A stretch of DNA of 64,000 nucleotides from a virus. Its lineage: Duplodnaviria > Heunggongvirae > Uroviricota > Caudoviricetes. Position 1 is the stretch's first letter. The number at the start of each line of letters is the position of its first letter. Shown one piece after another: positions 1 to 64,000 of the stretch. The notes beneath the pieces are model-generated. The model was not told the origin of the DNA, did no database searches, and was given only the letters and a program-made list of their open reading frames with translations. Where the stretch lies: the IMG/VR virus record IMGVR_UViG_3300047666_001531; one strand, given 5' to 3'. Both the position numbers and the translations under genes were made by a program.

Positions 1-690
1 TCTGGTGGTGAAAACGACGAAACTTTGCGTCTACTTGATGAGCCTTGGTTCCACGTGACCGAGGGTAATCATGAAAACCTCATGAAAAAAGCGATTAAAA
101 AGCTCACGGAAAAGAATTTTAACCACGTTTCATCTTTTCTGGTTGATCGTGGTGGTATGCAGAAGATATATGATCTTGTGGATGGAATTGCCACTGATGA
201 GGTGGAAATGGAGATCAGAGATGCATTGACGAATGATGAGTTGAATTGGATAGCGAACGGCGGTGCCTGGTTTTATGATGTTTTTGATCAAAAAGGCTAT
301 GACTACCGACAACGCCAAGCAAACGCCTTGATGGCAGCTGACTTACCATTGGCAATAGAGGTCTCACATCCTCTAGGGTTGGTTGGTGTGGTTCATGCTG
401 GATTGAAAAGCAACAATTGGCGTCTTGTCGATTCTGTTGCGCGGTTTAGACCGGCTCAGTTAATGTGGATGCGTGATCATATCAATGCATTTGAAAGTGG
501 TAAAAAGAATGCTTATGAAGCAGGGTTCGTTAAAGGTGTAGATGCTTTAGTTGTTGGCCACAGTATTCCTGAACATAAATTACCGCTCGTCCTTGCCAAT
601 ACTATGTATTTAGATGTAGGTGCGAAAAGTGGTAGTGCACCCTTTATTATTGAATTGTCTGAGCTACTAAAAGCGACGTCAAAACAGTAA
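1..690 (+). CDS. Metallophosphoesterase, PphA/lambda NinI-like Ser/Thr protein phosphatase (5'-truncated by window edge)
   Basis: Frame open from base 1 (SGGENDETLRLLDEPWF); motifs GNHE, VHAG, VVGH typical of the PphA family. Confidence 0.85.
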   Translation, partial: SGGENDETLRLLDEPWFHVTEGNHENLMKKAIKKLTEKNFNHVSSFLVDRGGMQKIYDLVDGIATDEVEMEIRDALTNDELNWIANGGAWFYDVFDQKGYDYRQRQANALMAADLPLAIEVSHPLGLVGVVHAGLKSNNWRLVDSVARFRPAQLMWMRDHINAFESGKKNAYEAGFVKGVDALVVGHSIPEHKLPLVLANTMYLDVGAKSGSAPFIIELSELLKATSKQ

Positions 691-696
691 AAATGA

Positions 697-724
697 TTGA
701 CAAAACGCATCATTGAGCTATAAT
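697..724 (+). promoter_or_regulatory. sigma70 promoter
   Basis: TTGACA(697-702)-16 bp-TATAAT(719-724), upstream of AGGAG RBS and ATG 749. Confidence 0.85.
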
Positions 725-748
725 GGTATCTCACACACAGGAGATATT

Positions 749-1213
749 ATGCAATACGTTAATTTCAATCCCAAAAATGGTTTCTGGCAAAATGACATGG
801 GGTGGGTTTACTCTGATGACGAAGCCACCACGGTTCCTTTTACCTCTGAGCTTTCAACAGTCAGTAATGAAGGGCAATATGCTTGCGTTAAGAAAGGCGC
901 AATAGAACACTGCGATTTCGATGATTTTCTGTCAGACACTCTTTTTCCTTATTTAGCAATGCAAGACCCTAAGATGATCAGCGACTTCTTTCTGAAGGAG
1001 ATGGAAATTACAATGCCATCATTAGATGATGGGTTGGTTGATGCTATGTTTAATGCTTTTGCGGATGCCGACAGAAAAACAATCATTCGGTTGGTGTATA
1101 GCTATACCGATTTTATCGTCTTTAAAGATGACTGCTATGGTTTCTGGTTCACGCGCTGTCCAGAGACAATAAAAACATTGTCTGCTATCGATAACCGCCT
1201 TTACCCCGCTTAA
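749..1213 (+). CDS. Hypothetical protein
   Basis: ORF track 713..1213; ATG 749 chosen from AGGAG RBS and promoter position. Confidence 0.75.
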   Translation: MQYVNFNPKNGFWQNDMGWVYSDDEATTVPFTSELSTVSNEGQYACVKKGAIEHCDFDDFLSDTLFPYLAMQDPKMISDFFLKEMEITMPSLDDGLVDAMFNAFADADRKTIIRLVYSYTDFIVFKDDCYGFWFTRCPETIKTLSAIDNRLYPA

Positions 1214-1319
1214 CTAAAAGTCAATATGATAACCAATAGCCAGCTTTGTTGGCTATTGGTACATATGCGCTATTATAAAGTCATTAGTTTTGCTCTAGCA
1301 AACCACTCAAGGACTACAT

Positions 1320-1919
1320 ATGAACAAAATAACTCAATCACTTCTACTTGCAACCATTGTGTTGAGCGCCAGCTTTACAGTAAATGCGAAATCACCCCCG
1401 CCACCAGAAGAAGAGCTGAGAATCAAGCCACTTGACGCTCAGTTGACAGGCGAGCTTATCGGGTTGAATGTAGTAGAGTATGGTGCAGGCGAGTTGTATT
1501 TGCCTGTGATCAAATCAGAGAAGGAAATTTGCACCAGTATTATAAGTACGATGCACGCATTGACAGAAAAGCCGGAAAAGGCATCTGACTACGACTACCA
1601 GGTTGCTGTGCATTGCGATGAATTCATTAATGAAAAGGTTGAGATCAACGGCTATCCAGTCAAGAATGCTGAAGGTGAGCAAGTAACCAGAGCAAAATCA
1701 AAAGGTTTTGGACGTTCTTACCTGATAGAACTTGAAAATGGCGTAAGAATGCATTCTGTTAAGTTTACATCCGGTACATTGAAAGTATGGCCAAAGGAAA
1801 TGTATTTAAGTTGGATGGACAAAAACTCTGAAGATGTATTGGAACGACTGGAAAACAAGAAGAAGGCGATGGAACGTCGTGAAGCAAAACGCCAAGAAAG
1901 GCAAAAAAGTAAAAAATAA
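1320..1919 (+). CDS. Hypothetical secreted protein
   Basis: 199 aa ORF, N-terminal signal peptide (ends VNA), AGGA RBS, basic C-tail. Confidence 0.75.
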   Translation: MNKITQSLLLATIVLSASFTVNAKSPPPPEEELRIKPLDAQLTGELIGLNVVEYGAGELYLPVIKSEKEICTSIISTMHALTEKPEKASDYDYQVAVHCDEFINEKVEINGYPVKNAEGEQVTRAKSKGFGRSYLIELENGVRMHSVKFTSGTLKVWPKEMYLSWMDKNSEDVLERLENKKKAMERREAKRQERQKSKK

Positions 1920-1933
1920 AAGCTAAAATAAAC

Positions 1934-1960
1934 AAAAGCCACAAGAAAGTGGCTTTTTTT
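1934..1960 (+). terminator. Intrinsic terminator
   Basis: AAAAGCCAC-AAGAAA-GTGGCTTTT plus T-run. Confidence 0.85.
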
Positions 1961-2360
1961 ATGCGTTATATATCTGATTGCAAGGTGTTTTGGAAAAAAC
2001 AGCCAAAACCATCATGATCAAAAAATCACCACTTATTCACTTATGTGATTAAAAATTCACTTAGACTGAATAACTAACACTTAACTATATGCTTAGTAAT
2101 CTAAAAAGCATAAAACAAGTTTTTTTTGAAAATAAAAAAATAAAATAAATCTATAAAAAACAATCAGATAACTGGTTGCCCACGAAGATAATTGTAAATA
2201 CGGTCATTTAGGTTCATTTGTGAACTGTTACGATGATTTGTGTGCCGTATAATTCGTTTCGTTAGCCGCAAAGCAGAAATGAAATTTTAAAGAAATCGTG
2301 GTTGTTATATTTTTTTGAAGTTTTATTTTCACTTGACGGAAAAAACAAAAATTGCGCTAT

Positions 2361-3418
2361 CATATGGATATGTTTGAAATGCAGGAAGCATTAATCACTT
2401 GGGTCACTAAGTGAAGCGTTTAAAACCAAAGCACAATATAACACGAGTAGGACTTACTCGTCACCTTTTGCACTCAGGATGAGTGCTATCGAATGGATTC
2501 GATACGACATAAATGGATTATGTCACAAGGAAATGTCAAATGGATTGGCATAAACCAACATAAAATGGATTTATCGCAGAACGGATATTGCGATGCTCAA
2601 GGATGGTAATGTTGGTTAAGGTTGGCATGAGGCCGGCTGTAATGGTCACCATGGAGGTGAATTCGGCAAGAAGCCGTTGATTTGTCATTATGATAAACCA
2701 TTACACAACATCAGCATGATGCAGATGTAGAAGCAAGAGCAAGATGCTCAAATCACATGATGTGATTGTCGCCATGGAGGCGTTTGCGGGTCGAGGCTTT
2801 CATGGAGAAGGTTTATGTAATAGAGCAGGGACGCTCGCCCTTACACGATGTATGGGTTCCTAGGCTGGGATTATTACAAAAATGGAGATACAAGCATGAT
2901 GCGACGTATCGAACCATTGGGCAGGACGCCTATATTGCATGATGCAGTATCGTCAGGAGACGAAATGGTTTCAGGGGTTGTTGCCAAGGAGGCGATTTCT
3001 GCAAGGATGCAGTCAACCAACATCTGCATGATGCGGATGGCGTACAGACCATTGATAGGTCAATCAACATGATGTTGTGGTCGCTAAGATGGCGAGTGTA
3101 CGCAGTAAGTGAGGCAAGGAGCCATTACGCTAAGGATAGCGTCACTTACGTCTAATTTAACGCAGCATCCAAGGATGGTTGTTGAGGGAGTTTAAAAAGG
3201 ACAAGGCAGCGATAGGATTCGCGTTTAATTATCATAGATGATAAGCCACCTACACAAGCAAGAAGCCTGTGTTGTATGACGGTCAAGGATGTTGCGCTTA
3301 ATGGATTAAGCGATCGTAATGGGATTCGAACGTCATACGAGTAAAGCTATGTGCCACACAAGTCACAAGTTAATCTAAGCTAAACGAGATAGGCACGTCT
3401 TTAGGCGTGCCTGTTTTT
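2361..3418 (+). ncRNA. CsrB/RsmB-like CsrA-sequestering RNA, unusually long (~1.05 kb)
   Basis: About 30 GGA trinucleotides, most in loops of short hairpins (e.g. GCACTC-AGGAT-GAGTGC 2470, TCACC-ATGGA-GGTGA 2646, ACGCT-AAGGAT-AGCGT 3127, CGCTTA-ATGGAT-TAAGCG 3296); no credible long ORF; candidate promoter TTGACG(2333)-19-TATCAT(2358); terminator at 3389-3418. 5' end approximate. Confidence 0.85.
3389..3418 (+). terminator. Intrinsic terminator of the CsrB-like RNA
   Basis: ATAGGCACGTC-TTTA-GGCGTGCCTGT then TTTT. Confidence 0.85.
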
Positions 3419-3435
3419 AATTCAGGATCCAGTTT

Positions 3436-3897
3436 ATGACCCAAAACACTCAAAATTCAAAAGAAAATTCATTGCCGCCTGTTGAAAACCATATTCTAAA
3501 AATGCTTTTAGGCCACACCCAACGCAGTTTGTCTGAAATTCGCAGTGGTGTTAATGAAAATAAAATTACGACATATAGCTACAATGAAATCAAAATGAAA
3601 ATATTTTCGTTGATTGAAAAAGGTTATGTTTTATATGGTGATAGAAGAACGCGTTTTAGTATAACGGACAAAGGCAAGGCTGTTGTTAGTGCTGAAAAGA
3701 TTATTGCTCACAGCAGTGATAACGAGATAATAAATGCGATCAACTCACTTAAAAGTAAAGTTTCCGTACCTGTGAAGCCAGTAGTGAGATCGCTAGAAGA
3801 TAAAGTGAGTACTCTTAAAACTGTGTCTGGTATTGCTGGTATGCCAAGCGACATCTCTCTTTTGTTAGAAGAGATATCGAAGGACATATCAGTTTAA
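3436..3897 (+). CDS. Hypothetical protein, possible winged-helix DNA-binding N-terminus
   Basis: 153 aa; helix pattern then LIEKGYVLY...RFSITDKGK, typical of a wHTH wing. Confidence 0.55.
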   Translation: MTQNTQNSKENSLPPVENHILKMLLGHTQRSLSEIRSGVNENKITTYSYNEIKMKIFSLIEKGYVLYGDRRTRFSITDKGKAVVSAEKIIAHSSDNEIINAINSLKSKVSVPVKPVVRSLEDKVSTLKTVSGIAGMPSDISLLLEEISKDISV

Positions 3898-4236
3898 TTA
3901 AATTCTTATATCGTTCAGGTTAATGCTATCAAATGCTGATTGATTGTCTTTGATAGCCATAGCCATTCTTTCTAGATAATCAGCCAATTTAAGTGCTGCC
4001 TCGCTTGCAGTAGCCTGATGCGGAAACTCTTTGTCATTTTCAATATCAATATCCAGAGATGCTTTCCATCCACGATGCTCATATTTTAAAACAGATATAG
4101 GAAGTTCAAGCGACACGCCAGATTTTGAGTGCAACCCTATAAATGTAGCTTTAAGCCCTGGCTTACAGAACGCTTCATGTCTATCACCGGTTCTTTCAAG
4201 AAGTTCCAGCTTATTTATTGTTATTAAAGTTGTCAT
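3898..4236 (-). CDS. Hypothetical protein
   Basis: 112 aa ORF, follows 4245..4544 as a likely operon. Confidence 0.65.
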   Translation of the reverse strand: MTTLITINKLELLERTGDRHEAFCKPGLKATFIGLHSKSGVSLELPISVLKYEHRGWKASLDIDIENDKEFPHQATASEAALKLADYLERMAMAIKDNQSAFDSINLNDIRI

Positions 4237-4244
4237 GGCGCTTC

Positions 4245-4544
4245 CTAAGGGAATAATTGATTTATGACAGAGCTAATCTCATCTTTGCTCACATCATTAG
4301 TGCTTAATGAGTACGAAGCTAAGTGTTCTTCTGCATCCGTATCCATGTCATCTATCTTCTGAGCAAGCAAGTCAAGTGCTGCTCTTACAATGCGATCTCT
4401 TTTAGGATTGTCATGCAATGTGTTCGTCTGAGTTACGGTAACACCTTCTTCACCGTTCAGTGAGTCAGTGACGATACGATCAATATCGTAAATTGTTTTG
4501 CCTTTCATTGAAATTTTTGCGGTTAAAACGTAATTATCTTTCAT
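4245..4544 (-). CDS. Hypothetical protein
   Basis: 99 aa ORF with GGGA RBS. Confidence 0.65.
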   Translation of the reverse strand: MKDNYVLTAKISMKGKTIYDIDRIVTDSLNGEEGVTVTQTNTLHDNPKRDRIVRAALDLLAQKIDDMDTDAEEHLASYSLSTNDVSKDEISSVINQLFP

Positions 4545-4673
4545 ACCAAATCCCTTTTGTAAATATGCCCTAATTCTAACACAAATGATGCTTTCGCCAA
4601 GGTTATTTGTTTAATTAATTACCCAAAACCAGACAGAAAACAAACAATAAAGTAAATAAATTAATAAAAAGGG

Positions 4674-4701
4674 TTGACAAAGATTGTCATTATGATAAAG
4701 T
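4674..4701 (+). promoter_or_regulatory. sigma70 promoter with palindromic operator in the spacer
   Basis: TTGACA(4674)-N4-TTGTCATTATGATAA(4684-4698); extended -10 TG-A-TAAAGT. Confidence 0.75.
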
Positions 4702-4764
4702 TAACTCATCGAAACGAAATAACTTTTAAACCCTAAATGAAAATCATGTCACAGGAGACATACT

Positions 4765-5055
4765 ATGCGTAAAACTTTAATTTTAAGTACGATCTTAGCA
4801 ACATTATCTTTATCTTTATTTGCATCAGCCCAAGCACAAGCAGCTCCCGAGTCGAAAGACGGTTGGATTACTATGTCTAGTGCCGAACGATGTGTTCATA
4901 AAAACCGTGTCACGCCTATGTACAGCTTGAATGGTGAAATGCGTAAAACACAGTGCTTCACATTACAATCGAAAAAAGATGCCACCGGTAAACGCGTATA
5001 TCAAAATGTAAGCCGTGATGGTTCGGTTACCATCAAAGGTAAGCGACTAGCATAA
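4765..5055 (+). CDS. Small secreted hypothetical protein
   Basis: 96 aa, signal peptide ending AQA, AGGAG RBS, two Cys. Confidence 0.75.
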   Translation: MRKTLILSTILATLSLSLFASAQAQAAPESKDGWITMSSAERCVHKNRVTPMYSLNGEMRKTQCFTLQSKKDATGKRVYQNVSRDGSVTIKGKRLA

Positions 5056-5287
5056 CCCCGATAACTCCGTAAAGCCCCCAAAAATAGACTGCATAATTGT
5101 GGTCTATTTTGCTTTAAGATGATAAAAACGTTCATAATTGACTTAGCACTTTTATTTTGATAACTTTATCGTGATAAAATAAAGCTGTTTAAACAGTTAA
5201 ACAAAACAACGGCTTTGGTAAAAAAGGATAGGGCAACCTTCCTACGTTTACTTGGCTTGATCAAAAACACTACATGGGAATACTAGT

Positions 5288-8200
5288 ATGTTAAATGGAA
5301 AATTTAATAAAATTGCATTATCTGTAATTTTGGCTATCGGGGTCTCCTCGGCAGCGATGGCAAATGAAACATCTTCTTCACTTCGAGGAAAGGTGCAATC
5401 AACAACAGGAGCGCCTGTAAAAGATGCGGTTGTTGTAATTGAACACACGCCAACAGGCACAAAACGAACTGTTAAACTTGATGCTAGTGGTTCGTTTTCA
5501 GCCAGAGGTCTCCGTGTAGGTGGACCTTATTTAGTGACTGTTGACTCTGACGAATTTGCCGATCAAAAAACTGAACTGTTTTTATCTTTAGGTGAAACCT
5601 CTCAGTTAAACTTTTCGCTACAACCAGATAATGTTGAGCGCATTACCGTTACAGGTAGTAATCGTCACAATATTGTTTTTGGTGATAAAAATGGTATTGG
5701 TAGTACTTACAATGAAACCGACATTGCACGTTCGCCGATGTTTGACCGCGACCTGAAAGATATCATTCGACAAAACCCGTTAGTAAATATTTCTGATAGT
5801 GATGATGGTGAAATGAGTGTTGGTGGTACTAATCCGCGATTTAACAGCATTTCTATTGATGGTGTTAAGCAGAACGATGATTTTGGTTTAAATGGCAACG
5901 GTTATCCAACCAGCGGCTCACCAATCTCTATGTTATCAATTGAACAAGTTTCAGTTGATGTTACCCCGTTCAACACACAAGCTTCAGGTTTTACCGGCGC
6001 TTCTGTTAATGCTGTAACTAAATCAGGTCGAAATGAGTTGTTTGGCGAAATGTTTTATGAATATGCTTCAGACTCTATGGCCGGCACTCCGAAAAATGAA
6101 GATGGTGAAGATATTGCACTTGATTTTGAACGTTCAACTTTTGGTGGTGCGTTAGGTGGCAAAATCATTGAAGATACATTGTTCTTCTTTGTGAGTTACG
6201 AAGAGTCTAAAAATCCGTTTGTTAATGTTTTCGGACCACAAGGCGTGGGCGCATCGAACGAAAAAGACTGGTTAGATCTTGATACTGTTGCCGAAATTCA
6301 GCGTATTTCAAGTGAAGTGTATGGTGTAGATGTTGGTGGCTTAGCAAATGGCCTGTCTAATGACAGTGAAAAATCAATCATTAAGCTTGATTGGAATATC
6401 AACGATGATCATCGTGCGGCATTGACCTATCAATTAACCGAAGATAACTCGATTAACCCTCAAAACGTTAGTCGTAGCAATAATTTCGCGTTAACAAGTA
6501 ACTGGTACAATGTTGATGCAAAAGTTGAGTCATTGGCGCTGCAAGTCTACTCGTTTTGGGGTGATGATTTAACGACTCAATTTAGCATGTCGAAAAAAGA
6601 CGTTGTGAATTCAGCGGTATCTTTTTCAGACAGCTTAAATGAGCAAAACTTAGGTCAAGCATGTATTCGTATTAATCCGACAAATGAATCGTGTAGTCGA
6701 GCTGAATCGGTGTTTGTAGGTGCGGATCCGTTCCGTCATGCAAATGATTTGGAAAACGAAACATTTGCCGTAGATTTCACGGGTGAACTTACACTTAATG
6801 ACGATCACACCTTGTCATTTGGTCTTGGTGTGGAAGAAATTGATATTTTCAACCAATTCGTGCCGTTTTCTCGTGGTACATGGGATTTTGACTCAATAGA
6901 AGATTTCGAAAACCGAAATGCCTCAAGCGTATCTTACTCTGATGCTTACACCGGCGTATCATCTGATGCTGGTTCGACTTTTAGCATTCAAAACAACCAT
7001 TTGTACATTGAAGATAAGTGGGACATCAATGATGACCTGTGGGTTAATTTTGGTGCTCGATACGAAGCGATATCTACAACAGGTGAAATTCGCCCTAATG
7101 CTACGTTTACTGAACTATATGGCAAAACAAACACAACAAGTTTAAGTGGCAAGTCTATTTTCTTACCTCGCATTGGTTTTAATTGGTCTGCGGCAGAAAA
7201 TCTTACATTGAGCGGTGGTGTTGGTCGTTACTACGGTGGTACACCGAACGTTTGGATTTCGAACTCTTACTCAAATGACGGTTTGATCAATGTTCGTGGT
7301 GATGTTGATGGTGTTGATTTAACAAATGCTGACTTCACAACCAAGCCGGTTGGTGCAACTTTAACCTCAGGTGATGGTGATACTAACTCTATTGCGAGTA
7401 ACTTTCAGTTACCAAGCGAGTGGCGTTATGGTATTACGGCAAATTACACCGCTGACTTAGGTGAGTTTTTAGGTGACAAATGGGATCTAGAAGCAAGCTA
7501 CCAGTATGTTAAAGAAAAAGATCCGGTTCAATGGCGCGAGTTATATCGTGAAACACAAGATATTGCTGTTGCTCCTGATGGACGAAATATCTATGTAGGT
7601 GTTCCAGCGTACAGTCGTGATCGTTTTGACCTTGAGTTGACCAATGGTGATAAAGGTGGTGTTCGTAAGACATTTACCCTTGCAGCATCTAAAAACTTTG
7701 AAAATGGTGTTTACCTGAATATGTCGTATGCTAACCAAGATGCGTCGAACCTTGTTCCTGGTACAAGCAGTACAGCTAACTCTAACTTTGAAAAATACCA
7801 AGTTGCAGATCGCAACAATCCTGATATTGGCCGAAGTCGCTATGAAGTTGAACATAGCTTTAAGTTTAATGTTTCATACACCAAAGAGTTCTTTGAAGGT
7901 TACGCTTCAACGTTTACTTTGCAAGGTGAAAGAAGCTCTGGTCGTCCTTACAGCTGGGTATACGCAGATGGTTATGACACCTTCGGAAGTCAGAAAAAGT
8001 TCGATGATGGTGCGTTTTTACCATATATACCAACCGGTGCTGATGATCCAAACGTGAGCTATGGTGAAGGTTATAGTTACGACCAGTTATCTGCTGTATT
8101 AAGTGAAAGTGGCCTTGATCGTTATGCTGGTGGTATTGTACCACGCAACACGGCAGATGGACCTTGGAACTCACGATTGGACTTCTTCTTTAGCCAAGAA

Positions 8201-8455
8201 ATCAAAGGCTTTAGCGAAGATCATCGCGGTATGTTCTACGTGTCAGTCAAGAACGTTTTGAACTTGATTGATAGTAGTGCTGGTAAGATTGAAGCAACTA
8301 ACTTCTTTAACAGTCGTGATTTAGTTCAAGCTGACTATGATGAGTTGACTAACACTTATGTCTACAATGAAGGTTTTAGTGATGATGCTCCTACTTATCT
8401 AGATGCTGAGCGTTCAGCATGGCGATTAAAAGTTGGTATCAACTACAAGTTCTAG
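5288..8455 (+). CDS. TonB-dependent receptor with N-terminal carboxypeptidase-regulatory-like domain (Oar-like)
   Basis: 1055 aa; signal peptide; SSSLRGKV...LRVGGPY N-domain; ERITVTG TonB-box region; plug motif NSISIDGV...NDDFGL; C-terminal INYKF. Confidence 0.9.
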   Translation: MLNGKFNKIALSVILAIGVSSAAMANETSSSLRGKVQSTTGAPVKDAVVVIEHTPTGTKRTVKLDASGSFSARGLRVGGPYLVTVDSDEFADQKTELFLSLGETSQLNFSLQPDNVERITVTGSNRHNIVFGDKNGIGSTYNETDIARSPMFDRDLKDIIRQNPLVNISDSDDGEMSVGGTNPRFNSISIDGVKQNDDFGLNGNGYPTSGSPISMLSIEQVSVDVTPFNTQASGFTGASVNAVTKSGRNELFGEMFYEYASDSMAGTPKNEDGEDIALDFERSTFGGALGGKIIEDTLFFFVSYEESKNPFVNVFGPQGVGASNEKDWLDLDTVAEIQRISSEVYGVDVGGLANGLSNDSEKSIIKLDWNINDDHRAALTYQLTEDNSINPQNVSRSNNFALTSNWYNVDAKVESLALQVYSFWGDDLTTQFSMSKKDVVNSAVSFSDSLNEQNLGQACIRINPTNESCSRAESVFVGADPFRHANDLENETFAVDFTGELTLNDDHTLSFGLGVEEIDIFNQFVPFSRGTWDFDSIEDFENRNASSVSYSDAYTGVSSDAGSTFSIQNNHLYIEDKWDINDDLWVNFGARYEAISTTGEIRPNATFTELYGKTNTTSLSGKSIFLPRIGFNWSAAENLTLSGGVGRYYGGTPNVWISNSYSNDGLINVRGDVDGVDLTNADFTTKPVGATLTSGDGDTNSIASNFQLPSEWRYGITANYTADLGEFLGDKWDLEASYQYVKEKDPVQWRELYRETQDIAVAPDGRNIYVGVPAYSRDRFDLELTNGDKGGVRKTFTLAASKNFENGVYLNMSYANQDASNLVPGTSSTANSNFEKYQVADRNNPDIGRSRYEVEHSFKFNVSYTKEFFEGYASTFTLQGERSSGRPYSWVYADGYDTFGSQKKFDDGAFLPYIPTGADDPNVSYGEGYSYDQLSAVLSESGLDRYAGGIVPRNTADGPWNSRLDFFFSQEIKGFSEDHRGMFYVSVKNVLNLIDSSAGKIEATNFFNSRDLVQADYDELTNTYVYNEGFSDDAPTYLDAERSAWRLKVGINYKF

Positions 8456-8475
8456 CATATTGTGGTAACCAAACA

Positions 8476-8500
8476 AAAAGGGCGCTAAAGCGCCCTTTTT
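8476..8500. terminator. Bidirectional intrinsic terminator
   Basis: AAAAAGGGCGC-TAAA-GCGCCCTTTTT between convergent genes. Confidence 0.9.
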
Positions 8501-8532
8501 TAATATCTGTTGTTACCTATCAAACAAGGTAA

Positions 8533-9033
8533 TTAAACAGCAACCTGTTGCTCTTGTTCGCTTACGCCGGTTGTTTTACCAGCGACAATCCAAGCAACAA
8601 CCTTTTCAAATAAGACAGAACCATCATCGTCTTGAAGAAAGATATCTCTAACAACAAGGCTTGGTGTTGATAATACTTTGTTGTCTTTGTTGTATGAAAT
8701 GTATATTTTGGTGAATGGGTTTTTCTTTTTGTTTGAGCCGGCCTTGTTTATTGCTTTGATGTCTTCTCGTTTAACAACGAGCTTTTTTTTGCGAAAGAGT
8801 GTGAATGCTGAGACTTTTTCGATGCATAGCAGCTCGCTATTAGTGTCGATAGTCGTTGTCACTGATTCTGATGAGATCAAGCAGATAAAGGCAGATGCTA
8901 AAGAGATGGTGTATTCTGTTATCGATAATAAATTTGAAGTTATACCCATGAAAGCTGTCATGAGAAGAATGGCTATGCCAAGAATTGCTGTGATTTTTGT
9001 TTGTGATGTGTACTGAAATAGAGTGTCACTCAT
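8533..9033 (-). CDS. Hypothetical membrane protein (2 TM plus soluble domain)
   Basis: 166 aa, two N-terminal hydrophobic segments. Confidence 0.7.
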   Translation of the reverse strand: MSDTLFQYTSQTKITAILGIAILLMTAFMGITSNLLSITEYTISLASAFICLISSESVTTTIDTNSELLCIEKVSAFTLFRKKKLVVKREDIKAINKAGSNKKKNPFTKIYISYNKDNKVLSTPSLVVRDIFLQDDDGSVLFEKVVAWIVAGKTTGVSEQEQQVAV

Positions 9034-9082
9034 ATTGAAATCCTTTTCAAAAGTTATGACACTAGATTAACACAGTTGGAGT

Positions 9083-9625
9083 TTAAATAGCAGCTAAGTT
9101 ACGTTTAACCTTAGTTTCAAATGAAGATTTGTTCTCAGCAAGCACTTCCTGAATAGCATCTAAAGCATAGTGACTGCCTTTAAGCTTTATTTCCTCTGGC
9201 ATGTCGAGAAAGTCTACTAGGATGGTTAGGTTACTCTCTGAGATTTTAAGTTTTTGCGAATGCCTGTTTACATCTCTTAGCGTGTAAAGGTTATTCAATA
9301 AATGTGGGTGACTTAGTTTGTTTTTAAGCGCTGCCACGTCGCTACCACTGACTCTATCTGGAAACGCATACCCCATAACTCTAGCCCAAAGCCAGCAGTT
9401 AATACTTTCTACGTCAGCACTATCCATAACAGCGGCCTTGTTGTCGCTGAAAGTATAACTGTTGAAGTAAGCCCAGGTATGCGTTGTGTCACTAAAGATT
9501 TCGATTATATTGCTTGCGGGTAGTTCTACGCCTATTTTAATCTTTATATAATTTTGCAAAAGCAATGTTACGTGCTCAGGTGCATCTTTAAGATACATTT
9601 CTTTATTTAAACATTGTTTTGTCAT
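9083..9625 (-). CDS. Hypothetical protein
   Basis: 180 aa ORF, AGAAGGT RBS. Confidence 0.7.
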   Translation of the reverse strand: MTKQCLNKEMYLKDAPEHVTLLLQNYIKIKIGVELPASNIIEIFSDTTHTWAYFNSYTFSDNKAAVMDSADVESINCWLWARVMGYAFPDRVSGSDVAALKNKLSHPHLLNNLYTLRDVNRHSQKLKISESNLTILVDFLDMPEEIKLKGSHYALDAIQEVLAENKSSFETKVKRNLAAI

Positions 9626-9665
9626 TATGTGACCTTCTTGCTTGTAATTGTTTTATGTTCGATTG

Positions 9666-10004
9666 TTACCCGAGCCACCAGCGACCTTTATCTTCGATTT
9701 CGAGTTTATTCATCATGATTGTTTCTATGCTAAGTGATCTGCCAATGCCTTCAGGCTCTGGTGCACTCCAAGTATCAAGGAGTGGAGACTCTTTTGAATC
9801 AGTTAGAACTTCTGACAAGGACTCAATAGCTTCTATAGGACATCGGTAGTAACAAATACTCCCAAAGTCATCTACCTTATAAACGGGAACTAATGAGTCT
9901 TTCGCTTTTCGGCGCTCAAGTTCTTTGTTGGCTTGTTCAATAATCGTCTGTAGTTGACTGTAGCTGGCTTTTTCAATTTTATTATATTCTATTTTAAGTG
10001 GCAT
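9666..10004 (-). CDS. Hypothetical protein
   Basis: 112 aa ORF in the same orientation as its neighbours. Confidence 0.65.
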   Translation of the reverse strand: MPLKIEYNKIEKASYSQLQTIIEQANKELERRKAKDSLVPVYKVDDFGSICYYRCPIEAIESLSEVLTDSKESPLLDTWSAPEPEGIGRSLSIETIMMNKLEIEDKGRWWLG

Positions 10005-10134
10005 AAGCCATCAACTGCGTACATCTTTTGCATCTATGAAGTTTATAATATTACATTTGATAGTAAATGTCACGACATTTTTAATCAAAATGATAAAAGT
10101 TGAGTTGTTTTTGTTGGTGGTCGTCAGTTATTTA

Positions 10135-10162
10135 TTGACTTTGTGTTTCATTATGATAAAAT
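10135..10162 (+). promoter_or_regulatory. sigma70 promoter with operator
   Basis: TTGACT(10135)-N4-GTTTCATTATGATAA(10145-10159); -10 TAAAAT; second site TAATCAAAATGATAA at 10082. Confidence 0.75.
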
Positions 10163-10348
10163 TGTTTTATTGATGGACGGCATCGAAATTATGGTGACCG
10201 GACGCATAAAGTCTGTCGAGACTGCCTCACCCAGCGAAAGCAAGGTCAAAACGAACGGAAACAAAATTCAAATTATTATTCATGAACCATTGCTGCTCAT
10301 GTTTAAGAACGGGTGAACTTAATGCAACGAGCGTAACGGAGATTGAAA

Positions 10349-11281
10349 ATGTCATTATTTAAACTAATTGCCAACGAAACCGACCTTAATACAGAAAAAT
10401 CTAATATTTTACGTGTACTCGAAAAAGAGTTGAGTATCACTTTGAAAAGCCAGCGAAGACAAAATGAGGTTGTCGCTAAGCTTTTAGGTGCTAAAGACTG
10501 GAATACGCTTATAGGCGTGGTAAAAAATAACCAAGCTGAAAATAACGTTGCACCGGTTAAGGTTGGTGGTCTAATCACTCAATACTTGCGTAGACGCTTT
10601 AATATTGAGGCAGATTTCATAATCTCTGAGTTGTGTGAGGAAATGGATGAGTGCGTGATGGACTGTCATGGTACATCTCAAAAGGTTTCTGATGAAATCA
10701 ATAATCAAGGGCTTGATGTGCAGCTTGACAGTTTGATTAACTCAAATATTCCTGTGCTCACCTCGGATACTTTAAAGCACCTGTTAAGTGAAAGTGTATG
10801 GAATGTAATAAAAGAAGTGTCAGGCGTTACCCCTGAAGATATTGCTAGTTATATTGATGATCCTTGTTTTGATTATGGTCTTTGCACTACATGTGGCCAT
10901 GTGCGCCAGTCAGGTGGTTTTTGTCAGGATGTAAATTGTTCTAAGCACCTTGTGAATGATTACGGTGAAAAACGATTAACGGTAAAGATGGTTGCTCGGC
11001 CTGATCATAATACTTATGATGAATTTGAGTTTGATGCTGCGGACTATTTTTACAGTATTAGGCAAAGAAAGGATGGTATTGCCGCTAAAGTGATGTCTGA
11101 TTTATCCGGAAGTTATGTTGCTGCGAGTTCTGCAACGGACTTGATAATTTACGAGTTGGAGAGGGATGAATTAACTTTGTCGAAAGCTAAGGATTTCTTT
11201 TTAAGGGATCTTCATCAGGATGGTTTTAGTTGTAAGATCATAGAACGAGACAATATGGATGCCATCATGAAAGCCGGTTAA
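10349..11281 (+). CDS. Hypothetical protein with N-terminal 'glyoxalase superfamily' (Glyoxalase_8-like) segment
   Basis: ILRVLEKELSI...EVVAKLLGAKDWNTL resembles that family's signature; CxxC...C..C cluster; GGAG RBS before ATG 10349. Confidence 0.55.
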   Translation: MSLFKLIANETDLNTEKSNILRVLEKELSITLKSQRRQNEVVAKLLGAKDWNTLIGVVKNNQAENNVAPVKVGGLITQYLRRRFNIEADFIISELCEEMDECVMDCHGTSQKVSDEINNQGLDVQLDSLINSNIPVLTSDTLKHLLSESVWNVIKEVSGVTPEDIASYIDDPCFDYGLCTTCGHVRQSGGFCQDVNCSKHLVNDYGEKRLTVKMVARPDHNTYDEFEFDAADYFYSIRQRKDGIAAKVMSDLSGSYVAASSATDLIIYELERDELTLSKAKDFFLRDLHQDGFSCKIIERDNMDAIMKAG

Positions 11282-11441
11282 ATGTTGCTCGAAAAAGTTG
11301 GTAAACCTAAATATTCACTGCTATACTCCATAATTGAACAAAAAATGATCGATACATGGCCGCACCTAAACATGCGTTTATGCGTGACTGTTTTGTTTGA
11401 TTATGGATATTATTAGCAGTAACTTTAAAAGGAATTTAGGT

Positions 11442-12116
11442 ATGAAAAATATATTAATTGCGTTCTTTTTCGCCGTTTTTAGCACTGTGGCAAGTGCTGG
11501 GATCATAAGCGAATATACACTTGGCCAATCCCAATCACATGATGAAACTACACCTGGTTATTACTGGGGGTTATCAATATACTTTGATGACCAACAAGAC
11601 ATCATAGGCTGGAATGAGTTGTCAGTGTCCTTGTTCGACGTCAATGGTGAGACAGCATTTGGTGATCTGTATGCTTTCACTACTCCACAAAACACCCGTG
11701 CTTCTGACTTAAGCACATCAAATCCATTTGCAATCGGTACGGCTACTAGTGGCGCATGGCAATTTGGCGGCAACAATTTGTTTTCAACAAATCAGGTCTA
11801 TCACTTTTACTCTGATTATTTTTTCACACAACCTTTATTAGGTTTTGGTGGTGATGCCCAAAGCAATGAAGGTTTTTGGTATGCTGCTGATGCTGAAGAG
11901 TATGCAGGCGTGCCAGGGACAACCCCTGAGTCTAACGCTCAAGCTGAATACTTCCAACTTGAACCTAACTATTTTATAAACCATAGGGTTCAAGGTAGTG
12001 AGGTTCAGAGTTCTGTTGCTGTTCCAGAGCCATCGAGTGTTTTAATGCTCTCTTTAGCTTTACTAGGTTTAGGGCTGATCACCCGAAGAAAGAATGTTCA
12101 AATAGGTAAGTTTTAA
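11442..12116 (+). CDS. PEP-CTERM sorting-domain protein
   Basis: Signal peptide (ends ASA); C-terminal VPEPSSVLMLSLALLGLGLITRRK. Confidence 0.9.
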   Translation: MKNILIAFFFAVFSTVASAGIISEYTLGQSQSHDETTPGYYWGLSIYFDDQQDIIGWNELSVSLFDVNGETAFGDLYAFTTPQNTRASDLSTSNPFAIGTATSGAWQFGGNNLFSTNQVYHFYSDYFFTQPLLGFGGDAQSNEGFWYAADAEEYAGVPGTTPESNAQAEYFQLEPNYFINHRVQGSEVQSSVAVPEPSSVLMLSLALLGLGLITRRKNVQIGKF

Positions 12117-12123
12117 CGAGTAG

Positions 12124-12648
12124 CTAAAACTCAAATCCCATTTGATCATCTTTTGTAATAGGCTTAAGTTCAGGTGGTATTGATGCAGTTTTGTTTTTGA
12201 CAGCATCAATATCCTTGGGCTTAGTGTTATCCATATAACAGTACTGTATATTACCCGTCATTCGCACCAATTCATCAATCAACACCCAACCGCCAGTTCT
12301 TGCTCTGTATAAAGCAGGATCTCTCTCGATGATTTGTTCTATAGAGTCAATACGACTATTGATGTTTAATGCGATAGCCTTGGTTAAACCCTCAATGATT
12401 TTTGAATCCATATAATTATCTTGATTTAAAACATCTACATTATCACCGACAGTGATCTCAATAATGTCCTTTGATGCTCTAGTTATCTCAAAACGGCAAT
12501 CATCAACAAGGATGATATCGCCAGATTTAACATTTGCTAACGCCACAATAGCCAAGTTTTCCGGATTTCTTCTTTCTGATTTTTCAAAAATAAGTGATTC
12601 AGCCCCCAAAAGCCGGTTGTTATAGGGGAAAAAGTTCCTTTTATTCAT
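12124..12648 (-). CDS. Hypothetical protein
   Basis: 174 aa ORF, AAGGT RBS. Confidence 0.65.
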   Translation of the reverse strand: MNKRNFFPYNNRLLGAESLIFEKSERRNPENLAIVALANVKSGDIILVDDCRFEITRASKDIIEITVGDNVDVLNQDNYMDSKIIEGLTKAIALNINSRIDSIEQIIERDPALYRARTGGWVLIDELVRMTGNIQYCYMDNTKPKDIDAVKNKTASIPPELKPITKDDQMGFEF

Positions 12649-12828
12649 TAAAACTACCTTTTTTATTATGATAAACTTGTAACTTCCGCTTCAATTTGAT
12701 AATGTCGTTTTGTAAAAGTAGGAAAAATCCTATGTAAAGCGTTATTTTGTTGAACTTGAGTGTTATTAAGTACGAGCACAATAATAGCTGATTATGCTTT
12801 TAAATAAGTTGTTGAAGTGAGGTTTACC

Positions 12829-13137
12829 ATGAATAAACATATTGATATAGGGGTACGGTCTTTATATGCGTCCGTGTGCGTCATATTGTTTTGTCTTGGT
12901 TTTATGGCAAACACCCAGACTGCTGCCTTTATCACTGCTGAAAACTATACTGCACTGATCCAAACTACCAGTCTTATTTTTGTTGGTGTTTCTGGGCTTT
13001 ATTTGTTTAAGTATTTTCACTTTTACAGTCAGCATGTGCTGAGTTCTTGGTTGAAACCAGCGGGTGTCTTTTCTTTAGTTGTTTTTCTACCAACTTGGAC
13101 AGATGCTTTAGCAATTTTTACAGCCGCCCCTTTTTAG
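12829..13137 (+). CDS. Hypothetical membrane protein (3 TM)
   Basis: GAGG RBS before ATG 12829; three hydrophobic segments. Confidence 0.65.
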   Translation: MNKHIDIGVRSLYASVCVILFCLGFMANTQTAAFITAENYTALIQTTSLIFVGVSGLYLFKYFHFYSQHVLSSWLKPAGVFSLVVFLPTWTDALAIFTAAPF

Positions 13138-13164
13138 TTTAGCTGTAAATAATGCTAATTAATG

Positions 13165-14166
13165 TTAGGCGGGAGAGCTAATCGCTTCCTGTTTTTTCTC
13201 TCGATATTGCAATGGCACTGTCGGTGTTGATAGTACATGCACCATATCGTCTGCCTGAATAATTCCGCTTAACTCTCCATCTTCATCTATTACGACTGTG
13301 ATGTGATCAGGGTTTTTATCCAGTTTATCGAAAACACTCATTAGTTCGTCGCTATCTTTCATTGCGGTCATTGGGTGCATGACAGAAATTACCGTATCAT
13401 CTAAGTTTTGTTCCAAAAACGCTTTTACGATTTTTCTGTATTGAAGGATACCAATAGGGTAGAGCTTGTCGTCGTGTTTTTTGACGACTACATAACGTTT
13501 GTGTTTACCATCTTTTACAATATGCTCAAGATCACCTACTCGCAATTCGCTATCAACATATTCAATGTCAACTACATCTGTCATGGCGTCACAAACCTTT
13601 AGTGATGTGATGTTGATGATGTTATCCATAAGTGCGGTTTGTCTTTGGCTGATAAGCGATTTACTTTCTGCCATGGCAATAACACTGCGTAATTCTGCGT
13701 GTGTCATTTTATTTCTACTGGCTTTCGGAATAAAAGGGCTGACCGGCATGTATATAACCGCTACAAAAGGTTTTAATAAGTAGTACATTGCAATAATGAT
13801 ACGCCCGAAGTTTTTAAGGACAGTGTCTGGGTGATATGTTGCATATTGTTTTGGGATTAATGTAGCGATGTATAATAAGGCTAACGTTAATGAAACAATG
13901 AATATAAAGTAATACGTAGATTGGCCGAACAGACTTACTGCCATAGCGCCAGAGATAGCCGCGCCACCAACATCAACGATATTGTTAGCAATGATGATAG
14001 TAGAAGAAACTGCCTGCCTTTTACTTTTAAGTTTTTTAAGGTGAGGTTGTTTCTGGATAAGCATATCAAGCTTGGTGCTACTACATGTTAGTAGACTGAT
14101 TTCAAATAGGCTCATGATCATAGATACTGAGATAAGCCCAATTGAAAATATAATTAAGTCGGTCAT
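13165..14166 (-). CDS. CNNM (DUF21) plus CBS-pair protein, CorC/hemolysin-like metal transporter
   Basis: SMIMSLFEISLL, IIIANNIVD, LIPKQYA TM motifs followed by two CBS domains. Confidence 0.85.
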   Translation of the reverse strand: MTDLIIFSIGLISVSMIMSLFEISLLTCSSTKLDMLIQKQPHLKKLKSKRQAVSSTIIIANNIVDVGGAAISGAMAVSLFGQSTYYFIFIVSLTLALLYIATLIPKQYATYHPDTVLKNFGRIIIAMYYLLKPFVAVIYMPVSPFIPKASRNKMTHAELRSVIAMAESKSLISQRQTALMDNIINITSLKVCDAMTDVVDIEYVDSELRVGDLEHIVKDGKHKRYVVVKKHDDKLYPIGILQYRKIVKAFLEQNLDDTVISVMHPMTAMKDSDELMSVFDKLDKNPDHITVVIDEDGELSGIIQADDMVHVLSTPTVPLQYREKKQEAISSPA

Positions 14167-14203
14167 TCATAAATCCTTTAATAATTAATAGCGTCGTCCA
14201 ACG

Positions 14204-14497
14204 CTACTTTAGATTAAGTTGTTTTTTGATTAAGTTGGTTTTTCCGTTAATCGAGTTCGTGATGCCATCGCCGGCGATTTCAGGCATTAATGCTTTGCGG
14301 ATATTAACGTAAGTCTTACCAGAAGATAAACAAGCGACAAGCATTTCGATGTTATCAAAATCGTCTGTGACTTTATTTAGCTCTCGGTTCATTTCGTTTA
14401 ACAGTTTAGTGCCTTGCAGTTGAAGTTTTCCACGGATACGGTTTCTTTCTTGGTTCACTGCTTTTGATGCTGCCATTTTATCATGTGGGTGTTGCAT
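14204..14497 (-). CDS. Hypothetical protein
   Basis: 97 aa ORF, AAGGA RBS. Confidence 0.65.
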   Translation of the reverse strand: MQHPHDKMAASKAVNQERNRIRGKLQLQGTKLLNEMNRELNKVTDDFDNIEMLVACLSSGKTYVNIRKALMPEIAGDGITNSINGKTNLIKKQLNLK

Positions 14498-14630
14498 AAC
14501 TGTTCCTTTTTATTAACTGTAATAAGTATACTAAACAATCAAGCGCAAGTCAACATAAATGATTAACAAAATTATCATAATGAAATATTCTGAAATGTGT
14601 ATATTGTGCTAAGATCTGCGGTATACATGG

Positions 14631-15545
14631 ATGATGATTGGAATGGAAATGAATATAAAGTGGGCGATACTTGGGGCTATTTTAGTGCCTGCTGTTTTAT
14701 TTAATGTTGTTTTTGTTGATGTGTCTGATAGAGCGTCTGAACAACTGTCGAGTTCATTTAAGAGCGAGTGGGATATTAGTTTTAAATCGGCAACGCTCAA
14801 TAGGATAACAAGTACAGTTACATTGAAAGAAGTTGTGTTCCCTGCGAATGCGATTACGGCGGAAATGATATCGTACACGCACCTAGACGACGAAAGCGAT
14901 GTTCTCCCTGATAATGTAAGCTTATCTATCCATAATGCTAAAGGTTTACTTAATCTTGTTAAGAAGCACTATTCTGGTCTAAGTTTAGAGCCGCTTTATA
15001 GTGCCGCTAAAGCAAGTGGTTTAGTTATTGATGATGTAGGTATGGATCTTACTATTAAGATCAGTAAGTCGGATAGTGATGTTGGCGTTTCAATTTTTGT
15101 AGGTGCAGAGCATGTGCAAAATATAACAGCGAGTTTTAAAATAGACTCATTGTTCCCTGTACTTAATGGTGGTTATGGTAGGTATATGAGGGGCAGGCTG
15201 TATGGTGGTAATGAACCGGTTGGTTTTGTTGACGGGGTAGGTTCAGTTATAAATACTGTACTTGATGCTAAGGGCTTAAATATCAAGCTTACTGAGTTAG
15301 AGATGACTCATAGGGTGGTAAATGAGGATGTGTCTTACGAGATGTTTGTAATGCTCCCTAAGGGTTCACATGTAGATGAGTTGGTTAATGTTGTTTACGG
15401 CCACCGTAACTACTTTGATGCTAATGGTGGTATGTCTTTTGATTTAAAAGAAGAAGTTGATCTTGCTGAATGGCTTTCTCAACCGGTAAAGCAATGCGTG
15501 CCTTGGCTGATAGAAAAGGGTGCTAGAATAAATAAAAAAGATTGA
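14631..15545 (+). CDS. Hypothetical protein with N-terminal membrane anchor
   Basis: 304 aa; hydrophobic N-terminus; start uncertain among several Met codons. Confidence 0.7.
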   Translation: MMIGMEMNIKWAILGAILVPAVLFNVVFVDVSDRASEQLSSSFKSEWDISFKSATLNRITSTVTLKEVVFPANAITAEMISYTHLDDESDVLPDNVSLSIHNAKGLLNLVKKHYSGLSLEPLYSAAKASGLVIDDVGMDLTIKISKSDSDVGVSIFVGAEHVQNITASFKIDSLFPVLNGGYGRYMRGRLYGGNEPVGFVDGVGSVINTVLDAKGLNIKLTELEMTHRVVNEDVSYEMFVMLPKGSHVDELVNVVYGHRNYFDANGGMSFDLKEEVDLAEWLSQPVKQCVPWLIEKGARINKKD

Positions 15546-15596
15546 CAAAACACGTCATTGTGATAATATGTGAAGCATCAATCAAGAGGAAAGCAC

Positions 15597-17534
15597 ATGT
15601 CACTTTATACACACTTACAAGAAATATTAAAAAATGAATTCGGCGAATTACCCACTAAGGGTGTTTTAGCAGGCCAGGCGGTAGCGGAGGCTTATTTTAT
15701 TGCTGCCGGTGTTGATGTTAAGTCTCGTATGAAAGATTTGGATTGGTTTGTTGAGCGAGAAGATGAATTTGTTGAAACTCCGCGTTTTATGTCGGCAACA
15801 TCAATAACACCAGTAGTAGAGCTTTTTTGTCCAAGTCACGACGTTGATTTGAGAGTAGGTCAATTCGTTAAATATGGTTTGTACACCATTGTTACTTCTG
15901 ATGTGATTAACGGCGGTAGAATAAATCGTATTGTTGTTCAAGATCCCGCACGATGCAAAAAAATAACACCCATGGTTATATTGGATGGTTTTGATATAAA
16001 CTGTGCTGCCTGCGCTTTAGATTTAGATAATAAAACTGTGGTTCTGCACCCTAAGTTTATTGAGTTTTGCGAAACCAAAAAGTTGGATTTGATAAGTATT
16101 CATACGCCTTTAAGTTCTTTAATACGTATTATTGAGAAAAATTCATATATTGATGGTACGTCGGTAGATGTTCCAGAGCTAACTCGTATAGTGAGCAGCT
16201 GCATTTGGGCGCGTTACAGCGATTCTTACATGTCTTTTGAAGAAAGTACGATAGCAGCACCTAATGACTATAAAAGGGGCACTGGGATAACAACAGAGCG
16301 CTTTGACAAGCTAAGTGATGATGTTAAGTTTGTGCTTTTGGAAAATTTTGTTAAACATACGATTGTTCTGTCGGATGGTGGTGAGATATTCACATTTATT
16401 CCCAAGCAAGAGCCAAAGAGAATTAACACTCTTATTAGCGCCAAGCACATTGATGTTTCAGTTATTAGTTATTCGTTGGACTTTATGCGCAGCATAGCAT
16501 CTTTGAGTGACGTTGATTTTTTCAATACCGTTATATACCCACTAAATTCGCTATCGAGAATAGTAAATTTACCATGTAGTTTTGAAAGAATAGAAACATG
16601 CCTGACAGGGTTGGTGTTAAAAGTTGTTTTTGTTGATGGTGTGATGAAAATAAAAGATGCCCTTGCTGATTTACGTATTGAGGATACAATCTCTTTATTA
16701 GGGTATGGCAGTGAACTAAGTAAATCTAAAAAAGAGTTTTTTGCCGATGTTATTGAGAGCCTATATATGATTTACTTTTACGGCACTCAAACAACTGGTT
16801 TTAAAAGTAACGAGTGTTCCTTAGCTGCAATAAATGCGCTTTTAACTGATGTTACCACTTGGAGTGATGATACTGATTTTGAATACTACGGTAAGCTTTC
16901 ATTAAGAGTGAAGTTTGATTTAATAAACAAGATAACAAGCAGCCTTGATGGTCACCTTTCTGTTGGTTCTTTGTTGAGTGGCTTTATGAATGATGAAATA
17001 AGTCAAATAGAGGGTTTCAGTGATGTTGATTTTGGGTTTGATGAAAAAATCCAAAAGCTAACCGACACACAATATACAGTTTGGTTTCCTAAGACTTTAA
17101 AGGAAGTGATGAACGCGCCGTCTTACGACAACTTTAAACACTTTAATTATGCGACCTCGATCTTTATGGCTATTGATATTGACTATAAAGGCGAGCCTCT
17201 TCATATGATTTGTGAGGTTGTGTGGAATGAATTTTACGCCCGATATGATGTTATTTACCTATTTCAATATGATAACAATGAAAGGTACAGTGAGTTGAAC
17301 AGTGTTTTTAACGGTATTGCATTGCATGCAAAAGCAGAAATTAACCAAGAGATAAAATACAGCTGGAAAAGAATAAAAGCGCTTAAAAGGCAAGTGGTAG
17401 ATCAAATTGTCACGAGTTGGAAAGGGTTGGTTGAAATTATAAACGGGAAGAACAATCGCATAATGGAGTTAAATAATGCCATGGTGACTGTTCGTGAAGC
17501 GGCTAATGATAAAAGCGGAGATATTCCATTTTGA
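15597..17534 (+). CDS. Large hypothetical protein with Pol-beta-type nucleotidyltransferase-like N-terminus
   Basis: GVLAGQAVA...DLDWF...GFDINC pattern resembles NTase/poly(A) polymerase head motifs; promoter TTGACA 15542 and GAGGA RBS. Confidence 0.5.
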   Translation: MSLYTHLQEILKNEFGELPTKGVLAGQAVAEAYFIAAGVDVKSRMKDLDWFVEREDEFVETPRFMSATSITPVVELFCPSHDVDLRVGQFVKYGLYTIVTSDVINGGRINRIVVQDPARCKKITPMVILDGFDINCAACALDLDNKTVVLHPKFIEFCETKKLDLISIHTPLSSLIRIIEKNSYIDGTSVDVPELTRIVSSCIWARYSDSYMSFEESTIAAPNDYKRGTGITTERFDKLSDDVKFVLLENFVKHTIVLSDGGEIFTFIPKQEPKRINTLISAKHIDVSVISYSLDFMRSIASLSDVDFFNTVIYPLNSLSRIVNLPCSFERIETCLTGLVLKVVFVDGVMKIKDALADLRIEDTISLLGYGSELSKSKKEFFADVIESLYMIYFYGTQTTGFKSNECSLAAINALLTDVTTWSDDTDFEYYGKLSLRVKFDLINKITSSLDGHLSVGSLLSGFMNDEISQIEGFSDVDFGFDEKIQKLTDTQYTVWFPKTLKEVMNAPSYDNFKHFNYATSIFMAIDIDYKGEPLHMICEVVWNEFYARYDVIYLFQYDNNERYSELNSVFNGIALHAKAEINQEIKYSWKRIKALKRQVVDQIVTSWKGLVEIINGKNNRIMELNNAMVTVREAANDKSGDIPF

Positions 17535-17721
17535 TAATCATATAAAAATCAGTGTTGCTAGTGCAAAGCTTGTTGTAAAACTTTATTTACAGCAAGTTTT
17601 GTACATTAATCATTTTTATTTTAAAAAAAGAAGTTTCTTGTTGGTTTAAATATTTTTTCCACTACTATTCGCGCATCAACAATATGATTAATTATTAACC
17701 AACACAAAGTAGAGGAAAAAA

Positions 17722-18087
17722 ATGAAAATTTTATCAGCAGTGACAATGGGTGTCCTGCTATCAGGTTTGGCAGGGAATGTAAGTGCGAGTTTGGGTAACA
17801 CTGAATTTGAAATGGCGATTAATGAGCAAATGGGTGCTCCGCTTCTTCAAAAAGTAGCTAACCATATTTACAAAAGCAAAAAGTATTCTGATGGAACGGG
17901 TATGTCCTCGATTTATTGGACGGGTAAAAAAGTGTTTCAAAAAGGTGATGTTTGTTTGGTGGTAGAGCAAAACTTTAGTCACTTTGAAAGCGCTGAAAGT
18001 GAAGATGGCAATGTGGTTGAGAAAGAGCCTGTTGTTAATCAAATAACAAGTGTAAAAGATTGTCGCAATATTAGTGCGTTGATCTAA
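17722..18087 (+). CDS. Secreted hypothetical protein
   Basis: 121 aa, signal peptide ending VSA, GAGGA RBS. Confidence 0.75.
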   Translation: MKILSAVTMGVLLSGLAGNVSASLGNTEFEMAINEQMGAPLLQKVANHIYKSKKYSDGTGMSSIYWTGKKVFQKGDVCLVVEQNFSHFESAESEDGNVVEKEPVVNQITSVKDCRNISALI

Positions 18088-18110
18088 AGTATTACTTAAA
18101 AATTCAAACA

Positions 18111-18139
18111 AAAAAGGCTGAAGTGATTCAGCCTTTTTT
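18111..18139. terminator. Bidirectional intrinsic terminator
   Basis: AAAAAGGCTGAA-GTGA-TTCAGCCTTTTTT. Confidence 0.9.
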
Positions 18140-18155
18140 GTGTCCGCTATAAAGG

Positions 18156-19073
18156 CTATGCCGTTTTTGCAAGCTCTGTCACCACAAGTTTCTTTTTGTG
18201 AACTTTGATAGGGTCTAGAATAGTGTTTAATGAAATCACCCGTAAATTAGATATAGCTTTATACTCTTGACTTAGCGCCTGGGTAGCAAAGCCTGACTTT
18301 AACGCTAGAAATGTTTTTGTTAGGTTCATTGCAGCCGCCGGCATATCTTTTTCAGCTAATGATGTCTTCGTGTGCAACAGTTCAAGAATGGTTTGGTAAA
18401 TAGTGTTTTTAAGTACAAGAAAAAGCGAGCCTGAGTCTTGTGTCTTACTTAGGATTTGATTTATTTCTTTTTGGTATTGCGTGACGTTGTTTTCGTTTAA
18501 TGAACGTATAGCAATAGGTCGAATAACATCTTCGAATAATTGAGAGTAATCAATAAAATCAAACGAACCAGTTAACCCGTCAATAAAGCAAAGAGCTTCC
18601 TGTAATTCAGCTTTGGTCAATGAGAACCCTAAGCCGGCTTTGTTGAGCATGATCTGAGCAAAAGACTCTGGTTTGTCTGTTACTGCTGAGTAACCATCGA
18701 TTTGTGTTTCAAGACGGACAAGGCAATCAATACGAAATGAATCAACAGTTAGTTGTACATCATTACTTTCAGTAAGTCGCATCATAAAGATCCCTAACGA
18801 ACGATCAGTTTGATATTTTTCTAGCCAATCTTCATCAGAGCTGGCGGTAACATACCCTAGGTTAAACGCATCTAATGAGCGGCTAATGGTATGAAAAAGA
18901 CTCTCTGCATGATCTAAGTTGTCGTGTAGTGCGTATACAACTGTGTGATCAATTTTGCAAATGTCGTTACCAGCAATATTATCAATGTGAATTTTAAGTG
19001 CGTTTGCTTGTGCTGTGGTGCGTAAAAAGAAAACGGAAATAGGCTGTATGCTTTTGTGTGTGTTCATCTTCAA
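18156..19073 (-). CDS. Hypothetical protein
   Basis: 305 aa ORF, AAGGA RBS. Confidence 0.7.
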   Translation of the reverse strand: MKMNTHKSIQPISVFFLRTTAQANALKIHIDNIAGNDICKIDHTVVYALHDNLDHAESLFHTISRSLDAFNLGYVTASSDEDWLEKYQTDRSLGIFMMRLTESNDVQLTVDSFRIDCLVRLETQIDGYSAVTDKPESFAQIMLNKAGLGFSLTKAELQEALCFIDGLTGSFDFIDYSQLFEDVIRPIAIRSLNENNVTQYQKEINQILSKTQDSGSLFLVLKNTIYQTILELLHTKTSLAEKDMPAAAMNLTKTFLALKSGFATQALSQEYKAISNLRVISLNTILDPIKVHKKKLVVTELAKTA

Positions 19074-19296
19074 TCCTTTATCAAATTTGCACCTCGTGTG
19101 CGAAAAGGATCATAAGGTTTTAGGTTATTTTTGTCAATGTCGGATTTTATACACTTTTATCCAAACCTCTGACCGTCAATATTTTGGCGCATTATGTTAA
19201 AATGTGTTAACTAGTCATCTTAAATCATCAACTTAAGATTGCTTAAAAAAAGGCATATTTTCAGGCTAGAAAGTAATTTATTATACGAGGTTGGAC

Positions 19297-19479
19297 ATGA
19301 ACAAGAAAAAAGCAACAATCGGCGCAATTGCAGCCGCCATGATGTTAACTGGTGCAAGCGCTTCAGCAGCCCCAGCACAAGATTTAGAATTAAAGCCTAC
19401 ACAATCTGCGGAAGCGGTTTTGTTTGAAGAAAAACCACCTGTAACCGGTTGGTGGTGGCCAGAACGAGATCCTAAGTAG
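19297..19479 (+). CDS. Small secreted peptide precursor ending ...VTGWWWPERDPK
   Basis: GAGG RBS, ATG 19297, classical signal peptide MNKKKATIGAIAAAMMLTGASASA. Confidence 0.7.
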   Translation: MNKKKATIGAIAAAMMLTGASASAAPAQDLELKPTQSAEAVLFEEKPPVTGWWWPERDPK

Positions 19480-19513
19480 TTGATTTAGGTTTTGGAGACG
19501 ATTGTAGGGTGAA

Positions 19514-20242
19514 TTAAAAATCCACCTTACAATCTTTATTTTCGCGAATACTTTTAGAGACACCTGCCCAAAGTATCAAAATAATATATAGCATAATAGC
19601 ATCCATTAAATACCTACCGATAATAGAGTAATACTCTCCAAGATAATAACCAACAGATGTAGAGAATGAAGACTCTATTCCTTTTAAGTAAATATCAAGT
19701 GCATCAACCATTGCATATGCTGTGTAAAGTATTGCCATGTAACGCAAGCCTTTTAATACAAGTATCGAGGTAATGGATTTTTTTGTTGATTCTGCAAGGT
19801 TATCTGAAAAGTATCGACGCCAACCCGTCTTGCCTAGTTTTGAGCATATTATAAACGCCAAAATATCTCTATGTAAAAAGATGTAGTACCCTAAAATATA
19901 AACAAAAGGGAATATTAATGTTTGAGCTATAGCTGAGCCATTAAATGTGGACAAGACTAAGAATATAACAAACGTTTGAACAATAAAAATTAACAGCAGC
20001 GATATTGCGGGGTTCTTGTAGTGACTGCCACGCGAGAATATAGATGCAACTACCACTGTAAAAAGGAATAACGCAAGAAAGATACCGCCACGGACATGGA
20101 TTGAATTCATCGTTTGGTTGTTTGCCGCCAATATTAAATCAATGGCCACACTAGAAATAAAAACCAAAGCAAGAACAAAGGCTGTAAAGCCAATTTGAAC
20201 ATATTTTTTTTGAGATGAAGCTAATAGCAGTAGTGTTTCCAT
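19514..20242 (-). CDS. Polytopic membrane protein of unknown function
   Basis: 242 aa, about 6-7 hydrophobic segments, AGGA RBS. Confidence 0.75.
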   Translation of the reverse strand: METLLLLASSQKKYVQIGFTAFVLALVFISSVAIDLILAANNQTMNSIHVRGGIFLALFLFTVVVASIFSRGSHYKNPAISLLLIFIVQTFVIFLVLSTFNGSAIAQTLIFPFVYILGYYIFLHRDILAFIICSKLGKTGWRRYFSDNLAESTKKSITSILVLKGLRYMAILYTAYAMVDALDIYLKGIESSFSTSVGYYLGEYYSIIGRYLMDAIMLYIILILWAGVSKSIRENKDCKVDF

Positions 20243-20274
20243 GCTGTTCCTACGTTATTACTGTTTATAATTAT

Positions 20275-20706
20275 TTATGCGACAGCACAAATGTTAAACG
20301 GCTGTCGATTATTATTAATATGATATTCACATAAACGATCATCCAATGCAATAAAACTATTTATATGGTTTATTGTTATAGGCTCAATATTGGTAATGTA
20401 ATAATTGAACTCTACGTTGCCAATGCTTATGTCACTTGTTTTCTCTATTGCGCTCAACAAAGCAGCTAAGGGCTTTTCAAAAAGAGAAATATCTGCACTG
20501 CGGTAAATGACAGATGTTTGAAAATTCATTCTGCCGAACAAATGGTTTTTCGGGGTGGTAATGATATCTAGTTGGAAAGCATACTCACCTTTGAAGCAAA
20601 CTTTTGAGAAAAGTAGCGTTACTTTACCGTTAGAACCGCCTTTTTCAATAGACGGAATAAGTCTTTCTTTGCATCTGCTGATAGTGGTGCTTGGTGGAGT
20701 AAACAT
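20275..20706 (-). CDS. Hypothetical protein
   Basis: 143 aa ORF, AAGGA RBS. Confidence 0.65.
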   Translation of the reverse strand: MFTPPSTTISRCKERLIPSIEKGGSNGKVTLLFSKVCFKGEYAFQLDIITTPKNHLFGRMNFQTSVIYRSADISLFEKPLAALLSAIEKTSDISIGNVEFNYYITNIEPITINHINSFIALDDRLCEYHINNNRQPFNICAVA

Positions 20707-20755
20707 ACTGATTCCTTAAGTTTCTAACACTATAGTACACTATTTACAAATAATG

Positions 20756-21994
20756 TCAATATGATAATGCTTTTTTGCCTCGCCATGGTGCAGATAAAAA
20801 TCTAGGGTTAATGACTTTATCGTCAAAGCGAACAAAAGAAGATCGAATGTATTCCCAAATCATATCGGTACATATCCAACGTCTACCATGTATTTCTGCG
20901 GCATGACCGGTTGTTAAGGTTCCACCAAATGGGTCACAAATAAGGTCGCCTTCTTGACTTAAAAATTTAACCAACTTTTCAGCTAAGGGTAATGGCATTT
21001 TTGCTGCGTGGGCTGGTATACCTAAAGTCTTTGCATACGCGGAAACGGCACGTCCTTCTTTGCAATAGTTTGAGAAGTTAAATACGTTCTGAGGGATTTT
21101 GCCTGCTGTTTCTTTACTGTAGCTGCCAACTTTTTTGACATATGCGCCATCGCCGTTAACAGCATGTTTTTTCGTGCCGCCGCTTCGCACAAATTTTAAA
21201 TGCTGTTCACTATGGGGTTCAAGTATTCGTTGATTGTTTGATATACAAGCAAGAGGGTCGTTTGTGAACCAGTAAATAGGTTCGTACCCTGTGTGCAGTT
21301 GATATCTGTTCTTAGACGCCCATTGATAGGGACCTGGTGGCTTGTTGGTGCAAGTCCATGGGATCCTGTCCATCAAGGACAAGCCTAATTCATCTTTAAA
21401 CTTGATCACTAGACGTTCGAGATAATCAGAGCGAGCAGGAGAACAGTCTTCGAAGATATCTTGTGAAAGGTTGATTGCGATGTTGCCGCCTTTTGCGAGT
21501 TTGGCAACTAAAGGCTCAAACGATTCAAGAATGAATTCAATGTATTTTGTTGTGCTCATATGTTCGCCATAGGCACGTTGAACTTTTAATGGATAAGGTG
21601 GCGATGTAATAATGGCATGTATTTCATCTTCAAGGATGTTGCTATCAAAAATAGTGCTAGATTTCGCCCAAATTGCAACGCCAAGTGACGTAGACATGGC
21701 CACCATATGGTTGGCTGCTTCAATGCTGTGAAGTTCGATGTTTTTTTTACCGGTGAGCTGCCAGTGTCCGCGCTTAATAGAACGTATAGAGCCGTCAAGC
21801 TTAAGGTTTTGTTGCGCCCAGCGTATCTTTCTATGTAATAGGTTTCGTTGGGTTTTGGATTTTCCTACGGGCTTTATTTCCGCTTGTACTCCAACCGCCT
21901 TTTGCACTTCGTTGTACACATGATCATTGGCAACAGCATCTTTTGTGTTGGCATATATATCAAGTAATATCCGTTCAATAGATGCTGTTTTCAT
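20756..21994 (-). CDS. Beta-class (likely N4-cytosine) DNA methyltransferase with Mrr_N-like N-terminal domain
   Basis: Motif IV TSPPY precedes motif I DPFGG; N-domain KIRWAQQNLKLDG...RGHWQLT; ATG 21994 has a GAGG RBS and avoids overlap with the upstream gene. Confidence 0.85.
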   Translation of the reverse strand: MKTASIERILLDIYANTKDAVANDHVYNEVQKAVGVQAEIKPVGKSKTQRNLLHRKIRWAQQNLKLDGSIRSIKRGHWQLTGKKNIELHSIEAANHMVAMSTSLGVAIWAKSSTIFDSNILEDEIHAIITSPPYPLKVQRAYGEHMSTTKYIEFILESFEPLVAKLAKGGNIAINLSQDIFEDCSPARSDYLERLVIKFKDELGLSLMDRIPWTCTNKPPGPYQWASKNRYQLHTGYEPIYWFTNDPLACISNNQRILEPHSEQHLKFVRSGGTKKHAVNGDGAYVKKVGSYSKETAGKIPQNVFNFSNYCKEGRAVSAYAKTLGIPAHAAKMPLPLAEKLVKFLSQEGDLICDPFGGTLTTGHAAEIHGRRWICTDMIWEYIRSSFVRFDDKVINPRFLSAPWRGKKALSY

Positions 21995-21998
21995 TGGT

Positions 21999-23012
21999 TT
22001 AACCTCGTCCACAACCTTTAGGGATAGGCCAGCTCCGCGATTGAACTTTGCTTTTAAGAGTTGCTTGAACAGGGAATTCAATGTTTGCTATTGCTTCAAT
22101 GTCACTAACGGATACGAGATAGTCGTCGAGCTTATTTTTCTTTGCTTGAAAATCGTTTGGGACAATCCAAGCAATGGTTTCGCCAGTATCATGTCGTGCA
22201 ATGATTTTATAAAACGCATCGGGGGTTTTGACGCCGTGTGAGCGAACAAAGTGATCGTTTGATGTATCATCGCCCCATACAGAGCCGCCATAAATAGTGA
22301 TGTCACTAATATCACGATAGCATTCTGTGATGTACTCTGTTTGATACCATGCCCCTGTATTCATTGTGCCTGTTTGCGGCATGATGTTGGTCATGTAATT
22401 TGATTCAAAAATCGCTTTTTTACTATCATCTAGATTGTTAGCTGGCGCTTGGTGTCCACGATGCCAAGATTCACCTCTTTTTTTGTAGGTGTCTGCGCTT
22501 TTTTGTTGGCACCGCTTTGGCACCTTAGGATCTAGGTCGAAGTCATGACGTCTTTTAAAGTTGCCCGTGTCTTTTGAAAGTGAGTAAGTGAAGTACTCTG
22601 CGCCACGGAGGTCGCAATTCAACCAAACGGTAAAGCCGGTGTAATCTAGCTTGATGATTTCGTCATTTTTCGTGTCATTAGCTAACCATTGGCCGGTTTT
22701 AACACGAGGTGTTGAAGTCGTTGTTGCTGGCTTTGGCTTGTGAGTAGTTTTTGGCGTTGTAACGGCAATATCGTTAGTGTGTATATCTTCTTCATTATAT
22801 TCGCGTATTTGCGTGTACCCTTTAGGTAATCGGGCGTTCTGGGTTTTTAAACACTGTTTAAGCGAGTTAAATGGTACGAAGTTTGATAGTTTACTGTAAT
22901 AAGGTGAGTCGGGTGCATGGCATATGCCGGATGCAGACTTTTTTATCAGTGAAGCGTGTGAGTTAAAACTAAGTGTGGCAATTGCCAACACTAAAAAAGT
23001 GCGTTTAATCAT
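21999..23012 (-). CDS. Secreted DNA/RNA non-specific endonuclease (NucA/His-Me finger family) with small N-terminal Cys/His domain
   Basis: Signal peptide; HRGHQAPA, MTNIMPQ...MNTGAW, TPDAFYKII motifs. Confidence 0.9.
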   Translation of the reverse strand: MIKRTFLVLAIATLSFNSHASLIKKSASGICHAPDSPYYSKLSNFVPFNSLKQCLKTQNARLPKGYTQIREYNEEDIHTNDIAVTTPKTTHKPKPATTTSTPRVKTGQWLANDTKNDEIIKLDYTGFTVWLNCDLRGAEYFTYSLSKDTGNFKRRHDFDLDPKVPKRCQQKSADTYKKRGESWHRGHQAPANNLDDSKKAIFESNYMTNIMPQTGTMNTGAWYQTEYITECYRDISDITIYGGSVWGDDTSNDHFVRSHGVKTPDAFYKIIARHDTGETIAWIVPNDFQAKKNKLDDYLVSVSDIEAIANIEFPVQATLKSKVQSRSWPIPKGCGRG

Positions 23013-23256
23013 TTTTTTTGATCCCTTTAAATAGATGGCTTAATATTATCATATTGATAATTAAAGTCAAGCTATTATCATAATAAAACGAAGGTGGCAG
23101 TTGTGGTTTTCCGTGATAAAATACGATAAACGTCACAACGGATTGTGGCGCTTGGGGATTGATAAAGACTGCTAAAGCGTGTAGTATTTTGCCCCTATAT
23201 TATTTCACACAAGGGATGGCACGATGCCATGTCGTGTTTACTATGAAGGTATTGAT

Positions 23257-25563
23257 ATGATTAGAGTAGAAAAGCGCAAGGGCGTTTTTGAAGAGCTTGA
23301 TTTGGAGAAGATCCATAAGGTTGTCGCGTGGGCGGCTGAAGGTCTTCAAAATGTGTCAGTGTCACAAGTTGAACTTAAAGCCCATTTACAGTTTTTTGAT
23401 GGCATAAAAACTGAAGACATCCATGATACGTTAACCAAATCCGCTGCGGATTTAATAAGCGAAGAAAGTACTGAGTATCAGTACTTATCGGCTCGTTTAG
23501 AAATGTTTCATTTACGCAAGCGTGCTTATGGCCAATTTGAGCCGCCGCATCTTGTAGAGCATGTAACTAACCTTGTTAATATGGGTAAGTATGATGCGTC
23601 GATTATTGAAGACTATACTACTGAAGAATTGAATGAGTTAGATAGTTATATCGACCATAGCCGTGATATGAACTTTAGTTATGCGGGTTTGCAGCAGTTG
23701 AAAGGTAAATACCTTGTTCAAGATCGTGCATCAAAAGAAAAGCGTAACCCAATTTACGAAAGTCCACAATTTTTATACATATTGGTTTCTGCCTGTTTGT
23801 TTTCATCGTACCCTAAAGCCACACGTCTTGATTACGTTAAGCGTTTTTACGATGCTATCTCAACGTTTAAGCTTTCATTGCCTACGCCTATTATGGGCGG
23901 CGTTCGCACACCGACACGTCAGTTTAGCTCTTGTGTGTTGATTGAAGCGGGTGATAACCTTGATATGATCAATGCCGCTAACAATGCTATTGTTAAATAT
24001 GTAAGTCAGCGAGCGGGTATAGGTGTCAATGCAGGTCGCATTCGTGCTTTAGGTAGTCCTATTCGTGGTGGTGAAGCTTTCCATACGGGTTGTATTCCTT
24101 TTTACAAACTTTTCCAAGCCGGTGTGAAATCTTGTTCACAAGGTGGTTTACGTGGTGGTGCGGCAACATTGTTCTATCCGTTGTGGCATTTGGAAGTAGA
24201 GTCACTGTTGGTTTTGAAAAATAACCGTGGCGTTGAAGAAAATCGTGTTCGTCATTTAGATTATGGTGTTCAGTTAAACAAACTGATGTATACTCGTTTG
24301 ATCAAAGGCGAAAATATAACTTTATTTAGTCCGTCAGATGTTCCTGGGTTGTATGATGCTTTCTTTGAAGATCAGGATAAGTTTGAAGCGCTTTATGTTA
24401 AATATGAAGCTGATGAGTCTATCCGTAAGACAACTGTCAAGGCGATTGACCTATTTACATTGGTAGCGCAAGAGCGTGCAAGTACCGGTCGGATCTATAT
24501 TCAAAACGTAGATCACTGTAATACACATAGCCCTTTCATTACTGAAGTAGCACCAATTCGTCAAAGTAACCTTTGTCTGGAAATTGCGTTGCCGACAAAA
24601 CCGTCTGAAGATTTCAATGGTGATGAAGGTGAAATTGCCCTGTGTACGCTTTCAGCGTTTAACTTGGGTGCGATTGAGTCACTTGATGATTTTGAAGAGT
24701 TAGCTGATTTAGCTGTTCGTGCGTTAGATCAATTGTTGGATTACCAAGACTACCCACTTAAAGCGGCTGAAAGAAGCTCGAAAGGTCGTCGTACACTTGG
24801 TATTGGTGTGGTTAACACCGCTAACTACTTTGTTAAGAATGGCGTTAAGTACTCTGATGGCTCTGCAAACAATCTTGTGCATGAAACGTTTGAAGCGATG
24901 CAGTACTACTTGATGAAAGCGTCAGTACAATTGGCTAAAGAATACGGTGCATGTCCGTTATTCCATGAAACGAAGTTGTCACAAGGTATTTTGCCGATCG
25001 ACACTTATAAGAAGAATGTAGATTCTTTACATACGACTTCGTTGAAATTGGACTGGGAAACATTACGTGCAGATATTGTTCAATACGGTGTTCGTAACTC
25101 AACAGTATCAGCGTTAATGCCTTCTGAGACAAGTTCTCAGGTGTCCAATGCAACTAACGGTATCGAGCCGCCACGTGGTTTGGTTACGGTAAAAAGCAGT
25201 AAAGATGGTGTGTTTAGTCAAGTTGTGCCTGATTTTGATAAGCATAAAGATGATTACGAAACCGTTTGGGAAATCAAAGATAACAAAGGTTATCTTGAAA
25301 TTGTTGCATTGATGCAAAAGTTTGTAGACCAAACGATTTCGGCAAACACCAATTACGATCCGAAGAACTACCCAGGTGATAAAGTGCCAGCAAAACTTAT
25401 TTTGCAAGACATTTTAACTGGTTACAAAATGGGTATAAAAACGTTTTATTATCACAACACACGTGATCATGCGAGTGAAGAAGTTGTTGATGATAAGCCA
25501 AACACCGTCATTGAAGCGCCGGTGAATGATGATAACGACTGTGGGGAATCTTGTAAAATATGA
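23257..25563 (+). CDS. nrdA: Class Ia ribonucleoside-diphosphate reductase alpha subunit
   Basis: ATP-cone N-terminus, PTPIMGG, SSCVLI, QSNLCLEI, KTFYY, C-terminal CGESCKI; no intein or intron visible. Confidence 0.97.
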   Translation: MIRVEKRKGVFEELDLEKIHKVVAWAAEGLQNVSVSQVELKAHLQFFDGIKTEDIHDTLTKSAADLISEESTEYQYLSARLEMFHLRKRAYGQFEPPHLVEHVTNLVNMGKYDASIIEDYTTEELNELDSYIDHSRDMNFSYAGLQQLKGKYLVQDRASKEKRNPIYESPQFLYILVSACLFSSYPKATRLDYVKRFYDAISTFKLSLPTPIMGGVRTPTRQFSSCVLIEAGDNLDMINAANNAIVKYVSQRAGIGVNAGRIRALGSPIRGGEAFHTGCIPFYKLFQAGVKSCSQGGLRGGAATLFYPLWHLEVESLLVLKNNRGVEENRVRHLDYGVQLNKLMYTRLIKGENITLFSPSDVPGLYDAFFEDQDKFEALYVKYEADESIRKTTVKAIDLFTLVAQERASTGRIYIQNVDHCNTHSPFITEVAPIRQSNLCLEIALPTKPSEDFNGDEGEIALCTLSAFNLGAIESLDDFEELADLAVRALDQLLDYQDYPLKAAERSSKGRRTLGIGVVNTANYFVKNGVKYSDGSANNLVHETFEAMQYYLMKASVQLAKEYGACPLFHETKLSQGILPIDTYKKNVDSLHTTSLKLDWETLRADIVQYGVRNSTVSALMPSETSSQVSNATNGIEPPRGLVTVKSSKDGVFSQVVPDFDKHKDDYETVWEIKDNKGYLEIVALMQKFVDQTISANTNYDPKNYPGDKVPAKLILQDILTGYKMGIKTFYYHNTRDHASEEVVDDKPNTVIEAPVNDDNDCGESCKI

Positions 25564-25650
25564 GACCATAGATAGGCGCAGTAAGGTCAACAGCAGCCTC
25601 TTTAATCAGAGGCTGTTTTAATTTATAAAAGCAAAAAAAGGAAATCGATC

Positions 25651-26154
25651 ATGAAAATTAATATGATTGCAGCGATGGACTCGGCGCGAGCTATCGGTAA
25701 GAAAAACACGTTGCCGTGGAGAATCCCAAGCGACTTGCAACGATTTAAGCGCCTGACACTTGATAAGGTTATTGTCATGGGTTATACGACGTTTAAAAGC
25801 CTCCCAGGTGTGTTGCCTCAACGTGAACATTGGGTGTTGAGTACAAAAGAGCGAGACCTTCCTGAAGGGGTAGTGTTGTTCTCTACAATTGATGATTTAC
25901 TTAAAGAAGCCCATAGACGTGGTCTTGAAGAGTTATGGATTGTAGGTGGTGCTAATGTGTATGAGCAGTTTTTGCCGTTAGCAGATGCTTTGCTCTTGAC
26001 GCAAGTTGAGACGGAAGTCGATGGTGCTGACACATATTTTCCCGATTGGGATGATATGGGCTTTAAAATGGAAAAGTCGGAAATTGGTATGCAAAAACCA
26101 GATGACGAATTTTATTTTGAGTATGAGCTGTGGACTCGAACAAAGAAAAAGTAA
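25651..26154 (+). CDS. folA: Dihydrofolate reductase
   Basis: IAAM...IGKKNTLPWRIPSDLQRFK, MGYTTFKSL...LPQR, IVGGANVY, DTYFP. Confidence 0.95.
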   Translation: MKINMIAAMDSARAIGKKNTLPWRIPSDLQRFKRLTLDKVIVMGYTTFKSLPGVLPQREHWVLSTKERDLPEGVVLFSTIDDLLKEAHRRGLEELWIVGGANVYEQFLPLADALLLTQVETEVDGADTYFPDWDDMGFKMEKSEIGMQKPDDEFYFEYELWTRTKKK

Positions 26155-26168
26155 GTTAAATCCCGTAG

Positions 26169-26480
26169 GTGGCTTTGTGTTACTTACGGGGTATATTTAT
26201 ACAATGGTGGTGCAAGGAAGTGTCGCTATTAACGTTATTCATAGGAATTGCCATGGAAGGCAGCGTAAAGGTGTGTGCAAGCATCCCTATTGCACCTCAA
26301 AGCTTTATAGCAAAAACAGTGGTACTAGCTAACCCTTTAGTGGAGCGTGTTTATAGTGCTGTTAGTGGTGGGGAGTTATACCTTACCTATCAGTTACACC
26401 CACACGCCACGCCCATTCAAAAAATATCTGTTGATATGCAAATTAATCGTCTTGGAACACAAATAAATGAGTTTATTTGA
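26169..26480 (+). CDS. Hypothetical (possibly membrane-anchored) protein
   Basis: 103 aa ORF between folA and ligA; start uncertain. Confidence 0.4.
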   Translation: MALCYLRGIFIQWWCKEVSLLTLFIGIAMEGSVKVCASIPIAPQSFIAKTVVLANPLVERVYSAVSGGELYLTYQLHPHATPIQKISVDMQINRLGTQINEFI

Positions 26481-26547
26481 TTGACAAATAATTTCAAAAT
26501 GATAAGATGGTTGTCATAAAATACATACAACTCGAAAAGGCAAATTG

Positions 26548-28413
26548 ATGAAAATATTATCGTTGGAAGAACTACGAAACTTAGATGCTGATGGCATTGC
26601 GGCTCAATTATCACACCTTAACAAAGCGTACAGAAGTGGTGAGCCACTGGTTACGGATCATCAATATGACATGATGAGAAAAGTATTGGTTGATATGGCT
26701 CCATCTCACCCATTTATCCTTTCTGTTGAGCCAGAAGTTGCGTTAGACGGAAAAGGTCGCGTAAGTCACGTTAAACCTATGTTGAGTACGGACAAAGCGT
26801 ATACAGCAGATGAGGTAGGGAAGTGGGCGGAGAAAGTTGCCGCTTATGCTCGTGAAAATGGTTATGGTGAAGTTGAATTTAGATTAACCCCGAAATTAGA
26901 TGGTTGCGCGGGTAGCCATTTACCTGAAGCGAAAGCTAAGTTTGTTACGCGTGGTGACGGTCAATTTGGTAATGATTTTACCTCGCTTGGTGAGCAGAGT
27001 GTTTTTGTTGGTGATTCAAGTATTCCATCTGTTGGTGAGCTTATTTGTGATGAGCTTTATTATCAAGATACGCTCAAAAATCAAGGTGTTAAGCATCCAC
27101 GTAGCTTTATCAGTGGCTTGCTTGGTGCTGATGATATTAGTGAAATCGGTCAAAAAGCACTTGATGATGGTGCGGTACATTTTGTGAGTTACACAAACAT
27201 GGCGGGTATGCGTGTTTATACACTGAGCGAGTTTAAGGCAGTTTTGTCAGACTTGGAATCGGTTGAAGTTGAAATTACATCTGAGTGTCCGTATCGAACT
27301 GATGGTGTTGTTATTCAGGCGCATAGCGATGAATTGTTTGCTGAGATGGGTAATAACGGTTCGTTTCATTATGCTCAGATTGCAAAGAAAATTGCGGGTG
27401 AGCCACTAGAGACCGTTTGTACGGATGTTAATTATCAAATTGGACGGACAGGTCGATTGACGCCAGTTCTTATTGTTGAACCGCTTGATTTTGATGGTTC
27501 AACTGTTTCAAAAGCAACAGCCCATCATGCTGGCAATGTGGAGCGTTTAGGTATTGGTAAAGGTGCAGTTGTGACCTTGATAAAGAGTGGTGAGATAATC
27601 CCGAAGATAATTTCAGTGCTAAAAAAATCAGAAAACCCAATTATTCCTGATGTTTGTCCATCTTGTAAAAGTGTTCCAGTGTGGGTTAACCAGTTCCTTG
27701 AGTGTCAAAACACCTCGTGTAATGGTCGTGTTGCCGCGCATTTACGTTTCTTCACTAAAACGCTTGGTATGGACTTGATTGGTTATAAAGCCTCTGAAAA
27801 GCTCTCTGAAGCCGGTGTCACTGCAATTAAATTGTTGTCGATAACCGATGCGCAGTTGCAGGAAATTGGCTTTGGTTCTGGGCAGTCTGCCAATATTATT
27901 TCTGAGATAGAGCGGATCAAGTCTTTCCCTATCGAAGATTATAAGCTTTTGGCGTCAGTGGGTATTAGAATGCTAGGCAATCGAGCCAGCAAAGATTTGC
28001 TTAAAGATACGCCTATTTCTGAGATCGCAAATATCACCCGTGCAAAAATAGTTAACACCGATGGATTTGCAGATAAAAAAGCCACTGCAATTCTCGCTGG
28101 TGTTGTTGAACACAAAGAGCTGTTAGAAGCATTAGGGAATTTCTTCACCGAAATCAAAGGCAGCAAAATTGAAGTGACTGAGTCGTCTATTACTGGGCTT
28201 AACTTAGTGTTTACCGGTAAGATGTTGCAAGGTAGTCGTGATGATATGAGTGCTAATGCAGAAAAACTTGGCGCTAATGTGCAAAGTGGAGTTAGCGGTA
28301 AAACGAATTACTTGGTTGCTGGCGAAAAAGTGGGAGCATCTAAGCTTGCCAAAGCTGAAAAGCATCGTGTACAAGTTATTAGCGAGCAAGAATACCTAGA
28401 TATGATTGGCTAA
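26548..28413 (+). CDS. ligA: NAD+-dependent DNA ligase
   Basis: MLSTDKAY, TPKLDG adenylation motif, TRGDG, TDGVVI, QIGRTGRLTP, C4 zinc finger, C-terminal BRCT (LVFTG...GASKLAKA). Confidence 0.95.
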   Translation: MKILSLEELRNLDADGIAAQLSHLNKAYRSGEPLVTDHQYDMMRKVLVDMAPSHPFILSVEPEVALDGKGRVSHVKPMLSTDKAYTADEVGKWAEKVAAYARENGYGEVEFRLTPKLDGCAGSHLPEAKAKFVTRGDGQFGNDFTSLGEQSVFVGDSSIPSVGELICDELYYQDTLKNQGVKHPRSFISGLLGADDISEIGQKALDDGAVHFVSYTNMAGMRVYTLSEFKAVLSDLESVEVEITSECPYRTDGVVIQAHSDELFAEMGNNGSFHYAQIAKKIAGEPLETVCTDVNYQIGRTGRLTPVLIVEPLDFDGSTVSKATAHHAGNVERLGIGKGAVVTLIKSGEIIPKIISVLKKSENPIIPDVCPSCKSVPVWVNQFLECQNTSCNGRVAAHLRFFTKTLGMDLIGYKASEKLSEAGVTAIKLLSITDAQLQEIGFGSGQSANIISEIERIKSFPIEDYKLLASVGIRMLGNRASKDLLKDTPISEIANITRAKIVNTDGFADKKATAILAGVVEHKELLEALGNFFTEIKGSKIEVTESSITGLNLVFTGKMLQGSRDDMSANAEKLGANVQSGVSGKTNYLVAGEKVGASKLAKAEKHRVQVISEQEYLDMIG

Positions 28414-28577
28414 TAGTGTAGTTGAACTGAAAAAAAAGCGTCCTTGATTGGGCGCTTTTTGCTTTGTGTTGTTTGATAATCAATTTTAAATTATCATAAT
28501 GAAATATTTTGGTGGACTTTTTGTGTGCGTGTGGTATACTTTATCATATTAAACAGTAGTATTTAAAGGGGCTTCCA

Positions 28578-29444
28578 TTGGAACCAACCGTATTCATTTT
28601 CGATATATTTAGTCATTTCAATCGTATTTGGAATGTAAAAACTAAAGATGGTATTCCAAACGATGCAATGAGCTTTCGTAACGGAGAGCCGGTGTTTTGT
28701 TTAAAGCCCTTGCTTAACCTTGTTCAAAATGAGATTAGAGCTATGGAAAGAATGGGTATTGTTAATACTCATATAGCGATAGTGTTCGATCCAATTGGTA
28801 AAAACTTTAGACACGACCTGTTCCCAGATTATAAGGGGAATCGCCCCCCTAAGCTTCCAGAGCGTAAACGCCAAGAAGAGCTTATTTACGAAATGTTCCA
28901 AGCATTAGGGTATCCATGCTTGCGAGTAGACGGTGTAGAGGCTGATGATGTTATTGCAACACTTGCAGTAAAGCTATCAGCAAATAACATTAAGTCTTAC
29001 CTGTTTACCGGTGATAAAGATATTATGTCATTGTGTGACAGCAATACCTTTGTTTATGCAGGGGTTCAAAAGAAACTGTTTAGTGAACGTGAAGTAAGAC
29101 TTAAATTTAACTTACCACCAGAGCGTATTATAGATTTCTTAGCCATGATGGGTGATACAGCCGATAACATTGCAGGCATTAAAGGTGTAGGTGGGAAGTC
29201 AGCTACAAAAATGCTGACTAAATTTACGCTTGACGAAATACTTGCAGAGCCAGACATTGTTGCCGACATGGGTGTTCGTGGTGTTAAAGGCATGATCAAG
29301 ACAATGAAAGAAGATAGAGATAGTATATTCTTGATGCGAAAGCTTGTAGGGTTAAAAACCGACGTTCAGTTAGACACCAACTTAAAAGAACTTGTTTGTA
29401 TGCCTAGTGACAAATCGGTTTTTCTGAATGGGTTTTTGAATTAA
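28578..29444 (+). CDS. 5'-3' exonuclease / flap endonuclease (Pol I N-domain-like)
   Basis: FRHDLFPDYKGNR, EADDVIATL, TGDKD, GDTADNIAGIKGVG. Confidence 0.92.
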   Translation: MEPTVFIFDIFSHFNRIWNVKTKDGIPNDAMSFRNGEPVFCLKPLLNLVQNEIRAMERMGIVNTHIAIVFDPIGKNFRHDLFPDYKGNRPPKLPERKRQEELIYEMFQALGYPCLRVDGVEADDVIATLAVKLSANNIKSYLFTGDKDIMSLCDSNTFVYAGVQKKLFSEREVRLKFNLPPERIIDFLAMMGDTADNIAGIKGVGGKSATKMLTKFTLDEILAEPDIVADMGVRGVKGMIKTMKEDRDSIFLMRKLVGLKTDVQLDTNLKELVCMPSDKSVFLNGFLN

Positions 29445-29848
29445 GCTGCACAACCTACTTGTTGTTCGTCTTTAAGTGCGTTTATTTTGTCGATAATAAC
29501 TTTCGCATCAGTGAGTACATCTGAGAACATAAGATTATCTTCCAAGTTCAATATTGATTCAGCTGTTTTATCAAGGTTTGGTTTGTCTCTTGTACCCGCA
29601 AAAATGCCATCTCGAACAAAAGCAACTTTCAACTTGTTTATATCAAAATGATAATCAGAAAGAGCTTCTACCATTTCCCAACGGTAAGTCCTAAAAAACA
29701 GTCCTAACAACTTATCAGCCTTCCCACCTAGCTCTCGGTTAAAAACCAAGTCATTGTGGTGTGAGATTAGTTTCTCAGCTAGCTTTCGCGCAAGTATGCT
29801 TTTTTTACTTTCGTACATTTTCATAAATCCGATTAAAATGCTCCTCAT
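29441..29848 (-). CDS. Hypothetical protein
   Basis: 135 aa ORF. Confidence 0.6.
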   Translation of the reverse strand: MRSILIGFMKMYESKKSILARKLAEKLISHHNDLVFNRELGGKADKLLGLFFRTYRWEMVEALSDYHFDINKLKVAFVRDGIFAGTRDKPNLDKTAESILNLEDNLMFSDVLTDAKVIIDKINALKDEQQVGCAA

Positions 29849-30013
29849 GGAACCTTAGGTATAACAAATCCCTATTAGCAGATAAACCCCTTCAAGATGA
29901 TTTAAAGCGATAAGCCAGTGTTAGCTGCTATAAATTAAGGCCTCATGAATTGCTGTCAGAGGTTATTTATGTGATAAGTTTTATGTAATCAAAAAAGGAT
30001 TTTGGGTTATTAC

Positions 30014-31042
30014 ATGGATGTTGTTTCGTTATACACCGGTGCCGGTGGGATGGATGTTGGTTTTGAAAGTGCGGGTTTTAACGTTGTTGTTGCTGTGGAG
30101 TCAGATAAGATAGCCGCAAAGACTTACCGGCTGAACAATCCACATGTCAAAATGATGGAAGGTGATATTAGGGAGATCATGCCAGATCTCGCTCAGTACA
30201 AAGGAGCAAAGGTCATGATTGGTGGACCCCCGTGTCAGGGGTATTCACTTGCAGGAGTTATGGACTTAGCAGATCCCCGTTCTAACTTGATATTCACATT
30301 TTGTGATGCACTAGATATAGTTCAGCCTGATGTTTTTGTTATGGAGAATGTAGACAATCTTGCTAAGCACGACAAGTTCGAAGCGGTAAGAGAACGCCTT
30401 TATGAACGATTTTCTGATGCAGGTTATGATTTTAAGGTGCATATTGTTGATGCTAGGCGTTATGGCGTTGCTCAAAAACGAAAAAGAATGTTTGTGGTTG
30501 GCAGTAAAACCAAAGCGCCATTTAGTGGGCACCACTTGCTTAGTTATGAGAAACCATTAACAACAGTTAGAAAGGTAATAGGTCATTTAGGTAAACCAGG
30601 GAGTATAACGAATCTATACCCTGCAAAAGCGAGAATAGTGCCGGTGAAAAATCCAGTGTTACGAAGAACTCCTTTCGCTGGCATGCTGTTTAATGGCCAA
30701 GGCCGACCTATTGATTTAGATGGTCTTGCAGGCGCTTTACCGGCGAGTATGGGTGGTAATAGAACACCAATCATCGATCAGCGCTGGTTAGATGATGAAA
30801 GTGTCGAGCCATGGGTTCAGTCATATTACGAAAGAATTAAAGGCGGCACTGCACCTTCAGATATATGCGTACCAGATTTTATGCGTAGATTGACTGCTAC
30901 AGAGGCTGCACTAATACAGACTTTTCCACCAGAATATGTGTTCGCCGGCAGTGTGCCGCAAATGTTTTCTCAGATCGGAAATGCTGTACCTTGTAATGTT
31001 GCGCACGCAGTGGCATGTGCGGTGAAGGAATACATGCTTTAA
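30014..31042 (+). CDS. C5-cytosine DNA methyltransferase (orphan)
   Basis: LYTGAGG, GGPPCQG, MENV, QKRKRMF, QIGNAVP. Confidence 0.93.
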   Translation: MDVVSLYTGAGGMDVGFESAGFNVVVAVESDKIAAKTYRLNNPHVKMMEGDIREIMPDLAQYKGAKVMIGGPPCQGYSLAGVMDLADPRSNLIFTFCDALDIVQPDVFVMENVDNLAKHDKFEAVRERLYERFSDAGYDFKVHIVDARRYGVAQKRKRMFVVGSKTKAPFSGHHLLSYEKPLTTVRKVIGHLGKPGSITNLYPAKARIVPVKNPVLRRTPFAGMLFNGQGRPIDLDGLAGALPASMGGNRTPIIDQRWLDDESVEPWVQSYYERIKGGTAPSDICVPDFMRRLTATEAALIQTFPPEYVFAGSVPQMFSQIGNAVPCNVAHAVACAVKEYML

Positions 31043-31141
31043 TTAATTTGTTTTTAGGTTGTTTTTTCATCAAATTCACTTGACAAAATTACCAAAAGAT
31101 ATAGAATATTATTATTGACTCACACACACAAGGTTAATAAT

Positions 31142-31246
31142 ATGTTTATCGAACAAAGTTTATCTCCCCTAAAATCAAGTGAAATGGTTAATTCACTATT
31201 ACACCACTTGAAAACTAACCCTAAAAACAAACTTAAATATCCATGA
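31142..31246 (+). CDS. Putative 34-aa small protein (MFIEQSLSPLKSSEMVNSLLHHLKTNPKNKLKYP)
   Basis: Near-consensus promoter TTGACA(31080)-16-TAGAAT(31102), AAGGT RBS, ATG 31142, TGA 31244. Confidence 0.5.
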   Translation: MFIEQSLSPLKSSEMVNSLLHHLKTNPKNKLKYP

Positions 31247-31317
31247 ATGTAGTGTGAAGAAAAGGGCATAAAAAAGCGCCCTTAGGACGCTTTTAAATAA
31301 TAGCATTAATTACAATT

Positions 31318-31821
31318 TTATGCTTCAGCTTCTTCTTCAGATTCAGCCATTTCGAAAGCCATTTGCATAGATTCTAAAACTAGCTTTTGATCTATAGCTT
31401 TAAATGTTCTTAAATGAGCTGCCATCGCTGGGTCATATTTTTTGGTCATCGTTGCACGGTAAATTGTAGGCGTACTCTTACCAAAAATGATGCCGACGTT
31501 TTCATTGTTAGGTTGATACTGGAAAGAATCAATATAATCAAAGTAAACCCCAATATCCTGCTCTGGTTTTAATGGCGTTTTAAGCAATTTCGTAATGAGA
31601 GCATTAACCGATCGTTGATTTACCATGGTTAACGTTTCAATATGTCGGACAACCACTAATGGGATCTCAACATTCGAATCAACATTCAAATACTTATATA
31701 CGCTTTGAGCCGACTTGCCAAATAACGCAGCAATAGAGGGAACATCTTCTGCTAGCCCCCATTTGTGCATTAGCGTTATAAAGTCCGGCTTATCTAAATA
31801 AACTACAGCTTCTTTTGTCAT
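31318..31821 (-). CDS. Putative DNA-binding protein with two HTH-like repeats
   Basis: SIAALFGKSAQSVYKYL and NVGIIFGKSTPTIYRA; own promoter carries two operator copies. Confidence 0.6.
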   Translation of the reverse strand: MTKEAVVYLDKPDFITLMHKWGLAEDVPSIAALFGKSAQSVYKYLNVDSNVEIPLVVVRHIETLTMVNQRSVNALITKLLKTPLKPEQDIGVYFDYIDSFQYQPNNENVGIIFGKSTPTIYRATMTKKYDPAMAAHLRTFKAIDQKLVLESMQMAFEMAESEEEAEA

Positions 31822-31932
31822 TTTGTTCCCCTATAGAAGTATTAATCCACTTCTAGTTAATAAATCTTGGCTTTAACATAAGCCAGTACATCAAGTTAAG
31901 GATTAAAATTAGTTTCAATCCAATTTGAGGTA

Positions 31933-31973
31933 ACATTATCATATTGAAAATTATTGTCAAGTCATTATGATAA
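31933..31973 (-). promoter_or_regulatory. Promoter of 31318..31821 with tandem operators
   Basis: Minus strand TTGACA(31960-31955)-N4-TTTTCAATATGATAA-TGT; second site AAGTCATTATGATAA 31959-31973. Confidence 0.7.
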
Positions 31974-32069
31974 GATTTCTTGTATATAGTGATTATTTCT
32001 TATTTATTGTAGTTAATGGGTAGTTTTTTTACCTAAATGAAATTATTTTCACTTTTTTATAAAAATAGG

Positions 32070-32097
32070 TTGACAAAATGATAAAGCGTGATAAATT
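32070..32097 (+). promoter_or_regulatory. Promoter of tRNA operon 1
   Basis: TTGACA(32070)-16-TAAATT(32092) with TG extension; -35 overlaps operator-like TTGACAAAATGATAA. Confidence 0.75.
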
Positions 32098-32155
32098 ATA
32101 CCCAAGTTTGGTTACGGCCATCAATTAATTTAAATTTTTATAGCGAGAGCGAAAA

Positions 32156-32275
32156 ATGTTTACGAATTCATTCAACAGTAATATGACAGCGTTTAGAGGG
32201 GATTATATCTCTTCAGATGTTATTGCTGTGCGAGAATCAAATTCGATAAAAAGCATTAAGGTAGCATCCGCGTAA
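32156..32275 (+). CDS. Putative leader peptide of tRNA operon 1 (MFTNSFNSNMTAFRGDYISSDVIAVRESNSIKSIKVASA)
   Basis: GAGAG RBS-like site, ATG 32156, TAA 32273; composition matches the downstream tRNAs; followed by attenuator hairpins. Confidence 0.75.
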   Translation: MFTNSFNSNMTAFRGDYISSDVIAVRESNSIKSIKVASA

Positions 32276-32354
32276 GACATCCGTCATTGGGTGCTTACGG
32301 CACCCAAGACAAGTTCACAAAGAACCCTTGGGATAATATCTCAAGGGTTTTTTT
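32271..32354 (+). terminator. Attenuator: alternative hairpins plus intrinsic terminator
   Basis: TTGGGTGC/GCACCCAA hairpin (32287-32307); terminator AACCCTTGGGA/TCTCAAGGGTT plus T-run (32323-32354); competing pairings CGTAAG:CTTACG and CCCAAG:CTTGGG. Confidence 0.8.
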
Positions 32355-32430
32355 GTTATTGGGATTTAAAAAGAGTAAGTAGGTGGTCGTTCCGTACTGA
32401 TAATAAGCGGAGCGGCCACCGGAATAAGGA

Positions 32431-32505
32431 GCCGGTGTAGCTGAGTTGGTTTAGCAGCGCACTTGTAATGCGCAGACGGGAGTTCGAATCTCTCCTCCGG
32501 CACCA
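32431..32505 (+). tRNA. tRNA-Thr(TGT)
   Basis: Cloverleaf; anticodon arm GCGCA-CT TGT AA-TGCGC; encoded CCA. Confidence 0.92.
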
Positions 32506-32522
32506 ACATTATAGAAGTTTTA

Positions 32523-32612
32523 GATGAGATGGCCGAGTTGGTCGAAGGCAGCAGGCTGTTAACCTGCCGGAGTTTATCTCCCACATTGGTTCAAATCCAA
32601 TTCTCATCGCCA
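32523..32612 (+). tRNA. tRNA-Asn(GTT) with long variable arm
   Basis: GCAGG-CT GTT AA-CCTGC; V-arm GGAG/CTCC; G73; CCA. Confidence 0.88.
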
Positions 32613-32617
32613 CATTA

Positions 32618-32708
32618 GGAGGGTACTGCTGGGTAGGCTGGCAACCGGTCTTGAAAACCGGAGGATCCATGAGAATGGTTCGGCGTTCGACTCGTCTACC
32701 CTCCGCCA
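32618..32708 (+). tRNA. tRNA-Ser(TGA), 8/4 acceptor/T-stem fold
   Basis: GGAGGGTA/TACCCTCC 8 bp; T-stem GGCG/CGTC; CCGGT-CT TGA AA-ACCGG; long V-arm; G73. Confidence 0.88.
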
Positions 32709-32713
32709 CTTTT

Positions 32714-32791
32714 GCGGGGTTAGCTCAGCTTGGATAGAGTATCTGGCTACGAACCAGAGGGTCACATGTTCAAATCATGTACCCCGCGCCA
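32714..32791 (+). tRNA. tRNA-Arg(ACG)
   Basis: TCTGG-CT ACG AA-CCAGA; CCA. Confidence 0.92.
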
Positions 32792-32843
32792 ATAAGAGTA
32801 AGTAGTAAGGTGATGTAACGATCACAACAGTGTGTAGTGCAGA

Positions 32844-32920
32844 TGCGAAGTGGAGCAGTTTGGTAGCTCGTTGGACTCATAATCCAAAGGTCGCTGGTTC
32901 GAGTCCAGTCTTCGCCTCCA
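32844..32920 (+). tRNA. tRNA-fMet-like (CAT)
   Basis: 1:72 mismatch (T:C), initiator-type D arm TGGAGCAG...TAGCTCG; anticodon stem TTGGA/TCCAA lacks the third G-C pair. Confidence 0.8.
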
Positions 32921-32936
32921 ACACACAACAGTTTTA

Positions 32937-33027
32937 GGTGAGATGGCAGAGTGGCTTAATGCAGGCGACTGCTAATCGTCCGAGGTGTAAAAGCCTTGCA
33001 CAGGTTCGAATCCTGTTCTCACCGCCA
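32937..33027 (+). tRNA. tRNA-Ser(GCT)
   Basis: GGCGA-CT GCT AA-TCGTC; long V-arm; G73; CCA. Confidence 0.92.
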
Positions 33028-33038
33028 CTTTGAAAAAT

Positions 33039-33114
33039 GGGGAAGTAGCTCAGTTGGGAGAGCGGTTGCCTTGCACGCAACAGGTCGCGAGTTCGATTCT
33101 CGCCTTCTCCACCA
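33039..33114 (+). tRNA. tRNA-Ala(TGC)
   Basis: G3:U70 pair; GTTGC-CT TGC AC-GCAAC. Confidence 0.93.
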
Positions 33115-33140
33115 ATTTTTATAATTGGAAATGAAGAATT

Positions 33141-33217
33141 GGAGCGGTAGTTCAGCCGGTTAGAATGCTGGCCTGTCACGCCAGAGGTCGCGGGTTCGAT
33201 CCCCGTCCGCTCCGCCA
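33141..33217 (+). tRNA. tRNA-Asp(GTC)
   Basis: CTGGC-CT GTC AC-GCCAG; CCA. Confidence 0.93.
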
Positions 33218-33230
33218 CATAAGTGTTTTT

Positions 33231-33306
33231 GGGTTGTTAGCTCAGCTGGTAGAGCAGGTCGCTTTTAACGATCTTGTCGGTGATTCGAATTCACCACAAC
33301 CCACCA
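33231..33306 (+). tRNA. tRNA-Lys(TTT)
   Basis: GGTCG-CT TTT AA-CGATC; CCA. Confidence 0.92.
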
Positions 33307-33314
33307 GTTTATGT

Positions 33315-33390
33315 ACAGGTTTAGCTCAGTTGGGAGAGCACCGTCCTTACAAGGCGGATGTCGCAAGTTCGATTCTTGCAACCTGTACCA
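33315..33390 (+). tRNA. tRNA-Val(TAC)
   Basis: CCGTC-CT TAC AA-GGCGG; CCA. Confidence 0.92.
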
Positions 33391-33400
33391 ACTTTGGAAT

Positions 33401-33476
33401 ACCAAGATAGCTCAGTTGGTAGAGTAATGGATTGAAAATCCATGTGTCACTGGTTCGAACCCAGTTCTTGGTACCA
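33401..33476 (+). tRNA. tRNA-Phe(GAA)
   Basis: ATGGA-TT GAA AA-TCCAT; CCA. Confidence 0.92.
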
Positions 33477-33492
33477 CAATTAGGTTTAAAGT

Positions 33493-33568
33493 GTCCCTAT
33501 CGTCTAGCGGCCTAGGACACCGCCCTTTCACGGCGGTAACAGGGGTTCAAATCCCCTTAGGGATACCA
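33493..33568 (+). tRNA. tRNA-Glu(TTC)
   Basis: CCGCC-CT TTC AC-GGCGG; CCA. Confidence 0.93.
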
Positions 33569-33582
33569 CTTTGATTTTTAAT

Positions 33583-33670
33583 GGAGTACGCGCAGTGACG
33601 GAACGACTGCACCGGACTGTAAATCCGGAGCCTCAGGCATATCCCTGTTCGAATCAGGGGTGCTCCACCA
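33583..33670 (+). tRNA. tRNA-Tyr(GTA)
   Basis: CCGGA-CT GTA AA-TCCGG; long V-arm; atypical D arm; CCA. Confidence 0.88.
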
Positions 33671-33700
33671 ATTTTATTTTTTTTTTGAGAGGGTAGTGTT

Positions 33701-33748
33701 ATGAAAAGACGAATACGTGGGCGAATACGAAATATAAATAACGTATAA
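33701..33748 (+). CDS. Putative 15-aa minigene MKRRIRGRIRNINNV inside the tRNA operon
   Basis: GAGAGGG RBS, ATG 33701, TAA 33746; rich in AGA/CGA/ATA codons. Confidence 0.5.
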   Translation: MKRRIRGRIRNINNV

Positions 33749-33749
33749 A

Positions 33750-33825
33750 TGCCCTATAGCTTAATGGTTAAAGCGCAAACCTCATAAGTTTCGAGATGGG
33801 ATTTCGATTATCCCTGGGGCAACCA
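33750..33825 (+). tRNA. tRNA(CAT), probably Ile2 (lysidine-type)
   Basis: CT CAT AA loop; C4-G69/C5-G68 as in TilS substrates; one anticodon-stem mismatch. Confidence 0.7.
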
Positions 33826-33857
33826 TTTAGCAGTAAATTCAGTTTAATAGTTTTAAT

Positions 33858-33932
33858 GACTCGTTAGCTCAGTCTGGATAGAGCAAGTCCCTTCTAAGGA
33901 TTTGGTCGCAAGTTCGAATCTTGCACGAGTTG
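33858..33932 (+). tRNA. tRNA-Arg(TCT), no complete encoded CCA
   Basis: AGTCC-CT TCT AA-GGATT; followed by CC then tRNA-Gly. Confidence 0.9.
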
Positions 33933-33934
33933 CC

Positions 33935-34008
33935 GCAGCGTTGGTATAGTGGATGTGCCTCTGGTTTCCAACCAGATGACGCCAGTTCGATTCTGGCACG
34001 CTGCTCCA
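33935..34008 (+). tRNA. tRNA-Gly(TCC)
   Basis: TCTGG-TT TCC AA-CCAGA; U73; CCA. Confidence 0.88.
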
Positions 34009-34034
34009 TTTTTTAATAAAGCAAGGTAAATGTA

Positions 34035-34151
34035 ATGAAGAAAAAAGTACAAAAAAGAGTGCGGAGTCAGTTTTTTGATAAATCAAAGCGCACAAGTGAA
34101 GCACAAACAGATGCGGTAAAACGCCAAGAAAGAAAAACGTTTGTGTCCTAG
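34035..34151 (+). CDS. Possible 38-aa basic small ORF within the tRNA operon
   Basis: AAGGT RBS-like site, ATG 34035, TAG 34149. Confidence 0.3.
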   Translation: MKKKVQKRVRSQFFDKSKRTSEAQTDAVKRQERKTFVS

Positions 34152-34170
34152 TAGTTGTTAACATTTTTAT

Positions 34171-34246
34171 CGCGAAGTAGCTCAGTTGGTAGAGCAGTCC
34201 CTTCATATGGGATTGGCCAGTAGTTCAAGTCTACTCTTCGCGACCA
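34171..34246 (+). tRNA. tRNA-Met(CAT), elongator
   Basis: Fully paired CGCGAAG/CTTCGCG; GTCCC-TT CAT AT-GGGAT. Confidence 0.82.
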
Positions 34247-34250
34247 CCAT

Positions 34251-34326
34251 AGCGGTATAGCTCAGTTGGTAGAGCACACCCCTGATAAGGGTGAGGTCAC
34301 TGGTTCAAATCCAGTTTCCGCTACCA
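34251..34326 (+). tRNA. tRNA-Ile(GAT)
   Basis: CACCC-CT GAT AA-GGGTG; CCA. Confidence 0.92.
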
Positions 34327-34691
34327 CCTTTATTTCACGGCAAGTAAAGGTAAAACCCAAACCTCTTTCACAATAGACTTGTTACTCCCCAAACGCTGGC
34401 ACTCAACTAAAACAACTTTTTGCAACATTATTGTGTAGCTTTTACAGCAACAATGATACTAGTAAAGAAAGTTTGTTTTTATTTGCTTTAATGCTCGACA
34501 GCGTCCAAATCATTGGTTATTCTGTGTTCATATCCACGCGAGAGCACTTTGACTATTGCATTAAAGAAATGGTTTTAGTTGCTTTAACATCAGAGTTAAC
34601 AATTGCGGTTGTAAACCTCGATTTGGGAGTCATCCCTTTATTGTGTACTCTATAATCTAAGTAGTCAGCAAGGAGCTGGGAGGGGGAGTCA

Positions 34692-35087
34692 TTGAGTAAA
34701 GAGTTACCTACGTCAGATGAATTCTTTGATATAAGCGATATAGGTGTTGAAAGTTACAGATCTATGATTGCAAATAAGTTACTTGCCACTAGGCATCGTC
34801 TGAAAAAGCAAGATTCATCATGGACAAAAGAAAAAATGGCAGAGTATATGGGTCTGTCTATTTCAACTTACAAGCGATGGGAGAAGAGTGGTTCAAGCGA
34901 TGTGAGCGCAATTATCAAGATCAATGTGTTAGCCAATCAGTACCCTGACAAAAAGGAAGAAGCCGAAGCCGAGAAAGGTTTGTTTGGGGAGTTTGGGCAT
35001 TGGTTTGATTCGCTTGTCGGAGGGTTTAAAAAAACATCAGATGTTCCGGTAGATAAAAGTGATGTTTCGGTAAATAAAAGCAGCTAG
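34692..35087 (+). CDS. XRE/Cro-type helix-turn-helix protein
   Basis: WTKEKMAEYMGLSISTYKRWEKSG; GGGGAG RBS before TTG start. Confidence 0.75.
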   Translation: MSKELPTSDEFFDISDIGVESYRSMIANKLLATRHRLKKQDSSWTKEKMAEYMGLSISTYKRWEKSGSSDVSAIIKINVLANQYPDKKEEAEAEKGLFGEFGHWFDSLVGGFKKTSDVPVDKSDVSVNKSS

Positions 35088-35192
35088 CTATAGCTCTATT
35101 ATCATAATGAACAGACAAAAACAGGCTTAGGCCTGTTTTTGTGTGCTTGTGATAAATTAATATAATAGATAATTTGGATAAGGATATTTGTT

Positions 35193-36413
35193 ATGGTTTT
35201 ACCTCCTCAAAAAAAGAACGCGTTAGCCAAGGTAGCAATGGCAACAATGTGCGTTTCTATGTCATGCACAGCATTAGCTGAAGCTTTCCCTGAGAAGACA
35301 GGTTGTGAAGTTATTAACCACTCAAATTACGAACAGTTTATGGAAAAGCGGAGCAACGTTAGCGTTGTCAATCCTTTTAAGCCAGAGACTTGTGTAAAAA
35401 TTGATTACGATGCAGACTACAGCAATAAATTGTCTGTCGATGATTTTGGCGGCAACAAAGATGTTTTGGAGTATTTTGAATCATTTCAAGACAGAAAAAG
35501 AACCCGTGTTGAGATGGTAATGAATTATGACACCAAAAGTCTTTATACCATGTTGCAGTTTAATACGGATGAGTTGAGTATAAAACAGTTTAAAAGCCTT
35601 GCTCGTGGAGAAGATATTAGTGTTTTTATGGATGAGTTGGTTTTTCTTCATGAAATGATGCATTTTGATCCAGATGTGACGCTGAACAGCAGTTTTAGTA
35701 TAGCTAAACGAGAAATGATTTCAGATCTTACGGCTTTGTTGATGTTGAAGTCTAAACACGATCTTAGTATGCCAGAGTTTTTTGAAATCACAGAATCACT
35801 TTTTAATGTTCGTGAAAAAGCTCATAAAATTGAGATGAGAAGTGATCGAAACAAAAGACGTAGAATTAAGGCAGGAGATCATGGCCACTATGATGGTGGT
35901 TTGGCGGACAATATAGAAAGTTTTCTGGGTTACATTAAAGACACTAAAATTGATATAAGGGTCACCACTTTAAATGAAGCCAGAGAAGTAGCTATGCATA
36001 TCATTCATAACTATCAAGGTTCAGAGATGGTAGATCATGAATCTAAAACCATGACGATAAAGAACGATCAGTACCGGCAAGCTTTTTTTGAAATGGAACC
36101 AGGTGAACAAATGGTGTATTACGAAAGAAACAAGCCTTTAATGGGTGGTGAATTGCTGACCATGTTTGAAGATTTACATACATTACTGCCTGCTGAACAA
36201 GAAAAGTTAGACAATGTAGCGCCCGAAATAATAAAAGATGCTAGCCAGTACTTTCACGCTGAGGTTCAAGAAGTCGCGCAAGAGTACTTAGCTTCTATGA
36301 CTTATGACAATGTTGAGCTTACCGCTAGTGTTTCCATTGACAATCAACCGACGTTAACGGTCGATGAACAGGAAAACAATAACGCGATTCAAGGCTCAAG
36401 TATGCGAAGATAG
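35193..36413 (+). CDS. Secreted hypothetical protein with HExxH motif (possible zinc metallopeptidase)
   Basis: Signal peptide; FLHEMMHF followed by a downstream Glu (REMISD). Confidence 0.6.
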   Translation: MVLPPQKKNALAKVAMATMCVSMSCTALAEAFPEKTGCEVINHSNYEQFMEKRSNVSVVNPFKPETCVKIDYDADYSNKLSVDDFGGNKDVLEYFESFQDRKRTRVEMVMNYDTKSLYTMLQFNTDELSIKQFKSLARGEDISVFMDELVFLHEMMHFDPDVTLNSSFSIAKREMISDLTALLMLKSKHDLSMPEFFEITESLFNVREKAHKIEMRSDRNKRRRIKAGDHGHYDGGLADNIESFLGYIKDTKIDIRVTTLNEAREVAMHIIHNYQGSEMVDHESKTMTIKNDQYRQAFFEMEPGEQMVYYERNKPLMGGELLTMFEDLHTLLPAEQEKLDNVAPEIIKDASQYFHAEVQEVAQEYLASMTYDNVELTASVSIDNQPTLTVDEQENNNAIQGSSMRR

Positions 36414-36435
36414 TCAAGGGTATGTTGAGTTGTAT

Positions 36436-37362
36436 TTAATCTTCCATAAACTTTTCAAGTTTAAAGCTATCCATCAGGTCGATCACTGAACCTGAGTGGT
36501 CGATCGCTCTACGTTTTGACGAATGGATAGAGTCTATCTCTGCTTTACTTAGGTTCCAGTGGTTATCATCTAAGTACTCATCTAGATCAAAATACTTTTC
36601 GGTTGTCATAGAAAGAGCGCAATTGGCAGATATGTTTAATATTCTTGAGAATTTATTGATTTCGTTCGATGTAGATGATGTCATTATTTGCAATGCTCTA
36701 ACCATCGTCTCAGGAAGATTCCAGTTGCGCATCATGAGAGCTGAGCACTGTACGTAATTAAAGCCCAATTGTTCTGCTTGAGCTACCCAAGGGTGAATAC
36801 CTTTAGATACAAGCTTTTCACACAATACAGCTAATTTAGGTGAAAGTTTTGCAACAGCAAGCTCGCCGATATTATGCATCAAGCCACATATATAAAGAGT
36901 CTCTTGTTCTCTAGCGGTCATTTTATCCACTTTAGCTAGGTCGCGAGCAATAAATGCAGTGCAAAAGCTGTTTATCCAAAATCGCTTCATATCTAAATTT
37001 TTAGAGTGCAACTCATGAAATGTCGTCATGGTAAACTGTGACACGAGCATGCTATATATTCTCTCGCCACCAAGTACTGTGACAGCATTAACCAGTGAAT
37101 CAATTTCACGTTTAAAATTAAATATTGGGCTATTAGCGAGCTTCATTACCTCGGATGTGACTGATGGGTCGAACACAACGGCTTTTGCCACTTCGGCCAT
37201 AGTGGTGTTCTCTTTATCTAGAAGAGAACGAACTCTATTACAGACCTCAGGCAAGGCGTAACTGTCGAGATTTTGCTTAGCATAATAGCTGATTCCAAAA
37301 ACCTGTGCGATCACTGTTTTTTTTACTAAAGTTGGTTTCCCACTGTTGTTTTTTAACAGCAT
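36436..37362 (-). CDS. HDOD domain protein
   Basis: ALPEV...DPSVTSEVMKLANSPIF...AVTVLG, FWINS, GLMHNIGEL, WNLPE. Confidence 0.9.
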   Translation of the reverse strand: MLLKNNSGKPTLVKKTVIAQVFGISYYAKQNLDSYALPEVCNRVRSLLDKENTTMAEVAKAVVFDPSVTSEVMKLANSPIFNFKREIDSLVNAVTVLGGERIYSMLVSQFTMTTFHELHSKNLDMKRFWINSFCTAFIARDLAKVDKMTAREQETLYICGLMHNIGELAVAKLSPKLAVLCEKLVSKGIHPWVAQAEQLGFNYVQCSALMMRNWNLPETMVRALQIMTSSTSNEINKFSRILNISANCALSMTTEKYFDLDEYLDDNHWNLSKAEIDSIHSSKRRAIDHSGSVIDLMDSFKLEKFMED

Positions 37363-37690
37363 ATCTATTAGCTCCCTTAATTAGAATATGTATAGGTAAT
37401 TAGCAAGAATACCGTCCACAAGAACCTTCAAAGTAACACTAACGCGCTGTTATATCAAGCGTCATTAAGTACATATACCATGTGCTTAATAGGTATTATA
37501 AGTAATATATATATCGAATTAAAATAAAAAAACAGATCTGGCTGTTTTTCGCCTTACTGGGTTATCGTATGATTACGGTGTTTAGTGTTGTTTAAAACTC
37601 ATTCACACCAACCCTAAAGCAACAATAAAAGATTGACAAGCTTATCATAATGAAATAATATAGCTATATAGATCACTTGGAGCTTTACAC

Positions 37691-39163
37691 ATGAACACAG
37701 ACAATATACTTGACATAAAATATCAAGAAACAAAAATTTTGAGAGAAACACGCCGCGTATGGTTGGAAGGTGATGAGCTAAATAGAGCTAACTTTGCCAA
37801 GGGCAGTTTTTACACGACAGTATTCGATCTTGATTCACGCACGTTAAAGATTAAGCGTTTACCCGATACTGAAGAAAATAGACTTAAGGCAAAATCACGA
37901 AAAGGTGAAGTTAAAGTTGTTTCTGGCCGTCAAATGAAAGGGTGGGTTAAGCCTATCATCGACGTGTGTAATACAGAAGTGACAGACCTATTTAAAGATG
38001 TATTGCGTTTTCGCGCCATTATTCGTAAAGATGAAATTGAAGTTACCATTCATCATGAAGAAATCAATCGCTTGAATAGAGAAGATTCACTTAAGAAAAA
38101 TGCTACCGATGGTTTTATTACCGAAGGTTCTTCTTTTTCAGGTATCGGTGTTAGTACTCATGCTATTGCTGAAGGTATAGCAAAATCTGGCCTAGAAAGT
38201 CGCGTTGAATATTTAATGGATTTAGAGCAGAAATATCTTGATGTTGCTCGAATCAACAATAAAGAAAAGTTTGCTAATGCGAAGTTTATTACCGGTAGTA
38301 TTGAAGAGATTGAGCCTAGCTTATTAGAGCCGGTGAATGTTTATTCATTCTCGATGCCTTGTACTAATCACAGTAATCATGGTAAGGCGAAAAAAGGTCT
38401 TGATAAGGCAGAGGATTCATCAGAGGCGACAGCGCTTTTTGGTACGCTAAACATGATAAAGGCGTTTAATCCTGCGATATTGGTTTCTGAAAACGTACCA
38501 ACAGCTAAAGGCTCTGCGTCATACATGATGCTTATAAGTGAGCTTAAAAGATTAGGGTATAATGTGTTTGAGTCGATCCTTGATAAAACACATGGTAAGT
38601 GCCTTGAAGCGAGAAAGCGCTACTGGTTTATTGCTGTGAGCAAAGGTATTGGCGAAATCAATTTTGACGACTTTGAAGTGCCAGAGCAAAAGTTCAAAAC
38701 GGTAGGTGACGCAATGGAAGATATCCCTGAGTCTCATGAAAGATTTAGACCTTTGGATAAGTTGCTTATCAGAGAAGAGAAAAACAAGGCAGCTGGTCGT
38801 AAATTCAGCCTAAACCTTGTAAAGCCTGAAGATGATTCGGTATCAACAATTGTAAGGTTGTACCACAAACATCAAGTGGCCAATCCGCATATTTCTTTGG
38901 ATGATAAAAATTATCGCTTATTCACTAAAGTTGAACATGCAAGAATGAAAGAAATCCCAGAACATTTTGTCGCTGATATATCTGACACTTTAGCCCATGA
39001 AGGTTGTGGTCAGTCGATAGTTTATAAGCATGGTTTAGGTTGCGGTAAATTGGTTGGCGATTTGGTTTGTAAGTTTGCAAGCGTGAGCAATGAACCACTT
39101 ATGCTAGATAGCACGATGGTGGGGCAAAACTATAGTTTGTTTCTAACTGAAGATTTGGCCTAG
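37691..39163 (+). CDS. C5-cytosine DNA methyltransferase with N-terminal extra domain (orphan)
   Basis: SFSGIGV (motif I), SMPCTNHS (IV), SENV (VI), EARKRYW (VIII), GCGQS; promoter TTGACA 37633 with operator. Confidence 0.85.
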   Translation: MNTDNILDIKYQETKILRETRRVWLEGDELNRANFAKGSFYTTVFDLDSRTLKIKRLPDTEENRLKAKSRKGEVKVVSGRQMKGWVKPIIDVCNTEVTDLFKDVLRFRAIIRKDEIEVTIHHEEINRLNREDSLKKNATDGFITEGSSFSGIGVSTHAIAEGIAKSGLESRVEYLMDLEQKYLDVARINNKEKFANAKFITGSIEEIEPSLLEPVNVYSFSMPCTNHSNHGKAKKGLDKAEDSSEATALFGTLNMIKAFNPAILVSENVPTAKGSASYMMLISELKRLGYNVFESILDKTHGKCLEARKRYWFIAVSKGIGEINFDDFEVPEQKFKTVGDAMEDIPESHERFRPLDKLLIREEKNKAAGRKFSLNLVKPEDDSVSTIVRLYHKHQVANPHISLDDKNYRLFTKVEHARMKEIPEHFVADISDTLAHEGCGQSIVYKHGLGCGKLVGDLVCKFASVSNEPLMLDSTMVGQNYSLFLTEDLA

Positions 39164-39273
39164 GGAATTAACGGAAACCACCGCTAAACAATAAGGGGCG
39201 ATAGTTCCTTATTGTTTATTATGTTATTGCAGGACAGGAGATACACCAGTGAATTATTTTCAAAACATGCAGT

Positions 39274-39507
39274 ATGAATTGTGCAAGTTTGGGTTGTCTG
39301 GAAATACCCAGAAAAACAATCAAGCTTGGGAAAACAAAAAAGCAAAGGCGGTCAGAAAAATTACGCCAAGAGGCAAAGCGTTCACGAGAATGGATGCTTT
39401 ACACAAAAACATCTGGCGAGTTTTATAACATTGTTTTCCCAAAGGACAACGGCTATATCTGTGCTAACATACCAATAAATTTAGGCTCTAAAGGAATAGA
39501 TGAATGA
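39274..39507 (+). CDS. Hypothetical protein
   Basis: 77 aa, stop overlaps next start (ATGA). Confidence 0.4.
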   Translation: MNCASLGCLEIPRKTIKLGKTKKQRRSEKLRQEAKRSREWMLYTKTSGEFYNIVFPKDNGYICANIPINLGSKGIDE

Positions 39508-40067
39508 AAAAACTTTTTATAAGCGCAGCAATACCTGTATTAATTTTCGCTTCGTTCGCGATAAAAGCTCAGGGTAGTGTTGATTTTGAACAGATCCGTG
39601 AAGCTGGTTTAAGAACTGCTATTGTTAATGCTGTTCCTATTGAAGGTAGTATTATCGGTGAAGTTTTTAATGGTAATTTTTTTAGCACGTCAATCGATGC
39701 TAATGGAAAAACATTAGAACTTGCTTTGGTGCACGAGTACGAAGGTGTGATCAGAAGCTACGGTCTTTCAAAAGAGGCATCAAGCCGTTCTGCTGTTATC
39801 GACTTTATCAAAGATGATTTTGTTTTGGGACTTGAGAAAGACGATCCTAAAGCGAAAGAAATGTTGCAAGCGCTTCGTTTAGTACACCGCGTAGATAATG
39901 TGTTCCCACATGTCGTTAAGCGCAACGGCGCTGACATCTGGACGTTAGCCATAGGTGAAGCTAAAGACGGTATGTATGAGGGGTTCAGGGTGCGTATAAA
40001 CGCAGAGATGAAACCTGTTGATATTCAGCATAGCAGAGAAATCCCAAGAGGGGAGTTAGTCGAATGA
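39504..40067 (+). CDS. Secreted hypothetical protein
   Basis: 187 aa, signal peptide ending IKA. Confidence 0.7.
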   Translation: MKKLFISAAIPVLIFASFAIKAQGSVDFEQIREAGLRTAIVNAVPIEGSIIGEVFNGNFFSTSIDANGKTLELALVHEYEGVIRSYGLSKEASSRSAVIDFIKDDFVLGLEKDDPKAKEMLQALRLVHRVDNVFPHVVKRNGADIWTLAIGEAKDGMYEGFRVRINAEMKPVDIQHSREIPRGELVE

Positions 40068-40321
40068 TCGCCGAAGTTGTAGTTTTTAGTCGTGAAGGTT
40101 GTGGTTTTTGTGTAAAAGCAAAAGACTTGTTATTGAAAAAAAAGTTAGCCCATAGCATTGTGTCACTTGAAGATGATTATGGTAGCAATAAATTTGATTT
40201 TCGCGCCGCTATTGAAGATCGCATTCCAAGTGGAACCGAGTTTTCAACACTGCCACAAATATTTATAGGTGAGCAGTATGTAGGTGGTTATACCGAATTA
40301 GTTAAAATCATCGGTGAATAA
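40064..40321 (+). CDS. Glutaredoxin
   Basis: CGFC active site; TLPQIFIGEQYVGGYTEL. Confidence 0.92.
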   Translation: MIAEVVVFSREGCGFCVKAKDLLLKKKLAHSIVSLEDDYGSNKFDFRAAIEDRIPSGTEFSTLPQIFIGEQYVGGYTELVKIIGE

Positions 40322-40394
40322 TCTTTAACATAATTTCATAATGATAACCCTTGGTTTAACCGTTAAGGGTTGTCAATATTAGCTATTAGCTGCT

Positions 40395-40760
40395 TTAAAC
40401 GCTTATTAGCGCTAACACCCAATCACTGACCGCTTTTCTGAGATAATTAGCTTCGTCGATGTTCAATGTATATGTTGCAACAGGATCACCAAAAGGGCTT
40501 TCATCATAAAGCTGAAGCTCTGTGATGTCATCACGAACAGTGAGTTGAATGCACGCGCCTTGTGCTAAAGAAATAGTGTCACTATCAAAGCTTAAATTGA
40601 ACAAGGGTGTCCCTGTAGTGCAAATAATACTCAGTTTTTTGCCAGCAAACACTGACGATATATCATTTATTATCAAGTCAGATTTTAGCGCAGGATTATC
40701 GACACTCAGTGTAAGCGTAACATCTTGGCTGGCGGCGTTTCTTTCTACAAATAAATTCAT
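40395..40760 (-). CDS. Hypothetical protein
   Basis: 121 aa ORF. Confidence 0.65.
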   Translation of the reverse strand: MNLFVERNAASQDVTLTLSVDNPALKSDLIINDISSVFAGKKLSIICTTGTPLFNLSFDSDTISLAQGACIQLTVRDDITELQLYDESPFGDPVATYTLNIDEANYLRKAVSDWVLALISV

Positions 40761-40851
40761 TTTTGATCCTGCAATACGCGTTATAGCGTTCTAAACATTA
40801 ATACATGGGTTATGATGACCAAACCACAAAGCAAAAAACGGAATTAACTAT

Positions 40852-41523
40852 ATGTTAAAAGCAGTGATGTTGATGATCATGATGATTTCGCTAACAAGTA
40901 AAGCAGAAGTAGTTATCGAACTCAACGGCTTTTATCATAATGAAAGTGACCTTAATTTGTCAATAAAAAATAAAGTTTTATTTGATATAGCTTTGGCTAA
41001 TCGCGTTTTACGAGCGCATAACATAGATGGTTATAGGTTTAAGTTAGGTGGGTGGGTGTCCATTAAGCTAAAGCGAGAGCGTTTTTACCGTGAATCGCTT
41101 GATGGTGAAGCTCACATGGCCTATGTTACTATAAAGTCTAAAGATAGGGGTGTGAGGCGTTTAGATTTCTATGTGAGAGGGTACTTTCCATCTATTGATG
41201 GTGATGTAAGAGGTGTAGCTGTACAAGGCGGGGAGTTCTTTGCCTTTACTTATCAAGATAGCACCAAACAATACTATACGTTTTTGCATGAGCTTTTTCA
41301 TATGATAGGTTTGGGTGAATCATCATTGACGTATGCTAAGCCCTATGCGTGTGGTTCAAAGGTGACTTTGATGGATGAAAGGTATCTGCCTAAGGAAAGC
41401 AAATCATTTTATCTTTCCGATCCGAATGTTACTGTGAATGGTCAACGATGTGGGCACGAAATTCATTATGATAATGCGAGAAGACTACGTGAGCTGTTAG
41501 TAGAAAGATTTGGTAAAAGCTAA
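40852..41523 (+). CDS. Secreted zinc metallopeptidase-like protein
   Basis: Signal peptide; TFLHELFHMIGLGE; downstream Met-turn-like TLM. Confidence 0.7.
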   Translation: MLKAVMLMIMMISLTSKAEVVIELNGFYHNESDLNLSIKNKVLFDIALANRVLRAHNIDGYRFKLGGWVSIKLKRERFYRESLDGEAHMAYVTIKSKDRGVRRLDFYVRGYFPSIDGDVRGVAVQGGEFFAFTYQDSTKQYYTFLHELFHMIGLGESSLTYAKPYACGSKVTLMDERYLPKESKSFYLSDPNVTVNGQRCGHEIHYDNARRLRELLVERFGKS

Positions 41524-41641
41524 TGACTAGACTTCCTTAAGATGTTATCATATTGAAATAAAATGAAAGGGAAAACAACTTTGGTGTTATTGCCTCAGGG
41601 TAATAACGAGATGTATCCATAATTAACTACTGAGATTTAAG

Positions 41642-42049
41642 ATGAAGAACAAAGAAGAATTGTTTGAGCAAATAAAAAAACGTTCTATTCCGCTAGAAAA
41701 TGTTGATGATTTGCTTTTTGGTCAGCTATTATTAACCGGACTGTCTAATGGTGTCTTTTATAGCTTTGATAGTGCAGTGGGTTTTGTTTGTCAGGTGAGG
41801 AAGTGTGCTGATACCAATGGTGGTGATGTGTTACTTCTTAGGCACCCAGATGAAAGTCTTGTGTGCTATTTAAACCAAGGTTTTTTTGTTGTCCCTCATG
41901 ATTTAGCTGTTCATGCATTACAACATTTCAATCGAGGTGTAGAGACAGAGATGGTTGAGAACCCAGATCTTGATTACACAATAGGTGAACATCTCAATGA
42001 AAAAGGGTTTATTGTTCCAGAAAGAGAAAAAATAAAAATAGATAATTAA
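41642..42049 (+). CDS. Hypothetical protein
   Basis: 135 aa ORF. Confidence 0.65.
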   Translation: MKNKEELFEQIKKRSIPLENVDDLLFGQLLLTGLSNGVFYSFDSAVGFVCQVRKCADTNGGDVLLLRHPDESLVCYLNQGFFVVPHDLAVHALQHFNRGVETEMVENPDLDYTIGEHLNEKGFIVPEREKIKIDN

Positions 42050-42094
42050 ATAATGCATCCAACTGTTTTTTGACACTTTTATTATCTTGCATTT

Positions 42095-45000
42095 GTGGCT
42101 GATTTATATGGCGTGGCCACAGCTCAAGCATCTGAACAAACAGAACAGTATTATTTTAAGCCTTTGGGTGTAACACCGCTCAGTAAGTTGGTTATGCCAA
42201 ACTGGGAGGTTTCGAATAAAACCTATACAGAATGGGAGAACGAGGGTGATGTTTATAACTGTTCAGCTTGGACGCCACCTGAAAATGTCGTTAATCTTGA
42301 TGAAGAGTTCACTCAAAGCCGTGAATGCTCTCAGAAACAATCCCGCTATCGCACACATAAAAAGTGGTCAGAACGCCTAAAAAAAGAGCGTAAAGAGGGA
42401 CCTTTTTATGAAAGCAGAGTTATCAATATTGAAGAAACCCAAGATTCAGTAGGTACCCGAGATTATATTACCGGTGAACGTGCAGATGCTTATCCTAATT
42501 GGTCTAAGGTAGGTGGTTTTTATGGGTGTGGTGATTGGTCACCAGATCCATCTGAAGTTAACTATGGTGCAACATTTACTCAATCGAGAGACTGTTCTTG
42601 GGATGAAGATCGTCAACGTGATGTTTTTGATACGTGGCAGTCTGGTCGTGAAACATATAGCCGAACAGACTCTGAAGAAAGAACCGTACCTTATGCTGAT
42701 TCACGCGAATCTACTGGTACGTATCGCGATTGGCAACCTACGTCATCGACTTATACAGTTTGGGGAGATGTGGATGCAGATTATGGGCATGGTTCATGGT
42801 CACCAGCGCCAAGCACTCAACCATCAGATTTTATTCAGTCACGTGAGTATAAACGTGATCAAGAACGATATGAGCAAAAGCGCGAACAAGATCAGGTAAC
42901 GGAAGATTACCGTAATGTGGGTTCGCCTGTGTTGCACAACCAAACTGTAGATCGAAGTGAAGATAGGAACGTTGCTGTTAACTATACTTTATGGGAAGAA
43001 ATCGAACGAAGCGATTATACACCATGGTCGCCAGCGCCATCTAGTCAAACCACATCGTTTACTCAAACTCGAAACTACGCATTCACAGAAGAGCGTGAAC
43101 GTTTTTATACAACTGCCGGCGAAGGTGAGTTGTTAAGAGTGACAGAAAGAAGCGAACCGGTAGAACAAAGCGAATCTCGCCCTGTTACCGTAGCATACAC
43201 GCCGTGGACAGAAACGGGAGAAAACTATGATTGCAGCACCTGGTCACCGGCTAGAGACAGTGTAGGTGTTGGTGAGTCTTATATGCAAGCTCGTTCATGT
43301 AAGCAAGATGAAATTCGTGACCGTGTTTACACTAATGAGTCTACTGAGTTAAATCGTGTAGAAGAAAGTCGTATATTAACCCCAATACAAACTCGTGAAC
43401 AAACCGGCGAAGGAAGTTGGGAGAAACACCCGTCAGCTTTCTCTGATTGGGAAAATGAAGGTTCACGTTACGAATATACTCCTTGGACTCCTGCATCTTC
43501 TGAACAAAAATCTGATTTCTCTCAAAGTCGTGGCTTCAAGCAAAATGAAACACGATATGAGCAAGGACGTGAACGTGATGTCCATTCTGGTACTATCAGA
43601 GATGAAGGTGAGCCTATCAAGCATGATCGTACTGTCGCTGGTCAAGAAAGTCGAAGTGTTGTGGTTAACTTAGGTAGTTGGTCGAATACTGCTCGCAGTT
43701 CAGAAACATCATGGTCACCGGCCGCGTCAACTCAAACAAGTGATTTTACGCAATCGATGGGTTATACGCAGCATCAAACGCGCACAGTGGTGCACAATGC
43801 ACCATCAGAGGTGCACCGTTTTACAGATTCGCAAGCATTAGCAAACCAAACTGACACTCGTGCTGTTTCAGTTTCTTTTGGCGCATGGGAAAACAGTGGC
43901 GCAATTAAGGACTGTGGTGGTTGGAGTCCTGCTGAGAACACTGTAGCGTATAATGAATCTTATACTCAAACACGCGAGTGTGATCAAGGTCAAGTTAGAG
44001 ATCGAGTTTACAAAGCTGATGGTAATGCGCTTAAGACTTTTGTTGAGAGTCGCACAGTTAAAGTAAATGATACTCAAAATGCTACAGGTACAGGTAACTG
44101 GGTGGCGCATGCTTCAACGTTTACCTCGTGGGTGGATGATGGTGGTCGTCATACGTATAGTGCTTATACGCCAGCGCCTGCTAATCAAACAAGTAACTAC
44201 ACTCAAAGCAGAAGCTACAAGCAAAATCAAGCCCGAAATGAGCAAAAACGTGAGCGTGATACTATCGGTGGTTCAATCCGTAATGTTGGCTCTCCAATTC
44301 CTCGTTCACAAACGATTGACGGTAGTGAGTCTCGTACTGTTTCAGTAACAGCAAGTGATTGGGCAAATGGCGCTACAAGTGGTCATAGTGCATGGTCACC
44401 GGCACCAACAACCCAAACAAGCAATTACACGCGCAGTCGCACTTATAACCAAGCGCAAAGTCGTGTTTGGACGCATAAAGTAGGTACTAGCAGTATTCAT
44501 ACGCGCAATGAATCACGTACATTGTCTAACCAAACTCAATCTCAAACGGTTGTGGTTTCATGGACAAGTTGGGTGAACAATGGTGCAATGGTATCGTGTG
44601 GTGATTGGACGCCAGCGCCGAATACGGTAGCGTACAACCAAAGCTATACGCAAACTAGAAGCTGTCAACAACCTCAAAAACGGGATCGTGTTTATAAGGT
44701 TGGCTCAACGACAATTGGTTCAGCAGCAGAGACGCGTAACACTTCTGCCAGTCAGACGCAAAATGCTACTGGTACAGGTAATTGGGTGGCACATACCTCT
44801 ACATTTACTTCGTGGGTAAATGAAGGTGCTGGTTATGCTTATGGGTCGTATAGTCCTGAAGCGACAAATCAGACCTCAAACTTTTGGCAGTCTAGAAGCT
44901 ATAAGCAAAATCAGACTAGAAATGAGCAGAAGCGCGAGCGTGATACCATTGGTGGGTCTGTTCGTAACGTAGGCGCACCAATAGCTAGATCTAAGACGGT

Positions 45001-45637
45001 CGATAGTGAAGATGCTCGTTTAGTTACAGTTACTAGGGGTTACTGGGAAGTCGTGGGTGATGCGATATCTTGTACGGAGCCTAGCCCTGCATTTGGCGAA
45101 CAGAAAAGCAGCTATACGCAAAGTCAAACTTGTGATTACAACGAAGAACGTGTTTACAGTTACAGTGTCGGCGGTGAATATGTTGAAAAACAGGTTACTC
45201 CTAAATATGGCAGCTGGTCGGTTTCAGTGTCCGGTGTAGCGGGTTCTAAGTACGAAGAGTTTGATCATGGTGCATGGTCGCCAAGTATTGACGAGAGTTG
45301 GTATAGTTTTAACCAGTTCCAGAGTTATTCTGCTCATCAGTACTCGAAATATACTCATAAGATAGGTGGCGAGATTGTTTTTGAGAATGAGTTTATAACT
45401 CATACGTATGAAGGTGATCGAACTAAAAAGAGATGGCTGGATGTAACTACTCCTGATGGTTGGGTTGATGATGAGTCACGCGAAAGGGTTTGTGGTGAAT
45501 GGAATGAACAATACAACATCCGTGACTGTACTCAGCCAACCAAGATGACGCATTACTATCGCGACAGAGCGAAACCAGATGTGTTAATTGGTGTTCGTGA
45601 TAGACTTAGCTCTAGAAGTGTTAGGGAAACAAGATAG
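42095..45637 (+). CDS. Giant Trp/Cys/Thr-rich repeat protein (thrombospondin-type-1-like repeats), copy 1; signal peptide damaged
   Basis: 1180 aa of W..W....C..WSP...TQ.R.C.Q...R.R units; paralog of the downstream gene. Confidence 0.75.
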   Translation: MADLYGVATAQASEQTEQYYFKPLGVTPLSKLVMPNWEVSNKTYTEWENEGDVYNCSAWTPPENVVNLDEEFTQSRECSQKQSRYRTHKKWSERLKKERKEGPFYESRVINIEETQDSVGTRDYITGERADAYPNWSKVGGFYGCGDWSPDPSEVNYGATFTQSRDCSWDEDRQRDVFDTWQSGRETYSRTDSEERTVPYADSRESTGTYRDWQPTSSTYTVWGDVDADYGHGSWSPAPSTQPSDFIQSREYKRDQERYEQKREQDQVTEDYRNVGSPVLHNQTVDRSEDRNVAVNYTLWEEIERSDYTPWSPAPSSQTTSFTQTRNYAFTEERERFYTTAGEGELLRVTERSEPVEQSESRPVTVAYTPWTETGENYDCSTWSPARDSVGVGESYMQARSCKQDEIRDRVYTNESTELNRVEESRILTPIQTREQTGEGSWEKHPSAFSDWENEGSRYEYTPWTPASSEQKSDFSQSRGFKQNETRYEQGRERDVHSGTIRDEGEPIKHDRTVAGQESRSVVVNLGSWSNTARSSETSWSPAASTQTSDFTQSMGYTQHQTRTVVHNAPSEVHRFTDSQALANQTDTRAVSVSFGAWENSGAIKDCGGWSPAENTVAYNESYTQTRECDQGQVRDRVYKADGNALKTFVESRTVKVNDTQNATGTGNWVAHASTFTSWVDDGGRHTYSAYTPAPANQTSNYTQSRSYKQNQARNEQKRERDTIGGSIRNVGSPIPRSQTIDGSESRTVSVTASDWANGATSGHSAWSPAPTTQTSNYTRSRTYNQAQSRVWTHKVGTSSIHTRNESRTLSNQTQSQTVVVSWTSWVNNGAMVSCGDWTPAPNTVAYNQSYTQTRSCQQPQKRDRVYKVGSTTIGSAAETRNTSASQTQNATGTGNWVAHTSTFTSWVNEGAGYAYGSYSPEATNQTSNFWQSRSYKQNQTRNEQKRERDTIGGSVRNVGAPIARSKTVDSEDARLVTVTRGYWEVVGDAISCTEPSPAFGEQKSSYTQSQTCDYNEERVYSYSVGGEYVEKQVTPKYGSWSVSVSGVAGSKYEEFDHGAWSPSIDESWYSFNQFQSYSAHQYSKYTHKIGGEIVFENEFITHTYEGDRTKKRWLDVTTPDGWVDDESRERVCGEWNEQYNIRDCTQPTKMTHYYRDRAKPDVLIGVRDRLSSRSVRETR

Positions 45638-45650
45638 TGTAGCTAAATAT

Positions 45651-45677
45651 AAAAAGGCGGGTTTCCCCGCCTTTTTT
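45651..45677 (+). terminator. Intrinsic terminator
   Basis: AAAAAGGCGGG-TTT-CCCCGCCTTTTTT. Confidence 0.88.
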
Positions 45678-45763
45678 GTATTTAATTGTTCGTGGTGATG
45701 GATATTTACTCTTTTGTGATAAGTTTGTTTATGTGAAAAACAATTTAGCAAAGGAATGCTGTC

Positions 45764-48700
45764 ATGCTGACAAAAAAACTCACCTTAGGAATAATGGCTG
45801 CTTTATATGGTGCTGGAACAGCCTATGCAACAGAGCCAACCAACCCATACATATACAAGCCTTTTGGCCTAAAGCCATTAAGTCAGGCAGTTGTGCCGGA
45901 CTGGGAAAAGAAAAACAGTGAGTACACTGCTTGGCAAAACGAAGGTGCTGTTTATAACTGTTCAGCTTGGACACCGCCTGAAAATGTCGTTAATCTAGAT
46001 GAAGAATTTACGCAAAGCCGCGAATGTTCTCAAAGTCAATCTAGAACCCGAACTGATGAAATGTATTCTCAGCGCCTTGATCAAACTCGCTATGAAGGAC
46101 CATTTGGTGAATCAAGAGTTATCACTGTTGAAGAAAGTCAAGATTCAGTAGGTACGCGAGATTATATTACCGGTGAACGTGAAGATGCTTACCCTAATTG
46201 GTCTAAGGTAGGTGGTTTCTACGGTTGTGGAAGTTGGTCACCTGATCCATCTGAAATTAATTATGGCGCAACATTTACTCAAGAGCGAGATTGTTCTTGG
46301 GATGAAGATCGTCAACGAAATGTATTTAATACATGGCAGTCTGGTCGTGAAACGTATAACCGTACTGATTCTGAAGGTAGAACTGTGCCTTATACAGATT
46401 CACGAGAATCTACGGGCACGTATCGTGATTGGCAACCAACGTCATCGACTTATACGGCTTGGGAAGATGTAGGTACAGATCATTCTCATACTTCATGGTC
46501 ACCAGCGCCAAGCACTCAGCCGTCAGATTTCACACAATCACGTGAATATAAGCGTGATCAAGAGCGATATGAACAAAAGCGTGAGCAAGATCAGGTAACC
46601 GATGATTACCGTAATACAGGTTCGCCGGTATTACATGAACAAACGGTAGATCGAAGTGAAGATCGAGATGTTACTGTTGATTATACCTCTTGGGAAGAAG
46701 TGAATCGTAGTGCTTATACGTCATGGTCGCCTGCGCCGACTGTTCAAACAGCATCATACAATCAAACTCGAAATTACACGCTTACAGAAGAACGTGAACG
46801 TTCTTATACTGCTGCGGGTGATGGTGAATTACTAACGGCAACAGAAAGTCGCGATACGGTAGAACAAACAGAATCACGTCCTGTTACTGTGACGTATACG
46901 TCATGGGAAGAAACAGGCACCAATTATGACTGTGGCACCTGGGCACCGGCTAGAGACACTGTAGGTGTTGATGAAGCCTACACTCAAACGCGCTCATGTA
47001 AGCAAGATGAAGTTCGCGATCGTGTTTACACTAATGAATCAACAGAATTAAATCGTGTTGAAGAAGGTCGTACATTAACACCAACCCAAAGCCGTGCACA
47101 AACAGGTGAGGGTAGCTGGGTTACTCATGATTCGACATTTACCAGCTGGGAAAATGAAGGTTCTCGTTACGGTTACACCGCGTGGTCTCCTGTATCTTCT
47201 AATCAAAAATCCGATTTCACTCAAAGTCGTGACTTCAAACAAAATGAAACACGAAATGAGCAAGAGCGTGAACGTGATATTCATTCTGGTACTATTCGAA
47301 ATGTAGGAGAACCTATCAAACGCGACCGCACCGTTTCTGGTGAAGAAAGTCGTAGTGTTGTAGTTAACTTAGGTAGTTGGTCTGATACCACGCGAAGTGC
47401 AGAAACATCATGGTCACCGGCACCGTCTAATCAAACAACTGGTTTTACTCAGTCAATGGGTTATACGCAGCATCAAGCTCGCACAGTGGTGCACAATGCA
47501 CCATCTGAGGTGCACCGCTTTACAGATACGCAAGCGTTAGTAAACCAAACAGACACACGTCCTGTTTCAGTTTCTTTTAGTGAATGGTCAAACAGCGGCG
47601 CAATAAAAAATTGTGGTGGTTGGAGTCCTGCTGAGAACACTGTAGCGTATAATGAATCTTACACTCAAACACGCGAGTGTGATCAAGACCAAGTTAGAAA
47701 TCGTTCTTACCGTGCTGATGGTAGTGTACTTAATACCTTCGTAGAAAACAGAACTGTTAAGGTTAATGACACTCAAAATGCTACAGGTACAGGTAACTGG
47801 GTGGCGCATGCTTCAACGTTTACGTCATGGATAAATAGTGGTGGTCGTCATACTTATAGTAGTTATTCACCAACACCTACTACCCAAACAACTACATTTA
47901 GTCAGTCTAGAAGCTACAAGCAAAACCAGACTAGAAATGAGCAAAAACGCGAACGCGACACTATCGGTGGTTCAATCCGTAATGTTGGCTCTCCAATTGC
48001 TCGCTCACAAACTATCAATGGTAGTGAGTCTAGAAATGTAACTGTTGCTTGGTCTAGCTGGTCAAATAGCGGCGGTAAATACTCATGTGGTGCTTATAAT
48101 AACCCTCATGGAAATCAGACTGCAAGCTACACTCAAACACGCGTTTGTAAGCAAAATCAAACTCGAACACGTACTTATTCATCGGGTGAGAGCTTTAGTG
48201 AATCTAAAGTTATCAACTCAAATGATTCACGTACAGTAACGGTGACTGTTGGTGGTTGGTCGAACACTTCAACATCAGGTCATTCTTCATGGTCGCCTGC
48301 GGCTAGTTCTCAAACGAGTAACTACTCTCAATCAAGAAGCTACACTCAGACACAACGTAGAGTGTGGACGCATAAGGTTGGTAGTACAACGGTTCACACG
48401 CGCAACGAAGATCGTAATTTGACGGGTCAAACTCAGTCTCGTTCAATTACTGTGACCAATGCTGCTGGTGCTTACGGCTCTAACTACGGTTACGGTTCAT
48501 GGTCACCAACACCGACTAGTCAGACTGCAACGTTTACGCAAACACGCGGTTACAAGCGAGATAGAACAAGAACGTATACTCATAAATCGGGTACTACGAC
48601 TATTCACACTCGCGGCGTAACAGAAACCGGTAACTTTAGTCAGTCAAGAAATGTGACGGTGAGTTGGTCTAGCTGGGCAAATAGTGGTGCTAAGTATTCA

Positions 48701-49996
48701 TGTGGGGCGTACAACAACCCTTATGGCAGCCAAACTGCAAGCTACACTCAAACACGCGTTTGTAAGCAAAACCAAACTCGAACACGTACCTATTCATCGG
48801 GTGAAAGCTTTGGTGAAAGTCGCACTGTGAATGCAAATGACTCACGTACTGTGACGGTGACTGTTGGTGGTTGGTCGAATACGTCAACATCAGCTCACAC
48901 AGCATGGTCGCCTACGGCTGGATCACAAACAAGTAATTATTCGCAGTCGCGAAGCTACACTCAGACACAACGTAGAGTGTGGACGCATAAAGTTGGAACT
49001 TCAACGGTTTATACCCGAAATGAAGATCGTAACTTGACGGGTCAAAGTCAGTCTCGTTCAATTACTGTGACCAATGCCGTAGGAGCTTATGGTTCAAACC
49101 ATAGTTACGGTTCATGGACACCAGCAGCGAGTGCGCAGACATCTAACTTTAGCCAAACTCAGTCTTATAAGCGTAACAGAACAAGAACGTATACTCATAA
49201 ATCGGGTACTACGACTATTCACACTCGCAGCGTGACAGAAACGAGCAACTTTAGTCAATCACGTTCTGTGGCAGTTAGTTGGTCAACGTGGGTTAATAAT
49301 GGCACGGCAACTTGTGGAGGCTGGTCTAAAGATGCTAAAACTGGAGCTAAGACAAGATCATGTAGTCAACCAGAGAAACGTACTCGTACTTACAAGGTTG
49401 GTACTTCGACTATTCACTCTGCTACTGAAACGAAAAATCGTAGTTACTCAGAGACGATAACGGTTACGGGTACGACTTATGGTTCTTGGTCAGGTTATTC
49501 GAATCAAGGTTCGCCATACGATTGTTCTGCTTCTTGGTCGCCTGCTGCTAGTACAGTAGAATCAGGTACTACATTTACTCAGTCTAGATCGTGTAAGCAA
49601 AATCAACGTAGACAGCGCAATAAATACACAACCTACTCTGATGGTTCACAAGATTATGTTGGTCTTGACTACGGAACGCGCATTATTACTGTGTACCAAA
49701 CAAGACAGGCCACTGGGACAAAGATAACTGAGGAGTGTTATACAGGTGGTTATGAGTATAGATCAGACTACGGTTATGAGAACGGCGATTATTGTGATAT
49801 TGAATATGAAATCTGGCGTTTTAATGGAGTTACGATTTACAAATATAATTTTGATGAGTGTCGTGGTGGTAACAGATACGAGTATTCTCCAGGAACATTT
49901 AGTGGTCGTGACACTTATTTATATAATGGTTACAAATACACCTTGAAAAATGTGGTCAATGGCTATCAAGGAGATGTTTGTAGAGTGCCACAGTAA
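45764..49996 (+). CDS. Giant secreted Trp/Cys/Thr-rich repeat protein (TSP1-like repeats), copy 2
   Basis: 1410 aa, AAGGA RBS, signal peptide ending AYA, same repeat grammar, distinct C-terminal domain. Confidence 0.8.
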   Translation: MLTKKLTLGIMAALYGAGTAYATEPTNPYIYKPFGLKPLSQAVVPDWEKKNSEYTAWQNEGAVYNCSAWTPPENVVNLDEEFTQSRECSQSQSRTRTDEMYSQRLDQTRYEGPFGESRVITVEESQDSVGTRDYITGEREDAYPNWSKVGGFYGCGSWSPDPSEINYGATFTQERDCSWDEDRQRNVFNTWQSGRETYNRTDSEGRTVPYTDSRESTGTYRDWQPTSSTYTAWEDVGTDHSHTSWSPAPSTQPSDFTQSREYKRDQERYEQKREQDQVTDDYRNTGSPVLHEQTVDRSEDRDVTVDYTSWEEVNRSAYTSWSPAPTVQTASYNQTRNYTLTEERERSYTAAGDGELLTATESRDTVEQTESRPVTVTYTSWEETGTNYDCGTWAPARDTVGVDEAYTQTRSCKQDEVRDRVYTNESTELNRVEEGRTLTPTQSRAQTGEGSWVTHDSTFTSWENEGSRYGYTAWSPVSSNQKSDFTQSRDFKQNETRNEQERERDIHSGTIRNVGEPIKRDRTVSGEESRSVVVNLGSWSDTTRSAETSWSPAPSNQTTGFTQSMGYTQHQARTVVHNAPSEVHRFTDTQALVNQTDTRPVSVSFSEWSNSGAIKNCGGWSPAENTVAYNESYTQTRECDQDQVRNRSYRADGSVLNTFVENRTVKVNDTQNATGTGNWVAHASTFTSWINSGGRHTYSSYSPTPTTQTTTFSQSRSYKQNQTRNEQKRERDTIGGSIRNVGSPIARSQTINGSESRNVTVAWSSWSNSGGKYSCGAYNNPHGNQTASYTQTRVCKQNQTRTRTYSSGESFSESKVINSNDSRTVTVTVGGWSNTSTSGHSSWSPAASSQTSNYSQSRSYTQTQRRVWTHKVGSTTVHTRNEDRNLTGQTQSRSITVTNAAGAYGSNYGYGSWSPTPTSQTATFTQTRGYKRDRTRTYTHKSGTTTIHTRGVTETGNFSQSRNVTVSWSSWANSGAKYSCGAYNNPYGSQTASYTQTRVCKQNQTRTRTYSSGESFGESRTVNANDSRTVTVTVGGWSNTSTSAHTAWSPTAGSQTSNYSQSRSYTQTQRRVWTHKVGTSTVYTRNEDRNLTGQSQSRSITVTNAVGAYGSNHSYGSWTPAASAQTSNFSQTQSYKRNRTRTYTHKSGTTTIHTRSVTETSNFSQSRSVAVSWSTWVNNGTATCGGWSKDAKTGAKTRSCSQPEKRTRTYKVGTSTIHSATETKNRSYSETITVTGTTYGSWSGYSNQGSPYDCSASWSPAASTVESGTTFTQSRSCKQNQRRQRNKYTTYSDGSQDYVGLDYGTRIITVYQTRQATGTKITEECYTGGYEYRSDYGYENGDYCDIEYEIWRFNGVTIYKYNFDECRGGNRYEYSPGTFSGRDTYLYNGYKYTLKNVVNGYQGDVCRVPQ
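48035..49270 (+). repeat. Internal tandem duplication of ~615 bp (~205 aa) in copy 2
   Basis: Block starting ...WSSW(S/A)NSG(G/A)KYSCGAYNNP... occurs at ~48035 and ~48650 with high nucleotide identity; boundaries approximate. Confidence 0.85.
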
Positions 49997-50043
49997 CCGA
50001 CTGAGTGGTCGGTATTAGTTGGCCACTTTTCAAATATGTTTTG

Positions 50044-50076
50044 AAGCTCATCATTTATCGTGATGAGCTTTTTTTT
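50044..50076. terminator. Intrinsic terminator between convergent genes
   Basis: AAGCTCATCA-TTTATCG-TGATGAGCTT plus T-run. Confidence 0.8.
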
Positions 50077-50092
50077 ATGTTAAAAATTTATT

Positions 50093-51301
50093 TTATAGAG
50101 TGATAGTTTGAATGAGGGATTTGGCAATATTAAAAGACAGGTTAACAGGCACAGCGTTGCCTATTTGTTTGTAAATGTTTGATGTGCCTCCACAGAACTG
50201 CCAGTTATCTGGAAATGTTTGAATTCTAGCGTATTCACGGGTAGTGAGCGGCCTGTCTTCTTGAGGGTGACATCGGTCAGTTTGTTTTTGAGAAGGTGAG
50301 CACGTCAATGTGTTTGATGGACTGTCCCAACTTAATCTTTTAGCAAAGCTTGTTTTGCCCCCTGGTGAGTCGAATGCGCCACCCATGTAACTCTTTTGTA
50401 TTTTAAGAGGAAGGTTTCTCCAATTTCCACCTTCAGGAACAAGGTGCATAATTTTTTGTTTTTCTTTAGGGTAACGTGCACCTTCTGATTCAGGCACATT
50501 TGAGCTGTAAAGGTTTCCTTTACACAAGGCGTCTCTTGTTGTGTAAATTGGGAATGCGCTTGGTTGTGGCCATGAGAAGTTTATGCTGTCAGCTATGTCG
50601 TTTCGGTATCCAACAAGAAAAAGGCGCTCTCTTTTTTGCGGCACTTGATAAAGCATTGCTTTTAGAATTCTTGGTTGGATTAATGTATAGCCAATATCAC
50701 TGAATGCTTGGCAAATTGTTTTGAGAGTTCGCCCTTTATCGTGCGATATCAAACCGGCTACGTTCTCTGCAACAAATGCTTTTGGTTGAGTTTCGAGTAT
50801 TGAGCGAGCAAACTCATGAAATAAGGTTCCTCTGGTATCATCAAACCCTAACTCTTTACCTGTGGTTGAGAAAGGTTGGCAAGGGAATCCACCAGCCATG
50901 ACATCTAATTGTCCATGGTAAGGTTTAAAATCAACAGTTGATATGTCTTGGTGTATGACATTCCAGTGAGGGCGGTTTTTTCTTAAAGTAGCCACGGCAT
51001 GCTTATCATATTCAACGAGAAATTTTGTTTTAAATCCCGCCATTTCGAATCCAAGTGACATACCACCGGCACCGGCAAATGATTCGCCGACTGTAAAACC
51101 ATGATCAAGTGGTGGTGGGTCTAGTGGGTTATTATCAGCATGCAATATTTCATCAATAATTGGTTCGCCGTGCACGCTAGAAAGTAACACTTCGCCTGTC
51201 ATTGATGTTTGATAAATGTTTTTTGTGATCCGAGAGTCTATGACGCGAGTTGATAGGTTAAGCAGATCACCTAGCCGTTCCTTCGGCAGTGTACGTTCCA
51301 T
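50093..51301 (-). CDS. C5-cytosine DNA methyltransferase, M.Eco47II/M.Sau96I-like (orphan)
   Basis: FAGAGG, GGFPCQPFS, ENV, QIGNAVP; TRD GGKT...RLSWD.PS.TL..SP.QKQT.RCHP resembles GGNCC-type enzymes as recalled, not searched. Confidence 0.9.
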   Translation of the reverse strand: MERTLPKERLGDLLNLSTRVIDSRITKNIYQTSMTGEVLLSSVHGEPIIDEILHADNNPLDPPPLDHGFTVGESFAGAGGMSLGFEMAGFKTKFLVEYDKHAVATLRKNRPHWNVIHQDISTVDFKPYHGQLDVMAGGFPCQPFSTTGKELGFDDTRGTLFHEFARSILETQPKAFVAENVAGLISHDKGRTLKTICQAFSDIGYTLIQPRILKAMLYQVPQKRERLFLVGYRNDIADSINFSWPQPSAFPIYTTRDALCKGNLYSSNVPESEGARYPKEKQKIMHLVPEGGNWRNLPLKIQKSYMGGAFDSPGGKTSFAKRLSWDSPSNTLTCSPSQKQTDRCHPQEDRPLTTREYARIQTFPDNWQFCGGTSNIYKQIGNAVPVNLSFNIAKSLIQTITL

Positions 51302-51319
51302 AATTTATACTTACTGGTG

Positions 51320-52018
51320 TTATCGGCTTAACTTAAGTTCGGGCACAACTGGTTCAGGAGGTCTGTAGTACAGCTTCTGAACCTCAGGTTTTGGAAGGAT
51401 TTTGTGAATTTCCATTTTAGCCACTTGATCTTTAAACCAAGCAATAACATTCTCTTTACCATTACCTAAATCGATGACAACGCCATCATAGCCAAGCACC
51501 TCATTGACAGCTTCTCTAAAAACCTTCGCTTCACCTACATCACCAAATAACTCTTTTTCCATACTCCAAAAGTTTTCTGGTTTAGCGAAATGTCGGCAAA
51601 CTTCAGTAATGAGTTCTTCAGAAAGTCTGTGGTGTGATTGGCCATTCCAATCAATAAGCGGTGAATCATCACCATCGAAAATCCGCTCACTTTTACGCAT
51701 GATGTCAAAAACTTGCTGAGGAGTAACGTCTACTAGCGCCTCATGAATAGATTTTGCGCCCACGTCAAGAGTAATTGGGTTGTTTAATTTAACAGTGGAC
51801 GCCATAACGACAGGGTGCGTAACCATTAACCCTTGAAGCCCAATCTCTTGTTCGGCAGCATCTGCATTTTCAAAAAAATAAAATCCAGAGCCGAAGTGCT
51901 GGCTATCGCCAAGACCGGTTAGTGTGGGGTTTAAACCAACCTTTAGGGTATCTACTACATTCTCAGATCCGAAATACATTGTTTTGTCTGACATCCTAGT
52001 CATCCTTACATAATCCAT
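51320..52018 (-). CDS. ADP-ribosyltransferase-fold-like protein (ART-PolyVal-like)
   Basis: MYFGS...FGSGFYFF...VKLNNP...LGYDGVVI...VIAWFKDQV. Confidence 0.5.
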   Translation of the reverse strand: MDYVRMTRMSDKTMYFGSENVVDTLKVGLNPTLTGLGDSQHFGSGFYFFENADAAEQEIGLQGLMVTHPVVMASTVKLNNPITLDVGAKSIHEALVDVTPQQVFDIMRKSERIFDGDDSPLIDWNGQSHHRLSEELITEVCRHFAKPENFWSMEKELFGDVGEAKVFREAVNEVLGYDGVVIDLGNGKENVIAWFKDQVAKMEIHKILPKPEVQKLYYRPPEPVVPELKLSR

Positions 52019-52134
52019 ATAGCTCTTATTTTATCATGTGTGAGTTTTTTGACCCTAAATCACATACACCTATTGATATCAAAATGAATTTCAATTATCA
52101 TAATGATAATAATTGATGTTTTTTTTGGAAGCTT

Positions 52135-52965
52135 ATGCGCAGTATTATGGTTTTTCTTTTGTCCTTTGTATTGATCTCGTGCTCAGATGGTGAAAGTTCG
52201 GTAACGGGTTCTTTAATGATGCTTTGTCGCGATGGCGGCAATAAGGATATTTGTGATTTAACTCACGATGGCGCTATGTGTGGTGTGGTACGTGCAGACA
52301 CTACTCGTGCAATGGTTATCCAAAAGCGAGACAAAACCTCTAACAATGGTTACCAAGCGCTCGTTGCACTTGATGAGTACAAAGGGTGTTTGGAAAATGC
52401 AGTGTTGGCACAAAGTGAAAGAAACCGTTCAAACGAAATATCAAGATTTGAAGCAATACAGAACATCCCCGATTATCAAAATAAAATAATTAGTGAAACA
52501 AAAGGTGCAAGGCCAGAAATAAATTTATGGCTATACAAGGAGACTGGTGATGATATCCACTGGGAGTCCATGTTAAATGGTGTGCCTTTAGCGAAAGACA
52601 TTCATCCTGATGTTTATACGTATATGATTGCAGAGGCTACCAATAGAGACATAGAGGAAGCTAAAAAGCTAGCTGACACGTTATTATACAAAAACAAACT
52701 AATAAGCGACCTCCCTGCTGATCTTTACAGTTTTTATACATTATATTATCTGAAGAAAAACAATATTTTCAAGTCTGCTGTTTGGCAAGGGTTGTATGCT
52801 CAGTTTGTTCAGAACAAAACAAGTATTAATCATGAATATTTTGAGCGTTACGAAAAAACGAACCTTAGGGAAATTAAAAAAGCCCAAGCTGTTGTAGACG
52901 ATCTAATTTTTGATATGAATTGGAAAGGTATGGAAATAGCGGATATACCTAAAAGTATGATTTAA
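52135..52965 (+). CDS. Lipoprotein, DUF2989-like
   Basis: Lipobox LISC; LC...ICDLTHDGAMCGVVR pattern. Confidence 0.6.
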   Translation: MRSIMVFLLSFVLISCSDGESSVTGSLMMLCRDGGNKDICDLTHDGAMCGVVRADTTRAMVIQKRDKTSNNGYQALVALDEYKGCLENAVLAQSERNRSNEISRFEAIQNIPDYQNKIISETKGARPEINLWLYKETGDDIHWESMLNGVPLAKDIHPDVYTYMIAEATNRDIEEAKKLADTLLYKNKLISDLPADLYSFYTLYYLKKNNIFKSAVWQGLYAQFVQNKTSINHEYFERYEKTNLREIKKAQAVVDDLIFDMNWKGMEIADIPKSMI

Positions 52966-53083
52966 TTTTAAAAGCTACCACTACAGATTTTAAATATAGG
53001 GTGATAATTAAAAAAACCTCAGAAATTACCCATTGTATAATATGATATGATGCTAGCAATATAAACCAAGGAAGAAATTTTAT

Positions 53084-53500
53084 ATGTTGACCTCCATACT
53101 GAAAAAAATAAATATATTCAGCCCCAAAAACACTCATATTTTGTTTTGCATACCAAGAAACGAAGGGGCTATGGGACCTCTTCCTCAGTTTTTTGCATTA
53201 CCTTTTAAAAAAGACGGTGTGATCTACCACTGTAACCCTGAACGTGGCTTGTCTGAGAATTCACAGGATGATATTGTTTTGTGGTTTAAATGCAATAGGA
53301 AAAATACTGCTCTTAAATTTTCAGTTGCTTCATGTACACCTGAACAGTTCCAGAAAGACTTTGGTCGCCAGTTGGAAAAGGACTATAGTGAGTTTAATGC
53401 CAGTGAAGATACATATTTTGGTTTCGGTAATTTTGGGTTTTGTATGGGAAGTGCTCGGTTGGAAGGCGATAGTACGCACCCATTTTTTGATTTGCTTTAA
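53084..53500 (+). CDS. Hypothetical protein
   Basis: 138 aa ORF; start uncertain. Confidence 0.5.
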   Translation: MLTSILKKINIFSPKNTHILFCIPRNEGAMGPLPQFFALPFKKDGVIYHCNPERGLSENSQDDIVLWFKCNRKNTALKFSVASCTPEQFQKDFGRQLEKDYSEFNASEDTYFGFGNFGFCMGSARLEGDSTHPFFDLL

Positions 53501-53505
53501 GTTGA

Positions 53506-53574
53506 TGGTGAGCACCGGTATCGAACCGGCCTCCTCTAATTTTCAATCCGTTGCCAATCAGTCTTGGCAAGCAC
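53506..53574 (-). pseudogene. Degenerate tRNA remnant (probably Cys-derived)
   Basis: Intact T-arm GCCGG-TTCGATA-CCGGT and CCA, but a 4-bp acceptor and unpaired anticodon stem (CGGATTGAAAATTAG). Confidence 0.6.
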
Positions 53575-53622
53575 AAAAAATTAAATATCACCCTCTCAGG
53601 TAGTGTGTATCTTATTCTAATG

Positions 53623-53710
53623 TGGCGTAGGTACTAGGAGTCGAACCTAGAAGGGGCTTTTAAGCTTCCCACGGTTTTGGAGACCGCTTTGCTCACCAAT
53701 GCGTACCTAC
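53623..53710 (-). tRNA. tRNA-Trp(CCA) with long variable arm and short D arm
   Basis: GTAGGTA/TACCTAC; GCGGT-CT CCA AA-ACCGT; V-arm GGG.GCT-TAAA-AGC.CCC; G73; CCA. Confidence 0.8.
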
Positions 53711-53718
53711 TTGTATAT

Positions 53719-53792
53719 TGGAGCACCATACGGAGTCGAACCGTGTAACTAGGGTTGCAATCTAGCGCCTTACCAAACTCGGCCAATAGTGC
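53719..53792 (-). tRNA. tRNA-Cys(GCA)
   Basis: GCACTAT/ATGGTGC; TT GCA AC loop; U73; CCA. Confidence 0.88.
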
Positions 53793-53850
53793 ATTAAACT
53801 TTTCTTGTTCTTTATTTAAACTCTAAACACATTTCCTACGGTTTATGTAT

Positions 53851-53927
53851 TGGTCGGTGATGCAAGATTCGAACTTGCGACCCCTTCGCCCCAAACGAAG
53901 TGCGCTACCAGACTGCGCTAATCACCG
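53851..53927 (-). tRNA. tRNA-Pro(TGG), copy 2
   Basis: CGGTGAT/ATCACCG; CTTCG-TT TGG GG-CGAAG; CCA. Confidence 0.93.
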
Positions 53928-53956
53928 ATAACCGATAACCGATAACATAAAAAAGG

Positions 53957-54031
53957 TGGAAGGGGGAGGGGATTTGAACCCGCCGCACTGTCAGTCAAAG
54001 TGACATGCTCTACCAATTAAGCTATCCCCCC
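53957..54031 (-). tRNA. tRNA-Gln(TTG), bulged T-stem
   Basis: TGTCA-CT TTG AC-TGACA; T-stem 3' strand one nt short; CCA. Confidence 0.8.
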
Positions 54032-54033
54032 AT

Positions 54034-54110
54034 TGGTCGGTGATGCAAGATTCGAACTTGCGACCCCTTCGTCCCAAACGAAGTGCGCTACCAAACTGCG
54101 CTAATCACCG
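54034..54110 (-). tRNA. tRNA-Pro(TGG), copy 1
   Basis: CTTCG-TT TGG GA-CGAAG; two differences from copy 2. Confidence 0.93.
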
Positions 54111-54118
54111 ATATACGA

Positions 54119-54146
54119 ATAATATATCATTCCAAACAAAAGTCAA
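54119..54146 (-). promoter_or_regulatory. Proximal promoter candidate of tRNA operon 2
   Basis: Minus strand TTGACT-16-TATTAT ending ~8 nt before tRNA-Pro. Confidence 0.6.
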
Positions 54147-54225
54147 CAGAAATATTAAAATAAATTTAATTAAATCAACAGCTTACATATTTTTAGCATG
54201 AAGAAAACCCTACTTCATTTAAGCA

Positions 54226-54332
54226 TTAAAAAAGCCCTTAGACATACGTCTAAAGGCTTTAATAAGAGGGCTTCTTCAGACATATACGAATAACCGTTAT
54301 GACTGAATATCTATTTATTTACTTAATTCAGC
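54226..54332 (-). terminator. Attenuator of tRNA operon 2: alternative hairpins plus intrinsic terminator
   Basis: Terminator AAAGCCTTTAGAC-GTAT-GTCTAAGGGCTTT plus T-run; antiterminator ATATGTCTGAAG:CTTTAGACGTAT (12 bp); anti-antiterminator TTCAGTCATA:TATGTCTGAA; stop-codon pairing CTGAAT:ATTCAG. Confidence 0.8.
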
Positions 54333-54405
54333 GCACAACAATCCCTGCCGGCCACTGTTGTGGCAGACATATGCAGATGGGTTGCTGTACTACTGTATAA
54401 GTCAT
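54328..54405 (-). CDS. Putative leader peptide of tRNA operon 2 (MTYTVVQQPICICLPQQWPAGIVVR)
   Basis: GAGAG RBS-like site, ATG 54405, TGA 54330; promoter TTCCAA-17-TATTAT (54463-54435, extended -10). Confidence 0.78.
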   Translation of the reverse strand: MTYTVVQQPICICLPQQWPAGIVVR

Positions 54406-54596
54406 TATTGCTCTCACTATGTTAATTTAAAATGATAATATCATAAACAAATACGTTTTGGAACATTTTTGATTTATTTTGATAATAAATGTTCGACTCC
54501 ATCTGCGCTTAACTATTCTTTGTTTTGGCGAAGAAAACGCAAAAAATTAAGTTATGATAACGGGATAAAATATTTGCTTATAAAAGGAATTTGAGC

Positions 54597-56897
54597 ATGA
54601 AGAAAGCTTTTTTGCCATTGGCTGTATCTCTACTGTTACCTATGTACGTAGCCGCTAGTCAAGATAATCATACGTTGAGTGATGCGGTGCCTCCATCAGA
54701 CACCAATACCACTCCGTCATTTCAACAATTACTGGAAATGAAAAACAATGCTCAAAAAAGCACTTCCATACAGGGGCAATCCAATGATGTTAACGTCCAA
54801 CGTATCCTTGTTTTTTACCAACCATCTTATGCAGATAAATTCGGTATTGACGTTATTCATAAGCGTATTGAAAAGTCGATACTAAATGACTATCAAAACG
54901 TGGCCGGTGAAGGTAGGTTGATTGAAATTGTTGATATTCTACCACTGACCAGTGTTAGTGATACTTTGCCATATGGTGACCGTATTGACTTGAGTGGTGA
55001 TTTGGTTCAGCTTGGGTACAATTATATTAATGATTTTTTCCCAGATATTTACGATATTCTTGGTGTAGGGCTTGATGAGAACAAACCAGAAGGTCAACTA
55101 ACGTTAAAGCATGAGCCAGACTTGGTAACGATTTTCAGAGACAGACGCCCAGATGAAGGTGGCCTTTTAGGTCTTGGTGTTGTCACTGGAAGAAATACAC
55201 TTATTTTCGATAGTGGTAGTGGTATAAGCACACCTGACGAATATAATGTGTTGACGGTTCTCGTGCCTCATGAGTTTGGTCACAATCATGGCCTTAGTCA
55301 TGAGTTAAACGCAACGAACTTAGATGACGGTAGTAGTCCTGTTGACGAAAGCGGAAACTACACATTTAACCATGCAACTCAATGCGGCGATGCAGTAACG
55401 CTAATGTGGTCTACATTAAGCGACACGACAGAAGTTTTAGATTTCTATTCATCCCCTGAGAAATACCATAAAGGTGAGGTTTGTGGTCGTTATCCGGACA
55501 ATGTATTAAGCTTAAATGGTGCTTACAATCAGTGGTACTACGATCTTTATTATGAGCATGCATTTTCGAAAAGCGCATCATCAATACCAGCACCTGGCAG
55601 CAAAGTGTCATTTTTAGAAGACAGTCTTTCTGTTTCAGAGAGCGAAGGTAAATTTACCTTTAATGTAGTTCGTGAGGGTGATTTGTCTAAAGAAGCTCAC
55701 GTGTATGTTCGAGTGACGGACAATGGTGCCGCGAGTTATCCTGAAGATGTCATAGACTACAAAGCCAAAGCGTTTTTCGGTGTTGGCGAAAGTAATGCTG
55801 AAATAACGTTTGCGGTAATGCAGGATATGTTAGAAGAAAATTCAGAGGTTTTAGAGCTAGAACTGGTGTATCCGTTCAACACGTCAGATTCAAGCGAAAC
55901 TTTGCAAGTCCGTATAAATGATAGCTTTGTACCTATTGAGAGTCGTGGTGTGGTTTCATTAGTGCCGCCGAGTGTTCCTGTGGTAGAGGGTGGTGTGGGA
56001 TACATTGAATTCGAAAGGGTAGGTGGCAGTAAAGGGGATATACTGATCTCCCTTCGCCCAGAGTACTATTTGTTTGAAGATACAGGTCTAACAGCTCACG
56101 AAACAGAGGTTGGTGCTCATTTTACTACAACCGAAGGTCGTGATTACTTAATGCCAAACAGTTTGGTTGTGTTTAGAGATGGCCAGAAAACGCTAAGAGT
56201 GCCGGTGCAAACACTTGATGATTTAGATCCAGAACCGATAGAGGGGTTAACGTTAACGCTAGCCTCGTTGAGTGGAGATGTGATCGAAGTTAAGGAAAAT
56301 ACCAATGGTGCCATGTTGATATCAGATGACGATGCTGAAAGAGCGGGTGTTATTGCCATAGAATCAGACACACTTGATATCAATGAGTCTGACAAAGACA
56401 TCAACTTTAAAGTTTTTCGGGATTTAGATTTTGAAGGTGGCGTACCCTTCGATGTAATAATAAAGGTAAACTTCACTGGCGGCATAGAGCCTCAAGTGAT
56501 AAAGCTTAGAAATTCTTTTGAGGAAAAGTTTGATTACGATCCGATTCAAGACGGTGCTGCTGAACAGGGTGGCTATGAAGCTGTTAAGTACTTTACTCAC
56601 GAACTACGAGCGACCCCTCTATACTATGGTGATTATACGGTCGAAGTTTCTGTTGTTAGCTTGATTGATAATGGGCTTGTGGATCCAGATAAAAACCGCC
56701 TTGTGTTTAATGTTCAAAATGATAAAAATCCGCCGTTGAGCGAAAACACTTATCCGAGTAAAAAAGGAGAAAGTGGTGGCACTATGAATATAGTGTATCT
56801 CTTGGCAATAGGCGCTGTAGTTGGATTTCGTGCAAGAAAAAAAAGTAAAAAAAAGGGTGTAAAACGTATCTTAATCGGGTATGCTTTCTCTCGTTAA
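54597..56897 (+). CDS. Surface metallopeptidase (reprolysin-like) with Calx-beta domains and GlyGly-CTERM anchor
   Basis: Signal peptide; HEFGHNHGLSH; Calx-beta motifs (VSESEG...VVREGD, ATxGxDY-like, DDxxxEPxEGL); C-terminal SGGTMNIVYLLAIGAVVGFRARKK. Confidence 0.85.
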   Translation: MKKAFLPLAVSLLLPMYVAASQDNHTLSDAVPPSDTNTTPSFQQLLEMKNNAQKSTSIQGQSNDVNVQRILVFYQPSYADKFGIDVIHKRIEKSILNDYQNVAGEGRLIEIVDILPLTSVSDTLPYGDRIDLSGDLVQLGYNYINDFFPDIYDILGVGLDENKPEGQLTLKHEPDLVTIFRDRRPDEGGLLGLGVVTGRNTLIFDSGSGISTPDEYNVLTVLVPHEFGHNHGLSHELNATNLDDGSSPVDESGNYTFNHATQCGDAVTLMWSTLSDTTEVLDFYSSPEKYHKGEVCGRYPDNVLSLNGAYNQWYYDLYYEHAFSKSASSIPAPGSKVSFLEDSLSVSESEGKFTFNVVREGDLSKEAHVYVRVTDNGAASYPEDVIDYKAKAFFGVGESNAEITFAVMQDMLEENSEVLELELVYPFNTSDSSETLQVRINDSFVPIESRGVVSLVPPSVPVVEGGVGYIEFERVGGSKGDILISLRPEYYLFEDTGLTAHETEVGAHFTTTEGRDYLMPNSLVVFRDGQKTLRVPVQTLDDLDPEPIEGLTLTLASLSGDVIEVKENTNGAMLISDDDAERAGVIAIESDTLDINESDKDINFKVFRDLDFEGGVPFDVIIKVNFTGGIEPQVIKLRNSFEEKFDYDPIQDGAAEQGGYEAVKYFTHELRATPLYYGDYTVEVSVVSLIDNGLVDPDKNRLVFNVQNDKNPPLSENTYPSKKGESGGTMNIVYLLAIGAVVGFRARKKSKKKGVKRILIGYAFSR

Positions 56898-56926
56898 ATG
56901 GATTAACAAAACAACTTTAAGGATAT

Positions 56927-57505
56927 ATGATTATGGCTATGCCAATTACAATTAGTTCTCGTGTCGTGGGTAAAGAAGAAAACAAGTTTTTCGTAGCGTT
57001 TAGTAATTACGCACTAAATGACTCAGGTTTCATGGTTGAGTGTGAGTTTGACTCAAAGTTTGATTTGCCGTGGGGCGTTAAAGTGATGGAAATTCGTGAC
57101 AAAGGCAATTTTAGTCTCTTTGGTATGATGATCCGTTCTTTTGTGGAAGATGGCGAGCCATCGACACTTAAGCAACGAAAGAACGATGCTGAGCAAAAGT
57201 TCGCAAACCTTGTTTCCGCTGAAATTTCAAATATGCTTAATGGCTTTCATGGCGTAAGCGATATGAATAAACCAGTACCTTTATCCCCTGCATCCTTCAT
57301 TGAGCAGATCGCTGAAGAAGTGTTTACTTTCGGTGCACGCGGTGAATATAAAAATGGTGCTGAAGAGTTCGAAATTGTTCCATTGAAAGCTAAATTAACA
57401 GATCTTTATACCAAGCCTTTAATTAGCTTGAACTTCTTTAAAGATTTGCCGCCACATATATTGAGTCCTACAGATAGCATTGCCAAACCGGCCGCTAACG
57501 ACTAA
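56927..57505 (+). CDS. Hypothetical protein
   Basis: 192 aa ORF, AAGGA RBS. Confidence 0.7.
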   Translation: MIMAMPITISSRVVGKEENKFFVAFSNYALNDSGFMVECEFDSKFDLPWGVKVMEIRDKGNFSLFGMMIRSFVEDGEPSTLKQRKNDAEQKFANLVSAEISNMLNGFHGVSDMNKPVPLSPASFIEQIAEEVFTFGARGEYKNGAEEFEIVPLKAKLTDLYTKPLISLNFFKDLPPHILSPTDSIAKPAAND

Positions 57506-57569
57506 TCTCAATATAAAAAAAAAGCCGCTGTAACTAATAAGGTTGCAGCGGCTTTTTTGTGTGCTGTTG

Positions 57570-58439
57570 TTACAGAGATTTAATGTAGCTAATATTAACC
57601 ACTTGCCAAGTGCGATCATTTTGTTTAAGTAACTCGATAACCCCAGCAATGTGAGCCATACCATACGCTGTAGCTGACTTTGACAAATTTTCAATGTAGT
57701 TAGACAAGACAAGATTTCTTTCTTTCATAATGACGGGGTACTTTTCATCATCACTTTTTAAATGTTCGCCACTGAAAAAAGGTGTTGTTTTTTCAAGCAT
57801 GAGTATTTTTGCGGAAATGTAATAAAACAGCTTGTTTTTAATGTTTTCAGCGTCATTTTTGATTTCAGCGCTCTTTGAGGTCGCTAAGTTATATGCCTCC
57901 TCCTTAGATACTCCATGTTTTTCTTCAAGCATTTTTGTGTATAAATTTAAAAATTCACTGTAATTGAGATCCGCGTAAATATCACCAGGGTGGTATTCAC
58001 CTATGCAACTTGGTTGTGAAACAATGCCCATTCTAGATGGGTTCTCTTTGCTTTTGGCACAGCTTTTAAGTGTCACGCTAACCTCACCACTTACCCCAAT
58101 GCCTTCGTGGAGAATTGTGTGCCCGTTACTTCGAAGGGTTGTTAGTCGTTCATTTATTTCGTTATAGTAGTCCTTGGTGCCAATGTGCTGGATACCTAAA
58201 AAAACTAAATGTTGTCCATCATCGTTTTTCATTTCAACAACTGGTGTGTAAGTTGGCGCTACGAGTATAAGAAGAAACAATGTTGCGATAGATGTAGGAA
58301 AAGTAAGGAACAAGCCCTGAAATGGTTTGCTAAGTTTTAAACCTGACTTGCGAATAAAAATGTTGAATGTTTTAGATACTGTTATAACAACAGCGCTGAT
58401 AACCAAAAATATGGTAATTATAAATATATGAGAAAGCAT
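57570..58439 (-). CDS. Membrane-anchored protein, weakly TraB/GumN-like
   Basis: Two TM segments; LGIQHIG...YY, ILHEG, ERN, YGMAH motifs. Confidence 0.45.
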   Translation of the reverse strand: MLSHIFIITIFLVISAVVITVSKTFNIFIRKSGLKLSKPFQGLFLTFPTSIATLFLLILVAPTYTPVVEMKNDDGQHLVFLGIQHIGTKDYYNEINERLTTLRSNGHTILHEGIGVSGEVSVTLKSCAKSKENPSRMGIVSQPSCIGEYHPGDIYADLNYSEFLNLYTKMLEEKHGVSKEEAYNLATSKSAEIKNDAENIKNKLFYYISAKILMLEKTTPFFSGEHLKSDDEKYPVIMKERNLVLSNYIENLSKSATAYGMAHIAGVIELLKQNDRTWQVVNISYIKSL

Positions 58440-58514
58440 CCTTGCCTCTTGATGAAAAACTTTCTCTTATACTATCAAAAATAAACAAAAGCCCCATTTG
58501 GTGGGGCTTTTAAT

Positions 58515-59498
58515 TTACCCCTTGGGTTTCATTAGTGTAGCAAAAGCATTCATTTGGGCAGGGTTGAAATTTGCCTGATCCATTAATGTTTTGAGTGCTA
58601 TTGCTTGCTGGAAATCTTGCTCTGACATTTGGTTCTTTAATGTGTTGATTTCCTTAGAGCAAGCTACTACGTTACCAGAGACATAACCTAAATCGTTATC
58701 TTTTCTGTCTATCGTTAAGTAGTTGTCCGGTAGGTGATCATTGTTTTCGCCTTTTTCGTGCGGGAAAGAAACGAGCTTTTCTTTGGTGTAGTAACAAACA
58801 TGGTCGCGTAAAAGTGTTGATAGCTCTTCTATTGATAGTGAAAAATCAAGACCTCTTTTAGCGGCACTATCCATAAGCCAAAGATACTTTTTGGCAACGA
58901 ATCGGCCATGCTCAGACAAGGGGCAAAGTTTAACTTCAGCTACCGGTGATGGTCTCTCTTTACTTGAGTTAATAGATTTTACGTTTGAACGGTTGCTTGT
59001 AATATGTGTTGGTTTTGATTTAGGTGCCATAGGTGCAACGCGTATTTCATCAGAAAGTAAAAGCTTCAGGTAACCCTGCATATTGTTTGGTATATAGCAT
59101 GGGTTTACAGTACCCCATTTGAAGTAACATGTTTTTTGATGTTCAGACTGTTTATCTTCTGTCAAAAACGTATCTGGCACCCAGAATGGTGTGAATAACT
59201 CATATTTACTCATTATTTCACGAATGATGTTTGACGCATGAGCATTGATCAAGAAATACTCTGTATTTCTTGGCAGTAAATTGTTGTTAATATTGTCGAG
59301 ACCACGCTTAACGAAAGTTTGGTCAAAAGAGTCAGAGAACGCGGTAAGTTCTTCGCTCATTTGCTTATAAACTAACAACGCTTCTTGAATAGGGATAAGA
59401 AGTTTTACATCGTCGTATGATTTGTGTACTTCTCTTGAAAAATCAAGCGTCATGGCTTTTTTATTGTTTTCTAGTTGTTCTGCTAAATTTGTTTCCAT
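58515..59498 (-). CDS. Hypothetical protein with C-terminal HNH-like domain
   Basis: CYYT...LTIDRKDNDLGYVSGNVVACSKEINTLK. Confidence 0.65.
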   Translation of the reverse strand: METNLAEQLENNKKAMTLDFSREVHKSYDDVKLLIPIQEALLVYKQMSEELTAFSDSFDQTFVKRGLDNINNNLLPRNTEYFLINAHASNIIREIMSKYELFTPFWVPDTFLTEDKQSEHQKTCYFKWGTVNPCYIPNNMQGYLKLLLSDEIRVAPMAPKSKPTHITSNRSNVKSINSSKERPSPVAEVKLCPLSEHGRFVAKKYLWLMDSAAKRGLDFSLSIEELSTLLRDHVCYYTKEKLVSFPHEKGENNDHLPDNYLTIDRKDNDLGYVSGNVVACSKEINTLKNQMSEQDFQQAIALKTLMDQANFNPAQMNAFATLMKPKG

Positions 59499-59542
59499 AA
59501 TATTTTTCCATTTTTTTATAGTTTGAGTTTAAAGGTTTATAT

Positions 59543-60061
59543 CTAAAGTAGTTTTAATAATAAATTTAAGTTTTTTTCTCCTTCTGCGATTGCACTTTCA
59601 CATCGTGCAATAGTTTGCCTTGCTTCATTTATATTCGATTTAAAACTCCTTATTCCAGCTTCAACGTCACGAATGCCGCGTTCAGCCGCTTCTCGCTTAG
59701 TTTTAAAATGAGTGTTTTCATACATGAGTGCACCGCTATGGGTTGTGTTAGGCCATCCGAATTCATCGCAAGTGTCTTCGGAAATAGAGCAGTCATCACT
59801 AACCCAAAACACGCCTATATCTCCTTTTTGAGGATCTGCTTGCTCCCAAAGTTGTTTAAACAAGGCTTTGTTTTCGCTTATTTCGTTGTTGTAGCGAACT
59901 AAATCTTTGTTGGCTAAATTTTCAGCGCCATAAACAAGCTCACCATCGATATTGAAGCTAAGGATAGTACTAATAAAAGGCGAACCTATATGAAATAGCC
60001 CTGCGTCAATATGTGCAATGTGGTGTATTCTGAACTGTTCTTTTATTAATTTAATGCCCAT
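59543..60061 (-). CDS. Hypothetical protein (phage-like, coiled-coil C-terminus)
   Basis: 172 aa ORF. Confidence 0.65.
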   Translation of the reverse strand: MGIKLIKEQFRIHHIAHIDAGLFHIGSPFISTILSFNIDGELVYGAENLANKDLVRYNNEISENKALFKQLWEQADPQKGDIGVFWVSDDCSISEDTCDEFGWPNTTHSGALMYENTHFKTKREAAERGIRDVEAGIRSFKSNINEARQTIARCESAIAEGEKNLNLLLKLL

Positions 60062-60076
60062 TGTATTGCGTCCTAT

Positions 60077-61156
60077 TTACGGGGTTACTGATATTTGTTT
60101 TAAAGATTTTTTACAAATACGTTGGTTGTTTATGTAGAAAAGAAATTGCCCTTTAGAGATAATTTCCGTGTCATTCGGGTTGATTTTAAGTTCATTGGCC
60201 AGCCGATCATTTGAGACACCAATAAGCATGGCACCTATTTGTTGTGAAAAAATAGATTTAATTTCCCCAAACGTCATTCTGAGCAGTTGAAGTTGTTCAA
60301 GCACATCAGTAGCTTCGACAATGTAAGTGGTTTGTTCAAAGCCATTAGTTAAAAGCTGGTCAAACAGCATAGATGTGCCATTGTCCTGCATTGATTTAAC
60401 TAATTGTTCAGATCGGTGCGGCGTAGTGACTTCAATAGGTAATTTAAGCCCCCTGAGAGTTTTTGCCGCTTCTTCGTCAGTGATATGAGTGGTGATGTAC
60501 CCGCCATCATTTATAGATGTAGCGTAGTGAACAGAAAGTTTAAAGCTCTCAGCATCCGTTTCACCACAGACAATAATCTTTTCGGCTGCTACTACCGCCA
60601 TCTTGTGCATTGATATTTCAGAAGTGTAGTCGTCAAGATTAATGTAGCCAATATCTGGTTCGTCAGGGTAAGGGTGTTTGTGACCATCATCTGATGCTAT
60701 GAGGATAAAACGTTTAGTTCTATTTTCGTCAGCGAGAATTAAATCTACAAGTCTATTGGTTTTTCTAGGCTCATAACCCACGATCAGAATGTGTTTGCTT
60801 AAATGTGAAAAGTCTCGTTTGCCGTTCATAAGCTTATTTCTACCTTCAATAAATAAATTAGCCACTTTCCCCAATATCATCGCGAAAAGAGATAGGCCGA
60901 TAGTTAAAATAAAAAACGCTGTAAAAATTTTTCCGGCTGGAGTGATAGGGGATATATCACCATAGCCAACCGTGCTACAAGTAACTAAATACCAATAGAT
61001 AAATTCGGTGTAGCTAGATGTAATGGTGTATTCACCAAGAAGCCTTAAACCCACATAGCTTGCTGCTGCATGTAGAGTTGTGATAGTCAGTATGGTCAAC
61101 AAGGACACTTCACTGATGATCCGCTTAAATCTTAATACTAAAGGTTTTAACTGCAT
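60077..61156 (-). CDS. Potassium channel family protein (Ion_trans_2 plus RCK)
   Basis: YWYLVTCSTVGYGDISP selectivity filter; HILIVGY Rossmann start; start codon uncertain (ORF open to 61294). Confidence 0.9.
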   Translation of the reverse strand: MQLKPLVLRFKRIISEVSLLTILTITTLHAAASYVGLRLLGEYTITSSYTEFIYWYLVTCSTVGYGDISPITPAGKIFTAFFILTIGLSLFAMILGKVANLFIEGRNKLMNGKRDFSHLSKHILIVGYEPRKTNRLVDLILADENRTKRFILIASDDGHKHPYPDEPDIGYINLDDYTSEISMHKMAVVAAEKIIVCGETDAESFKLSVHYATSINDGGYITTHITDEEAAKTLRGLKLPIEVTTPHRSEQLVKSMQDNGTSMLFDQLLTNGFEQTTYIVEATDVLEQLQLLRMTFGEIKSIFSQQIGAMLIGVSNDRLANELKINPNDTEIISKGQFLFYINNQRICKKSLKQISVTP

Positions 61157-61586
61157 GTATAAAAAATCCAAAAACTCGTTTAGGCATAGGTGGAAATCAG
61201 CGCATCTTGCACTTTCAATTGCCGTCGTTATATTGACGTCATAACCTATGAATACTTGAGAATCAAACCACTGTTCCTTCAATGTTGAATCCACTTAAAT
61301 TGAGCAAGTGCTTTCAACTCCTACCACCTGATTGATACGAATAAGCCTTTTTAATATAACTAGTCGTTCAAGTGATTTGTTGGTGTGACCAAATAATAAC
61401 ACAATCGTTAAGCCATCTTCATTGATAGCGAACGTATTGTCACATTGAGAATAATTATACCCTTTTATACTGGTTGATTTCAACGAATTATTTTATCAAA
61501 ATGAAAATAATTGAAAGATTTAATTGTAGTTACCAACAAAAAAGCCCCTACATTGCTGTGAGGGGCTTTTGTTTTTGTTTTGAGAA

Positions 61587-62243
61587 TTAAAGGTTTTTTA
61601 ATTCATCGTCAAGGTTGAAGTCGTTTTCTAGCGACTTAAACTGATCACTAAGCTTGCTGTCGGTGTTCATTTCATCGGCAGCATCAAGCATATCTTTACG
61701 TTTTGCTTGTTTAGCTTTGGCGCGTTCAAGCGTAGATGCCAAGCCACCAACAGCATCACGACCTGTACCCAGAGATTCTTGGATACTTGCTTTTGAATCA
61801 TTCATAGCCTGGGTTGCTTTGTAGGTGTCGATTTCACCGCTAAGCTGGGTAACCGCACGTTTTTGCTGTTCATAGTACTTGTCAATTTCTTCGATTGCCG
61901 CAGTCATTTCTACCAACAGTTCTTTTGCTGGCGCTAATTGCGTGCTCACTTCGTTTCGCTTGGTAAGTGCAGCTTTTGCAAGTTCGATGTTATTTTTGTC
62001 TTTTGCCAGTTTCGCTTTTTCAGTCCAGTCTTCAAACTGAGTGTTAAGCTCATTAACTTTACGCTCCTGACCTTTAGCATTTGCACGTTGCTTGATACGG
62101 CGTTCATCCGCTTTTGCTAAGTTGTTTTTAGCATCACGTAAAGATTGCGTTAATTGCACGTCCATTGTTGCATCATCTAATGCTTCTTCAGCACTAGCAG
62201 CACCGGCGCGAAAGATAGTTGTGAACTTTTGTAAAATACCCAT
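61587..62243 (-). CDS. PspA/IM30 family protein (YjfJ-like)
   Basis: MGILQKFTTIFRAG amphipathic start, long coiled coil, C-terminal LDDELKNL. Confidence 0.85.
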   Translation of the reverse strand: MGILQKFTTIFRAGAASAEEALDDATMDVQLTQSLRDAKNNLAKADERRIKQRANAKGQERKVNELNTQFEDWTEKAKLAKDKNNIELAKAALTKRNEVSTQLAPAKELLVEMTAAIEEIDKYYEQQKRAVTQLSGEIDTYKATQAMNDSKASIQESLGTGRDAVGGLASTLERAKAKQAKRKDMLDAADEMNTDSKLSDQFKSLENDFNLDDELKNL

Positions 62244-62265
62244 AGTATTACTCCTGTAATGTCGA

Positions 62266-62676
62266 TTAGGCTTGTTTATTAATAAATCCGTCTTTAGCTA
62301 CTTCGTGCAGCTCAAGAGCGTTTTCCGCAAGAATATCCAATTCAAGCACGATGTTTTCAAAAATGGTGCTAGCGGCCATTTGTCCAGATAGTGCATAAAT
62401 GGCTTCGCCATCTGCATTGTCATAAATTGATACGTTACTCATAGGCAATGTGTCATTCATGCGTAGGAACGCTTCATTAATACGAGCTGGGTTTACCGCT
62501 GCGTTTACAGGGTATAAATCTACTTTCATTACGATTTGGCTTTCACCTACAGAAATGAGGATTGGTAGATCGCCGTGCTCTTCCATTGTTGCTAGAATTA
62601 TCTCGCCATGCAACTCAACATTTGCACCTTGTTTTTTTAGGGCGGATAATAATTCCATTGTATTCCATTTCTTCAT
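62266..62676 (-). CDS. YjfI/DUF2170-like protein
   Basis: EEHGDLPILISV...QI, FLRMN...PMSNVSI, YALSGQM; sits directly upstream of a PspA gene as in yjfI-yjfJ. Confidence 0.75.
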   Translation of the reverse strand: MKKWNTMELLSALKKQGANVELHGEIILATMEEHGDLPILISVGESQIVMKVDLYPVNAAVNPARINEAFLRMNDTLPMSNVSIYDNADGEAIYALSGQMAASTIFENIVLELDILAENALELHEVAKDGFINKQA

Positions 62677-62980
62677 TTGTAAACCTCAAAAGTTAGTTTA
62701 TTGCTAATTGATGTGACTAATATGACACATGAAAACGGAACTCACCAAAATAGGGCGCAATAATGCCTTTATTGTTGATGTGCTATTGTAATTCGACACT
62801 TTTATTGTCAAATTGGTTGTTGTTTCAATGTGAACGGAGAATATGTTACTGACCAAAGGTGGTGTAGTCAATGTTTAACGAACGTGCGTTTTAAAATGAT
62901 AATGCGACCCGTGTCGAAAACGTCACGCGTTGTATTTGTTTCTTTTTCGTATAAGATAAGCGGAAACAAGGAGAGCTTCA

Positions 62981-63565
62981 ATGATCATAGATGATGAGAT
63001 ATGGGTAACCCTAAGCAGATACTTGATTAGCCTGCTTAAAGCAAAATATAAAGAAAAGCACAATATAGAAAAATTTGAATATGAGGACATGGTTAAGTTG
63101 TTAGCTAAGAATGGCACGCCAATAACCAATGTTGCGTTGAGAAAAAAAGTGTCGAGAGGGCGTTTTTCGGCTCAATTTCTATTGCAGTTAATTTTGGCAC
63201 TTGATGTTGATTTAAGCTCAAGTGAAATAAAGGACGTGCTCAACAACAGCAGAGTTATTCTTTCGCTCATTAATAATGCTAATGCTAATAGAGGGAAGGG
63301 TGGTGATCACGCACTGATAGCCAATATGCTTAGGGTTGCTATGAATGTTGTGGAACTGTCAGGGCAATACCCTCAAGTTAATCGGCTCAGAGAAGCTTCG
63401 TTGGTTTTCCCTTATAGAAGTGTGTTGAGCGAACAGGTAGCGAGTAAGTTAAGTGATGATGACTTGTTTACATTATCTCTTTTCGATGAACTTCCTCACG
63501 AAGAAAAAGATGCGGTGATGAAAGCGTTTGGTGAGTTCTTATTTAATGGTACTCAAAAGGCATAG
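62981..63565 (+). CDS. Protein with DUF6471-like DNA-binding N-terminus
   Basis: LKA...YEDMVKLL...G...T...LRKKVSRGRFSAQFLLQLILAL. Confidence 0.6.
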   Translation: MIIDDEIWVTLSRYLISLLKAKYKEKHNIEKFEYEDMVKLLAKNGTPITNVALRKKVSRGRFSAQFLLQLILALDVDLSSSEIKDVLNNSRVILSLINNANANRGKGGDHALIANMLRVAMNVVELSGQYPQVNRLREASLVFPYRSVLSEQVASKLSDDDLFTLSLFDELPHEEKDAVMKAFGEFLFNGTQKA

Positions 63566-63577
63566 TTGTACGCACTG

Positions 63578-63642
63578 ATTTATTTACTACATCCTTGAGC
63601 AACCAACAGCTTTCATTATGATAATTTATTTACTACATCCTT
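63578..63642. repeat. 19-bp direct repeat flanking an operator copy
   Basis: ATTTATTTACTACATCCTT at 63578-63596 and 63624-63642; CTTTCATTATGATAA at 63610-63624. Confidence 0.85.
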
Positions 63643-63801
63643 AAAGGTTGTTGGCTCAAAATCGGCGCTCCGAACCACCACCTGAGAAAACTTAAACTTA
63701 AATGCGCAAAAAACAACGGTTAAGCAAAAAGGATTATAATTGCAAGCGTTGTGCCGCCTTGTTCGTGATATAAATTATTGTGAACAAAGGAGGTAGTTAT
63801 C

Positions 63802-63993
63802 ATGGAATTGATTGATTTTTTAGACACCATTAAAATTCAAAAAGGGTGGAGTGAAGAAACCTTACTTGAACAAATGGCGCTGTTTATAGAGATGCAAGAT
63901 TTATCTGAAGAACTTGAGGAGCATTTGCTTTCTGAGGCATCTGAAATTATTACAGAAGACCGTCAAGTTTACGACGACGAAGATGAAGAGTAG
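63802..63993 (+). CDS. Small acidic hypothetical protein
   Basis: 63 aa, AGGAGG RBS. Confidence 0.75.
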   Translation: MELIDFLDTIKIQKGWSEETLLEQMALFIEMQDLSEELEEHLLSEASEIITEDRQVYDDEDEE

Positions 63994-64000
63994 CCTGAGT

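Follow-up and report, generated by a model that had tools for sequence, protein, structure and literature searches.

Layout of the locus

The DNA analysed here is a single 64-kb stretch, referred to throughout as the window, in which one gene ends at position 1919 and the next begins at 3436. The sequence between them is intergenic, and on its + strand lies the body of a non-coding RNA (2260 to 3418) that contains 32 GGA motifs and measures 1.05 to 1.16 kb depending on where it starts. G+C content is about 0.29 in the flanking spacers but 0.45 to 0.48 within the stretch. Because the ORFs in 2260 to 3418 encode at most 74 aa (the largest between 1919 and 3436) and a Pfam search of the small ORFs in the stretch returned no match, a coding or pseudogene reading was ruled out, and the non-coding character given to the stretch in a preliminary description of this DNA is borne out. 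An intergenic, non-coding location is one of the five sequence criteria of Kulkarni et al. 2006 (PMC1488887), four of which are found in the element RNA. Degenerate internal repeats (D1, D2, D4 and D5) are also present within the RNA, suggesting that it grew by the duplication of small modules.

The window carries tRNA arrays, ribonucleotide reductase, an NAD-dependent ligase, methylases, and many orphan genes. The only relatives of one orphan protein, of 1410 aa, are carried by large plasmids (pMPPla107 and IncC-type Vibrio plasmids), and the replicon is putatively a large plasmid of Colwellia type.

Two promoter candidates were considered on the + strand. P1 has a perfect -10 element, TATAAT (2248 to 2253), and a weak -35, with a start predicted near 2260. 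P2, the promoter given in the preliminary description, consists of TTGACG (2333 to 2338) and TATCAT (2358 to 2363), with a start predicted near 2370. Both P2 hexamers are indeed present, but they are separated by a 19-nt spacer, for which reason a consensus promoter scan did not call P2, and P1 offers an alternative upstream. A Colwellia chromosomal csrB-like gene likewise has TATCAT as its -10. One 1043-nt contig, described below, starts at 2290, which is 43 nt upstream of P2 and favors a start at or before 2290 for at least some transcripts; P1 and P2 may both be in use. A perfect inverted repeat, GTTCA-N4-TGAAC (2212 to 2225, + strand), which has no second exact copy in the window, is centered about 41 bp upstream of the predicted P1 start and is a possible regulator site.

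At the other end, the terminator previously noted was readily located as an intrinsic terminator at 3386 to 3418 on the + strand, with a core stem (3391 to 3397 paired with 3406 to 3412) followed by GTTTTT and a T-run at 3414 to 3418. A Rho-independent terminator at the 3' end is another of the Kulkarni et al. 2006 criteria. The criterion that the element RNA lacks is the upstream UvrY/GacA-type site. Within 350 bp upstream, the best site for the box (TGTRAG-N6-CTYACA) has 3 mismatches in 12 positions (2044 to 2061), and 3-mismatch sites occur no more often than by chance, in agreement with the earlier remark that no clear GacA/UvrY palindrome was seen. By eye, a 4-mismatch site can be read at 2191 to 2208, the position expected for P2. 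Given the missing box, output of the RNA is probably set outside the BarA/GacS-UvrY/GacA cascade, possibly by the element.

GGA sites, predicted fold, and a second hairpin class

Between 2333 and 3418, GGA occurs 32 times on the + strand and twice on the - strand, close to the approximately 30 motifs first reported, while A.GGA occurs 23 times and 0 times, respectively. The + strand forms in this interval include AGGAT (7), ATGGA (10), and AAGGA (9). When GGA was counted in 1-kb intervals, those over the stretch held 30 and were the densest in the 64-kb window (mean 8.0, sd 4.2). The density of A.GGA/AGGA reached up to 18 per 400 nt on the + strand, the highest in the window, versus 0 to 1 on the - strand; such a one-strand concentration of AGGA/ARGGA is also among the criteria of Kulkarni et al. 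2006.

The sites share a context as well as a strand. Position -2 is A in 23 of the 32, position -1 is A or U in 25, and position +3 is U in 17, which results in the consensus A(N)GGAU, with AAUGGAUU, CAAGGAUG, and CAUGGAGG as frequent forms. The CsrA consensus from SELEX is RUACARGGAUGU, and the context of the element RNA, as read from its sequence, fits it. The same GGA context is found in three chromosomal csrB-like RNAs of Colwellia and its relatives, and ANGGA in a loop is a recognized type of CsrA/RsmA site (PMC7366521, PMC9928087). Spacings between successive GGA sites are mostly 12 to 40 nt, so a single CsrA dimer could bridge two of them.

Three clusters hold the GGA sites on the + strand. 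Cluster A (2443 to 2660) has eleven, most with an unpaired probability of 0.7 to 1.0, and includes six perfect 7-bp hairpins (2443 to 2461, 2470 to 2486, 2487 to 2504, 2506 to 2524, 2533 to 2551, and 2646 to 2660) whose loops read GGA, UGGA, AUGGA, or GGACU. Cluster B (2776 to 3035) also has 11 GGA, interleaved with hairpins of the second class described below, and cluster C (3101 to 3335) has nine, with hairpins at 3127 to 3142, 3166 to 3177, 3209 to 3222, and 3295 to 3312.

Local folding of the stretch predicted 30 hairpins whose stems are 4 bp or longer. In 17 of these GGA lies within a loop of 3 to 9 nt, compared with 1.9 +/- 1.3 (maximum of 5) in 200 dinucleotide-preserving shuffles and none on the - strand. 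The local folding energy was -295 kcal/mol versus -212 +/- 10 kcal/mol in the shuffles. Across the ensemble, GGA had a mean unpaired probability of 0.70, other bases one of 0.33, and GG[CGU] one of 0.28, and 24 of the 32 GGA are predicted to be mostly unpaired. The predicted fold therefore displays repeated GGA in loops or single-stranded regions, as Kulkarni et al. 2006 list among their criteria. The earlier count of at least 20 GGA in loops holds for exposed sites (24) but not for loops in the strict sense (17). As had also been observed, the stems differ: the 17 GGA-loop hairpins stand on unrelated stems while their loops are kept, a pattern expected of sites that are read as RNA and not as DNA.

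A second class of hairpin is found on the + strand from 2708 to 3077, where six hairpins (2708 to 2728, 2751 to 2767, 2887 to 2910, 2932 to 2950, 3021 to 3039, and 3065 to 3077) share an invariant CA-UGA-UG apex on differing stems. CATGATG occurs six times on the + strand of the stretch and not at all on the - strand, and the apex has an unpaired probability of 0.78 to 0.99. These hairpins resemble CA-GGA-UG hairpins in which the first G has become U, and they belong to the internally duplicated modules. Possible explanations are that they are inherited spacers, that they act as weak sites, or that they bind a second ligand. About one-third of the RNA consists of non-GGA hairpins, which a plain sponge does not explain. 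Scanning metagenomes for the CA-UGA-UG module pattern gave 120 unrelated single matches, none of them GGA-rich or similar, and the pattern proved too unspecific.

The second class bears on one alternative in particular, that the RNA chiefly serves the element's own RNA-binding proteins as a decoy or scaffold (an RsmQ-like CsrA paralogue or a reader of CA-UGA-UG), or a dual sponge. The six exposed + strand CAUGAUG apices would suit such a role, being invariant on differing stems and absent from the three chromosomal csrB-like RNAs checked, but all six copies lie in duplicated modules, so their similarity is due in part to common descent. We know of no protein that reads such a UGA triloop. Searching the 64-kb window for the CsrA signature turned up no ORF of this type, and although some plasmids are known to encode CsrA homologues that bind to GGA loops (PMC9928087), we regard a decoy for the element's own proteins as unlikely. 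The second class hints at an RNA-protein pair of a new kind.

The element's palindromic operator of 15 bp, TTGTCATTATGATAA, also has a copy within the RNA gene, at 2682 to 2696. The copy is present where it had been reported and is identical to the one at 4684, which is embedded in a TTGACA promoter; the copy at 2682 to 2696 has no adjoining -35. As RNA it would form a 7-bp hairpin with a UUA loop, and the RNA-library contigs described below run across it. The copy could block transcription when repressor is bound, or it could be just another RNA hairpin, and control by the element through this intragenic operator is only a possibility. A palindrome related to the operator lies at 3229 to 3244. 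These two palindromes are what one would look for if the stretch acted as DNA, as an array of protein sites such as iterons, a centromere, or operators. Other features count against this reading: the conserved parts of the stretch are loops and its variable parts self-complementary stems, both motif classes are strictly one-stranded, the + strand folds better than the - strand (-354 versus -307 kcal/mol), and the stretch is over-represented in RNA libraries. An array of DNA sites is thus extremely improbable.

Operator and second hairpin class could also be combined with the GGA sites in a two-ligand hub, which would bind CsrA through about 24 GGA and a second factor through CA-UGA-UG, with its length or amount set by the plasmid-wide repressor acting at the intragenic operator. 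We hold this model to be rather doubtful. Were it true, the release of host CsrA would be timed by the element instead of by the Gac/Bar cascade of the host.

Occurrence in RNA libraries

Runs were found using the stretch itself as the query. Four RNA-type runs from three studies (three or four studies over all RNA-type libraries) yielded contigs that lie only within 2440 to 3381, and no contig of these four runs falls on 1500 to 2400 or 3420 to 4500. The contigs span 2440 to 3105, 2462 to 2837, 3203 to 3381, 2478 to 2772, 2867 to 3069, 2611 to 2822, and 2951 to 3119. Two of the four runs are recorded as RNA, one of them poly(A)-selected, and the other two are tiny "metatranscriptomic" runs flagged as "probably DNA," one of which has a 666-nt contig at a depth of 50. 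A further run, with no library type on record, carries a single 1043-nt contig (2290 to 3332) at a depth of 123, and the flanks are absent from it. In two probable DNA metagenome runs, by comparison, the stretch and its flanks are covered evenly at a depth of 3 to 6. A control query with the neighboring 5 kb (3436 to 8455) found no RNA run that carries it. Within the limits that library labels are partly guesses and that contigs give neither strand, ends, nor abundance, the stretch behaves as an abundant RNA covering at least 2290 to 3332.

The gene downstream of the terminator is on the same strand (3436 to 3897) and encodes a 153-aa protein with a weak DUF4364 match and, as a lead only, winged-helix look-alikes by predicted structure. 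Its ribosome binding site (RBS) lies within CAGGAUC (3422 to 3428), a CsrA-type motif; the product may be a local regulator, or the gene may be a CsrA target. The protein is an orphan: searches for relatives of the flanking 153-aa and 199-aa proteins in IMG/VR, a plasmid collection, and a set of 5.8 billion proteins found only near-identical copies. Since this gene begins 18 nt past the terminator and has a CsrA-type motif at its RBS, the whole stretch might be viewed as a very long CsrA-responsive leader, with the gene expressed by terminator read-through. This seems very unlikely to us. The terminator is strong, no RNA-library contig extends past 3381 or reaches the gene, and we know of no precedent for a 1.1-kb leader with more than 30 sites.

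Chromosomal counterparts and proposed function

Chromosomal counterparts were sought around relatives of a nearby TonB-dependent receptor, whose best match (66% identity) is in a Colwellia metagenome-assembled genome (MAG). These relatives provided 80 loci with a combined length of about 1.6 Mb, the majority of them in Colwellia and other Alteromonadales. A motif-density scan over this sequence picked only two regions, L022:13455-13940 and L002:17285-17775 (minus strand), each of which is a csrB-like gene about 0.49 kb long, with 24 to 25 GGA, a terminator, and a UvrY/GacA-type box upstream of the likely start. A third csrB-like gene, on the chromosome of Colwellia sp. RE-S-Sl-9 (L215:1686-2195), was located by a search for the UvrY/GacA box pattern in three Colwellia genomes and has 26 GGA, a terminator, and a perfect box. 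All three comparators have the box 170 to 177 bp upstream, perfect to slightly degenerate as read by eye, unlike the element RNA, which has none. In the same folding test, applied to L022 and L002, 10 to 13 of 15 hairpins had GGA loops. The relatives also encode canonical CsrA. TonB-receptor homologues lie beside the csrB-like RNAs in L022 and L002, but the order differs and the corresponding sequence in L027 and L028 is coding, so this arrangement was treated as coincidence and not as synteny.

In Rfam, the element RNA had no match at the gathering threshold. Its best relevant score was to CsrC (RF00084, in clan CL00106 with CsrB, RF00018), at 14.5 bits versus a threshold of 61 (E = 0.11). 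The three chromosomal csrB-like RNAs, run as a control, were likewise missed at gathering, with CsrB (RF00018) scores of 23.7 and 28.3 bits versus 71. The Rfam CsrB/RsmB search that had been proposed is thus negative for the element RNA, but because Rfam also fails on the clade's own box-bearing csrB genes, the weak score is not strong evidence against the class. As a by-product, this control reveals that the Rfam CsrB model overlooks the csrB genes on the chromosomes of Colwellia and its relatives.

With Rfam scores below threshold and no collinear similarity found to the chromosomal csrB-like RNAs, the element RNA is not recognizable in these tests as a homologue of CsrB, RsmB, or CsrC. Some hairpin words are identical in the element RNA and the Colwellia chromosomal RNA (AGUAGGACUUACU, AUAUGGAUAUGU, GUCAGGAGAC, and CUAAGGAUAG), but what is shared is limited to non-collinear words of 9 to 13 nt (AGTAGGACTTACT, ATATGGATATGT, GTCAGGAGAC, and CTAAGGATAG). 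Such sharing is rarer for the element RNA than among the chromosomal RNAs themselves, and the words could be convergent, since few sequences are available to a short palindrome built around AGGA. The RNA had no blastn match in phage or plasmid collections or among 401 genomes from the family (Alteromonadaceae level) to which a Colwellia MAG belongs; a single 40-nt match in one genome (G001) sits in a coding region and was rejected as chance. Chromosomal csrB itself was detectable by BLAST in just 3 of 12 genomes of one family, so the absence of matches is expected for such RNAs. The chromosomal csrB-like queries had no match in the plasmid collection, the Rfam CsrB model had none in three distantly related plasmids (pMPPla107 and two IncC Vibrio plasmids), and the RsmZ and RsmY models found nothing above threshold in pMPPla107.

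The Rfam results also bear on whether this is a structured non-coding RNA with some other function, either a mimic of ribosome binding sites that engages the 30S subunit, a base-pairing sponge, or a new class of large RNA. Seven sites are GGAG or GGAGG, one site (GGAGGUGA) is complementary to the 3' end of 16S rRNA, and the RNA is both large and modular. On the other hand, A at -2, U at +3, and display in short loops are the signature of CsrA sites and not of an RBS, and no Rfam family matched at E values up to 10, the large RNAs GOLLD, ROOL, HEARO, and OLE included. We therefore view these other functions as quite unlikely.

The anatomy of the element RNA (one-stranded, free of ORFs, with exposed A(N)GGA loops and a terminator) supports its description as a molecular mimic of CsrA/RsmA sites. 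Overall, we think it probable, though well short of certain, that the element carries a CsrA-sequestering RNA that is CsrB/RsmB-like in action and probably independent of Gac. The + strand would yield an abundant non-coding RNA of about 1.05 to 1.16 kb. Host CsrA dimers would be sequestered by its exposed A(N)GGA(U) motifs, which number about two dozen and include 17 that short hairpins present in their loops, with a stoichiometry that we infer to be roughly 8 to 16 dimers per RNA. Production of the RNA would free those host mRNAs that CsrA represses. In other bacteria, CsrA-repressed mRNAs serve storage carbon, exopolysaccharide, and biofilm and act against motility. Counting against a sponge are the missing UvrY/GacA box, the Rfam E value of 0.11, the absence of homologues in the searches above, a site density about half that of chromosomal sponges, and the non-GGA hairpins.

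Comparison with known systems is informative in this regard. E. coli CsrB is about 369 nt long, and Vibrio CsrB1 and CsrB2 are about 416 to 420 nt with 21 motifs (PMC1488887). Like RNAs of the CsrB/RsmB type, the element RNA is intergenic, ends in an intrinsic terminator, carries A(N)GGA(U) motifs on one strand in the loops of unrelated hairpins, and shows signs of growth by internal duplication, but it is 2 to 3 times longer overall. Relative to the chromosomal csrB-like RNAs it is about 2.3 times longer with about 1.3 times the GGA count, or about half the site density (28 versus approximately 50 per kb); it sits on an accessory element and, unlike those RNAs, contains an operator copy and six hairpins of the CA-UGA-UG class. 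The term "oversized sponge" used in the preliminary description is therefore apt for length (about 1.05 to 1.16 kb) but not for capacity, given 32 GGA versus 24 to 26 in chromosomal RNAs of about 0.5 kb. Even so, this would be the longest Csr/Rsm-type sponge described.

Gac-independent sponges do have precedents in RsmV and RsmW of Pseudomonas aeruginosa (PMC7366521). Transcription of these two sponges does not require GacA, as is probable for the element RNA, and RsmV and RsmW probably have an origin apart from RsmY/RsmZ. Unlike the element RNA, they are chromosomal and short, have few sites, and show no sequence relation to the element RNA. A precedent of another kind is RsmQ, a CsrA/RsmA homologue encoded by plasmid pQBR103 (PMC9928087). 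In both cases a large conjugative plasmid would step into the host Csr/Rsm network, as is known for pQBR103 and predicted here, but RsmQ is a protein that adds a repressor, whereas the element RNA would be an antagonist, opposite in sign. Plasmid and phage CsrA proteins are described, yet no report of a sponge RNA on a mobile element was found in the literature searched, PMC9928087 included.

If the sponge reading is correct, the element-borne RNA would be the mirror image of the CsrA-family protein of pQBR103. Plasmids interfere with host regulation through transcription factors, and a sponge would let a mobile element relieve CsrA repression throughout the host at little cost and with no protein involved. 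The host may then shift, for example, to exopolysaccharide, biofilm, or storage metabolism independently of its own BarA/GacS signal.

The element is near-clonal and widespread in metagenomes of sea ice and polar seawater, and all environmental copies of the stretch, in every run or contig that carries it, are 99.9 to 100% identical. One run labeled as a single organism carries the whole stretch; as the RNA is also visible in metatranscriptomes, a bench test may be feasible.

The csrB-like genes of Colwellia and its relatives

A csrB-like gene is found on the chromosome of Colwellia sp. RE-S-Sl-9 (L215:1501-2195), and two relatives carry such chromosomal genes at L022:13269-13940 and, on the minus strand, at L002:17285-17953. 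All three are equipped with a terminator and with a UvrY/GacA box located 170-177 bp upstream, and each contains 24-26 GGA motifs within ~0.5 kb. Because the Rfam CsrB model gives these chromosomal genes scores of 24-28 bits versus a gathering score of 71, csrB of the Colwellia clade is overlooked by standard annotation.

Analysis of the Colwellia MAG G001 for CsrA-family proteins returned a single match, a divergent 68-aa ORF on the minus strand (C14:50198-50320; 27 bits). This ORF may be a paralogue; alternatively, the canonical csrA of G001 may be absent through incomplete assembly.

Sites and a gene adjoining the GGA-rich RNA

A perfect inverted repeat, GTTCA-N4-TGAAC, occurs once in the window (2212-2225); the predicted transcription start of the TATAAT promoter candidate lies ~41 bp downstream of this repeat. 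Inside the GGA-rich RNA lies a perfect palindrome, TTATCA-TAGA-TGATAA (3229-3244), which is similar to the element's operator but has a centre of 4 nt rather than 3 nt.

Immediately 3' of the RNA's terminator is an orphan gene for a 153-aa winged-helix-like protein (3422-3897, including its ribosome-binding site). The protein could regulate the RNA gene. CAGGAUC encloses the gene's ribosome-binding site, and the gene could instead be a CsrA target.

Accessory genes and large-plasmid relatives

The TonB-dependent receptor gene at 5288-8455 shows 66% identity to its counterpart in a Colwellia MAG (L001), but the window and L001 have no genes flanking the receptor in common. The receptor gene looks like cargo acquired from a Colwellia-type chromosome. 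Rfam identified tRNA arrays of 16 genes (32431-34323) and 4 genes (53722-54110); the accessory element bearing both also encodes a ribonucleotide reductase, an NAD-dependent DNA ligase, a 5'-3' exonuclease and three DNA methylases.

Relatives of a 1410-aa protein that lacks Pfam domains (45764-49996) were found only on large plasmids, namely Pseudomonas amygdali pMPPla107 (217195-220228) and IncC/MOBH Vibrio plasmids of 306-370 kb. The pMPPla107 relative has an RNA 2'-phosphotransferase gene as its neighbour.

Follow-up and report, generated by a model that had tools for sequence, protein, structure and literature searches.

A 15-mer DNA word, TCAWWWTGATAA (nTTTCAWWATGATAA), recurs at predicted promoters throughout the window, that is, the whole 64-kb stretch of DNA analyzed here, which forms part of a replicon of roughly 0.58 Mb that resembles a plasmid or chromid and comes from polar seawater and sea ice. 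The distribution of this word suggests that a dedicated DNA-binding protein probably uses it as an operator. The reading that we favor, with somewhat less assurance, is that this protein is a trans-acting repressor encoded on the replicon, most likely P0089, which would bring DNA-metabolism genes under common negative control.

The window harbors the word at 25 strict places (27 counting each strand). Allowing up to two mismatches, TTATCAWWWTGATAA gives 24 matches versus 1.7 expected from shuffles, with none of 100 shuffles reaching 24; the core TCAWWWTGA is found 32 times versus about 6 expected, and 32 positions score at least 12 bits against the position weight matrix versus 1.1 expected. 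The word continues into the flanks of the window (~18 kb), which brings the stretch inspected to ~82 of roughly 580 kb. It is essentially absent from two plasmids of similar GC content (0.39–0.41) from related marine gammaproteobacteria, with one strict site in the Shewanella plasmid pSx1 (268 kb) and none in a Photobacterium plasmid (319 kb), and three whole genomes contain 15 to 34 strict sites per 2.9 to 3.9 Mb (about 5–9 per Mb), which corresponds to background. Within the window, the word is not equally frequent in coding DNA: 17 of the 25 strict sites fall in the 12.4% that is non-coding (binomial p = 1.5e-10). An alignment of all sites reveals that the information content falls to ~0.1 bit immediately outside the 15-mer, which thus represents a discrete word.

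All 21 of the 15-mers listed in the original prediction are present in the sequence at the positions given there; that list lacked further copies at 1218, 12688, 17261, 20753, 28541, 29640, 40932, 41460, 52076, and 56711. The proposed consensus, TTATCA-WWW-TGATAA, is perfect at 23046 and 52095, but these are the only full palindromes; the consensus is otherwise asymmetric around a core dyad, TCA-N3-TGA, and the copies at 12660, 15552, and 23075 are degenerate. The placement was also described as almost entirely intergenic, which holds for the majority of strict sites but not for the copies located within ORFs (17261, 29640, and 56711), and the strict sites at 2682 and 10145 lie inside doubtful ORFs; altogether, eight copies fall within ORFs or at their ends.

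At many sites, the word takes up the spacer between the predicted −35 and −10 of a sigma70-type promoter, in one of two fixed registers. In the forward register (class A), TTGACA-N4-site precedes a −10 of the form TAAnnT, with the TGATAA arm supplying the TGn extension and the first three bases of the −10; the right arm by itself is predicted from sequence to be part of an extended −10 (TGnTATAAT), with TG one base ahead of a TAnnnT hexamer that is positioned 16 to 17 bp from a TTGACA-like −35. The six class A sites coincide with those for which a TTGACW-N4-site geometry had been noticed originally. On the plus strand, these are 4684..4698 (TTGACA at 4674–4679), before a 96-aa ORF and a TonB-dependent receptor gene; 10145..10159 (TTGACT at 10135–10140, −10 TAAAAT), with an upstream plus-strand partner 63 bp away at 10082..10096; 15552..15566 (TTGACA at 15542–15547), a degenerate copy with a TTG center before a 654-aa ORF, whose variant TCATTGTGATA is also found in promoters of distant P0089 homologues; and 26491..26505 in the ligA promoter (TTGACA at 26481–26486, N4, site, TAAGAT). 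On the minus strand, class A geometry is adopted by the perfect palindrome 23046..23060, located between a divergent nuclease/MTase operon (minus) and RNR (plus), with TTGACT at 23070–23065, and by 31936..31950, which occupies the spacer and −10 of the P0089 promoter (TTGACA at 31960–31955, N4, site, TAATGT). In the flipped register (class B), TTGACA-N3-TTATCAWWWTGAAA-TAnnnT, the word sits one or two bases differently from class A. Class B sites, all on the minus strand, are 14572..14586, which lies between divergent genes and serves the plus promoter (TTAACA-17-TATTCT); 37642..37656 in the C5-methylase promoter, where the flipped orientation within the spacer is as first reported (TTGACA at 37633–37638, 17 bp, TAATAT); and 41545..41559 before 41642–42049 and ORFs of 1180 and 1410 aa (−10 TAAAAT).

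Pairs of the word also bracket or cover predicted promoters and, together with the two registers, place it over core promoter elements predicted from sequence. The 5′-3′ exonuclease promoter is flanked by a site just upstream of the −35 (28491..28505, minus) and, 50 bp downstream, by a degenerate partner (28541..28555, minus) that directly follows the −10 (TGgTATACT). A second P0089-promoter site (31959..31973, plus) abuts and overlaps the −35, 23 bp from the class A site, and the palindrome at 23046 has a degenerate partner, TTATCATAATAAAAC, at a distance of 29 bp (23075..23089, minus). The other perfect palindrome, 52095..52109, separates the divergent genes 51320–52018 (minus) and 52135–52965 (plus) and has a weaker partner 19 bp away (52076..52090, minus), and a degenerate copy with TTA in place of TCA (12660..12674, plus) is found 28 bp from 12688..12702 (plus), upstream of 12817–13137. 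Further putative operators lie upstream of 1320–1919 (1218..1232, plus), upstream of the minus-strand genes 61295–61483 and 60077–61294 (61493..61507, minus), and between the DUF6471 gene and 63802–63993 (63610..63624, plus). The copy at 2682..2696 (plus) is within a long non-coding stretch, previously interpreted as a CsrB-like RNA, and that at 20753..20767 (plus), conserved in the relative L004, coincides with the stop codon of an N6/N4 methylase gene and overlaps a TTGAC −35-like hexamer serving the next minus-strand gene. Two sites are near ORF 40852–41523: 40932..40946 (minus), associated with TTGACA-18-TATGAT directed toward 40395–40760 (minus), falls in its annotated 5′ end, and 41460..41474 (plus) is near its 3′ end. 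Among other copies in ORFs, all on the plus strand, 17261..17275 is a full-strength site within the 654-aa ORF, 29640..29654 lies in ORF 29441–29848, and 56711..56725 is near the 3′ end of ORF 54591–56897, 200 bp before the next gene. Sites 35099..35113 (minus; between the stop codon of 34692–35087 and a terminator-like hairpin) and 40333..40347 (plus; in a tail-to-tail gap beside a hairpin) have no recognizable promoter.

Extended −10s that retain TGATAA but no TCA arm occur at 5172, 23114, 32089, and 35150, and part of the conservation is therefore attributable to promoter function. RNA polymerase contacts are not a sufficient explanation, given the inversion of the word in the spacer and the copies outside the −10 (28491, 31959, and 20753). 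As to targets, the ligA, exonuclease, and nuclease/MTase promoters carry the word as originally proposed, but the tRNA operon is a doubtful direct target because the site assigned to it (32070..32084, plus) matches in the right arm only, its supposed left half being the −35 hexamer that belongs to the tRNA promoter (TTGACA-16-TGaTAAATT), and because site 31959 lies 110 bp upstream.

Relatives whose ligases are 53 to 71% identical keep the word at the same promoters in otherwise diverged flanks. Five lineages, reaching down to 53% ligase identity, show no change in the ligA promoter between the −35 and the −10, TCA included. The 29-bp spacing of the nuclease/RNR pair is conserved, and the equivalent of the degenerate 23075 site is a full TCATAATGA in L004 and L005; the exonuclease pair is spaced by 49 to 51 bp in L005, L006, and L010, with a full site at the equivalent of 28541 in L006; and both P0089-promoter sites and their 23-bp spacing are conserved in the same three relatives. 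Two unrelated short contigs, L009 and L013, encode P0089 homologues of 41 to 49% identity whose promoters each contain the word twice, whereas L008, a ligase relative that lacks the motif, has no P0089-like gene in 22 kb. Retention at orthologous promoters, use of both orientations in the spacer, and conserved pairs argue that the word is an operator and not mere promoter sequence, a claim of the original prediction that also agrees with its absence from plasmids of similar GC content.

From these arrangements we infer promoter activity, protein binding, and repression as follows. The operator would fill the promoter spacer at most targets, in the forward or flipped register; two copies would bracket the exonuclease promoter, about 50 bp apart, or cover the −35 and −10, as in the P0089 (23 bp apart) and nuclease/RNR (29 bp apart) promoters, and since the sites occupy these positions, a bound repressor would block RNA polymerase. 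Common negative control would then extend to the ligase, the exonuclease, the nuclease, several methylases, possibly RNR, and many genes without known function, and P0089 would repress its own gene.

The P0089 gene (31318..31821, minus) was among the candidates named originally and comes out as the best regulator candidate on the basis of its double-HTH model, lineage range, and operator pairs. It encodes a 167-aa protein with two predicted tandem XRE/Cro-C1-type HTH domains, in which the HTH motif FGKSxxS[VI]Y[KR] occurs repeated. The AlphaFold model (pLDDT 91.5) contains two five-helix domains that resemble the lambda-repressor-like XRE/Cro-C1 domain, with helices 2 and 3 as the putative HTH. 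Nearly all structural neighbors are XRE/Cro-C1 HTH DNA binders (Aca1/Aca10, MqsA, HigA, C proteins, and the 434 and P22 repressors), at modest scores (VIA Z 4–5.5, rmsd 1.9–3.4 over 45–76 residues; AFDB TM 0.5–0.6); a Foldseek search of the PDB returns nothing at E ≤ 0.001, and a sequence search of the PDB gives no match. In Pfam scans of P0089 and its homologues, the HTH_3/HTH_XRE gathering score is not reached, and generic HTH families match below threshold only, the best being HTH_22 (17–22 bits; cut-off 29.6) and HTH_23 (16 bits; cut-off 24.6), all on residues 25 to 47. The family comprises only about 9 clusters among 1.8 billion representatives and is confined to this plasmid lineage, with no homologue in PLSDB; its recognition helices are conserved even in the distant L009 and L013 proteins. 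Two operators are found in the promoter of the P0089 gene in every lineage, and the gene always adjoins a convergent C5-methylase gene, with no restriction gene or nuclease seen beside it. As ligA and other genes carry the word too, its presence in the P0089 promoter is not distinctive, and the assignment of P0089 as the protein that binds the word, drawn from sequence and model, is plausible but tentative.

Conceivably, the operator is real but is bound by another factor of the replicon, either a small weak-HTH protein or one encoded outside the window, with P0089 merely regulated. The autoregulation-like layout of P0089 is not unique, inspection covered a fraction of the replicon, and the window encodes further weak HTH candidates (34692–35087, 62981–63565, and 3436–3897); we nonetheless regard this as rather unlikely, since these candidates have no word upstream of their own genes and P0089 alone combines a confident double-HTH model, a lineage range matching that of the motif, and operator pairs in distant homologues. 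It is improbable that there is no dedicated regulator and that the word represents the promoter style of the replicon, as an extended −10 (TGaTAAnnT) with a copied spacer or as back-to-back extended −10s for divergent transcription. TGATAA does fit the TGn and TAA found in a −10, the majority of asymmetric sites are oriented toward the gene that follows, each of the two perfect palindromes separates a divergent gene pair, and −10s of the TGATAAAAT type are also present where the TCA arm is missing, but TCA does not vary, and the spacer position that it occupies has no known polymerase contact in sigma70 promoters. Moreover, TCAWWW precedes 20 of 45 non-coding TGATAA sequences versus about 0.2 expected, there is overall almost no information in the positions that follow TGATAA, and the word is flipped within the same spacer and is found upstream of the −35, downstream of the −10, and in promoter-less gaps.

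Binding by a host protein, either Fur or another chromosomal regulator through which the replicon would tap a host signal, is comparably improbable. The word resembles the Fur box in its TGATAA/TTATCA hexamer and its position over promoters, ATGATAA and TCATTAT are common to the sites and the Fur consensus, the sites match 9 to 15 of the 19 consensus positions (a score of at least 12 is reached by the top 0.3% of window positions), and one target operon includes a TonB-dependent receptor. However, neither the 19-bp GATAATGATAATCATTATC nor the 7-1-7 form, TGATAAT-N-ATTATCA, describes the sites: their arms, TTATCA-N3-TGATAA, are everted and separated by a 3-bp gap, in line with the opposite arrangement noted originally, the best Fur alignments fall in two different, inconsistent registers, and nothing is conserved beyond the 15-mer. 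A Fur regulon is likewise not apparent from the targets, which apart from the receptor operon are ligase, exonuclease, nuclease, methylases, and genes of unknown function, mostly DNA metabolism. The virtual absence of the word from the two marine plasmids and its background level in the three genomes also disfavor a host regulator, as does a range that appears to match a plasmid lineage and not a host group. Finally, the promoter-less copies (35099 and 40333), the eight ORF-associated copies, and the abundance of orphan methylases on the replicon might suggest dispersed ParB/KorB-like partition sites, nucleoid-organizing sites, or a methylase recognition sequence. Such a non-transcriptional role is very improbable in view of the fixed registers to the −35 and −10 at many sites, the conserved promoter-bracketing pairs, the lack of a C5-methylase-like target in the word, and a strong non-coding bias unlike that of restriction-modification sites.

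A replicon-encoded repressor, as favored here, can be compared with several known systems. MqsA, an XRE-type HTH protein, recognizes a 4-N3-4 palindrome, ACCT-N3-AGGT, and C proteins, which are single-domain proteins of about 80 to 100 aa controlling one restriction-modification operon, bind paired C-boxes. The structural neighbors of the P0089 N-terminal domain include MqsA, C.EcoT38IS, C.Kpn2I, and C.BclI, and the operators share short inverted triplets or tetrads spaced by three A/T bases; as with C proteins, two adjacent operators are found in the regulator's own promoter and a C5-methylase gene lies beside it. P0089 was rejected as a C protein acting on a C-box, being a two-domain protein of 167 aa with no adjacent nuclease and a methylase gene that is convergent and not cotranscribed; furthermore, the word heads about 30 unrelated promoters. 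In replicon type, the closest counterparts are pAMCP48-600 and pAMCP49-600, marine gammaproteobacterial "chromids" of Alteromonas mediterranea that measure about 600 kb, are sparsely coding, carry tRNA genes, and have DNA ligase and further housekeeping-like genes in a "chromosome module," and for which the accessible part of the source describes no comparable regulon (PMC5217437). The window has no detectable DNA-level similarity to PLSDB plasmids.

Plasmid-wide repressor systems are exemplified by KorA and its OA operator in the kor regulon of IncP-1 plasmids (RK2/RP4), with similar regulons formed by KorC of IncP-1 and IncU RA3 and the ArdK/StbA/KorA network of IncW R388. In kor systems, a small autorepressing HTH repressor binds a short palindrome at many plasmid promoters, overlapping the −10 or −35. 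Here, likewise, one short inverted-repeat word recurs far above chance at many promoters of one replicon and overlaps the predicted −10 or −35, and P0089 is the candidate for a repressor that would also act on its own gene. The word itself differs, P0089 has two HTH domains per chain, and no homology to KorA, KorB, or KorC is found in terms of Pfam families at threshold or PDB matches. The scale is also distinct, with about 30 sites in 82 kb versus 7 OA sites on RK2, on a replicon about ten times larger, and among the predicted targets are chromosome-like functions (ligase, the RNR region, and exonuclease). Judged by sequence and analogy, the system is most likely a new example of this known plasmid strategy, in which many genes are placed under one repressor and operator. 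A bolder and less likely possibility is that P0089 represents a new family of single-chain double-XRE-HTH repressors that read the asymmetric TCA-N3-TGATAA either way, with well over a hundred promoter copies controlling a large share of the 0.58-Mb plasmid, chromosome-like DNA-metabolism genes included; if so, this would be the largest plasmid-encoded single-operator regulon known.

All 21 copies of a 15-bp operator listed in the original prediction are present in the window, and the word they share is far more frequent than expected. We find 24 matches to TTATCAWWWTGATAA with two or fewer mismatches against 1.7 expected (0 of 100 shuffles reached 24), 32 occurrences of the core dyad TCAWWWTGA where ≈6 are expected, and 32 positions scoring ≥12 bits in a position weight matrix scan, compared with 1.1 expected. 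The palindromic consensus first proposed holds at 23046 and 52095, the only full palindromes; elsewhere the oriented sites are asymmetric and conform to nTTTCAWWATGATAA, with TGATAA nearly always on one side and TGAAAn or TGACAn on the other. The list itself requires revision, since the copies at 12660, 15552, 23075, and 32070 are degenerate (the "left arm" of the last is the −35 hexamer of a tRNA promoter) and some 10 copies had been missed. Strict sites (TCAWWWTGATAA) number 25 in the window, 17 of which lie within the 12.4% of DNA that remains non-coding after crude gene calls (p = 1.5e-10), with two more in doubtful ORFs. Just beyond the 15-mer the information content drops to ≈0.1 bit, which identifies a discrete word and not a long repeated module. 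At 3229–3244, within the extended non-coding region that precedes 3436–3897, is a variant palindrome, TTATCATAGATGATAA, whose center measures 4 bp instead of 3 bp.

The word occupies predicted promoters in two main geometries. In class A (4684, 10145, 15552, 23046 on the minus strand, 26491, and 31936 on the minus strand), the arrangement is TTGACW-N4-site, in which the terminal TAA starts a TAAnnT −10 element and the TG of the site falls at the extended −10 TG position. In class B, the word is flipped yet fills the spacer, offset by 1 to 2 bases, giving −35, N3, TTATCAWWWTGAAA, and TAnnnT at 14572 and 37642, with N2 replacing N3 at 41545. Sites are also paired. The exonuclease pair has a spacing of 50 bp, with one site immediately before the −35 and the other immediately after the −10; the pair at the promoter of the gene encoding P0089, the candidate repressor, has a spacing of 23 bp, with one site covering the −35 and the other the spacer plus −10; the nuclease/RNR pair is separated by 29 bp, and further pairs are found at 10082/10145, 12660/12688, and 52076/52095. 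At a few copies (35099 and 40333), no promoter is visible. The flipped operator at 41545 is followed by two very large ORFs of 1180 and 1410 aa (42095–49996), neither of which has a Pfam family or a match in phage records.

These arrangements are conserved in related lineages, which we reached via the ligase (78–50% identity) and compared at five loci. The ligA promoter is unchanged from the −35 through TCAnAATGATAAnAT in lineages whose ligase is as little as 53% identical, with diverging flanks, and the paired sites at nuclease/RNR (29 bp), the exonuclease (49–51 bp), and the 166–167-aa gene (23 bp) are kept with their spacing in L004, L005, L006, and L010. Ligase-relative loci harbor 5 to 15 core matches each versus 1 to 2 expected; a Rheinheimera MAG contig (51% ligase identity) harbors one versus 1.9 expected, and the motif is thus absent there. 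Judged from sequence, a word that is invertible, position-variable, pair-forming, and phylogenetically footprinted looks like an operator, unlike a polymerase contact. In L010, the lineage that carries P0093, the NAD-ligase (12944–14810) is called as two ORFs of 331 and 309 aa, which may mean a frameshift, a pseudogene, or a faulty assembly; the promoter of this ligase retains a canonical class A operator.

The RNR leader (23105–23215) follows the operator pair and includes a separate TGATAAAAT extended −10 with no TCA arm, together with CACAAcggATTGTG-type palindromes, the L005 versions of which, CACTATATTGTG and ACACATATATAGTGT, are ≈33 bp apart, in the manner of paired NrdR boxes. RNR may thus answer mainly to NrdR and not to the operator. 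The RNR start codon lies within a perfect palindrome, ATGGCAcgaTGCCAT (23215–23230), which is conserved in L005 and L006 and may serve in translation or RNA structure.

The word is lineage restricted. Two large marine gammaproteobacterial plasmids with a 37–38% identical ligase and a GC content (0.41 and 0.39) similar to that of the window contain the 12-mer once in 268 kb and not at all in 319 kb, and three whole genomes contain 15 to 34 copies in 2.9 to 3.9 Mb; the density in the window (27 strand-wise copies in 64 kb) is 50- to 80-fold higher. The word recurs in the DNA on either side of the window, three times in 9.5 kb and three times in 8.7 kb, and some of these copies show canonical promoter geometry. 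Among the matches listed for a 28-bp promoter-plus-operator DNA pattern in GTDB genomes, we find only scattered single ones in unrelated taxa. The listed matches include one in each of at least six Psychrobacter genomes (L016, L043, L047, L062, L080, and L081) and many Flavobacterium loci, which may be conserved orthologous promoters of those genera rather than chance.

The replicon itself is found in sea-ice and seawater metagenomes, and metagenome contigs of up to 444 to 583 kb carry proteins identical to those of the window. Of the words sampled from 22800–32400, 99% are present in one sequencing run, X9, which may come from an isolate. The window has 39% GC and 23 tRNA genes, and encodes an RNR large subunit, DHFR, NAD-ligase, a 5′-3′ exonuclease, an NS-type nuclease, several DNA methylases, and a TonB-dependent receptor. 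The DNA flanking it (L011 11000–20585 and L012 1–8700) encodes Rho, RecX, the RNR small subunit, an IS605-type TnpB, PspA, DsbD, and a metallophosphatase, a chromosome-like cargo that supports a chromid-like replicon; the Alteromonas chromids described in PMC5217437 provide a comparison for a large marine replicon. In one 444-kb metagenome version (L002 15600–21866 versus window 32000–38000), the DNA beyond the P0089 gene differs, with a RecD2-like helicase gene, a VPA1267-family gene, and an Integrase_2 gene replacing the gene order of the window, which points to a strain-level replacement beside the tRNA array. A phage origin was considered and rejected: the 1410-aa protein is unmatched in phage records, and no ligase relative is present in IMG/VR. 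At the DNA level, our search found no close phage or PLSDB record, and phage matches are limited to the RNR gene and to higher-identity matches that we take to be tRNAs.

Among the candidate regulators originally put forward, P0089 (167 aa, 31318–31821, minus strand) emerges as the most likely repressor on the basis of its fold model, its family range, and the operator pair at its own promoter. The protein has a duplicated motif, [IV][AG]xxFGKSxxS[VI]Y[KR], followed by HLxT. An AlphaFold model obtained with distant homologues added (pLDDT 91.5, pTM 0.87; a run from six close sequences gave a pLDDT of 44.6 and was discarded) reveals two five-helix domains. In an exhaustive structural comparison, the neighbors of the N-terminal domain are nearly all XRE-type HTH DNA binders, including Aca10, Aca1, MqsA, HigA, C.EcoT38IS, C.Kpn2I, C.BclI, and the 434 and P22 repressors, and those of the C-terminal domain are CUT/POU-type domains, both at modest Z scores of 4 to 5.5. 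Among AFDB clusters, proteins named "XRE family" or "HTH cro/C1" match over the full length (TM 0.5–0.6), and ESM Atlas matches agree; Foldseek against the PDB returned nothing at E ≤ 0.001, and an HMM search of PDB sequences found no relative. Pfam gives only sub-threshold HTH matches, all at residues 25–47, and a language-model look-alike search retrieves HTH/Cro-C1/CII proteins (score ≈0.9), which we regard as a lead only.

The P0089 family is small, with ≈9 clusters among 1.8 billion representatives, no member in PLSDB, and none found in GTDB genomes by a protein-pattern scan with two N-terminal peptides only. P0089 is more conserved than the ligase (84% versus 71% in L005; 72% versus 65% in L006). 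On two short and otherwise unrelated contigs, L009 (41% identity) and L013 (49%, gene split), the gene of a distant homologue likewise has the word twice upstream. The HTH recognition helices are kept across the family in step with the conserved operator core, and because both are conserved, the recognition helices of the distant homologues show no covariation with operator variants. In the window (30002–31042 with 31318–31821) and in L005, L006, L009, L010, and L013, the gene is invariably accompanied by a convergent C5-methylase gene (342 aa in close relatives, 414 aa in L009, and at least 329 aa in L013), and no nuclease gene was seen beside the pair. Metatranscriptome contigs over 22.5–42.4 kb, from runs chosen via the P0089 gene, cover the tRNAs and parts of that gene; such contigs do not reveal where transcripts start. 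For the 9.6-kb stretch, no RNA data set was listed as containing it.

We infer that the predicted promoters are active and that a repressor encoded by the replicon, with P0089 the most likely candidate, recognizes the TCA-N3-TGA dyad together with its flanks. The arm centers, ≈9 bp apart, would suit two HTH units in successive major grooves, and an occupied site should shut out RNA polymerase because it lies over the spacer and −10 or belongs to a pair on either side of the promoter. The P0089 promoter, covered twice, would be subject to negative autoregulation. That the regulon serves an establishment or stress programme, as first suggested, is conjecture. Flipped sites retain the asymmetric consensus, although the −10 cannot account for the asymmetry there; one polypeptide whose two HTH domains differ would be consistent with this, and a dimer is equally possible.

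Targets and geometry count against host Fur as the protein that binds the word. ATGATAA and TCATTAT are common to the sites and the Fur consensus, and the sites score 9 to 15 of 19, but the alignments split between two registers, the site arms are everted relative to Fur, conservation stops at 15 bp, and the targets are mainly in DNA metabolism. A pure promoter style, or back-to-back −10 elements, explains only part of the pattern: it accounts for the right arm, which is partly promoter since TGATAAAAT-type extended −10s without a TCA arm exist (5172, 23114, 32089, and 35150), and for both perfect palindromes at divergent genes, but leaves the invariant TCA, the flipped sites, and the off-promoter copies unaccounted for. 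TCAWWW precedes 20 of 45 non-coding TGATAA sequences, where ≈0.2 are expected. A second promoter flavor, (C/T)GTGATAAAnT with no TCA arm, is found at 5164–5185, 23106–23125, 29964–29985, 32081–32100, 35142–35165, and 45709–45730, which suggests that many promoters of the replicon lie outside control of the operator.

That a different factor of the replicon binds the word is quite possible, because the ≈82 kb read are part of roughly 580 kb and such a factor could be encoded elsewhere, while a non-transcriptional role is unlikely given the fixed promoter registers. Known host-factor motifs compared by eye, namely those of ArgR, FNR, CRP, IHF, DnaA, LuxR/HapR, SahR, and PhoB and omega-type heptads, differ from TCA-N3-TGA in spacing or orientation.

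Most of the gene content of giant marine plasmids and chromids is unknown, and the operator word with its candidate repressor offers a direct handle: the word flags promoters and transcription units within unannotated DNA and places unknown genes in one predicted co-regulated set with the ligase, exonuclease, nuclease, and methylases. The promoter–operator–repressor trio is compact and testable in E. coli, and confirmation of P0089 would define a new double-HTH repressor family and carry the kor paradigm of 60-kb plasmids over to replicons of half a megabase. Only unrelated operators came up when the literature was searched for the word pair. The operator layout is similar to XRE-type 4-N3-4 palindromes such as that of MqsA, and the operator pairs resemble the double boxes bound by controller proteins of restriction-modification systems. 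Both differ from the present candidate and word in domain structure and in breadth of targets. In its proposed mode of action the system parallels the global kor-type regulons known from IncP-1, IncU, and IncW plasmids; by sequence, the candidate belongs to none of their regulator families.

Follow-up and report, generated by a model that had tools for sequence, protein, structure and literature searches.

The window analysed here, a stretch of 64,000 nucleotides, contains an array of 18 tRNA genes (array 1) that stands behind a promoter, a 39-codon ORF (leader 1), alternative hairpins and an intrinsic terminator, all of which were located as an earlier note on this DNA had described them. The host replicon of array 1 is a marine mobile element of 0.33-0.58 Mb, and searches with PHROGs, Pfam and NCBIfam did not decide between phage and plasmid. 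The features of the locus are as follows.

32070..32099, + strand: sigma-70-type promoter for leader 1 and tRNA operon 1 (TTGACA-16-TAAATT, promoter scan)
32145..32149, + strand: Shine-Dalgarno-like GAGAG, 6 nt upstream of the ATG at 32156
32156..32275, + strand: leader ORF 1, 39 sense codons and TAA, encoding the peptide quoted in the earlier note
32196..32214, + strand: hairpin within leader ORF 1, an 8-pair stem over Phe-Arg-Gly codons
32271..32283, + strand: switch segment 1, overlapping the stop codon (32273-32275) and predicted to pair with segment 2 if ribosome-free
32288..32299, + strand: switch segment 2, with segment 1 or segment 3 as predicted partner
32300..32309, + strand: switch segment 3 (GCACCCAAG), predicted to form a hairpin with segment 2 or an antiterminator with CUUGGG of segment 4
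32319..32356, + strand: intrinsic terminator of leader 1, a 16-pair stem (32319-32353) followed by a U run
32382..32420, + strand: conserved 14-pair hairpin between the leader-1 terminator and tRNA-Thr
32431..34326, + strand: tRNA array 1, 18 tRNAs found by ARAGORN, with the anticodons listed in the earlier note

The leader-1 promoter scored 10 of 12 matches in the promoter scan, has an extended -10 (TGnTAAATT) and is unchanged across four lineages (alignment A2). Operator-like TGATAA half-sites lie within it. As expected of an attenuator, a ribosome-binding site, a start codon and a short ORF lie between the promoter and the tRNA genes, and a terminator separates the ORF from the array with no intervening promoter; the promoter scan found no promoter-like site from the terminator to array 1. 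RNA evidence for leader 1 consists of two 151-nt contigs from an RNA-seq metatranscriptome, both at depth 2, of which one (32222-32372) spans the terminator and the other (32384-32534) spans the pre-tRNA junction. The same metatranscriptome contained no contigs for the genes flanking leader 1 and array 1.

The gene order in the first half of array 1 is Thr, Asn, Ser, Arg, initiator-like Met, Ser, Ala, Asp and Lys, followed in the second half by Val, Phe, Glu, Tyr, Ile2-like CAU, Arg, Gly, Met and Ile. The tRNA with the Asn anticodon (GUU) has a class II body with a long variable arm. In the hairpin upstream of tRNA-Thr, four pairs are maintained despite changes in both strands of the stem, and this hairpin may be a processing or stabilising element.

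Codon content of the two leaders

The earlier note had claimed that leader 1 holds all 14 amino acids served by array 1 and none of the six that are absent from it, and our codon list agrees: the amino-acid set of the leader equals that of the array exactly. Comparison of the codon list with the anticodons revealed at least one cognate codon in leader 1 for 18 of 18 array-1 tRNAs, with TCC as the sole codon that requires extended wobble. Compared with other short ORFs, leader 1 is unique: of the 161 ORFs in the window that start with ATG and span 30-50 codons, no other lacks all six of L, P, Q, C, W and H. The probability that 38 codons contain no outside residue is 3e-4 under the proteome composition of the element and 4e-5 under the base composition of leader 1 itself, and the probability that the leader-1 set exactly equals the array-1 set is ~1e-4. 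The match in composition between leader 1 and array 1 is beyond chance.

The window contains a second leader and array on the opposite strand.

54328..54405, - strand: leader ORF 2, 25 codons long, with 10 codons for Gln, Pro, Cys or Trp
53623..54110, - strand: tRNA array 2, Pro, Gln, Pro, Cys, Trp

Among 251 ORFs of 20-35 codons, leader 2 is the only one with at least 40% P, Q, C or W. Across five lineages these residues occupy 10 of its 25-26 codons; the Gln, Pro and Trp codons fall within conserved helices and may be maintained for structural reasons. Fisher's test of leader (1 or 2) against amino-acid set gave p = 1.5e-5.

Leader 1 in related lineages

We compared leader 1 of the window with its counterparts in three related lineages from marine metagenomes (L015, L019 and L017), in all of which promoter, 39-codon frame and switch are retained. 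In L021, L034 and L037 the array or the leader is absent. DNA searches of phage and plasmid collections for near and distant relatives returned generic tRNA matches only, and a neighbouring gene used as a protein query had no match in plasmids or in any viral contig. Pattern scans of genome contigs and viral contigs gave no match. A pattern taken from the start region common to both leaders hit 14 viral contigs without tRNAs, which were rejected as chance matches.

The attenuator is 85-94% identical between lineages, compared to 58-68% for the leader coding part, in which 18-22 of the 39 residues differ and 3-7 further codons differ synonymously. A reading of leader 1 as a conserved micropeptide was rejected because of these residue differences. 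Start, stop and length of the frame are kept in the four lineages, with no indels and no in-frame stops, and the other two frames contain 1-6 stops; the GAGA of the Shine-Dalgarno sequence is invariant (alignment A2). Codons 13-15 read TTT AGA GGN in three of the four lineages and ACT AGA GGA in L017, so that codons 14-15 are invariant. The hairpin at 32196..32214, over the Phe-Arg-Gly codons, is a candidate RNA polymerase pause hairpin.

The very high identity of the RNA segment (85-94%) would also fit a ribosome-independent RNA switch, of a T-box-like tRNA-binding, protein-binding or metabolite-binding kind, in which the ORF is incidental, and the operator-like sites in the promoter imply protein control at some level. 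We regard this reading as highly improbable since frame, length, start, stop and Shine-Dalgarno sequence are kept through heavy sequence turnover, the stop codon lies within segment 1 in both leaders, and an Rfam search found no riboswitch or T-box match. The T-box model had no match at E up to 1 in 31000-35500 or at E up to 10 in 32100-32420, and T-box identity was rejected for leader 1 on this basis.

The earlier note had raised the prospect that leader codons co-vary with tRNA content, and this holds in part. The L015 array comprises the set of the window plus His and Cys, and its leader uses exactly those 16 amino acids (P ~8e-5). L019 has tRNA-His in its array and a His codon at leader position 29, as against position 6 in L015. 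His and Cys codons are present in the leader only where the array includes tRNA-His and tRNA-Cys. The 26 variable positions in three lineages hold 61 residue states, and L, P, Q and W are absent from all of them (P 2e-3 to 2e-5). Co-variation fails in L019 for Arg and Asp, where the leader retains CGA, AGA and GAT despite a pseudogene tRNA-Arg(ACG) and a missing tRNA-Asp, and it fails in L017, where the array is reduced to six detected tRNAs and the leader includes Leu (three codons) and Gln (one codon). Many residues of the L017 leader are without a tRNA in the six-gene array. The leader codons are cognate to the array products in the window (14 of 14 amino acids) and in L015 (16 of 16), imperfectly so in L019 and poorly so in L017. 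The match at the level of isoacceptors, also claimed earlier with Thr restricted to ACG/ACA and Gly to GGG, stands in the window, with its cognate codons for all 18 tRNAs, and breaks down in the relatives, where it is loose (ACC, GCC and GGT; ACC occurs three times in L015 and GGT in L019).

The mismatch of the leader in L017, and in part in L019, is a point in favour of a different explanation: that promoter, short ORF and terminator are a self-contained small transcription unit, either a micropeptide gene or a small RNA, whose composition is coincidental or due to shared codon bias, the tRNAs arising from other promoters or by constitutive read-through. We consider this unlikely. About half of the peptide residues change among close relatives, making a functional peptide unlikely, and the composition statistics, together with the His and Cys codons gained along with their tRNAs, speak against coincidence. 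Folding and promoter data, given below, also bear on it.

Switch and terminator folding

The arms of the leader-1 terminator, 32319-32334 (5' arm, segment 4) and 32338-32353 (3' arm), are conserved in the four lineages. The three relatives and run X16 have G at position 32309, which adds a seventh pair to the leader-1 switch. With just four lineages and a switch that is almost invariant, pair covariation is scarce.

The equilibrium fold of the full leader 1 is the terminator. Equilibrium folding with a masked ribosome was set aside, as it gave no switch in leader 1 and the terminator formed in every case; the switch is visible only in nascent RNA that ends before the 3' arm of the terminator. 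In nascent RNA ending at 32334 with segment 1 free, segment 1 pairs with segment 2 and segment 3 with segment 4 (-25.3 kcal/mol). With segment 1 masked, segment 2 pairs with segment 3 (-16.4) and segment 4 is unpaired. The pairings that the earlier note had proposed for the stop region and the terminator arm, CGUAAG(A)CAUCC:GGGUGCUUACG and CCCAAG:CUUGGG, were recovered as the minimum-free-energy fold of this nascent RNA. The predicted antiterminator probability is 0.94-0.99 with the ribosome A-site at codons 1-34 and 0 with the ribosome at codon 35 to the stop, the last five codons included, and a switch dependent on ribosome position was likewise predicted for L015, L019 and L017. In silico, then, an antiterminator excludes the terminator according to ribosome position, as expected of an attenuator. 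Because the terminator always wins at equilibrium, the switch model hinges on co-transcriptional kinetics and a presumed pause. In untranslated leader-1 RNA, folding placed the Shine-Dalgarno region in a pairing with the stop-codon region (segment 1), and such RNA is therefore predicted mostly to terminate.

Leader 2 has a comparable set of features.

54228..54334, - strand: switch and terminator of leader 2, with segment 1 (54334-54326) over the stop codon
around 54308-54301 and around 54283-54274, - strand: leader-2 segments 2 and 3
54260-54231, - strand: leader-2 terminator, with a U run to 54228
54119..54146, - strand: second promoter (TTGACT-16-TATTAT), past the leader-2 terminator and ahead of array 2, bypassing the attenuator

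The leader-2 switch and terminator are conserved (alignment A3), and their five-segment logic is that of leader 1. A switch dependent on ribosome position was also predicted in silico. A leader-2 fold truncated to include the terminator loop hid the switch and was discarded. The bypass promoter is conserved in relatives, and array 2 thus departs from an attenuator in which no promoter follows the terminator. These data support leader 2 and array 2 as a replicate of the leader-1 design.

The conserved promoter that array 2 owns past the leader-2 terminator would fit an independent unit of promoter, ORF and terminator, as would the thermodynamic dominance of the leader-1 terminator. Against such a unit, in both leaders and every lineage the stop codon falls within a segment of helices that exclude each other, and the promoter scan shows no promoter-like site between terminator and array 1.

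Proposed mechanism and known attenuators

Collectively, the folding and comparative data support the trp/his-type attenuation architecture suggested by the earlier note. We think it likely that a ribosome-mediated (leader-peptide) transcription attenuator gates the 18-gene tRNA operon, and the element probably makes the array-1 tRNAs only during slow decoding of matching codons. In this model, transcription would initiate from the 32070 promoter, with translation of the 39-codon leader following behind the moving RNA polymerase. If decoding is fast throughout, the ribosome would reach the last codons or the stop and cover segment 1 (32271-32283), segments 2 and 3 would pair, and segment 4 would be free to form the terminator (32319-32353), which would stop transcription upstream of the tRNAs. 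If the ribosome is delayed in codons 1-34, segments 1 and 2 would pair and segment 3 would bind CUUGGG of the terminator 5' arm, and this antiterminator would let the polymerase read through into array 1. Untranslated RNA would mostly terminate. Since the leader has one to few codons for each amino acid served and no others, a shortage of any charged tRNA of this set would induce the whole set, and the attenuator would act as negative feedback on tRNA supply. A mild shortage should be sensed poorly, as each tRNA is represented by one or two codons. We infer leader translation, polymerase-ribosome coupling, regulated termination and a physiological trigger, and we speculate that this trigger could be an anticodon nuclease or starvation.

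A stall anywhere in codons 1-34 leads to an identical predicted outcome, and stalling does not distinguish an uncharged from a missing tRNA. Along with the loose codon-level match in the relatives, this would suit a real ribosome-mediated attenuator that senses general elongation speed or amino-acid starvation (charging) instead of tRNA abundance, its restricted alphabet stemming from another constraint. Such a sensor seems improbable to us, as it leaves unexplained why the excluded residues are exactly those without an array tRNA, why His and Cys codons arrive with their tRNA genes, and why amino acids are split between the two leaders as between the two arrays.

We favour, with somewhat less assurance than the attenuator itself, a broader reading in which phages and large mobile elements autoregulate their tRNA arrays via 'pan-codon' leader peptides. 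Such a leader would sample exactly the codon families served and be reshaped by selection upon tRNA gain and loss (as for His and Cys). The element would in this way gauge how fast each of its tRNAs is used in decoding and replenish them as needed, for instance when host tRNAs are cleaved or shut off. How tRNA levels are set in bacteria and mobile elements is poorly understood, and tRNA genes are usually seen as promoter-controlled, through growth rate and the stringent response. If true, the proposed attenuator would couple tRNA synthesis to decoding speed by direct feedback, via a leader that samples the codons its tRNAs read. It would partly account for the ability of giant phages and plasmids to maintain near-complete tRNA sets while avoiding the cost of constant expression, and would offer a signature, leader composition equal to array content, by which such units could be found and annotated. 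A leader that evolves fast yet keeps to the alphabet of its array would exemplify with unusual clarity selection that acts on codon identity and not on the peptide. For classical leader-peptide attenuation acting on tRNA genes, as proposed here, our literature search found no report. In the literature where all relevant terms co-occur, a tRNA operon is named only in another context.

Leader 1 aligned over its full length, hairpin and terminator included, but weakly, with Rfam His_leader (RF00514; 32.2 bits, threshold 49); membership was rejected on this score, and leader 1 is without any His codon. Alignments with the trpB motif (RF04312, gathering threshold 59) were also weak, at 26.8 bits for leader 1 and 35.8 bits for leader 2. 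These model scores suggest at most a weak structural likeness of the leaders to either family.

T-boxes of Gram-positive bacteria recognise uncharged tRNA by direct binding, with no translation involved, and the genes they control are those for synthetases, biosynthesis and transporters. Leader 1 would share with them transcription attenuation tied to the state of specific tRNAs but, unlike them, is conserved as an ORF. The pheM-pheST attenuator of E. coli, in which a Phe-rich leader controls phenylalanyl-tRNA synthetase, is likewise leader-peptide attenuation of a translation-machinery component and not of biosynthesis; unlike leader 1, it has one amino-acid specificity and a protein product.

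The leader-peptide attenuators of enterobacterial amino-acid operons include trpL, hisL, thrL and ilvL (ilvGMEDA), and those of thr and ilv already monitor at least two amino acids each. Leader 1 resembles them in its promoter, short leader ORF, mutually exclusive hairpins and intrinsic terminator. As in these systems, the fold is predicted to be set by ribosome position, the codons are cognate to what the operon supplies, and untranslated RNA would terminate. In contrast to their enzyme genes, the genes under leader 1 encode tRNAs. Leader 1 devotes one to five codons to each of 14 amino acids (18 tRNAs), whereas the enterobacterial leaders have runs of one to three amino acids, and in the folding model almost the entire leader-1 ORF (codons 1-34) is regulatory, unlike in those leaders. 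The output of the enterobacterial attenuators restores the amino acid, whereas that of leader 1 would restore the sensed tRNA itself.

Leader 1 and array 1

Array 1 comprises 18 tRNA genes and is preceded by a short leader ORF (leader 1). An earlier note, made from the sequence alone, had described this unit, and its promoter, ORF and peptide, terminator and tRNAs were all found to be located as it had given them:

32070-32097, + strand: promoter TTGACA-16-TAAATT with TG preceding the -10 (promoter scan)
Between promoter and ORF: ribosome-binding site GAGAG
32156-32275, + strand: leader-1 ORF, 39 codons
32319-32353, + strand: terminator, a 16-pair stem followed by a T run
32431-34326, + strand: tRNA array 1, 18 genes (ARAGORN)

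In the interval from the terminator to tRNA-Thr, the promoter scan gave nothing resembling a promoter. The amino acids encoded by leader 1 are exactly the 14 served by tRNAs of array 1, and all 18 tRNAs have a cognate codon in the leader, with extended wobble needed for TCC only, so the match proposed in the earlier note was borne out. When leader 1 was compared with the 161 ATG-started ORFs of 30-50 codons within the window, it was the sole one without L, P, Q, C, W and H. The probability of finding no outside residue in 38 codons was 3e-4 from the element's proteome composition and 4e-5 from the leader's own base composition, and that of exact set equality was ~1e-4.

Several other features were observed in this region. 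The array-1 promoter (32070-32099, +) carries two TGATAA motifs resembling half of a palindromic operator, which are kept in relatives; a repressor may act here in addition to an attenuator. Another hairpin, of 14 pairs, separates the terminator from tRNA-Thr (32382-32420, +). It is kept in four lineages, four of its pairs being maintained despite changes on both sides, and may be a processing site. Within the array, a 15-codon minigene (33701-33748, +) rich in ATA, CGA, AGA and GGG stops one base ahead of an Ile2-like CAU tRNA, which is followed by tRNA-Arg(UCU) and tRNA-Gly(UCC); the minigene has no terminator after it. Ahead of the last two tRNAs lies an ORF of 38 residues, very basic and beginning MKKKVQKR (34035-34151, +), conserved as a protein in the array gaps of two related lineages, L019 and L017. 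The tRNA whose anticodon, GUU, is that for Asn has the body of a class II tRNA (3-pair D stem, long variable arm, G73). Since this form is conserved in three lineages (window 32523-32612; L015 5198-5287; L019 4826-4914), it is no accident of one sequence. The tRNA could be charged either by AsnRS via the anticodon or by SerRS via the long arm.

Folding and transcription of leader 1

The leader RNA contains switch segments 1-4, of which segment 4 is the terminator 5' arm. In the model, 1:2 pairing would let segment 3 form the antiterminator with segment 4, and 2:3 pairing would free the terminator. In equilibrium folding of the full leader the terminator forms at every ribosome placement. Nascent RNA ending at 32334, in which the terminator 3' arm is not yet made, folds differently. 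With the stop-codon region free, its best fold (-25.3 kcal/mol) combines 1:2 with CCCAAG:CUUGGG, precisely the alternative pairing put forward in the earlier note. With segment 1 masked, the 2:3 hairpin forms (-16.4 kcal/mol) and the terminator 5' arm is free. A scan of the ribosome A-site gave an antiterminator probability of 0.94-0.99 at codons 1-34 and 0 from codon 35 to the stop. Read-through is therefore predicted upon delay anywhere in codons 1-34, which would fit regulatory codons spread over the whole ORF. Untranslated RNA gave a probability of 0.31, since segment 1 is then paired with the ribosome-binding region. Searches of Rfam revealed only sub-threshold likeness of the leaders to His_leader and the trpB motif.

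A natural variant of the locus in sequencing run X16 has three differences from the window in the leader region, all of which leave the ORF unaffected. One base is missing at 32135, ahead of the ribosome-binding site; 32309 A>G gives one additional antiterminator pair; and 32350 T>C turns a terminator G-U pair into G-C.

In one RNA-seq metatranscriptome, two 151-nt contigs (depth 2) were 100% identical to the locus, and none lay on the flanking protein genes. One (32222-32372) spans the terminator and the other (32384-32534) runs from the junction hairpin into tRNA-Thr and tRNA-Asn. They are compatible with a read-through precursor, with the limits of this depth and of contigs, which cannot show RNA ends.

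Relatives of leader 1 and a second leader

To find relatives of leader 1 we used its divergent neighbouring gene:

31318-31821, - strand: divergent neighbouring gene of leader 1

Three relatives of this gene were found, at 84%, 71% and 72% identity, on syntenic contigs with tRNA arrays; a pattern scan of metagenome contigs recovered the same three lineages and no further ones. The promoter, the GAGA site, ATG TTT ACN, a length of exactly 39 codons, TAA and the switch are kept in 4/4 lineages, and the predicted switch recurs in the folding of each relative. Identity between lineages is 85-94% in the switch region and only 58-68% in the coding part, where 18-22 codons differ by residue and 3-7 synonymously. 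The coding columns of the four lineages contain no indels and no in-frame stops, against 1-6 stops in the other two frames. Such a pattern marks an ORF that would matter for being translated and not for its peptide.

Array-1 content and leader-1 composition by lineage
Window: array with 14 amino acids, 18 tRNAs; leader with exactly those 14
L015: array with the window's set plus tRNA-His and tRNA-Cys; leader with exactly those 16
L019: array with tRNA-His, tRNA-Arg(ACG) as 5' half only, tRNA-Asp deleted; leader with one His codon (position 29)
L017: array with six detected tRNAs (Thr, Ser, Ser, Lys, CAU, Ile); leader a poorer match

The L015 leader has a single His codon, at position 6, a single Cys codon, at position 17, and no L, P, Q or W. 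The L019 leader lacks C, L, P, Q and W and retains CGA, AGA and GAT; its His codon, being at position 29 rather than 6, was not inherited in place. In the L017 leader, codons for Asp, Glu and Tyr have disappeared, three Leu codons and one Gln codon are new, and several residues remain whose tRNAs are gone. Among the three fuller lineages, 26 variable positions show 61 residue states, 0/61 being L, P, Q or W (P 2e-3 to 2e-5, by the number of states taken as independent). Co-variation of leader codons with array content, raised as a check in the earlier note, thus stood for L015 (16/16) and for the presence or absence of His and Cys codons, which agrees with the arrays in 8/8 lineage-by-residue cells (p ~0.006, a rough hand estimate from background frequencies); it was imperfect in L019 and L017. 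The isoacceptor-level match claimed in the earlier note is not general, as ACC occurs three times in L015, and GCC and GGT occur in L019.

A tRNA-like gene missed by ARAGORN was seen in L019 (about 3560-3660, -) and L017 (about 4860-4950, -). Its anticodon loop reads CUUCUAA (UCU, Arg); the extra arm is long, the T arm is normal, CCA is present and there is no clear D arm. The gene may still serve AGA in both lineages. Pseudogenes were also seen: the 5' half of tRNA-Arg(ACG) in L019 (about 4520-4620, -) and, in the leader-2 lineage L029, a tRNA-Pro without anticodon arm (about 2400-2470, -). By their sequences, the tRNA arrays of these lineages undergo fast gene gain and loss.

A second leader (leader 2) precedes array 2:

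54405-54328, - strand: leader-2 ORF, 25 codons; ribosome-binding and start region similar to leader 1
54260-54231, - strand: leader-2 terminator
54146-54119, - strand: strong, conserved promoter TTGACT-16-TATTAT, downstream of the terminator and directly before array 2
54110-53623, - strand: tRNA array 2, Pro, Gln, Pro, Cys, Trp (ARAGORN)

Gln, Pro, Cys or Trp make up 10/25 codons of leader 2, the only one of 251 ORFs of 20-35 codons with at least 40% of these residues, and amino acids are split between the leaders as between the arrays (Fisher p = 1.5e-5). The five-segment chain recurs in leader 2, its stop codon lying in segment 1, and in folding it switches like leader 1 when the RNA ends at the end of segment 4. 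Because the conserved promoter lies between terminator and array, array 2 is not under the attenuator alone; read-through controlled by the attenuator would add to a basal level of expression. With the Calx-beta neighbour as anchor, five lineages with differing array content were gathered.

Array-2 content by lineage
Window: Pro, Gln, Pro, Cys, Trp
L026: Pro, Gln, Pro, Trp, Cys
L029: Gln, Cys and a decayed tRNA-Pro
L032: Pro, Gln, Trp
L036: cut by contig end

In 5/5 lineages 10 of 25-26 leader-2 codons are Gln, Pro, Cys or Trp, at varying positions; this constancy is weaker evidence than that of leader 1, since several such codons lie in conserved helices. The window's tRNA-Trp(CCA) (53623-53710, -) measures 88 nt and carries a long extra arm, and its best Rfam model is tRNA-Sec (41.3 bits, under the 47-bit threshold); the tRNA-Trp genes of L026 and L032 are ordinary (74-77 nt). 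Downstream of the window's tRNA-Trp, the stretch 53505-53580 (-) contains GGTTCGATACC, which resembles a T arm, and a hairpin of 7 pairs (TTGCCAA/TTGGCAA), and neither ARAGORN nor Rfam called a tRNA there.

The element and known attenuators

The window appears to belong to a mobile element of very large size. Its sequence recurs on metagenome contigs, up to 583 kb in length, from polar ice and seawater samples. Around the locus are genes for, among others, an NAD-dependent ligase, a 5'-3' exonuclease, several cytosine methylases, a ribonucleotide reductase and a TonB-dependent receptor. A pair of very large ORFs lying side by side (1180 and 1410 residues; 42095-49996, +) falls in a stretch of higher G+C, and neither had a match in Pfam, PHROGs or NCBIfam. 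Sequencing run X10, labelled single organism and not metagenome, contains the locus (window 31900-34400) at 100% identity and a contig depth of ~165, so a cultured or enriched host may exist.

Taken as far as computation allows, the analysis supports a ribosome-mediated attenuator as the likely control of array 1. The model is weakened mainly by its reliance on co-transcriptional kinetics, by the few codons per tRNA, by the imperfect leader matches in L019 and L017 and by the bypass promoter at array 2. A search of the full-text literature for leader-peptide attenuation of tRNA genes found no description. The mechanism class is classical, being that of the trp, his, thr and ilv attenuators, and pheST applies leader-peptide attenuation to a synthetase. 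Compared with these systems, the mechanism class is the same, whereas the target here is a tRNA array and leader 1 covers 14-16 amino acids. These two features, together with the tracking of array content by the leader, are what is new.

Follow-up and report, generated by a model that had tools for sequence, protein, structure and literature searches.

The leader-peptide attenuators of enterobacterial amino-acid operons include hisL, trpL, leuL, thrL and pheL, together with the multivalent leaders of ilvGMEDA and thr. T-boxes bind uncharged tRNA directly and independently of translation, and regulate synthetase and amino-acid genes, mainly in Gram-positive bacteria. Among the leader-peptide attenuators, that of pheL is described in PMC3082878, and the orphan trpB motif (RF04312) lies before transporter and trpB genes in Firmicutes and Fusobacteria (PMC11109978). 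The control of horizontally acquired tRNA arrays is little known, and the sole worked example that we found is the Anabaena repressor: the plasmid-borne trn operon of Anabaena PCC 7120 is induced by translational stress and controlled by TrcR, a DNA-binding repressor acting at direct repeats that overlap the -10 and the start of transcription, with no mention of a leader ORF or of attenuation (PMC8421152, PMC10272220). No published description of leader-peptide attenuation of tRNA genes was found, in a search that subscription journals mostly lay outside and that leaves its absence unproven.

Here we describe a small unit, leader 2, which stands before a tRNA array and is probably a his-type ribosome-mediated (leader-peptide) transcription attenuator. 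The window (the whole 64,000-nt stretch analysed, IMG/VR record IMGVR_UViG_3300047666_001531) comes from a conjugative marine megaplasmid; one basis for the megaplasmid reading is the size of related contigs (460–583 kb), and a near-identical plasmid is apparently carried by at least one isolate. By ARAGORN, the window has 18 tRNAs in array 1, the array of the sister leader 1, and 5 in array 2. These extra tRNA genes, co-oriented and closely spaced on a mobile replicon, correspond to a horizontally spread array in the sense of PMC8421152, and the tRNA content of the arrays differs among related plasmids. Every leader 2 element that an initial annotation of the DNA had described (P1, ribosome-binding site, 25-codon ORF, terminator, P2 and five tRNAs) was found where it had been placed, and the locus is organized as follows:

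54435–54463, minus strand: promoter P1, TTCCAA (54463–54458), 17 nt, TATTAT (54440–54435)
54411–54415, minus strand: ribosome-binding site GAGAG, 5 nt upstream of the ATG
54328–54405, minus strand: leader ORF (leader 2), 25 codons plus a UGA stop, MTYTVVQQPICICLPQQWPAGIVVR
54329–54395, minus strand: ORF-internal hairpin predicted by RNAalifold, -15 to -28 kcal/mol
54326–54331, minus strand: segment A, CUGAAU, overlapping the stop UGA (54330–54328)
54298–54308, minus strand: segment B, of which AUUCAG pairs with A and UUCAGUCAUA pairs with C (anti-antiterminator)
54274–54285, minus strand: segment C, AUAUGUCUGAAG, partner of either B or D
54228–54260, minus strand: intrinsic terminator, AAAGCCTTTAGAC-GTAT-GTCTAAGGGCTTT plus TTT
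54257–54244, minus strand: segment D (5' arm and loop of the terminator)
54243–54234, minus strand: segment E, then six U
54119–54175, minus strand: promoter P2, TTGACT (54146–54141), 16 nt, TATTAT (54124–54119), with a conserved A/T-rich upstream tract
53623–54110, minus strand: tRNA array 2, Pro(UGG), Gln(UUG), Pro(UGG), Cys(GCA) and an atypical Trp(CCA), called by ARAGORN
53507–53576, minus strand: degenerate tRNA-like remnant with a mismatched acceptor stem, seen with relaxed ARAGORN settings only

The leader unit measures ~350 bp, and past it and array 2 there are no other downstream features on the same strand. Within the array, the first four tRNAs alone are recognised by the Rfam tRNA model. 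The tRNA-Trp of the initial annotation stands as an ARAGORN call but is atypical (88 nt, long variable arm, weak D arm) and has no match to the Rfam model. The start coordinate given in that annotation, 53506, takes in the tRNA-like remnant.

P1 is of the extended -10 type, with TGn (TGA) directly before TATTAT and a transcript start predicted near 54428; its TGnTATTATCATTTT is found in 7/7 homologs (see below), and its -10 region is similar to the plasmid-wide TTATCAWWWTGAAAT promoter module. The leader 2 ORF contains 4 Gln, 3 Pro, 2 Cys and 1 Trp codons, and the Q/P/C/W-rich core noticed at the outset is confirmed: 10 of its 13 codons specify Gln, Pro, Cys or Trp, the highest local density among the 660 small ORFs (20–45 aa) of the window when these are ranked by their densest 13-residue stretch (next best 8). 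By overall Q/P/C/W fraction, leader 2 comes third of the 660, and the binomial probability of its enrichment is 3e-5 relative to the long-ORF composition of the window (9.4% QPCW). The ORF-internal hairpin is laid out such that the Gln-Gln-Pro codons make its 5' arm and the Pro-Gln-Gln-Trp codons its inner stem-loop, while the 3' arm extends into segment A; RNAalifold pairs include 57-92 (C-G in 4, U-A in 2) and 70-87 (C-G, U-G, U-A). Downstream, the terminator stem of 10–13 bp has an RNAfold energy of -17.6 kcal/mol in the window and -15 to -17.6 kcal/mol across homologs. A simple scanner overlooked this terminator. Overall, the fold of the leader RNA is much more stable than that of shuffled sequences (z = -6.1).

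Homologs were reached via the adjacent Calx-beta gene and a DNA pattern, which yielded seven distinct versions of the leader 2 unit at the syntenic locus of related marine megaplasmids. These are 75–83% identical, which excludes that they are assembly copies of one sequence. The proposed frame (frame 0) is the sole open frame in 7/7 homologs, starting with ATG or GTG behind an aligned purine-rich ribosome-binding site (GAGAG, GGGAA, GAGAA or GGAAA) and ending in every case with UGA, within the invariant CUGAAU of segment A; the sole indel is one whole codon. At nine codon positions all homologs have Q, P, C or W only, with synonymous variation at the conserved positions (CAA/CAG, CCC/CCT, CCA/CCG, TGT/TGC) and two replacements that stay among these residues (L015 has Pro for Gln, L014 has Gln for Pro), whereas positions 2–6, 11–13 and 15 change radically, with positions 12 and 15 often being Cys or Gln too. 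A second haplotype, present in one isolate and several metagenomes, carries 11 substitutions, all at 54132–54208, and none across the 277 nt spanning terminator, switch, ORF and P1. In one related lineage (L012, L013) the tRNA array is absent and the leader is absent as well, and both occur together in the seven loci. What we observe here are the parts of the unit and their conservation, together with a covariation of alternative helices that is detailed below.

Beyond this locus, no second copy of leader 2 was seen in the window or in the related loci examined. Searches by DNA similarity for leader homologs in PLSDB plasmids and GenBank phages returned only tRNA-Pro matches, and tblastn of the Calx-beta neighbour protein against PLSDB gave just distant matches in Alteromonas and Glaciecola plasmids. 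A genome contig set scanned by protein and leader pattern, and a viral contig set also scanned, gave no match; among runs recorded as RNA none had the leader 2 locus, and the metatranscriptome runs of one study contained next to none of its words.

The match of leader to array has strong support in the case of the sister leader 1, whose amino-acid set equals that of its array exactly, at 14/14 in the window and 16/16 in L020, His and Cys included. His and Cys codons in leader 1 are confined to plasmids whose array has His and Cys tRNAs, and the His codon is placed differently in L020 and L022, the two arrays with tRNA-His. For leader 2 and array 2 the relation is one of enrichment, not identity: strict co-variation of leader codons with array content was looked for among the relatives and not found, L008 and L017 having no tRNA-Cys in array 2 yet keeping 1–2 Cys codons in the leader, and L005 having lost tRNA-Trp and bearing only a broken tRNA-Pro, with Trp and Pro codons still in place. 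The proposed matching of leaders to arrays accordingly stands as exact for leader 1 in two plasmids, but for leader 2 only as an enrichment that does not track recent tRNA losses. The related claim that leader 2 specifies exactly the residues absent from leader 1 holds in that the four amino acids supplied by array 2 are absent there, but leader 1 is without six (L, P, Q, C, W, H) and leader 2 also has one Leu codon. The conserved Gln, Pro and Trp codons lie mostly in stems of the ORF hairpin, and RNA structure alone could fix them. The codons of leader 2 are also read by the host's own tRNAs.

The four competing helices proposed for the leader RNA were borne out by comparison: all pairings (A:B, B:C, C:D, D:E) are maintained in the seven diverged homologs, where 97.9% of the cells of B:C plus D:E and 99.2% of those of A:B plus C:D are paired, compared with 10–52% for slid controls. 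Compensatory changes occur in B:C (alignment columns 137-153), C:D (153-191) and D:E (186-197), although with seven sequences in the alignment these may represent just one or two events. Column 153 (54283, segment C) changes from A to G jointly with columns 137 (B) and 191 (D), each from U to C, and at the terminator pair 186-197, 3 homologs have A-U and the other 4 have G-C. The B:C compensation recurs in an eighth variant, known solely from differences within a metagenome contig of low depth. The linker between A and B is variable in sequence and in length (12–17 nt). A:B itself is weak and only 6–7 bp long, and it is invariant, hence without covariation.

The predicted energies of the helices are balanced, at -4 to -6 kcal/mol for A:B, -11.5 to -15.5 for B:C, -11.4 to -13.5 for C:D and -15 to -17.6 for D:E. 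Ribosome footprints were simulated by folding with the 5' side of the ribosome masked; folding with a free 5' side was noisy, with arms pairing across the ribosome in a physically implausible way, and was set aside. In the simulation, a ribosome stalled at least 5 codons before the stop led to the antiterminator in 7/7 homologs, and one within 4 codons of the stop, its front having reached segment A, led to B:C in 4/7 at equilibrium. Three sequences (the window, L005 and L017) favoured C:D at equilibrium even with A covered, so that the switch would have to be kinetic.

The locus thus combines a conserved short ORF and its ribosome-binding site, a cluster of regulatory codons, an intrinsic terminator and mutually exclusive helices with comparative support, and the attenuator interpretation of the initial annotation is supported at the level of sequence comparison. 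From these parts we infer that the ORF is translated, that stalling is the signal and read-through the output, and which physiological trigger may be at work. Transcription from P1, by its extended -10, would give a leader RNA of ~200 nt encoding a 25-residue peptide. When the ribosome reaches the UGA, or when there is no translation, segment A would be covered or held in the ORF hairpin, which would correspond to the first helix in his-type attenuators and might also serve as a pause hairpin; with A unavailable, B:C and D:E would pair and transcription would end at 54228. A ribosome stalled at least 5 codons before the stop, in the stretch where conserved codons for Gln, Pro, Cys and Trp are located, would open the ORF hairpin and free A, allowing A:B and C:D (the antiterminator) to form and the polymerase to continue past P2 into array 2 (Pro-Gln-Pro-Cys-Trp). 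The net output would be a demand-driven boost of tRNA over basal transcription from P2. It could be triggered when a new host has few of these four tRNAs, or when they become depleted.

P2 bears directly on how much such a switch could achieve. The initial annotation had cautioned that this promoter might provide transcription of its own, and the caution is reinforced here: P2 is the top promoter match of the region (10/12), its -10 ends 8 nt upstream of the 5' end of the first tRNA in the window (8–11 nt across relatives), and its -35, its -10 and the upstream TAAGTG.TTGATTTAATTGAA tract are kept in 6/6 homologs reaching it, the sequence of the seventh (L015) ending just past the P2 -35. Between terminator and P2, the spacer shows little conservation. 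Given the conserved P2, the array does have a promoter past the terminator and is not dependent on read-through. Since P2 is conserved between the terminator and the first tRNA, attenuation can only modulate, or add to, expression of the array, and the contribution of the attenuator may be little.

The codons that make up the 5' arm and inner stem-loop of the conserved hairpin are the same conserved Gln-Gln-Pro and Pro-Gln-Gln-Trp codons taken here as regulatory, and the leader retains codons for tRNAs that are gone from the array. Both facts would fit a switch that is real and read by the ribosome but senses general translation stress (any slow-down, ribosome-targeting antibiotics, a shortage of ribosomes), its Q/P/C/W codons being kept mainly for the ORF hairpin, and the Anabaena plasmid tRNA operon is indeed induced by general translational stress (PMC8421152, PMC10272220). 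We consider this unlikely, as changes in the loop or at compensated positions do not leave the set (Gln and Pro replace each other), the variable positions 12 and 15 lean toward Cys or Gln, and the exact agreement of leader 1 with its array, with gain of His and Cys codons, is not predicted by a stress sensor. Less probable again is that the leader is a small gene in its own right (for a micropeptide, or for a small RNA of ~200 nt from P1 to its own terminator), with the array transcribed solely from P2 and the pairings without output on the tRNAs. A conserved, strong-looking P2 placed exactly before the first tRNA and a poorly conserved terminator-P2 spacer would agree with this, and released attenuator RNAs and leader peptides are reported to be able to act in trans elsewhere (rnTrpL and peTrpL; PMC6614838, PMC7298713). 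For a simple terminator, however, a conserved antiterminator and anti-antiterminator would be superfluous, and position 153 covaries with its partner in each of them; the peptide is radically variable outside its Q/P/C/W positions and a C-terminal IVVR, unlike a functional peptide; and leader and array are co-present at 7 loci and co-absent in the one array-free lineage, with nothing else downstream on that strand.

Control of the switch by a non-ribosomal factor that binds the conserved hairpin (protein, small ligand or tRNA), with the ORF incidental, is improbable. The B:C hairpin and terminator do match the orphan trpB motif RF04312 weakly and below threshold (35.8 bits, E = 0.001), and its authors are undecided among riboswitch, protein binder and classic attenuator (PMC11109978), but this score is far under the gathering score of 59 for a family from Firmicutes and Fusobacteria, and the motif was rejected as a resemblance at the level of architecture only, as was a sub-threshold match to PyrR. 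Only tRNAs were above the gathering score in the Rfam scan, and a T-box riboswitch was rejected, cmscan of the leader otherwise giving no hit, to T-boxes or to any further family, up to E = 1. Moreover, the ribosome-binding site, ATG/GTG start, frame and stop inside segment A are all conserved, which would be needless without a ribosome, and upstream of B the conserved sequence is the ORF alone. Control by a TrcR-type repressor was likewise rejected: the TrcR repeats (TGTWNWWNWNNWGTANYNWA) had 5 one-mismatch matches in the window vs. 7.5 expected by chance, hence no enrichment, and none at P1 or P2. We give hardly any credence to a chance fit of an ordinary small ORF, a terminator and tRNA genes. 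A/T-rich intergenic DNA commonly holds small ORFs and terminators, and two further small ORFs of the window are near leader 2 in overall Q/P/C/W fraction, but conservation of the whole unit with covariation in seven diverged plasmids, a second haplotype without substitution in the unit and the top local Q/P/C/W density of 660 ORFs all argue against coincidence.

Returning to the attenuator reading, a codon-rich leader and a switchable stop ahead of matching tRNA genes imply that extra tRNA is probably made when these codons are read slowly. An attenuator before tRNA genes would amount to direct feedback, in which the ribosome reports a decoding shortage and the output is the missing tRNA. It is tempting to go further, and we lean slightly toward the view that conjugative megaplasmids control imported tRNA genes via “codon-census” leaders (four amino acids here, and the exact set of 14 or 16 for the sister array), by which the replicon would gauge the decoding capacity of its host through the host's ribosomes and top up only those tRNAs in short supply, e.g., after transfer to a new host or after depletion. 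Such leaders would form a class of tRNA-supply homeostat so far unpublished, which has either evolved in unrelated mobile elements or spread among them. If the attenuator reading is true, classical attenuation would reach beyond amino-acid supply to the supply of tRNA, the carriage of tRNA genes by large plasmids and phages without upsetting the host tRNA pool would be easier to explain, and a small natural device for sensing how fast particular codons are translated would be at hand. The leader 2 locus is directly testable, being a small unit for which related plasmids vary naturally in tRNA content and leader codons.

Compared with known systems, leader 2 has no sequence similarity to the enterobacterial leaders and no match to an Rfam leader family. 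Its likeness to the enterobacterial attenuators lies in the design, i.e., a short, putatively translated ORF in which regulatory codons are clustered, an exclusive chain of helices ending in an intrinsic terminator, and a ribosome whose position would decide the outcome, and its six-segment chain (counting the ORF hairpin) follows the same logic as the his leader. With T-box riboswitches it would share the sensing of tRNA status and the control of an intrinsic terminator via an antiterminator, and with the trpB motif, its best Rfam match (to B:C plus D:E), a hairpin whose right shoulder is a possible antiterminator, followed by a terminator. As in L-arrays and the Anabaena operon, the extra tRNA genes sit in megaplasmid arrays that appear to be regulated and switched on when translation is impaired, but the Anabaena operon relies on the TrcR repressor, whereas the design here is probably that of a leader-peptide attenuator. 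The differences from the enterobacterial attenuators are that those control biosynthetic enzymes, whereas here the controlled genes would be tRNA genes, so that sensor and product are the same kind of molecule; that leader 2 is multivalent for four amino acids, and its sister leader for 14–16; and that this unit resides on a conjugative megaplasmid, with a second conserved promoter between terminator and genes.

Re-reading the minus strand at 54463-53623 bore out every sequence feature that the initial annotation had described there. The observation as a whole is confirmed, and comparative evidence supports its interpretation as an attenuator. The unit comprises the following features, all on the minus strand and listed from promoter to tRNAs.

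Features of the leader 2 unit
Minus strand: promoter P1, TTCCAA-17-TATTAT, with TGn in front (extended -10)
Minus strand: ribosome-binding site GAGAG, 5 nt upstream of ATG
54405-54328, minus strand: leader 2 ORF MTYTVVQQPICICLPQQWPAGIVVR, 25 codons
54260-54228, minus strand: strong intrinsic terminator
Minus strand: spacer of ~80 nt between terminator and P2
54146-54119, minus strand: near-consensus promoter P2, TTGACT-16-TATTAT, ending 8 nt from tRNA-Pro
To 53623, minus strand: array 2, in the order Pro, Gln, Pro, Cys, Trp

The leader 2 RNA folds far more stably than shuffled controls (z = -6.1), and the claimed Gln/Pro/Cys/Trp enrichment (10 of 13 core codons) held as well: among 660 small ORFs in the window, the leader ORF contains the densest 13-residue stretch of these amino acids (10/13, runner-up 8) and ranks third for their overall fraction, with a binomial probability of 3e-5 against the window's long-ORF composition (9.4% of the four residues). 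Separately, the P1 -10 region (54426-54443, minus strand, TGATATTATCATTTT) resembles a replicon-wide TTATCAWWWTGAAAT/TGATAA promoter-operator module, matched 24 times across the window vs. 1.7 expected; given this likeness, P1 may also respond to a plasmid-wide regulator. An AAGTAGG motif, partly kept in relatives, lies soon after both attenuator terminators (~54200-54212, minus strand; ~32372-32384, plus strand) and might serve for processing or pausing.

No leader 2 homolog was found in PLSDB, GenBank phages, the species genome set or IMG/VR. The divergent Calx-beta gene had homologs in the protein collection (49-60% identity), on contigs that keep its neighbourhood (methylase, 223-aa gene, (DUF2989), tRNA array, leader, Calx-beta), and one further locus came from searching metagenomes by pattern. 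The resulting set comprises seven distinct leaders (window, L001, L005, L008, L014, L015 and L017), the six relatives sharing 75-83% identity with the window across the unit. Because related contigs measure 460-583 kb, we assign the window to a giant marine megaplasmid.

Across these seven homologs only the proposed frame is open, beginning with ATG or GTG, ending in UGA throughout, and differing in length by a single whole codon. Nine codon positions are restricted to Gln, Pro, Cys or Trp in all seven, with synonymous variation (CAA/CAG, CCC/CCT, CCA/CCG, TGT/TGC) and, at two places, an exchange inside this set: Pro replaces Gln18 in L015, and Gln replaces Pro20 in L014. Radical changes affect positions 2-6, 11-13 and 15, and the variable columns divide evenly among the three codon positions, with counts of 11, 12 and 15. 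Such a pattern of conservation matches neither a functional peptide nor a non-coding RNA; as read from the alignment, the ORF behaves as a regulatory leader.

The four proposed helices linking RNA segments A to E are likewise kept across the seven-leader alignment: 97.9% of cells are paired for the terminator state (B:C + D:E) and 99.2% for the antiterminator state (A:B + C:D), vs. 10-52% for slid controls. In L001, L005 and L015, column 153 (segment C) changes from A to G and both of its partners, columns 137 (B) and 191 (D), from U to C, so that one base keeps two mutually exclusive pairings. The B:C compensation recurs in an eighth variant, seen solely through differences within a metagenome contig of low depth. 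At terminator pair 186-197, three homologs have A-U and the other four G-C. RNAalifold added a hairpin within the ORF with two compensated pairs, its 5' arm encoding Gln-Gln-Pro, its inner stem-loop Pro-Gln-Gln-Trp, and its 3' arm running into A; including this hairpin, the chain shares its six-segment logic with the his leader. A second haplotype, found in an isolate and several metagenomes and counted as one, not as several independent ones, has 11 differences, which all fall in 54132-54208, with no difference in the 277 nt spanning terminator, switch, ORF and P1 and with unchanged P2 hexamers. Judged by these comparisons, the RNA switch of leader 2 is real.

Predicted helix energies (kcal/mol) are -4 to -6 for A:B, -11.5 to -15.5 for B:C, -11.4 to -13.5 for C:D and -15 to -17.6 for D:E. 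With A free and E not yet made, A:B + C:D is favoured over B:C by a few kcal/mol; with A not free, B:C about equals C:D. When the transcript behind the ribosome front edge was masked, a stall at least 5 codons upstream of the stop gave the antiterminator in all seven leaders, and a ribosome at most 4 codons from the stop gave B:C in four of seven. With A covered, the window, L005 and L017 were ambiguous at equilibrium, and would require a kinetic advantage of the earlier-made B:C.

Array 2 itself varies among the relatives, as listed here; the L014 and L015 sequences end before or at the first tRNA.

Array 2 content in relatives
L001: Pro(AGG), Gln, Pro, Trp, Cys
L008: Pro, Gln, Trp
L017: Pro, Gln, Trp
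L005: broken tRNA-Pro, Gln, Cys

One lineage (L012, L013) lacks both array and leader, and gene gain and loss in these arrays is, by this comparison, rapid. Remnants were also seen: a degenerate, weakly tRNA-like one 3' of tRNA-Trp in the window (53507-53576, minus strand) and, directly after P2 in L005 (~2405-2476, minus strand), a tRNA-Pro that has lost its anticodon region. The window's 'tRNA-Trp(CCA)' (53623-53710, minus strand; 88 nt) has a long variable stem-loop, a weak D arm and discriminator G, is missed by the Rfam tRNA model and scores 41.3 bits with the tRNA-Sec model (threshold 47); related plasmids have a canonical 74-77 nt tRNA-Trp in its place. It may be non-functional or Ser-like in identity.

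The sister unit (leader 1 and array 1) was compared at loci around homologs of the gene adjoining array 1.

Leader 1 (39 codons, with its coordinates) and array 1
Window, 32156-32275, plus strand: array of 14 amino acids; leader uses exactly those 14
L020, 4039-4158: array with tRNA-His and tRNA-Cys added, 16 amino acids
L022, 3671-3790: array with tRNA-His, without Arg and Asp
L021, 4066-4185: array decayed to 6 tRNAs; leader with Leu and Gln codons

The L020 leader gains one His and one Cys codon, its set being exactly the array's 16 amino acids; that of L022 retains Arg and Asp codons and places its His codon differently from L020. His and Cys codons occur in leader 1 where, and only where, array 1 has tRNA-His and tRNA-Cys (four of four plasmids each); the post-ORF hairpin, CCCAAG antiterminator and terminator are nearly invariant. 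These data support the general idea that leaders would be written to sample their own arrays. As for the third array (Leu, His) to be looked for in relatives, tRNA-His lies there in array 1. tRNA-Leu is in no plasmid array seen (window, L001, L005, L008, L017, L020-L022); most leader 2 copies have Leu codons, and in leader 1 such codons occur only in L021, whose array has decayed. A class-II tRNA of 89-90 nt with an Asn anticodon (GUU) was also noted in the window (32523-32612, plus strand), L020 (3698-3787) and L022 (3326-3414). Folding of the window copy alone showed discriminator G and a long variable stem-loop, and such a combination of Ser-like body and Asn anticodon could make charging unusual.

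Several observations lessen the case for leader 2 as an attenuator. Its codon content does not track recent tRNA losses in array 2 among the relatives examined, and its conserved codons lie in stems. The A:B helix (CUGAAU with AUUCAG) is weak and without covariation, being invariant down to the Arg-codon third base and the use of UGA as stop; the A-B linker, of 12-17 nt, varies freely. The initial annotation's caveat about P2 proved apt: the promoter is intact in the six of six homologs that reach it, with hexamers, spacing, upstream A/T tract and distance to the tRNA conserved, and the attenuator is therefore able only to modulate array 2 expression. We somewhat favour a his-type ribosome-mediated attenuator adding demand-driven tRNA-array transcription onto a constitutive proximal promoter, in which demand would cause read-through of the leader 2 terminator and yield more array 2 tRNA, beyond the P2 baseline.

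Among known systems, Rfam placed only the tRNAs of the unit above threshold and gave no T-box match; the best non-tRNA match, the orphan trpB motif, was rejected (35.8 bits vs. 59). No description of leader-peptide attenuation of tRNA genes was found in the literature searched. The tRNA operon of an Anabaena plasmid is under repressor control, with no leader mentioned for it (PMC8421152, PMC10272220); the window shows no enrichment of the corresponding operator motif. Whereas that operon uses a repressor, the leader 2 unit would combine a leader ORF with a switchable terminator.
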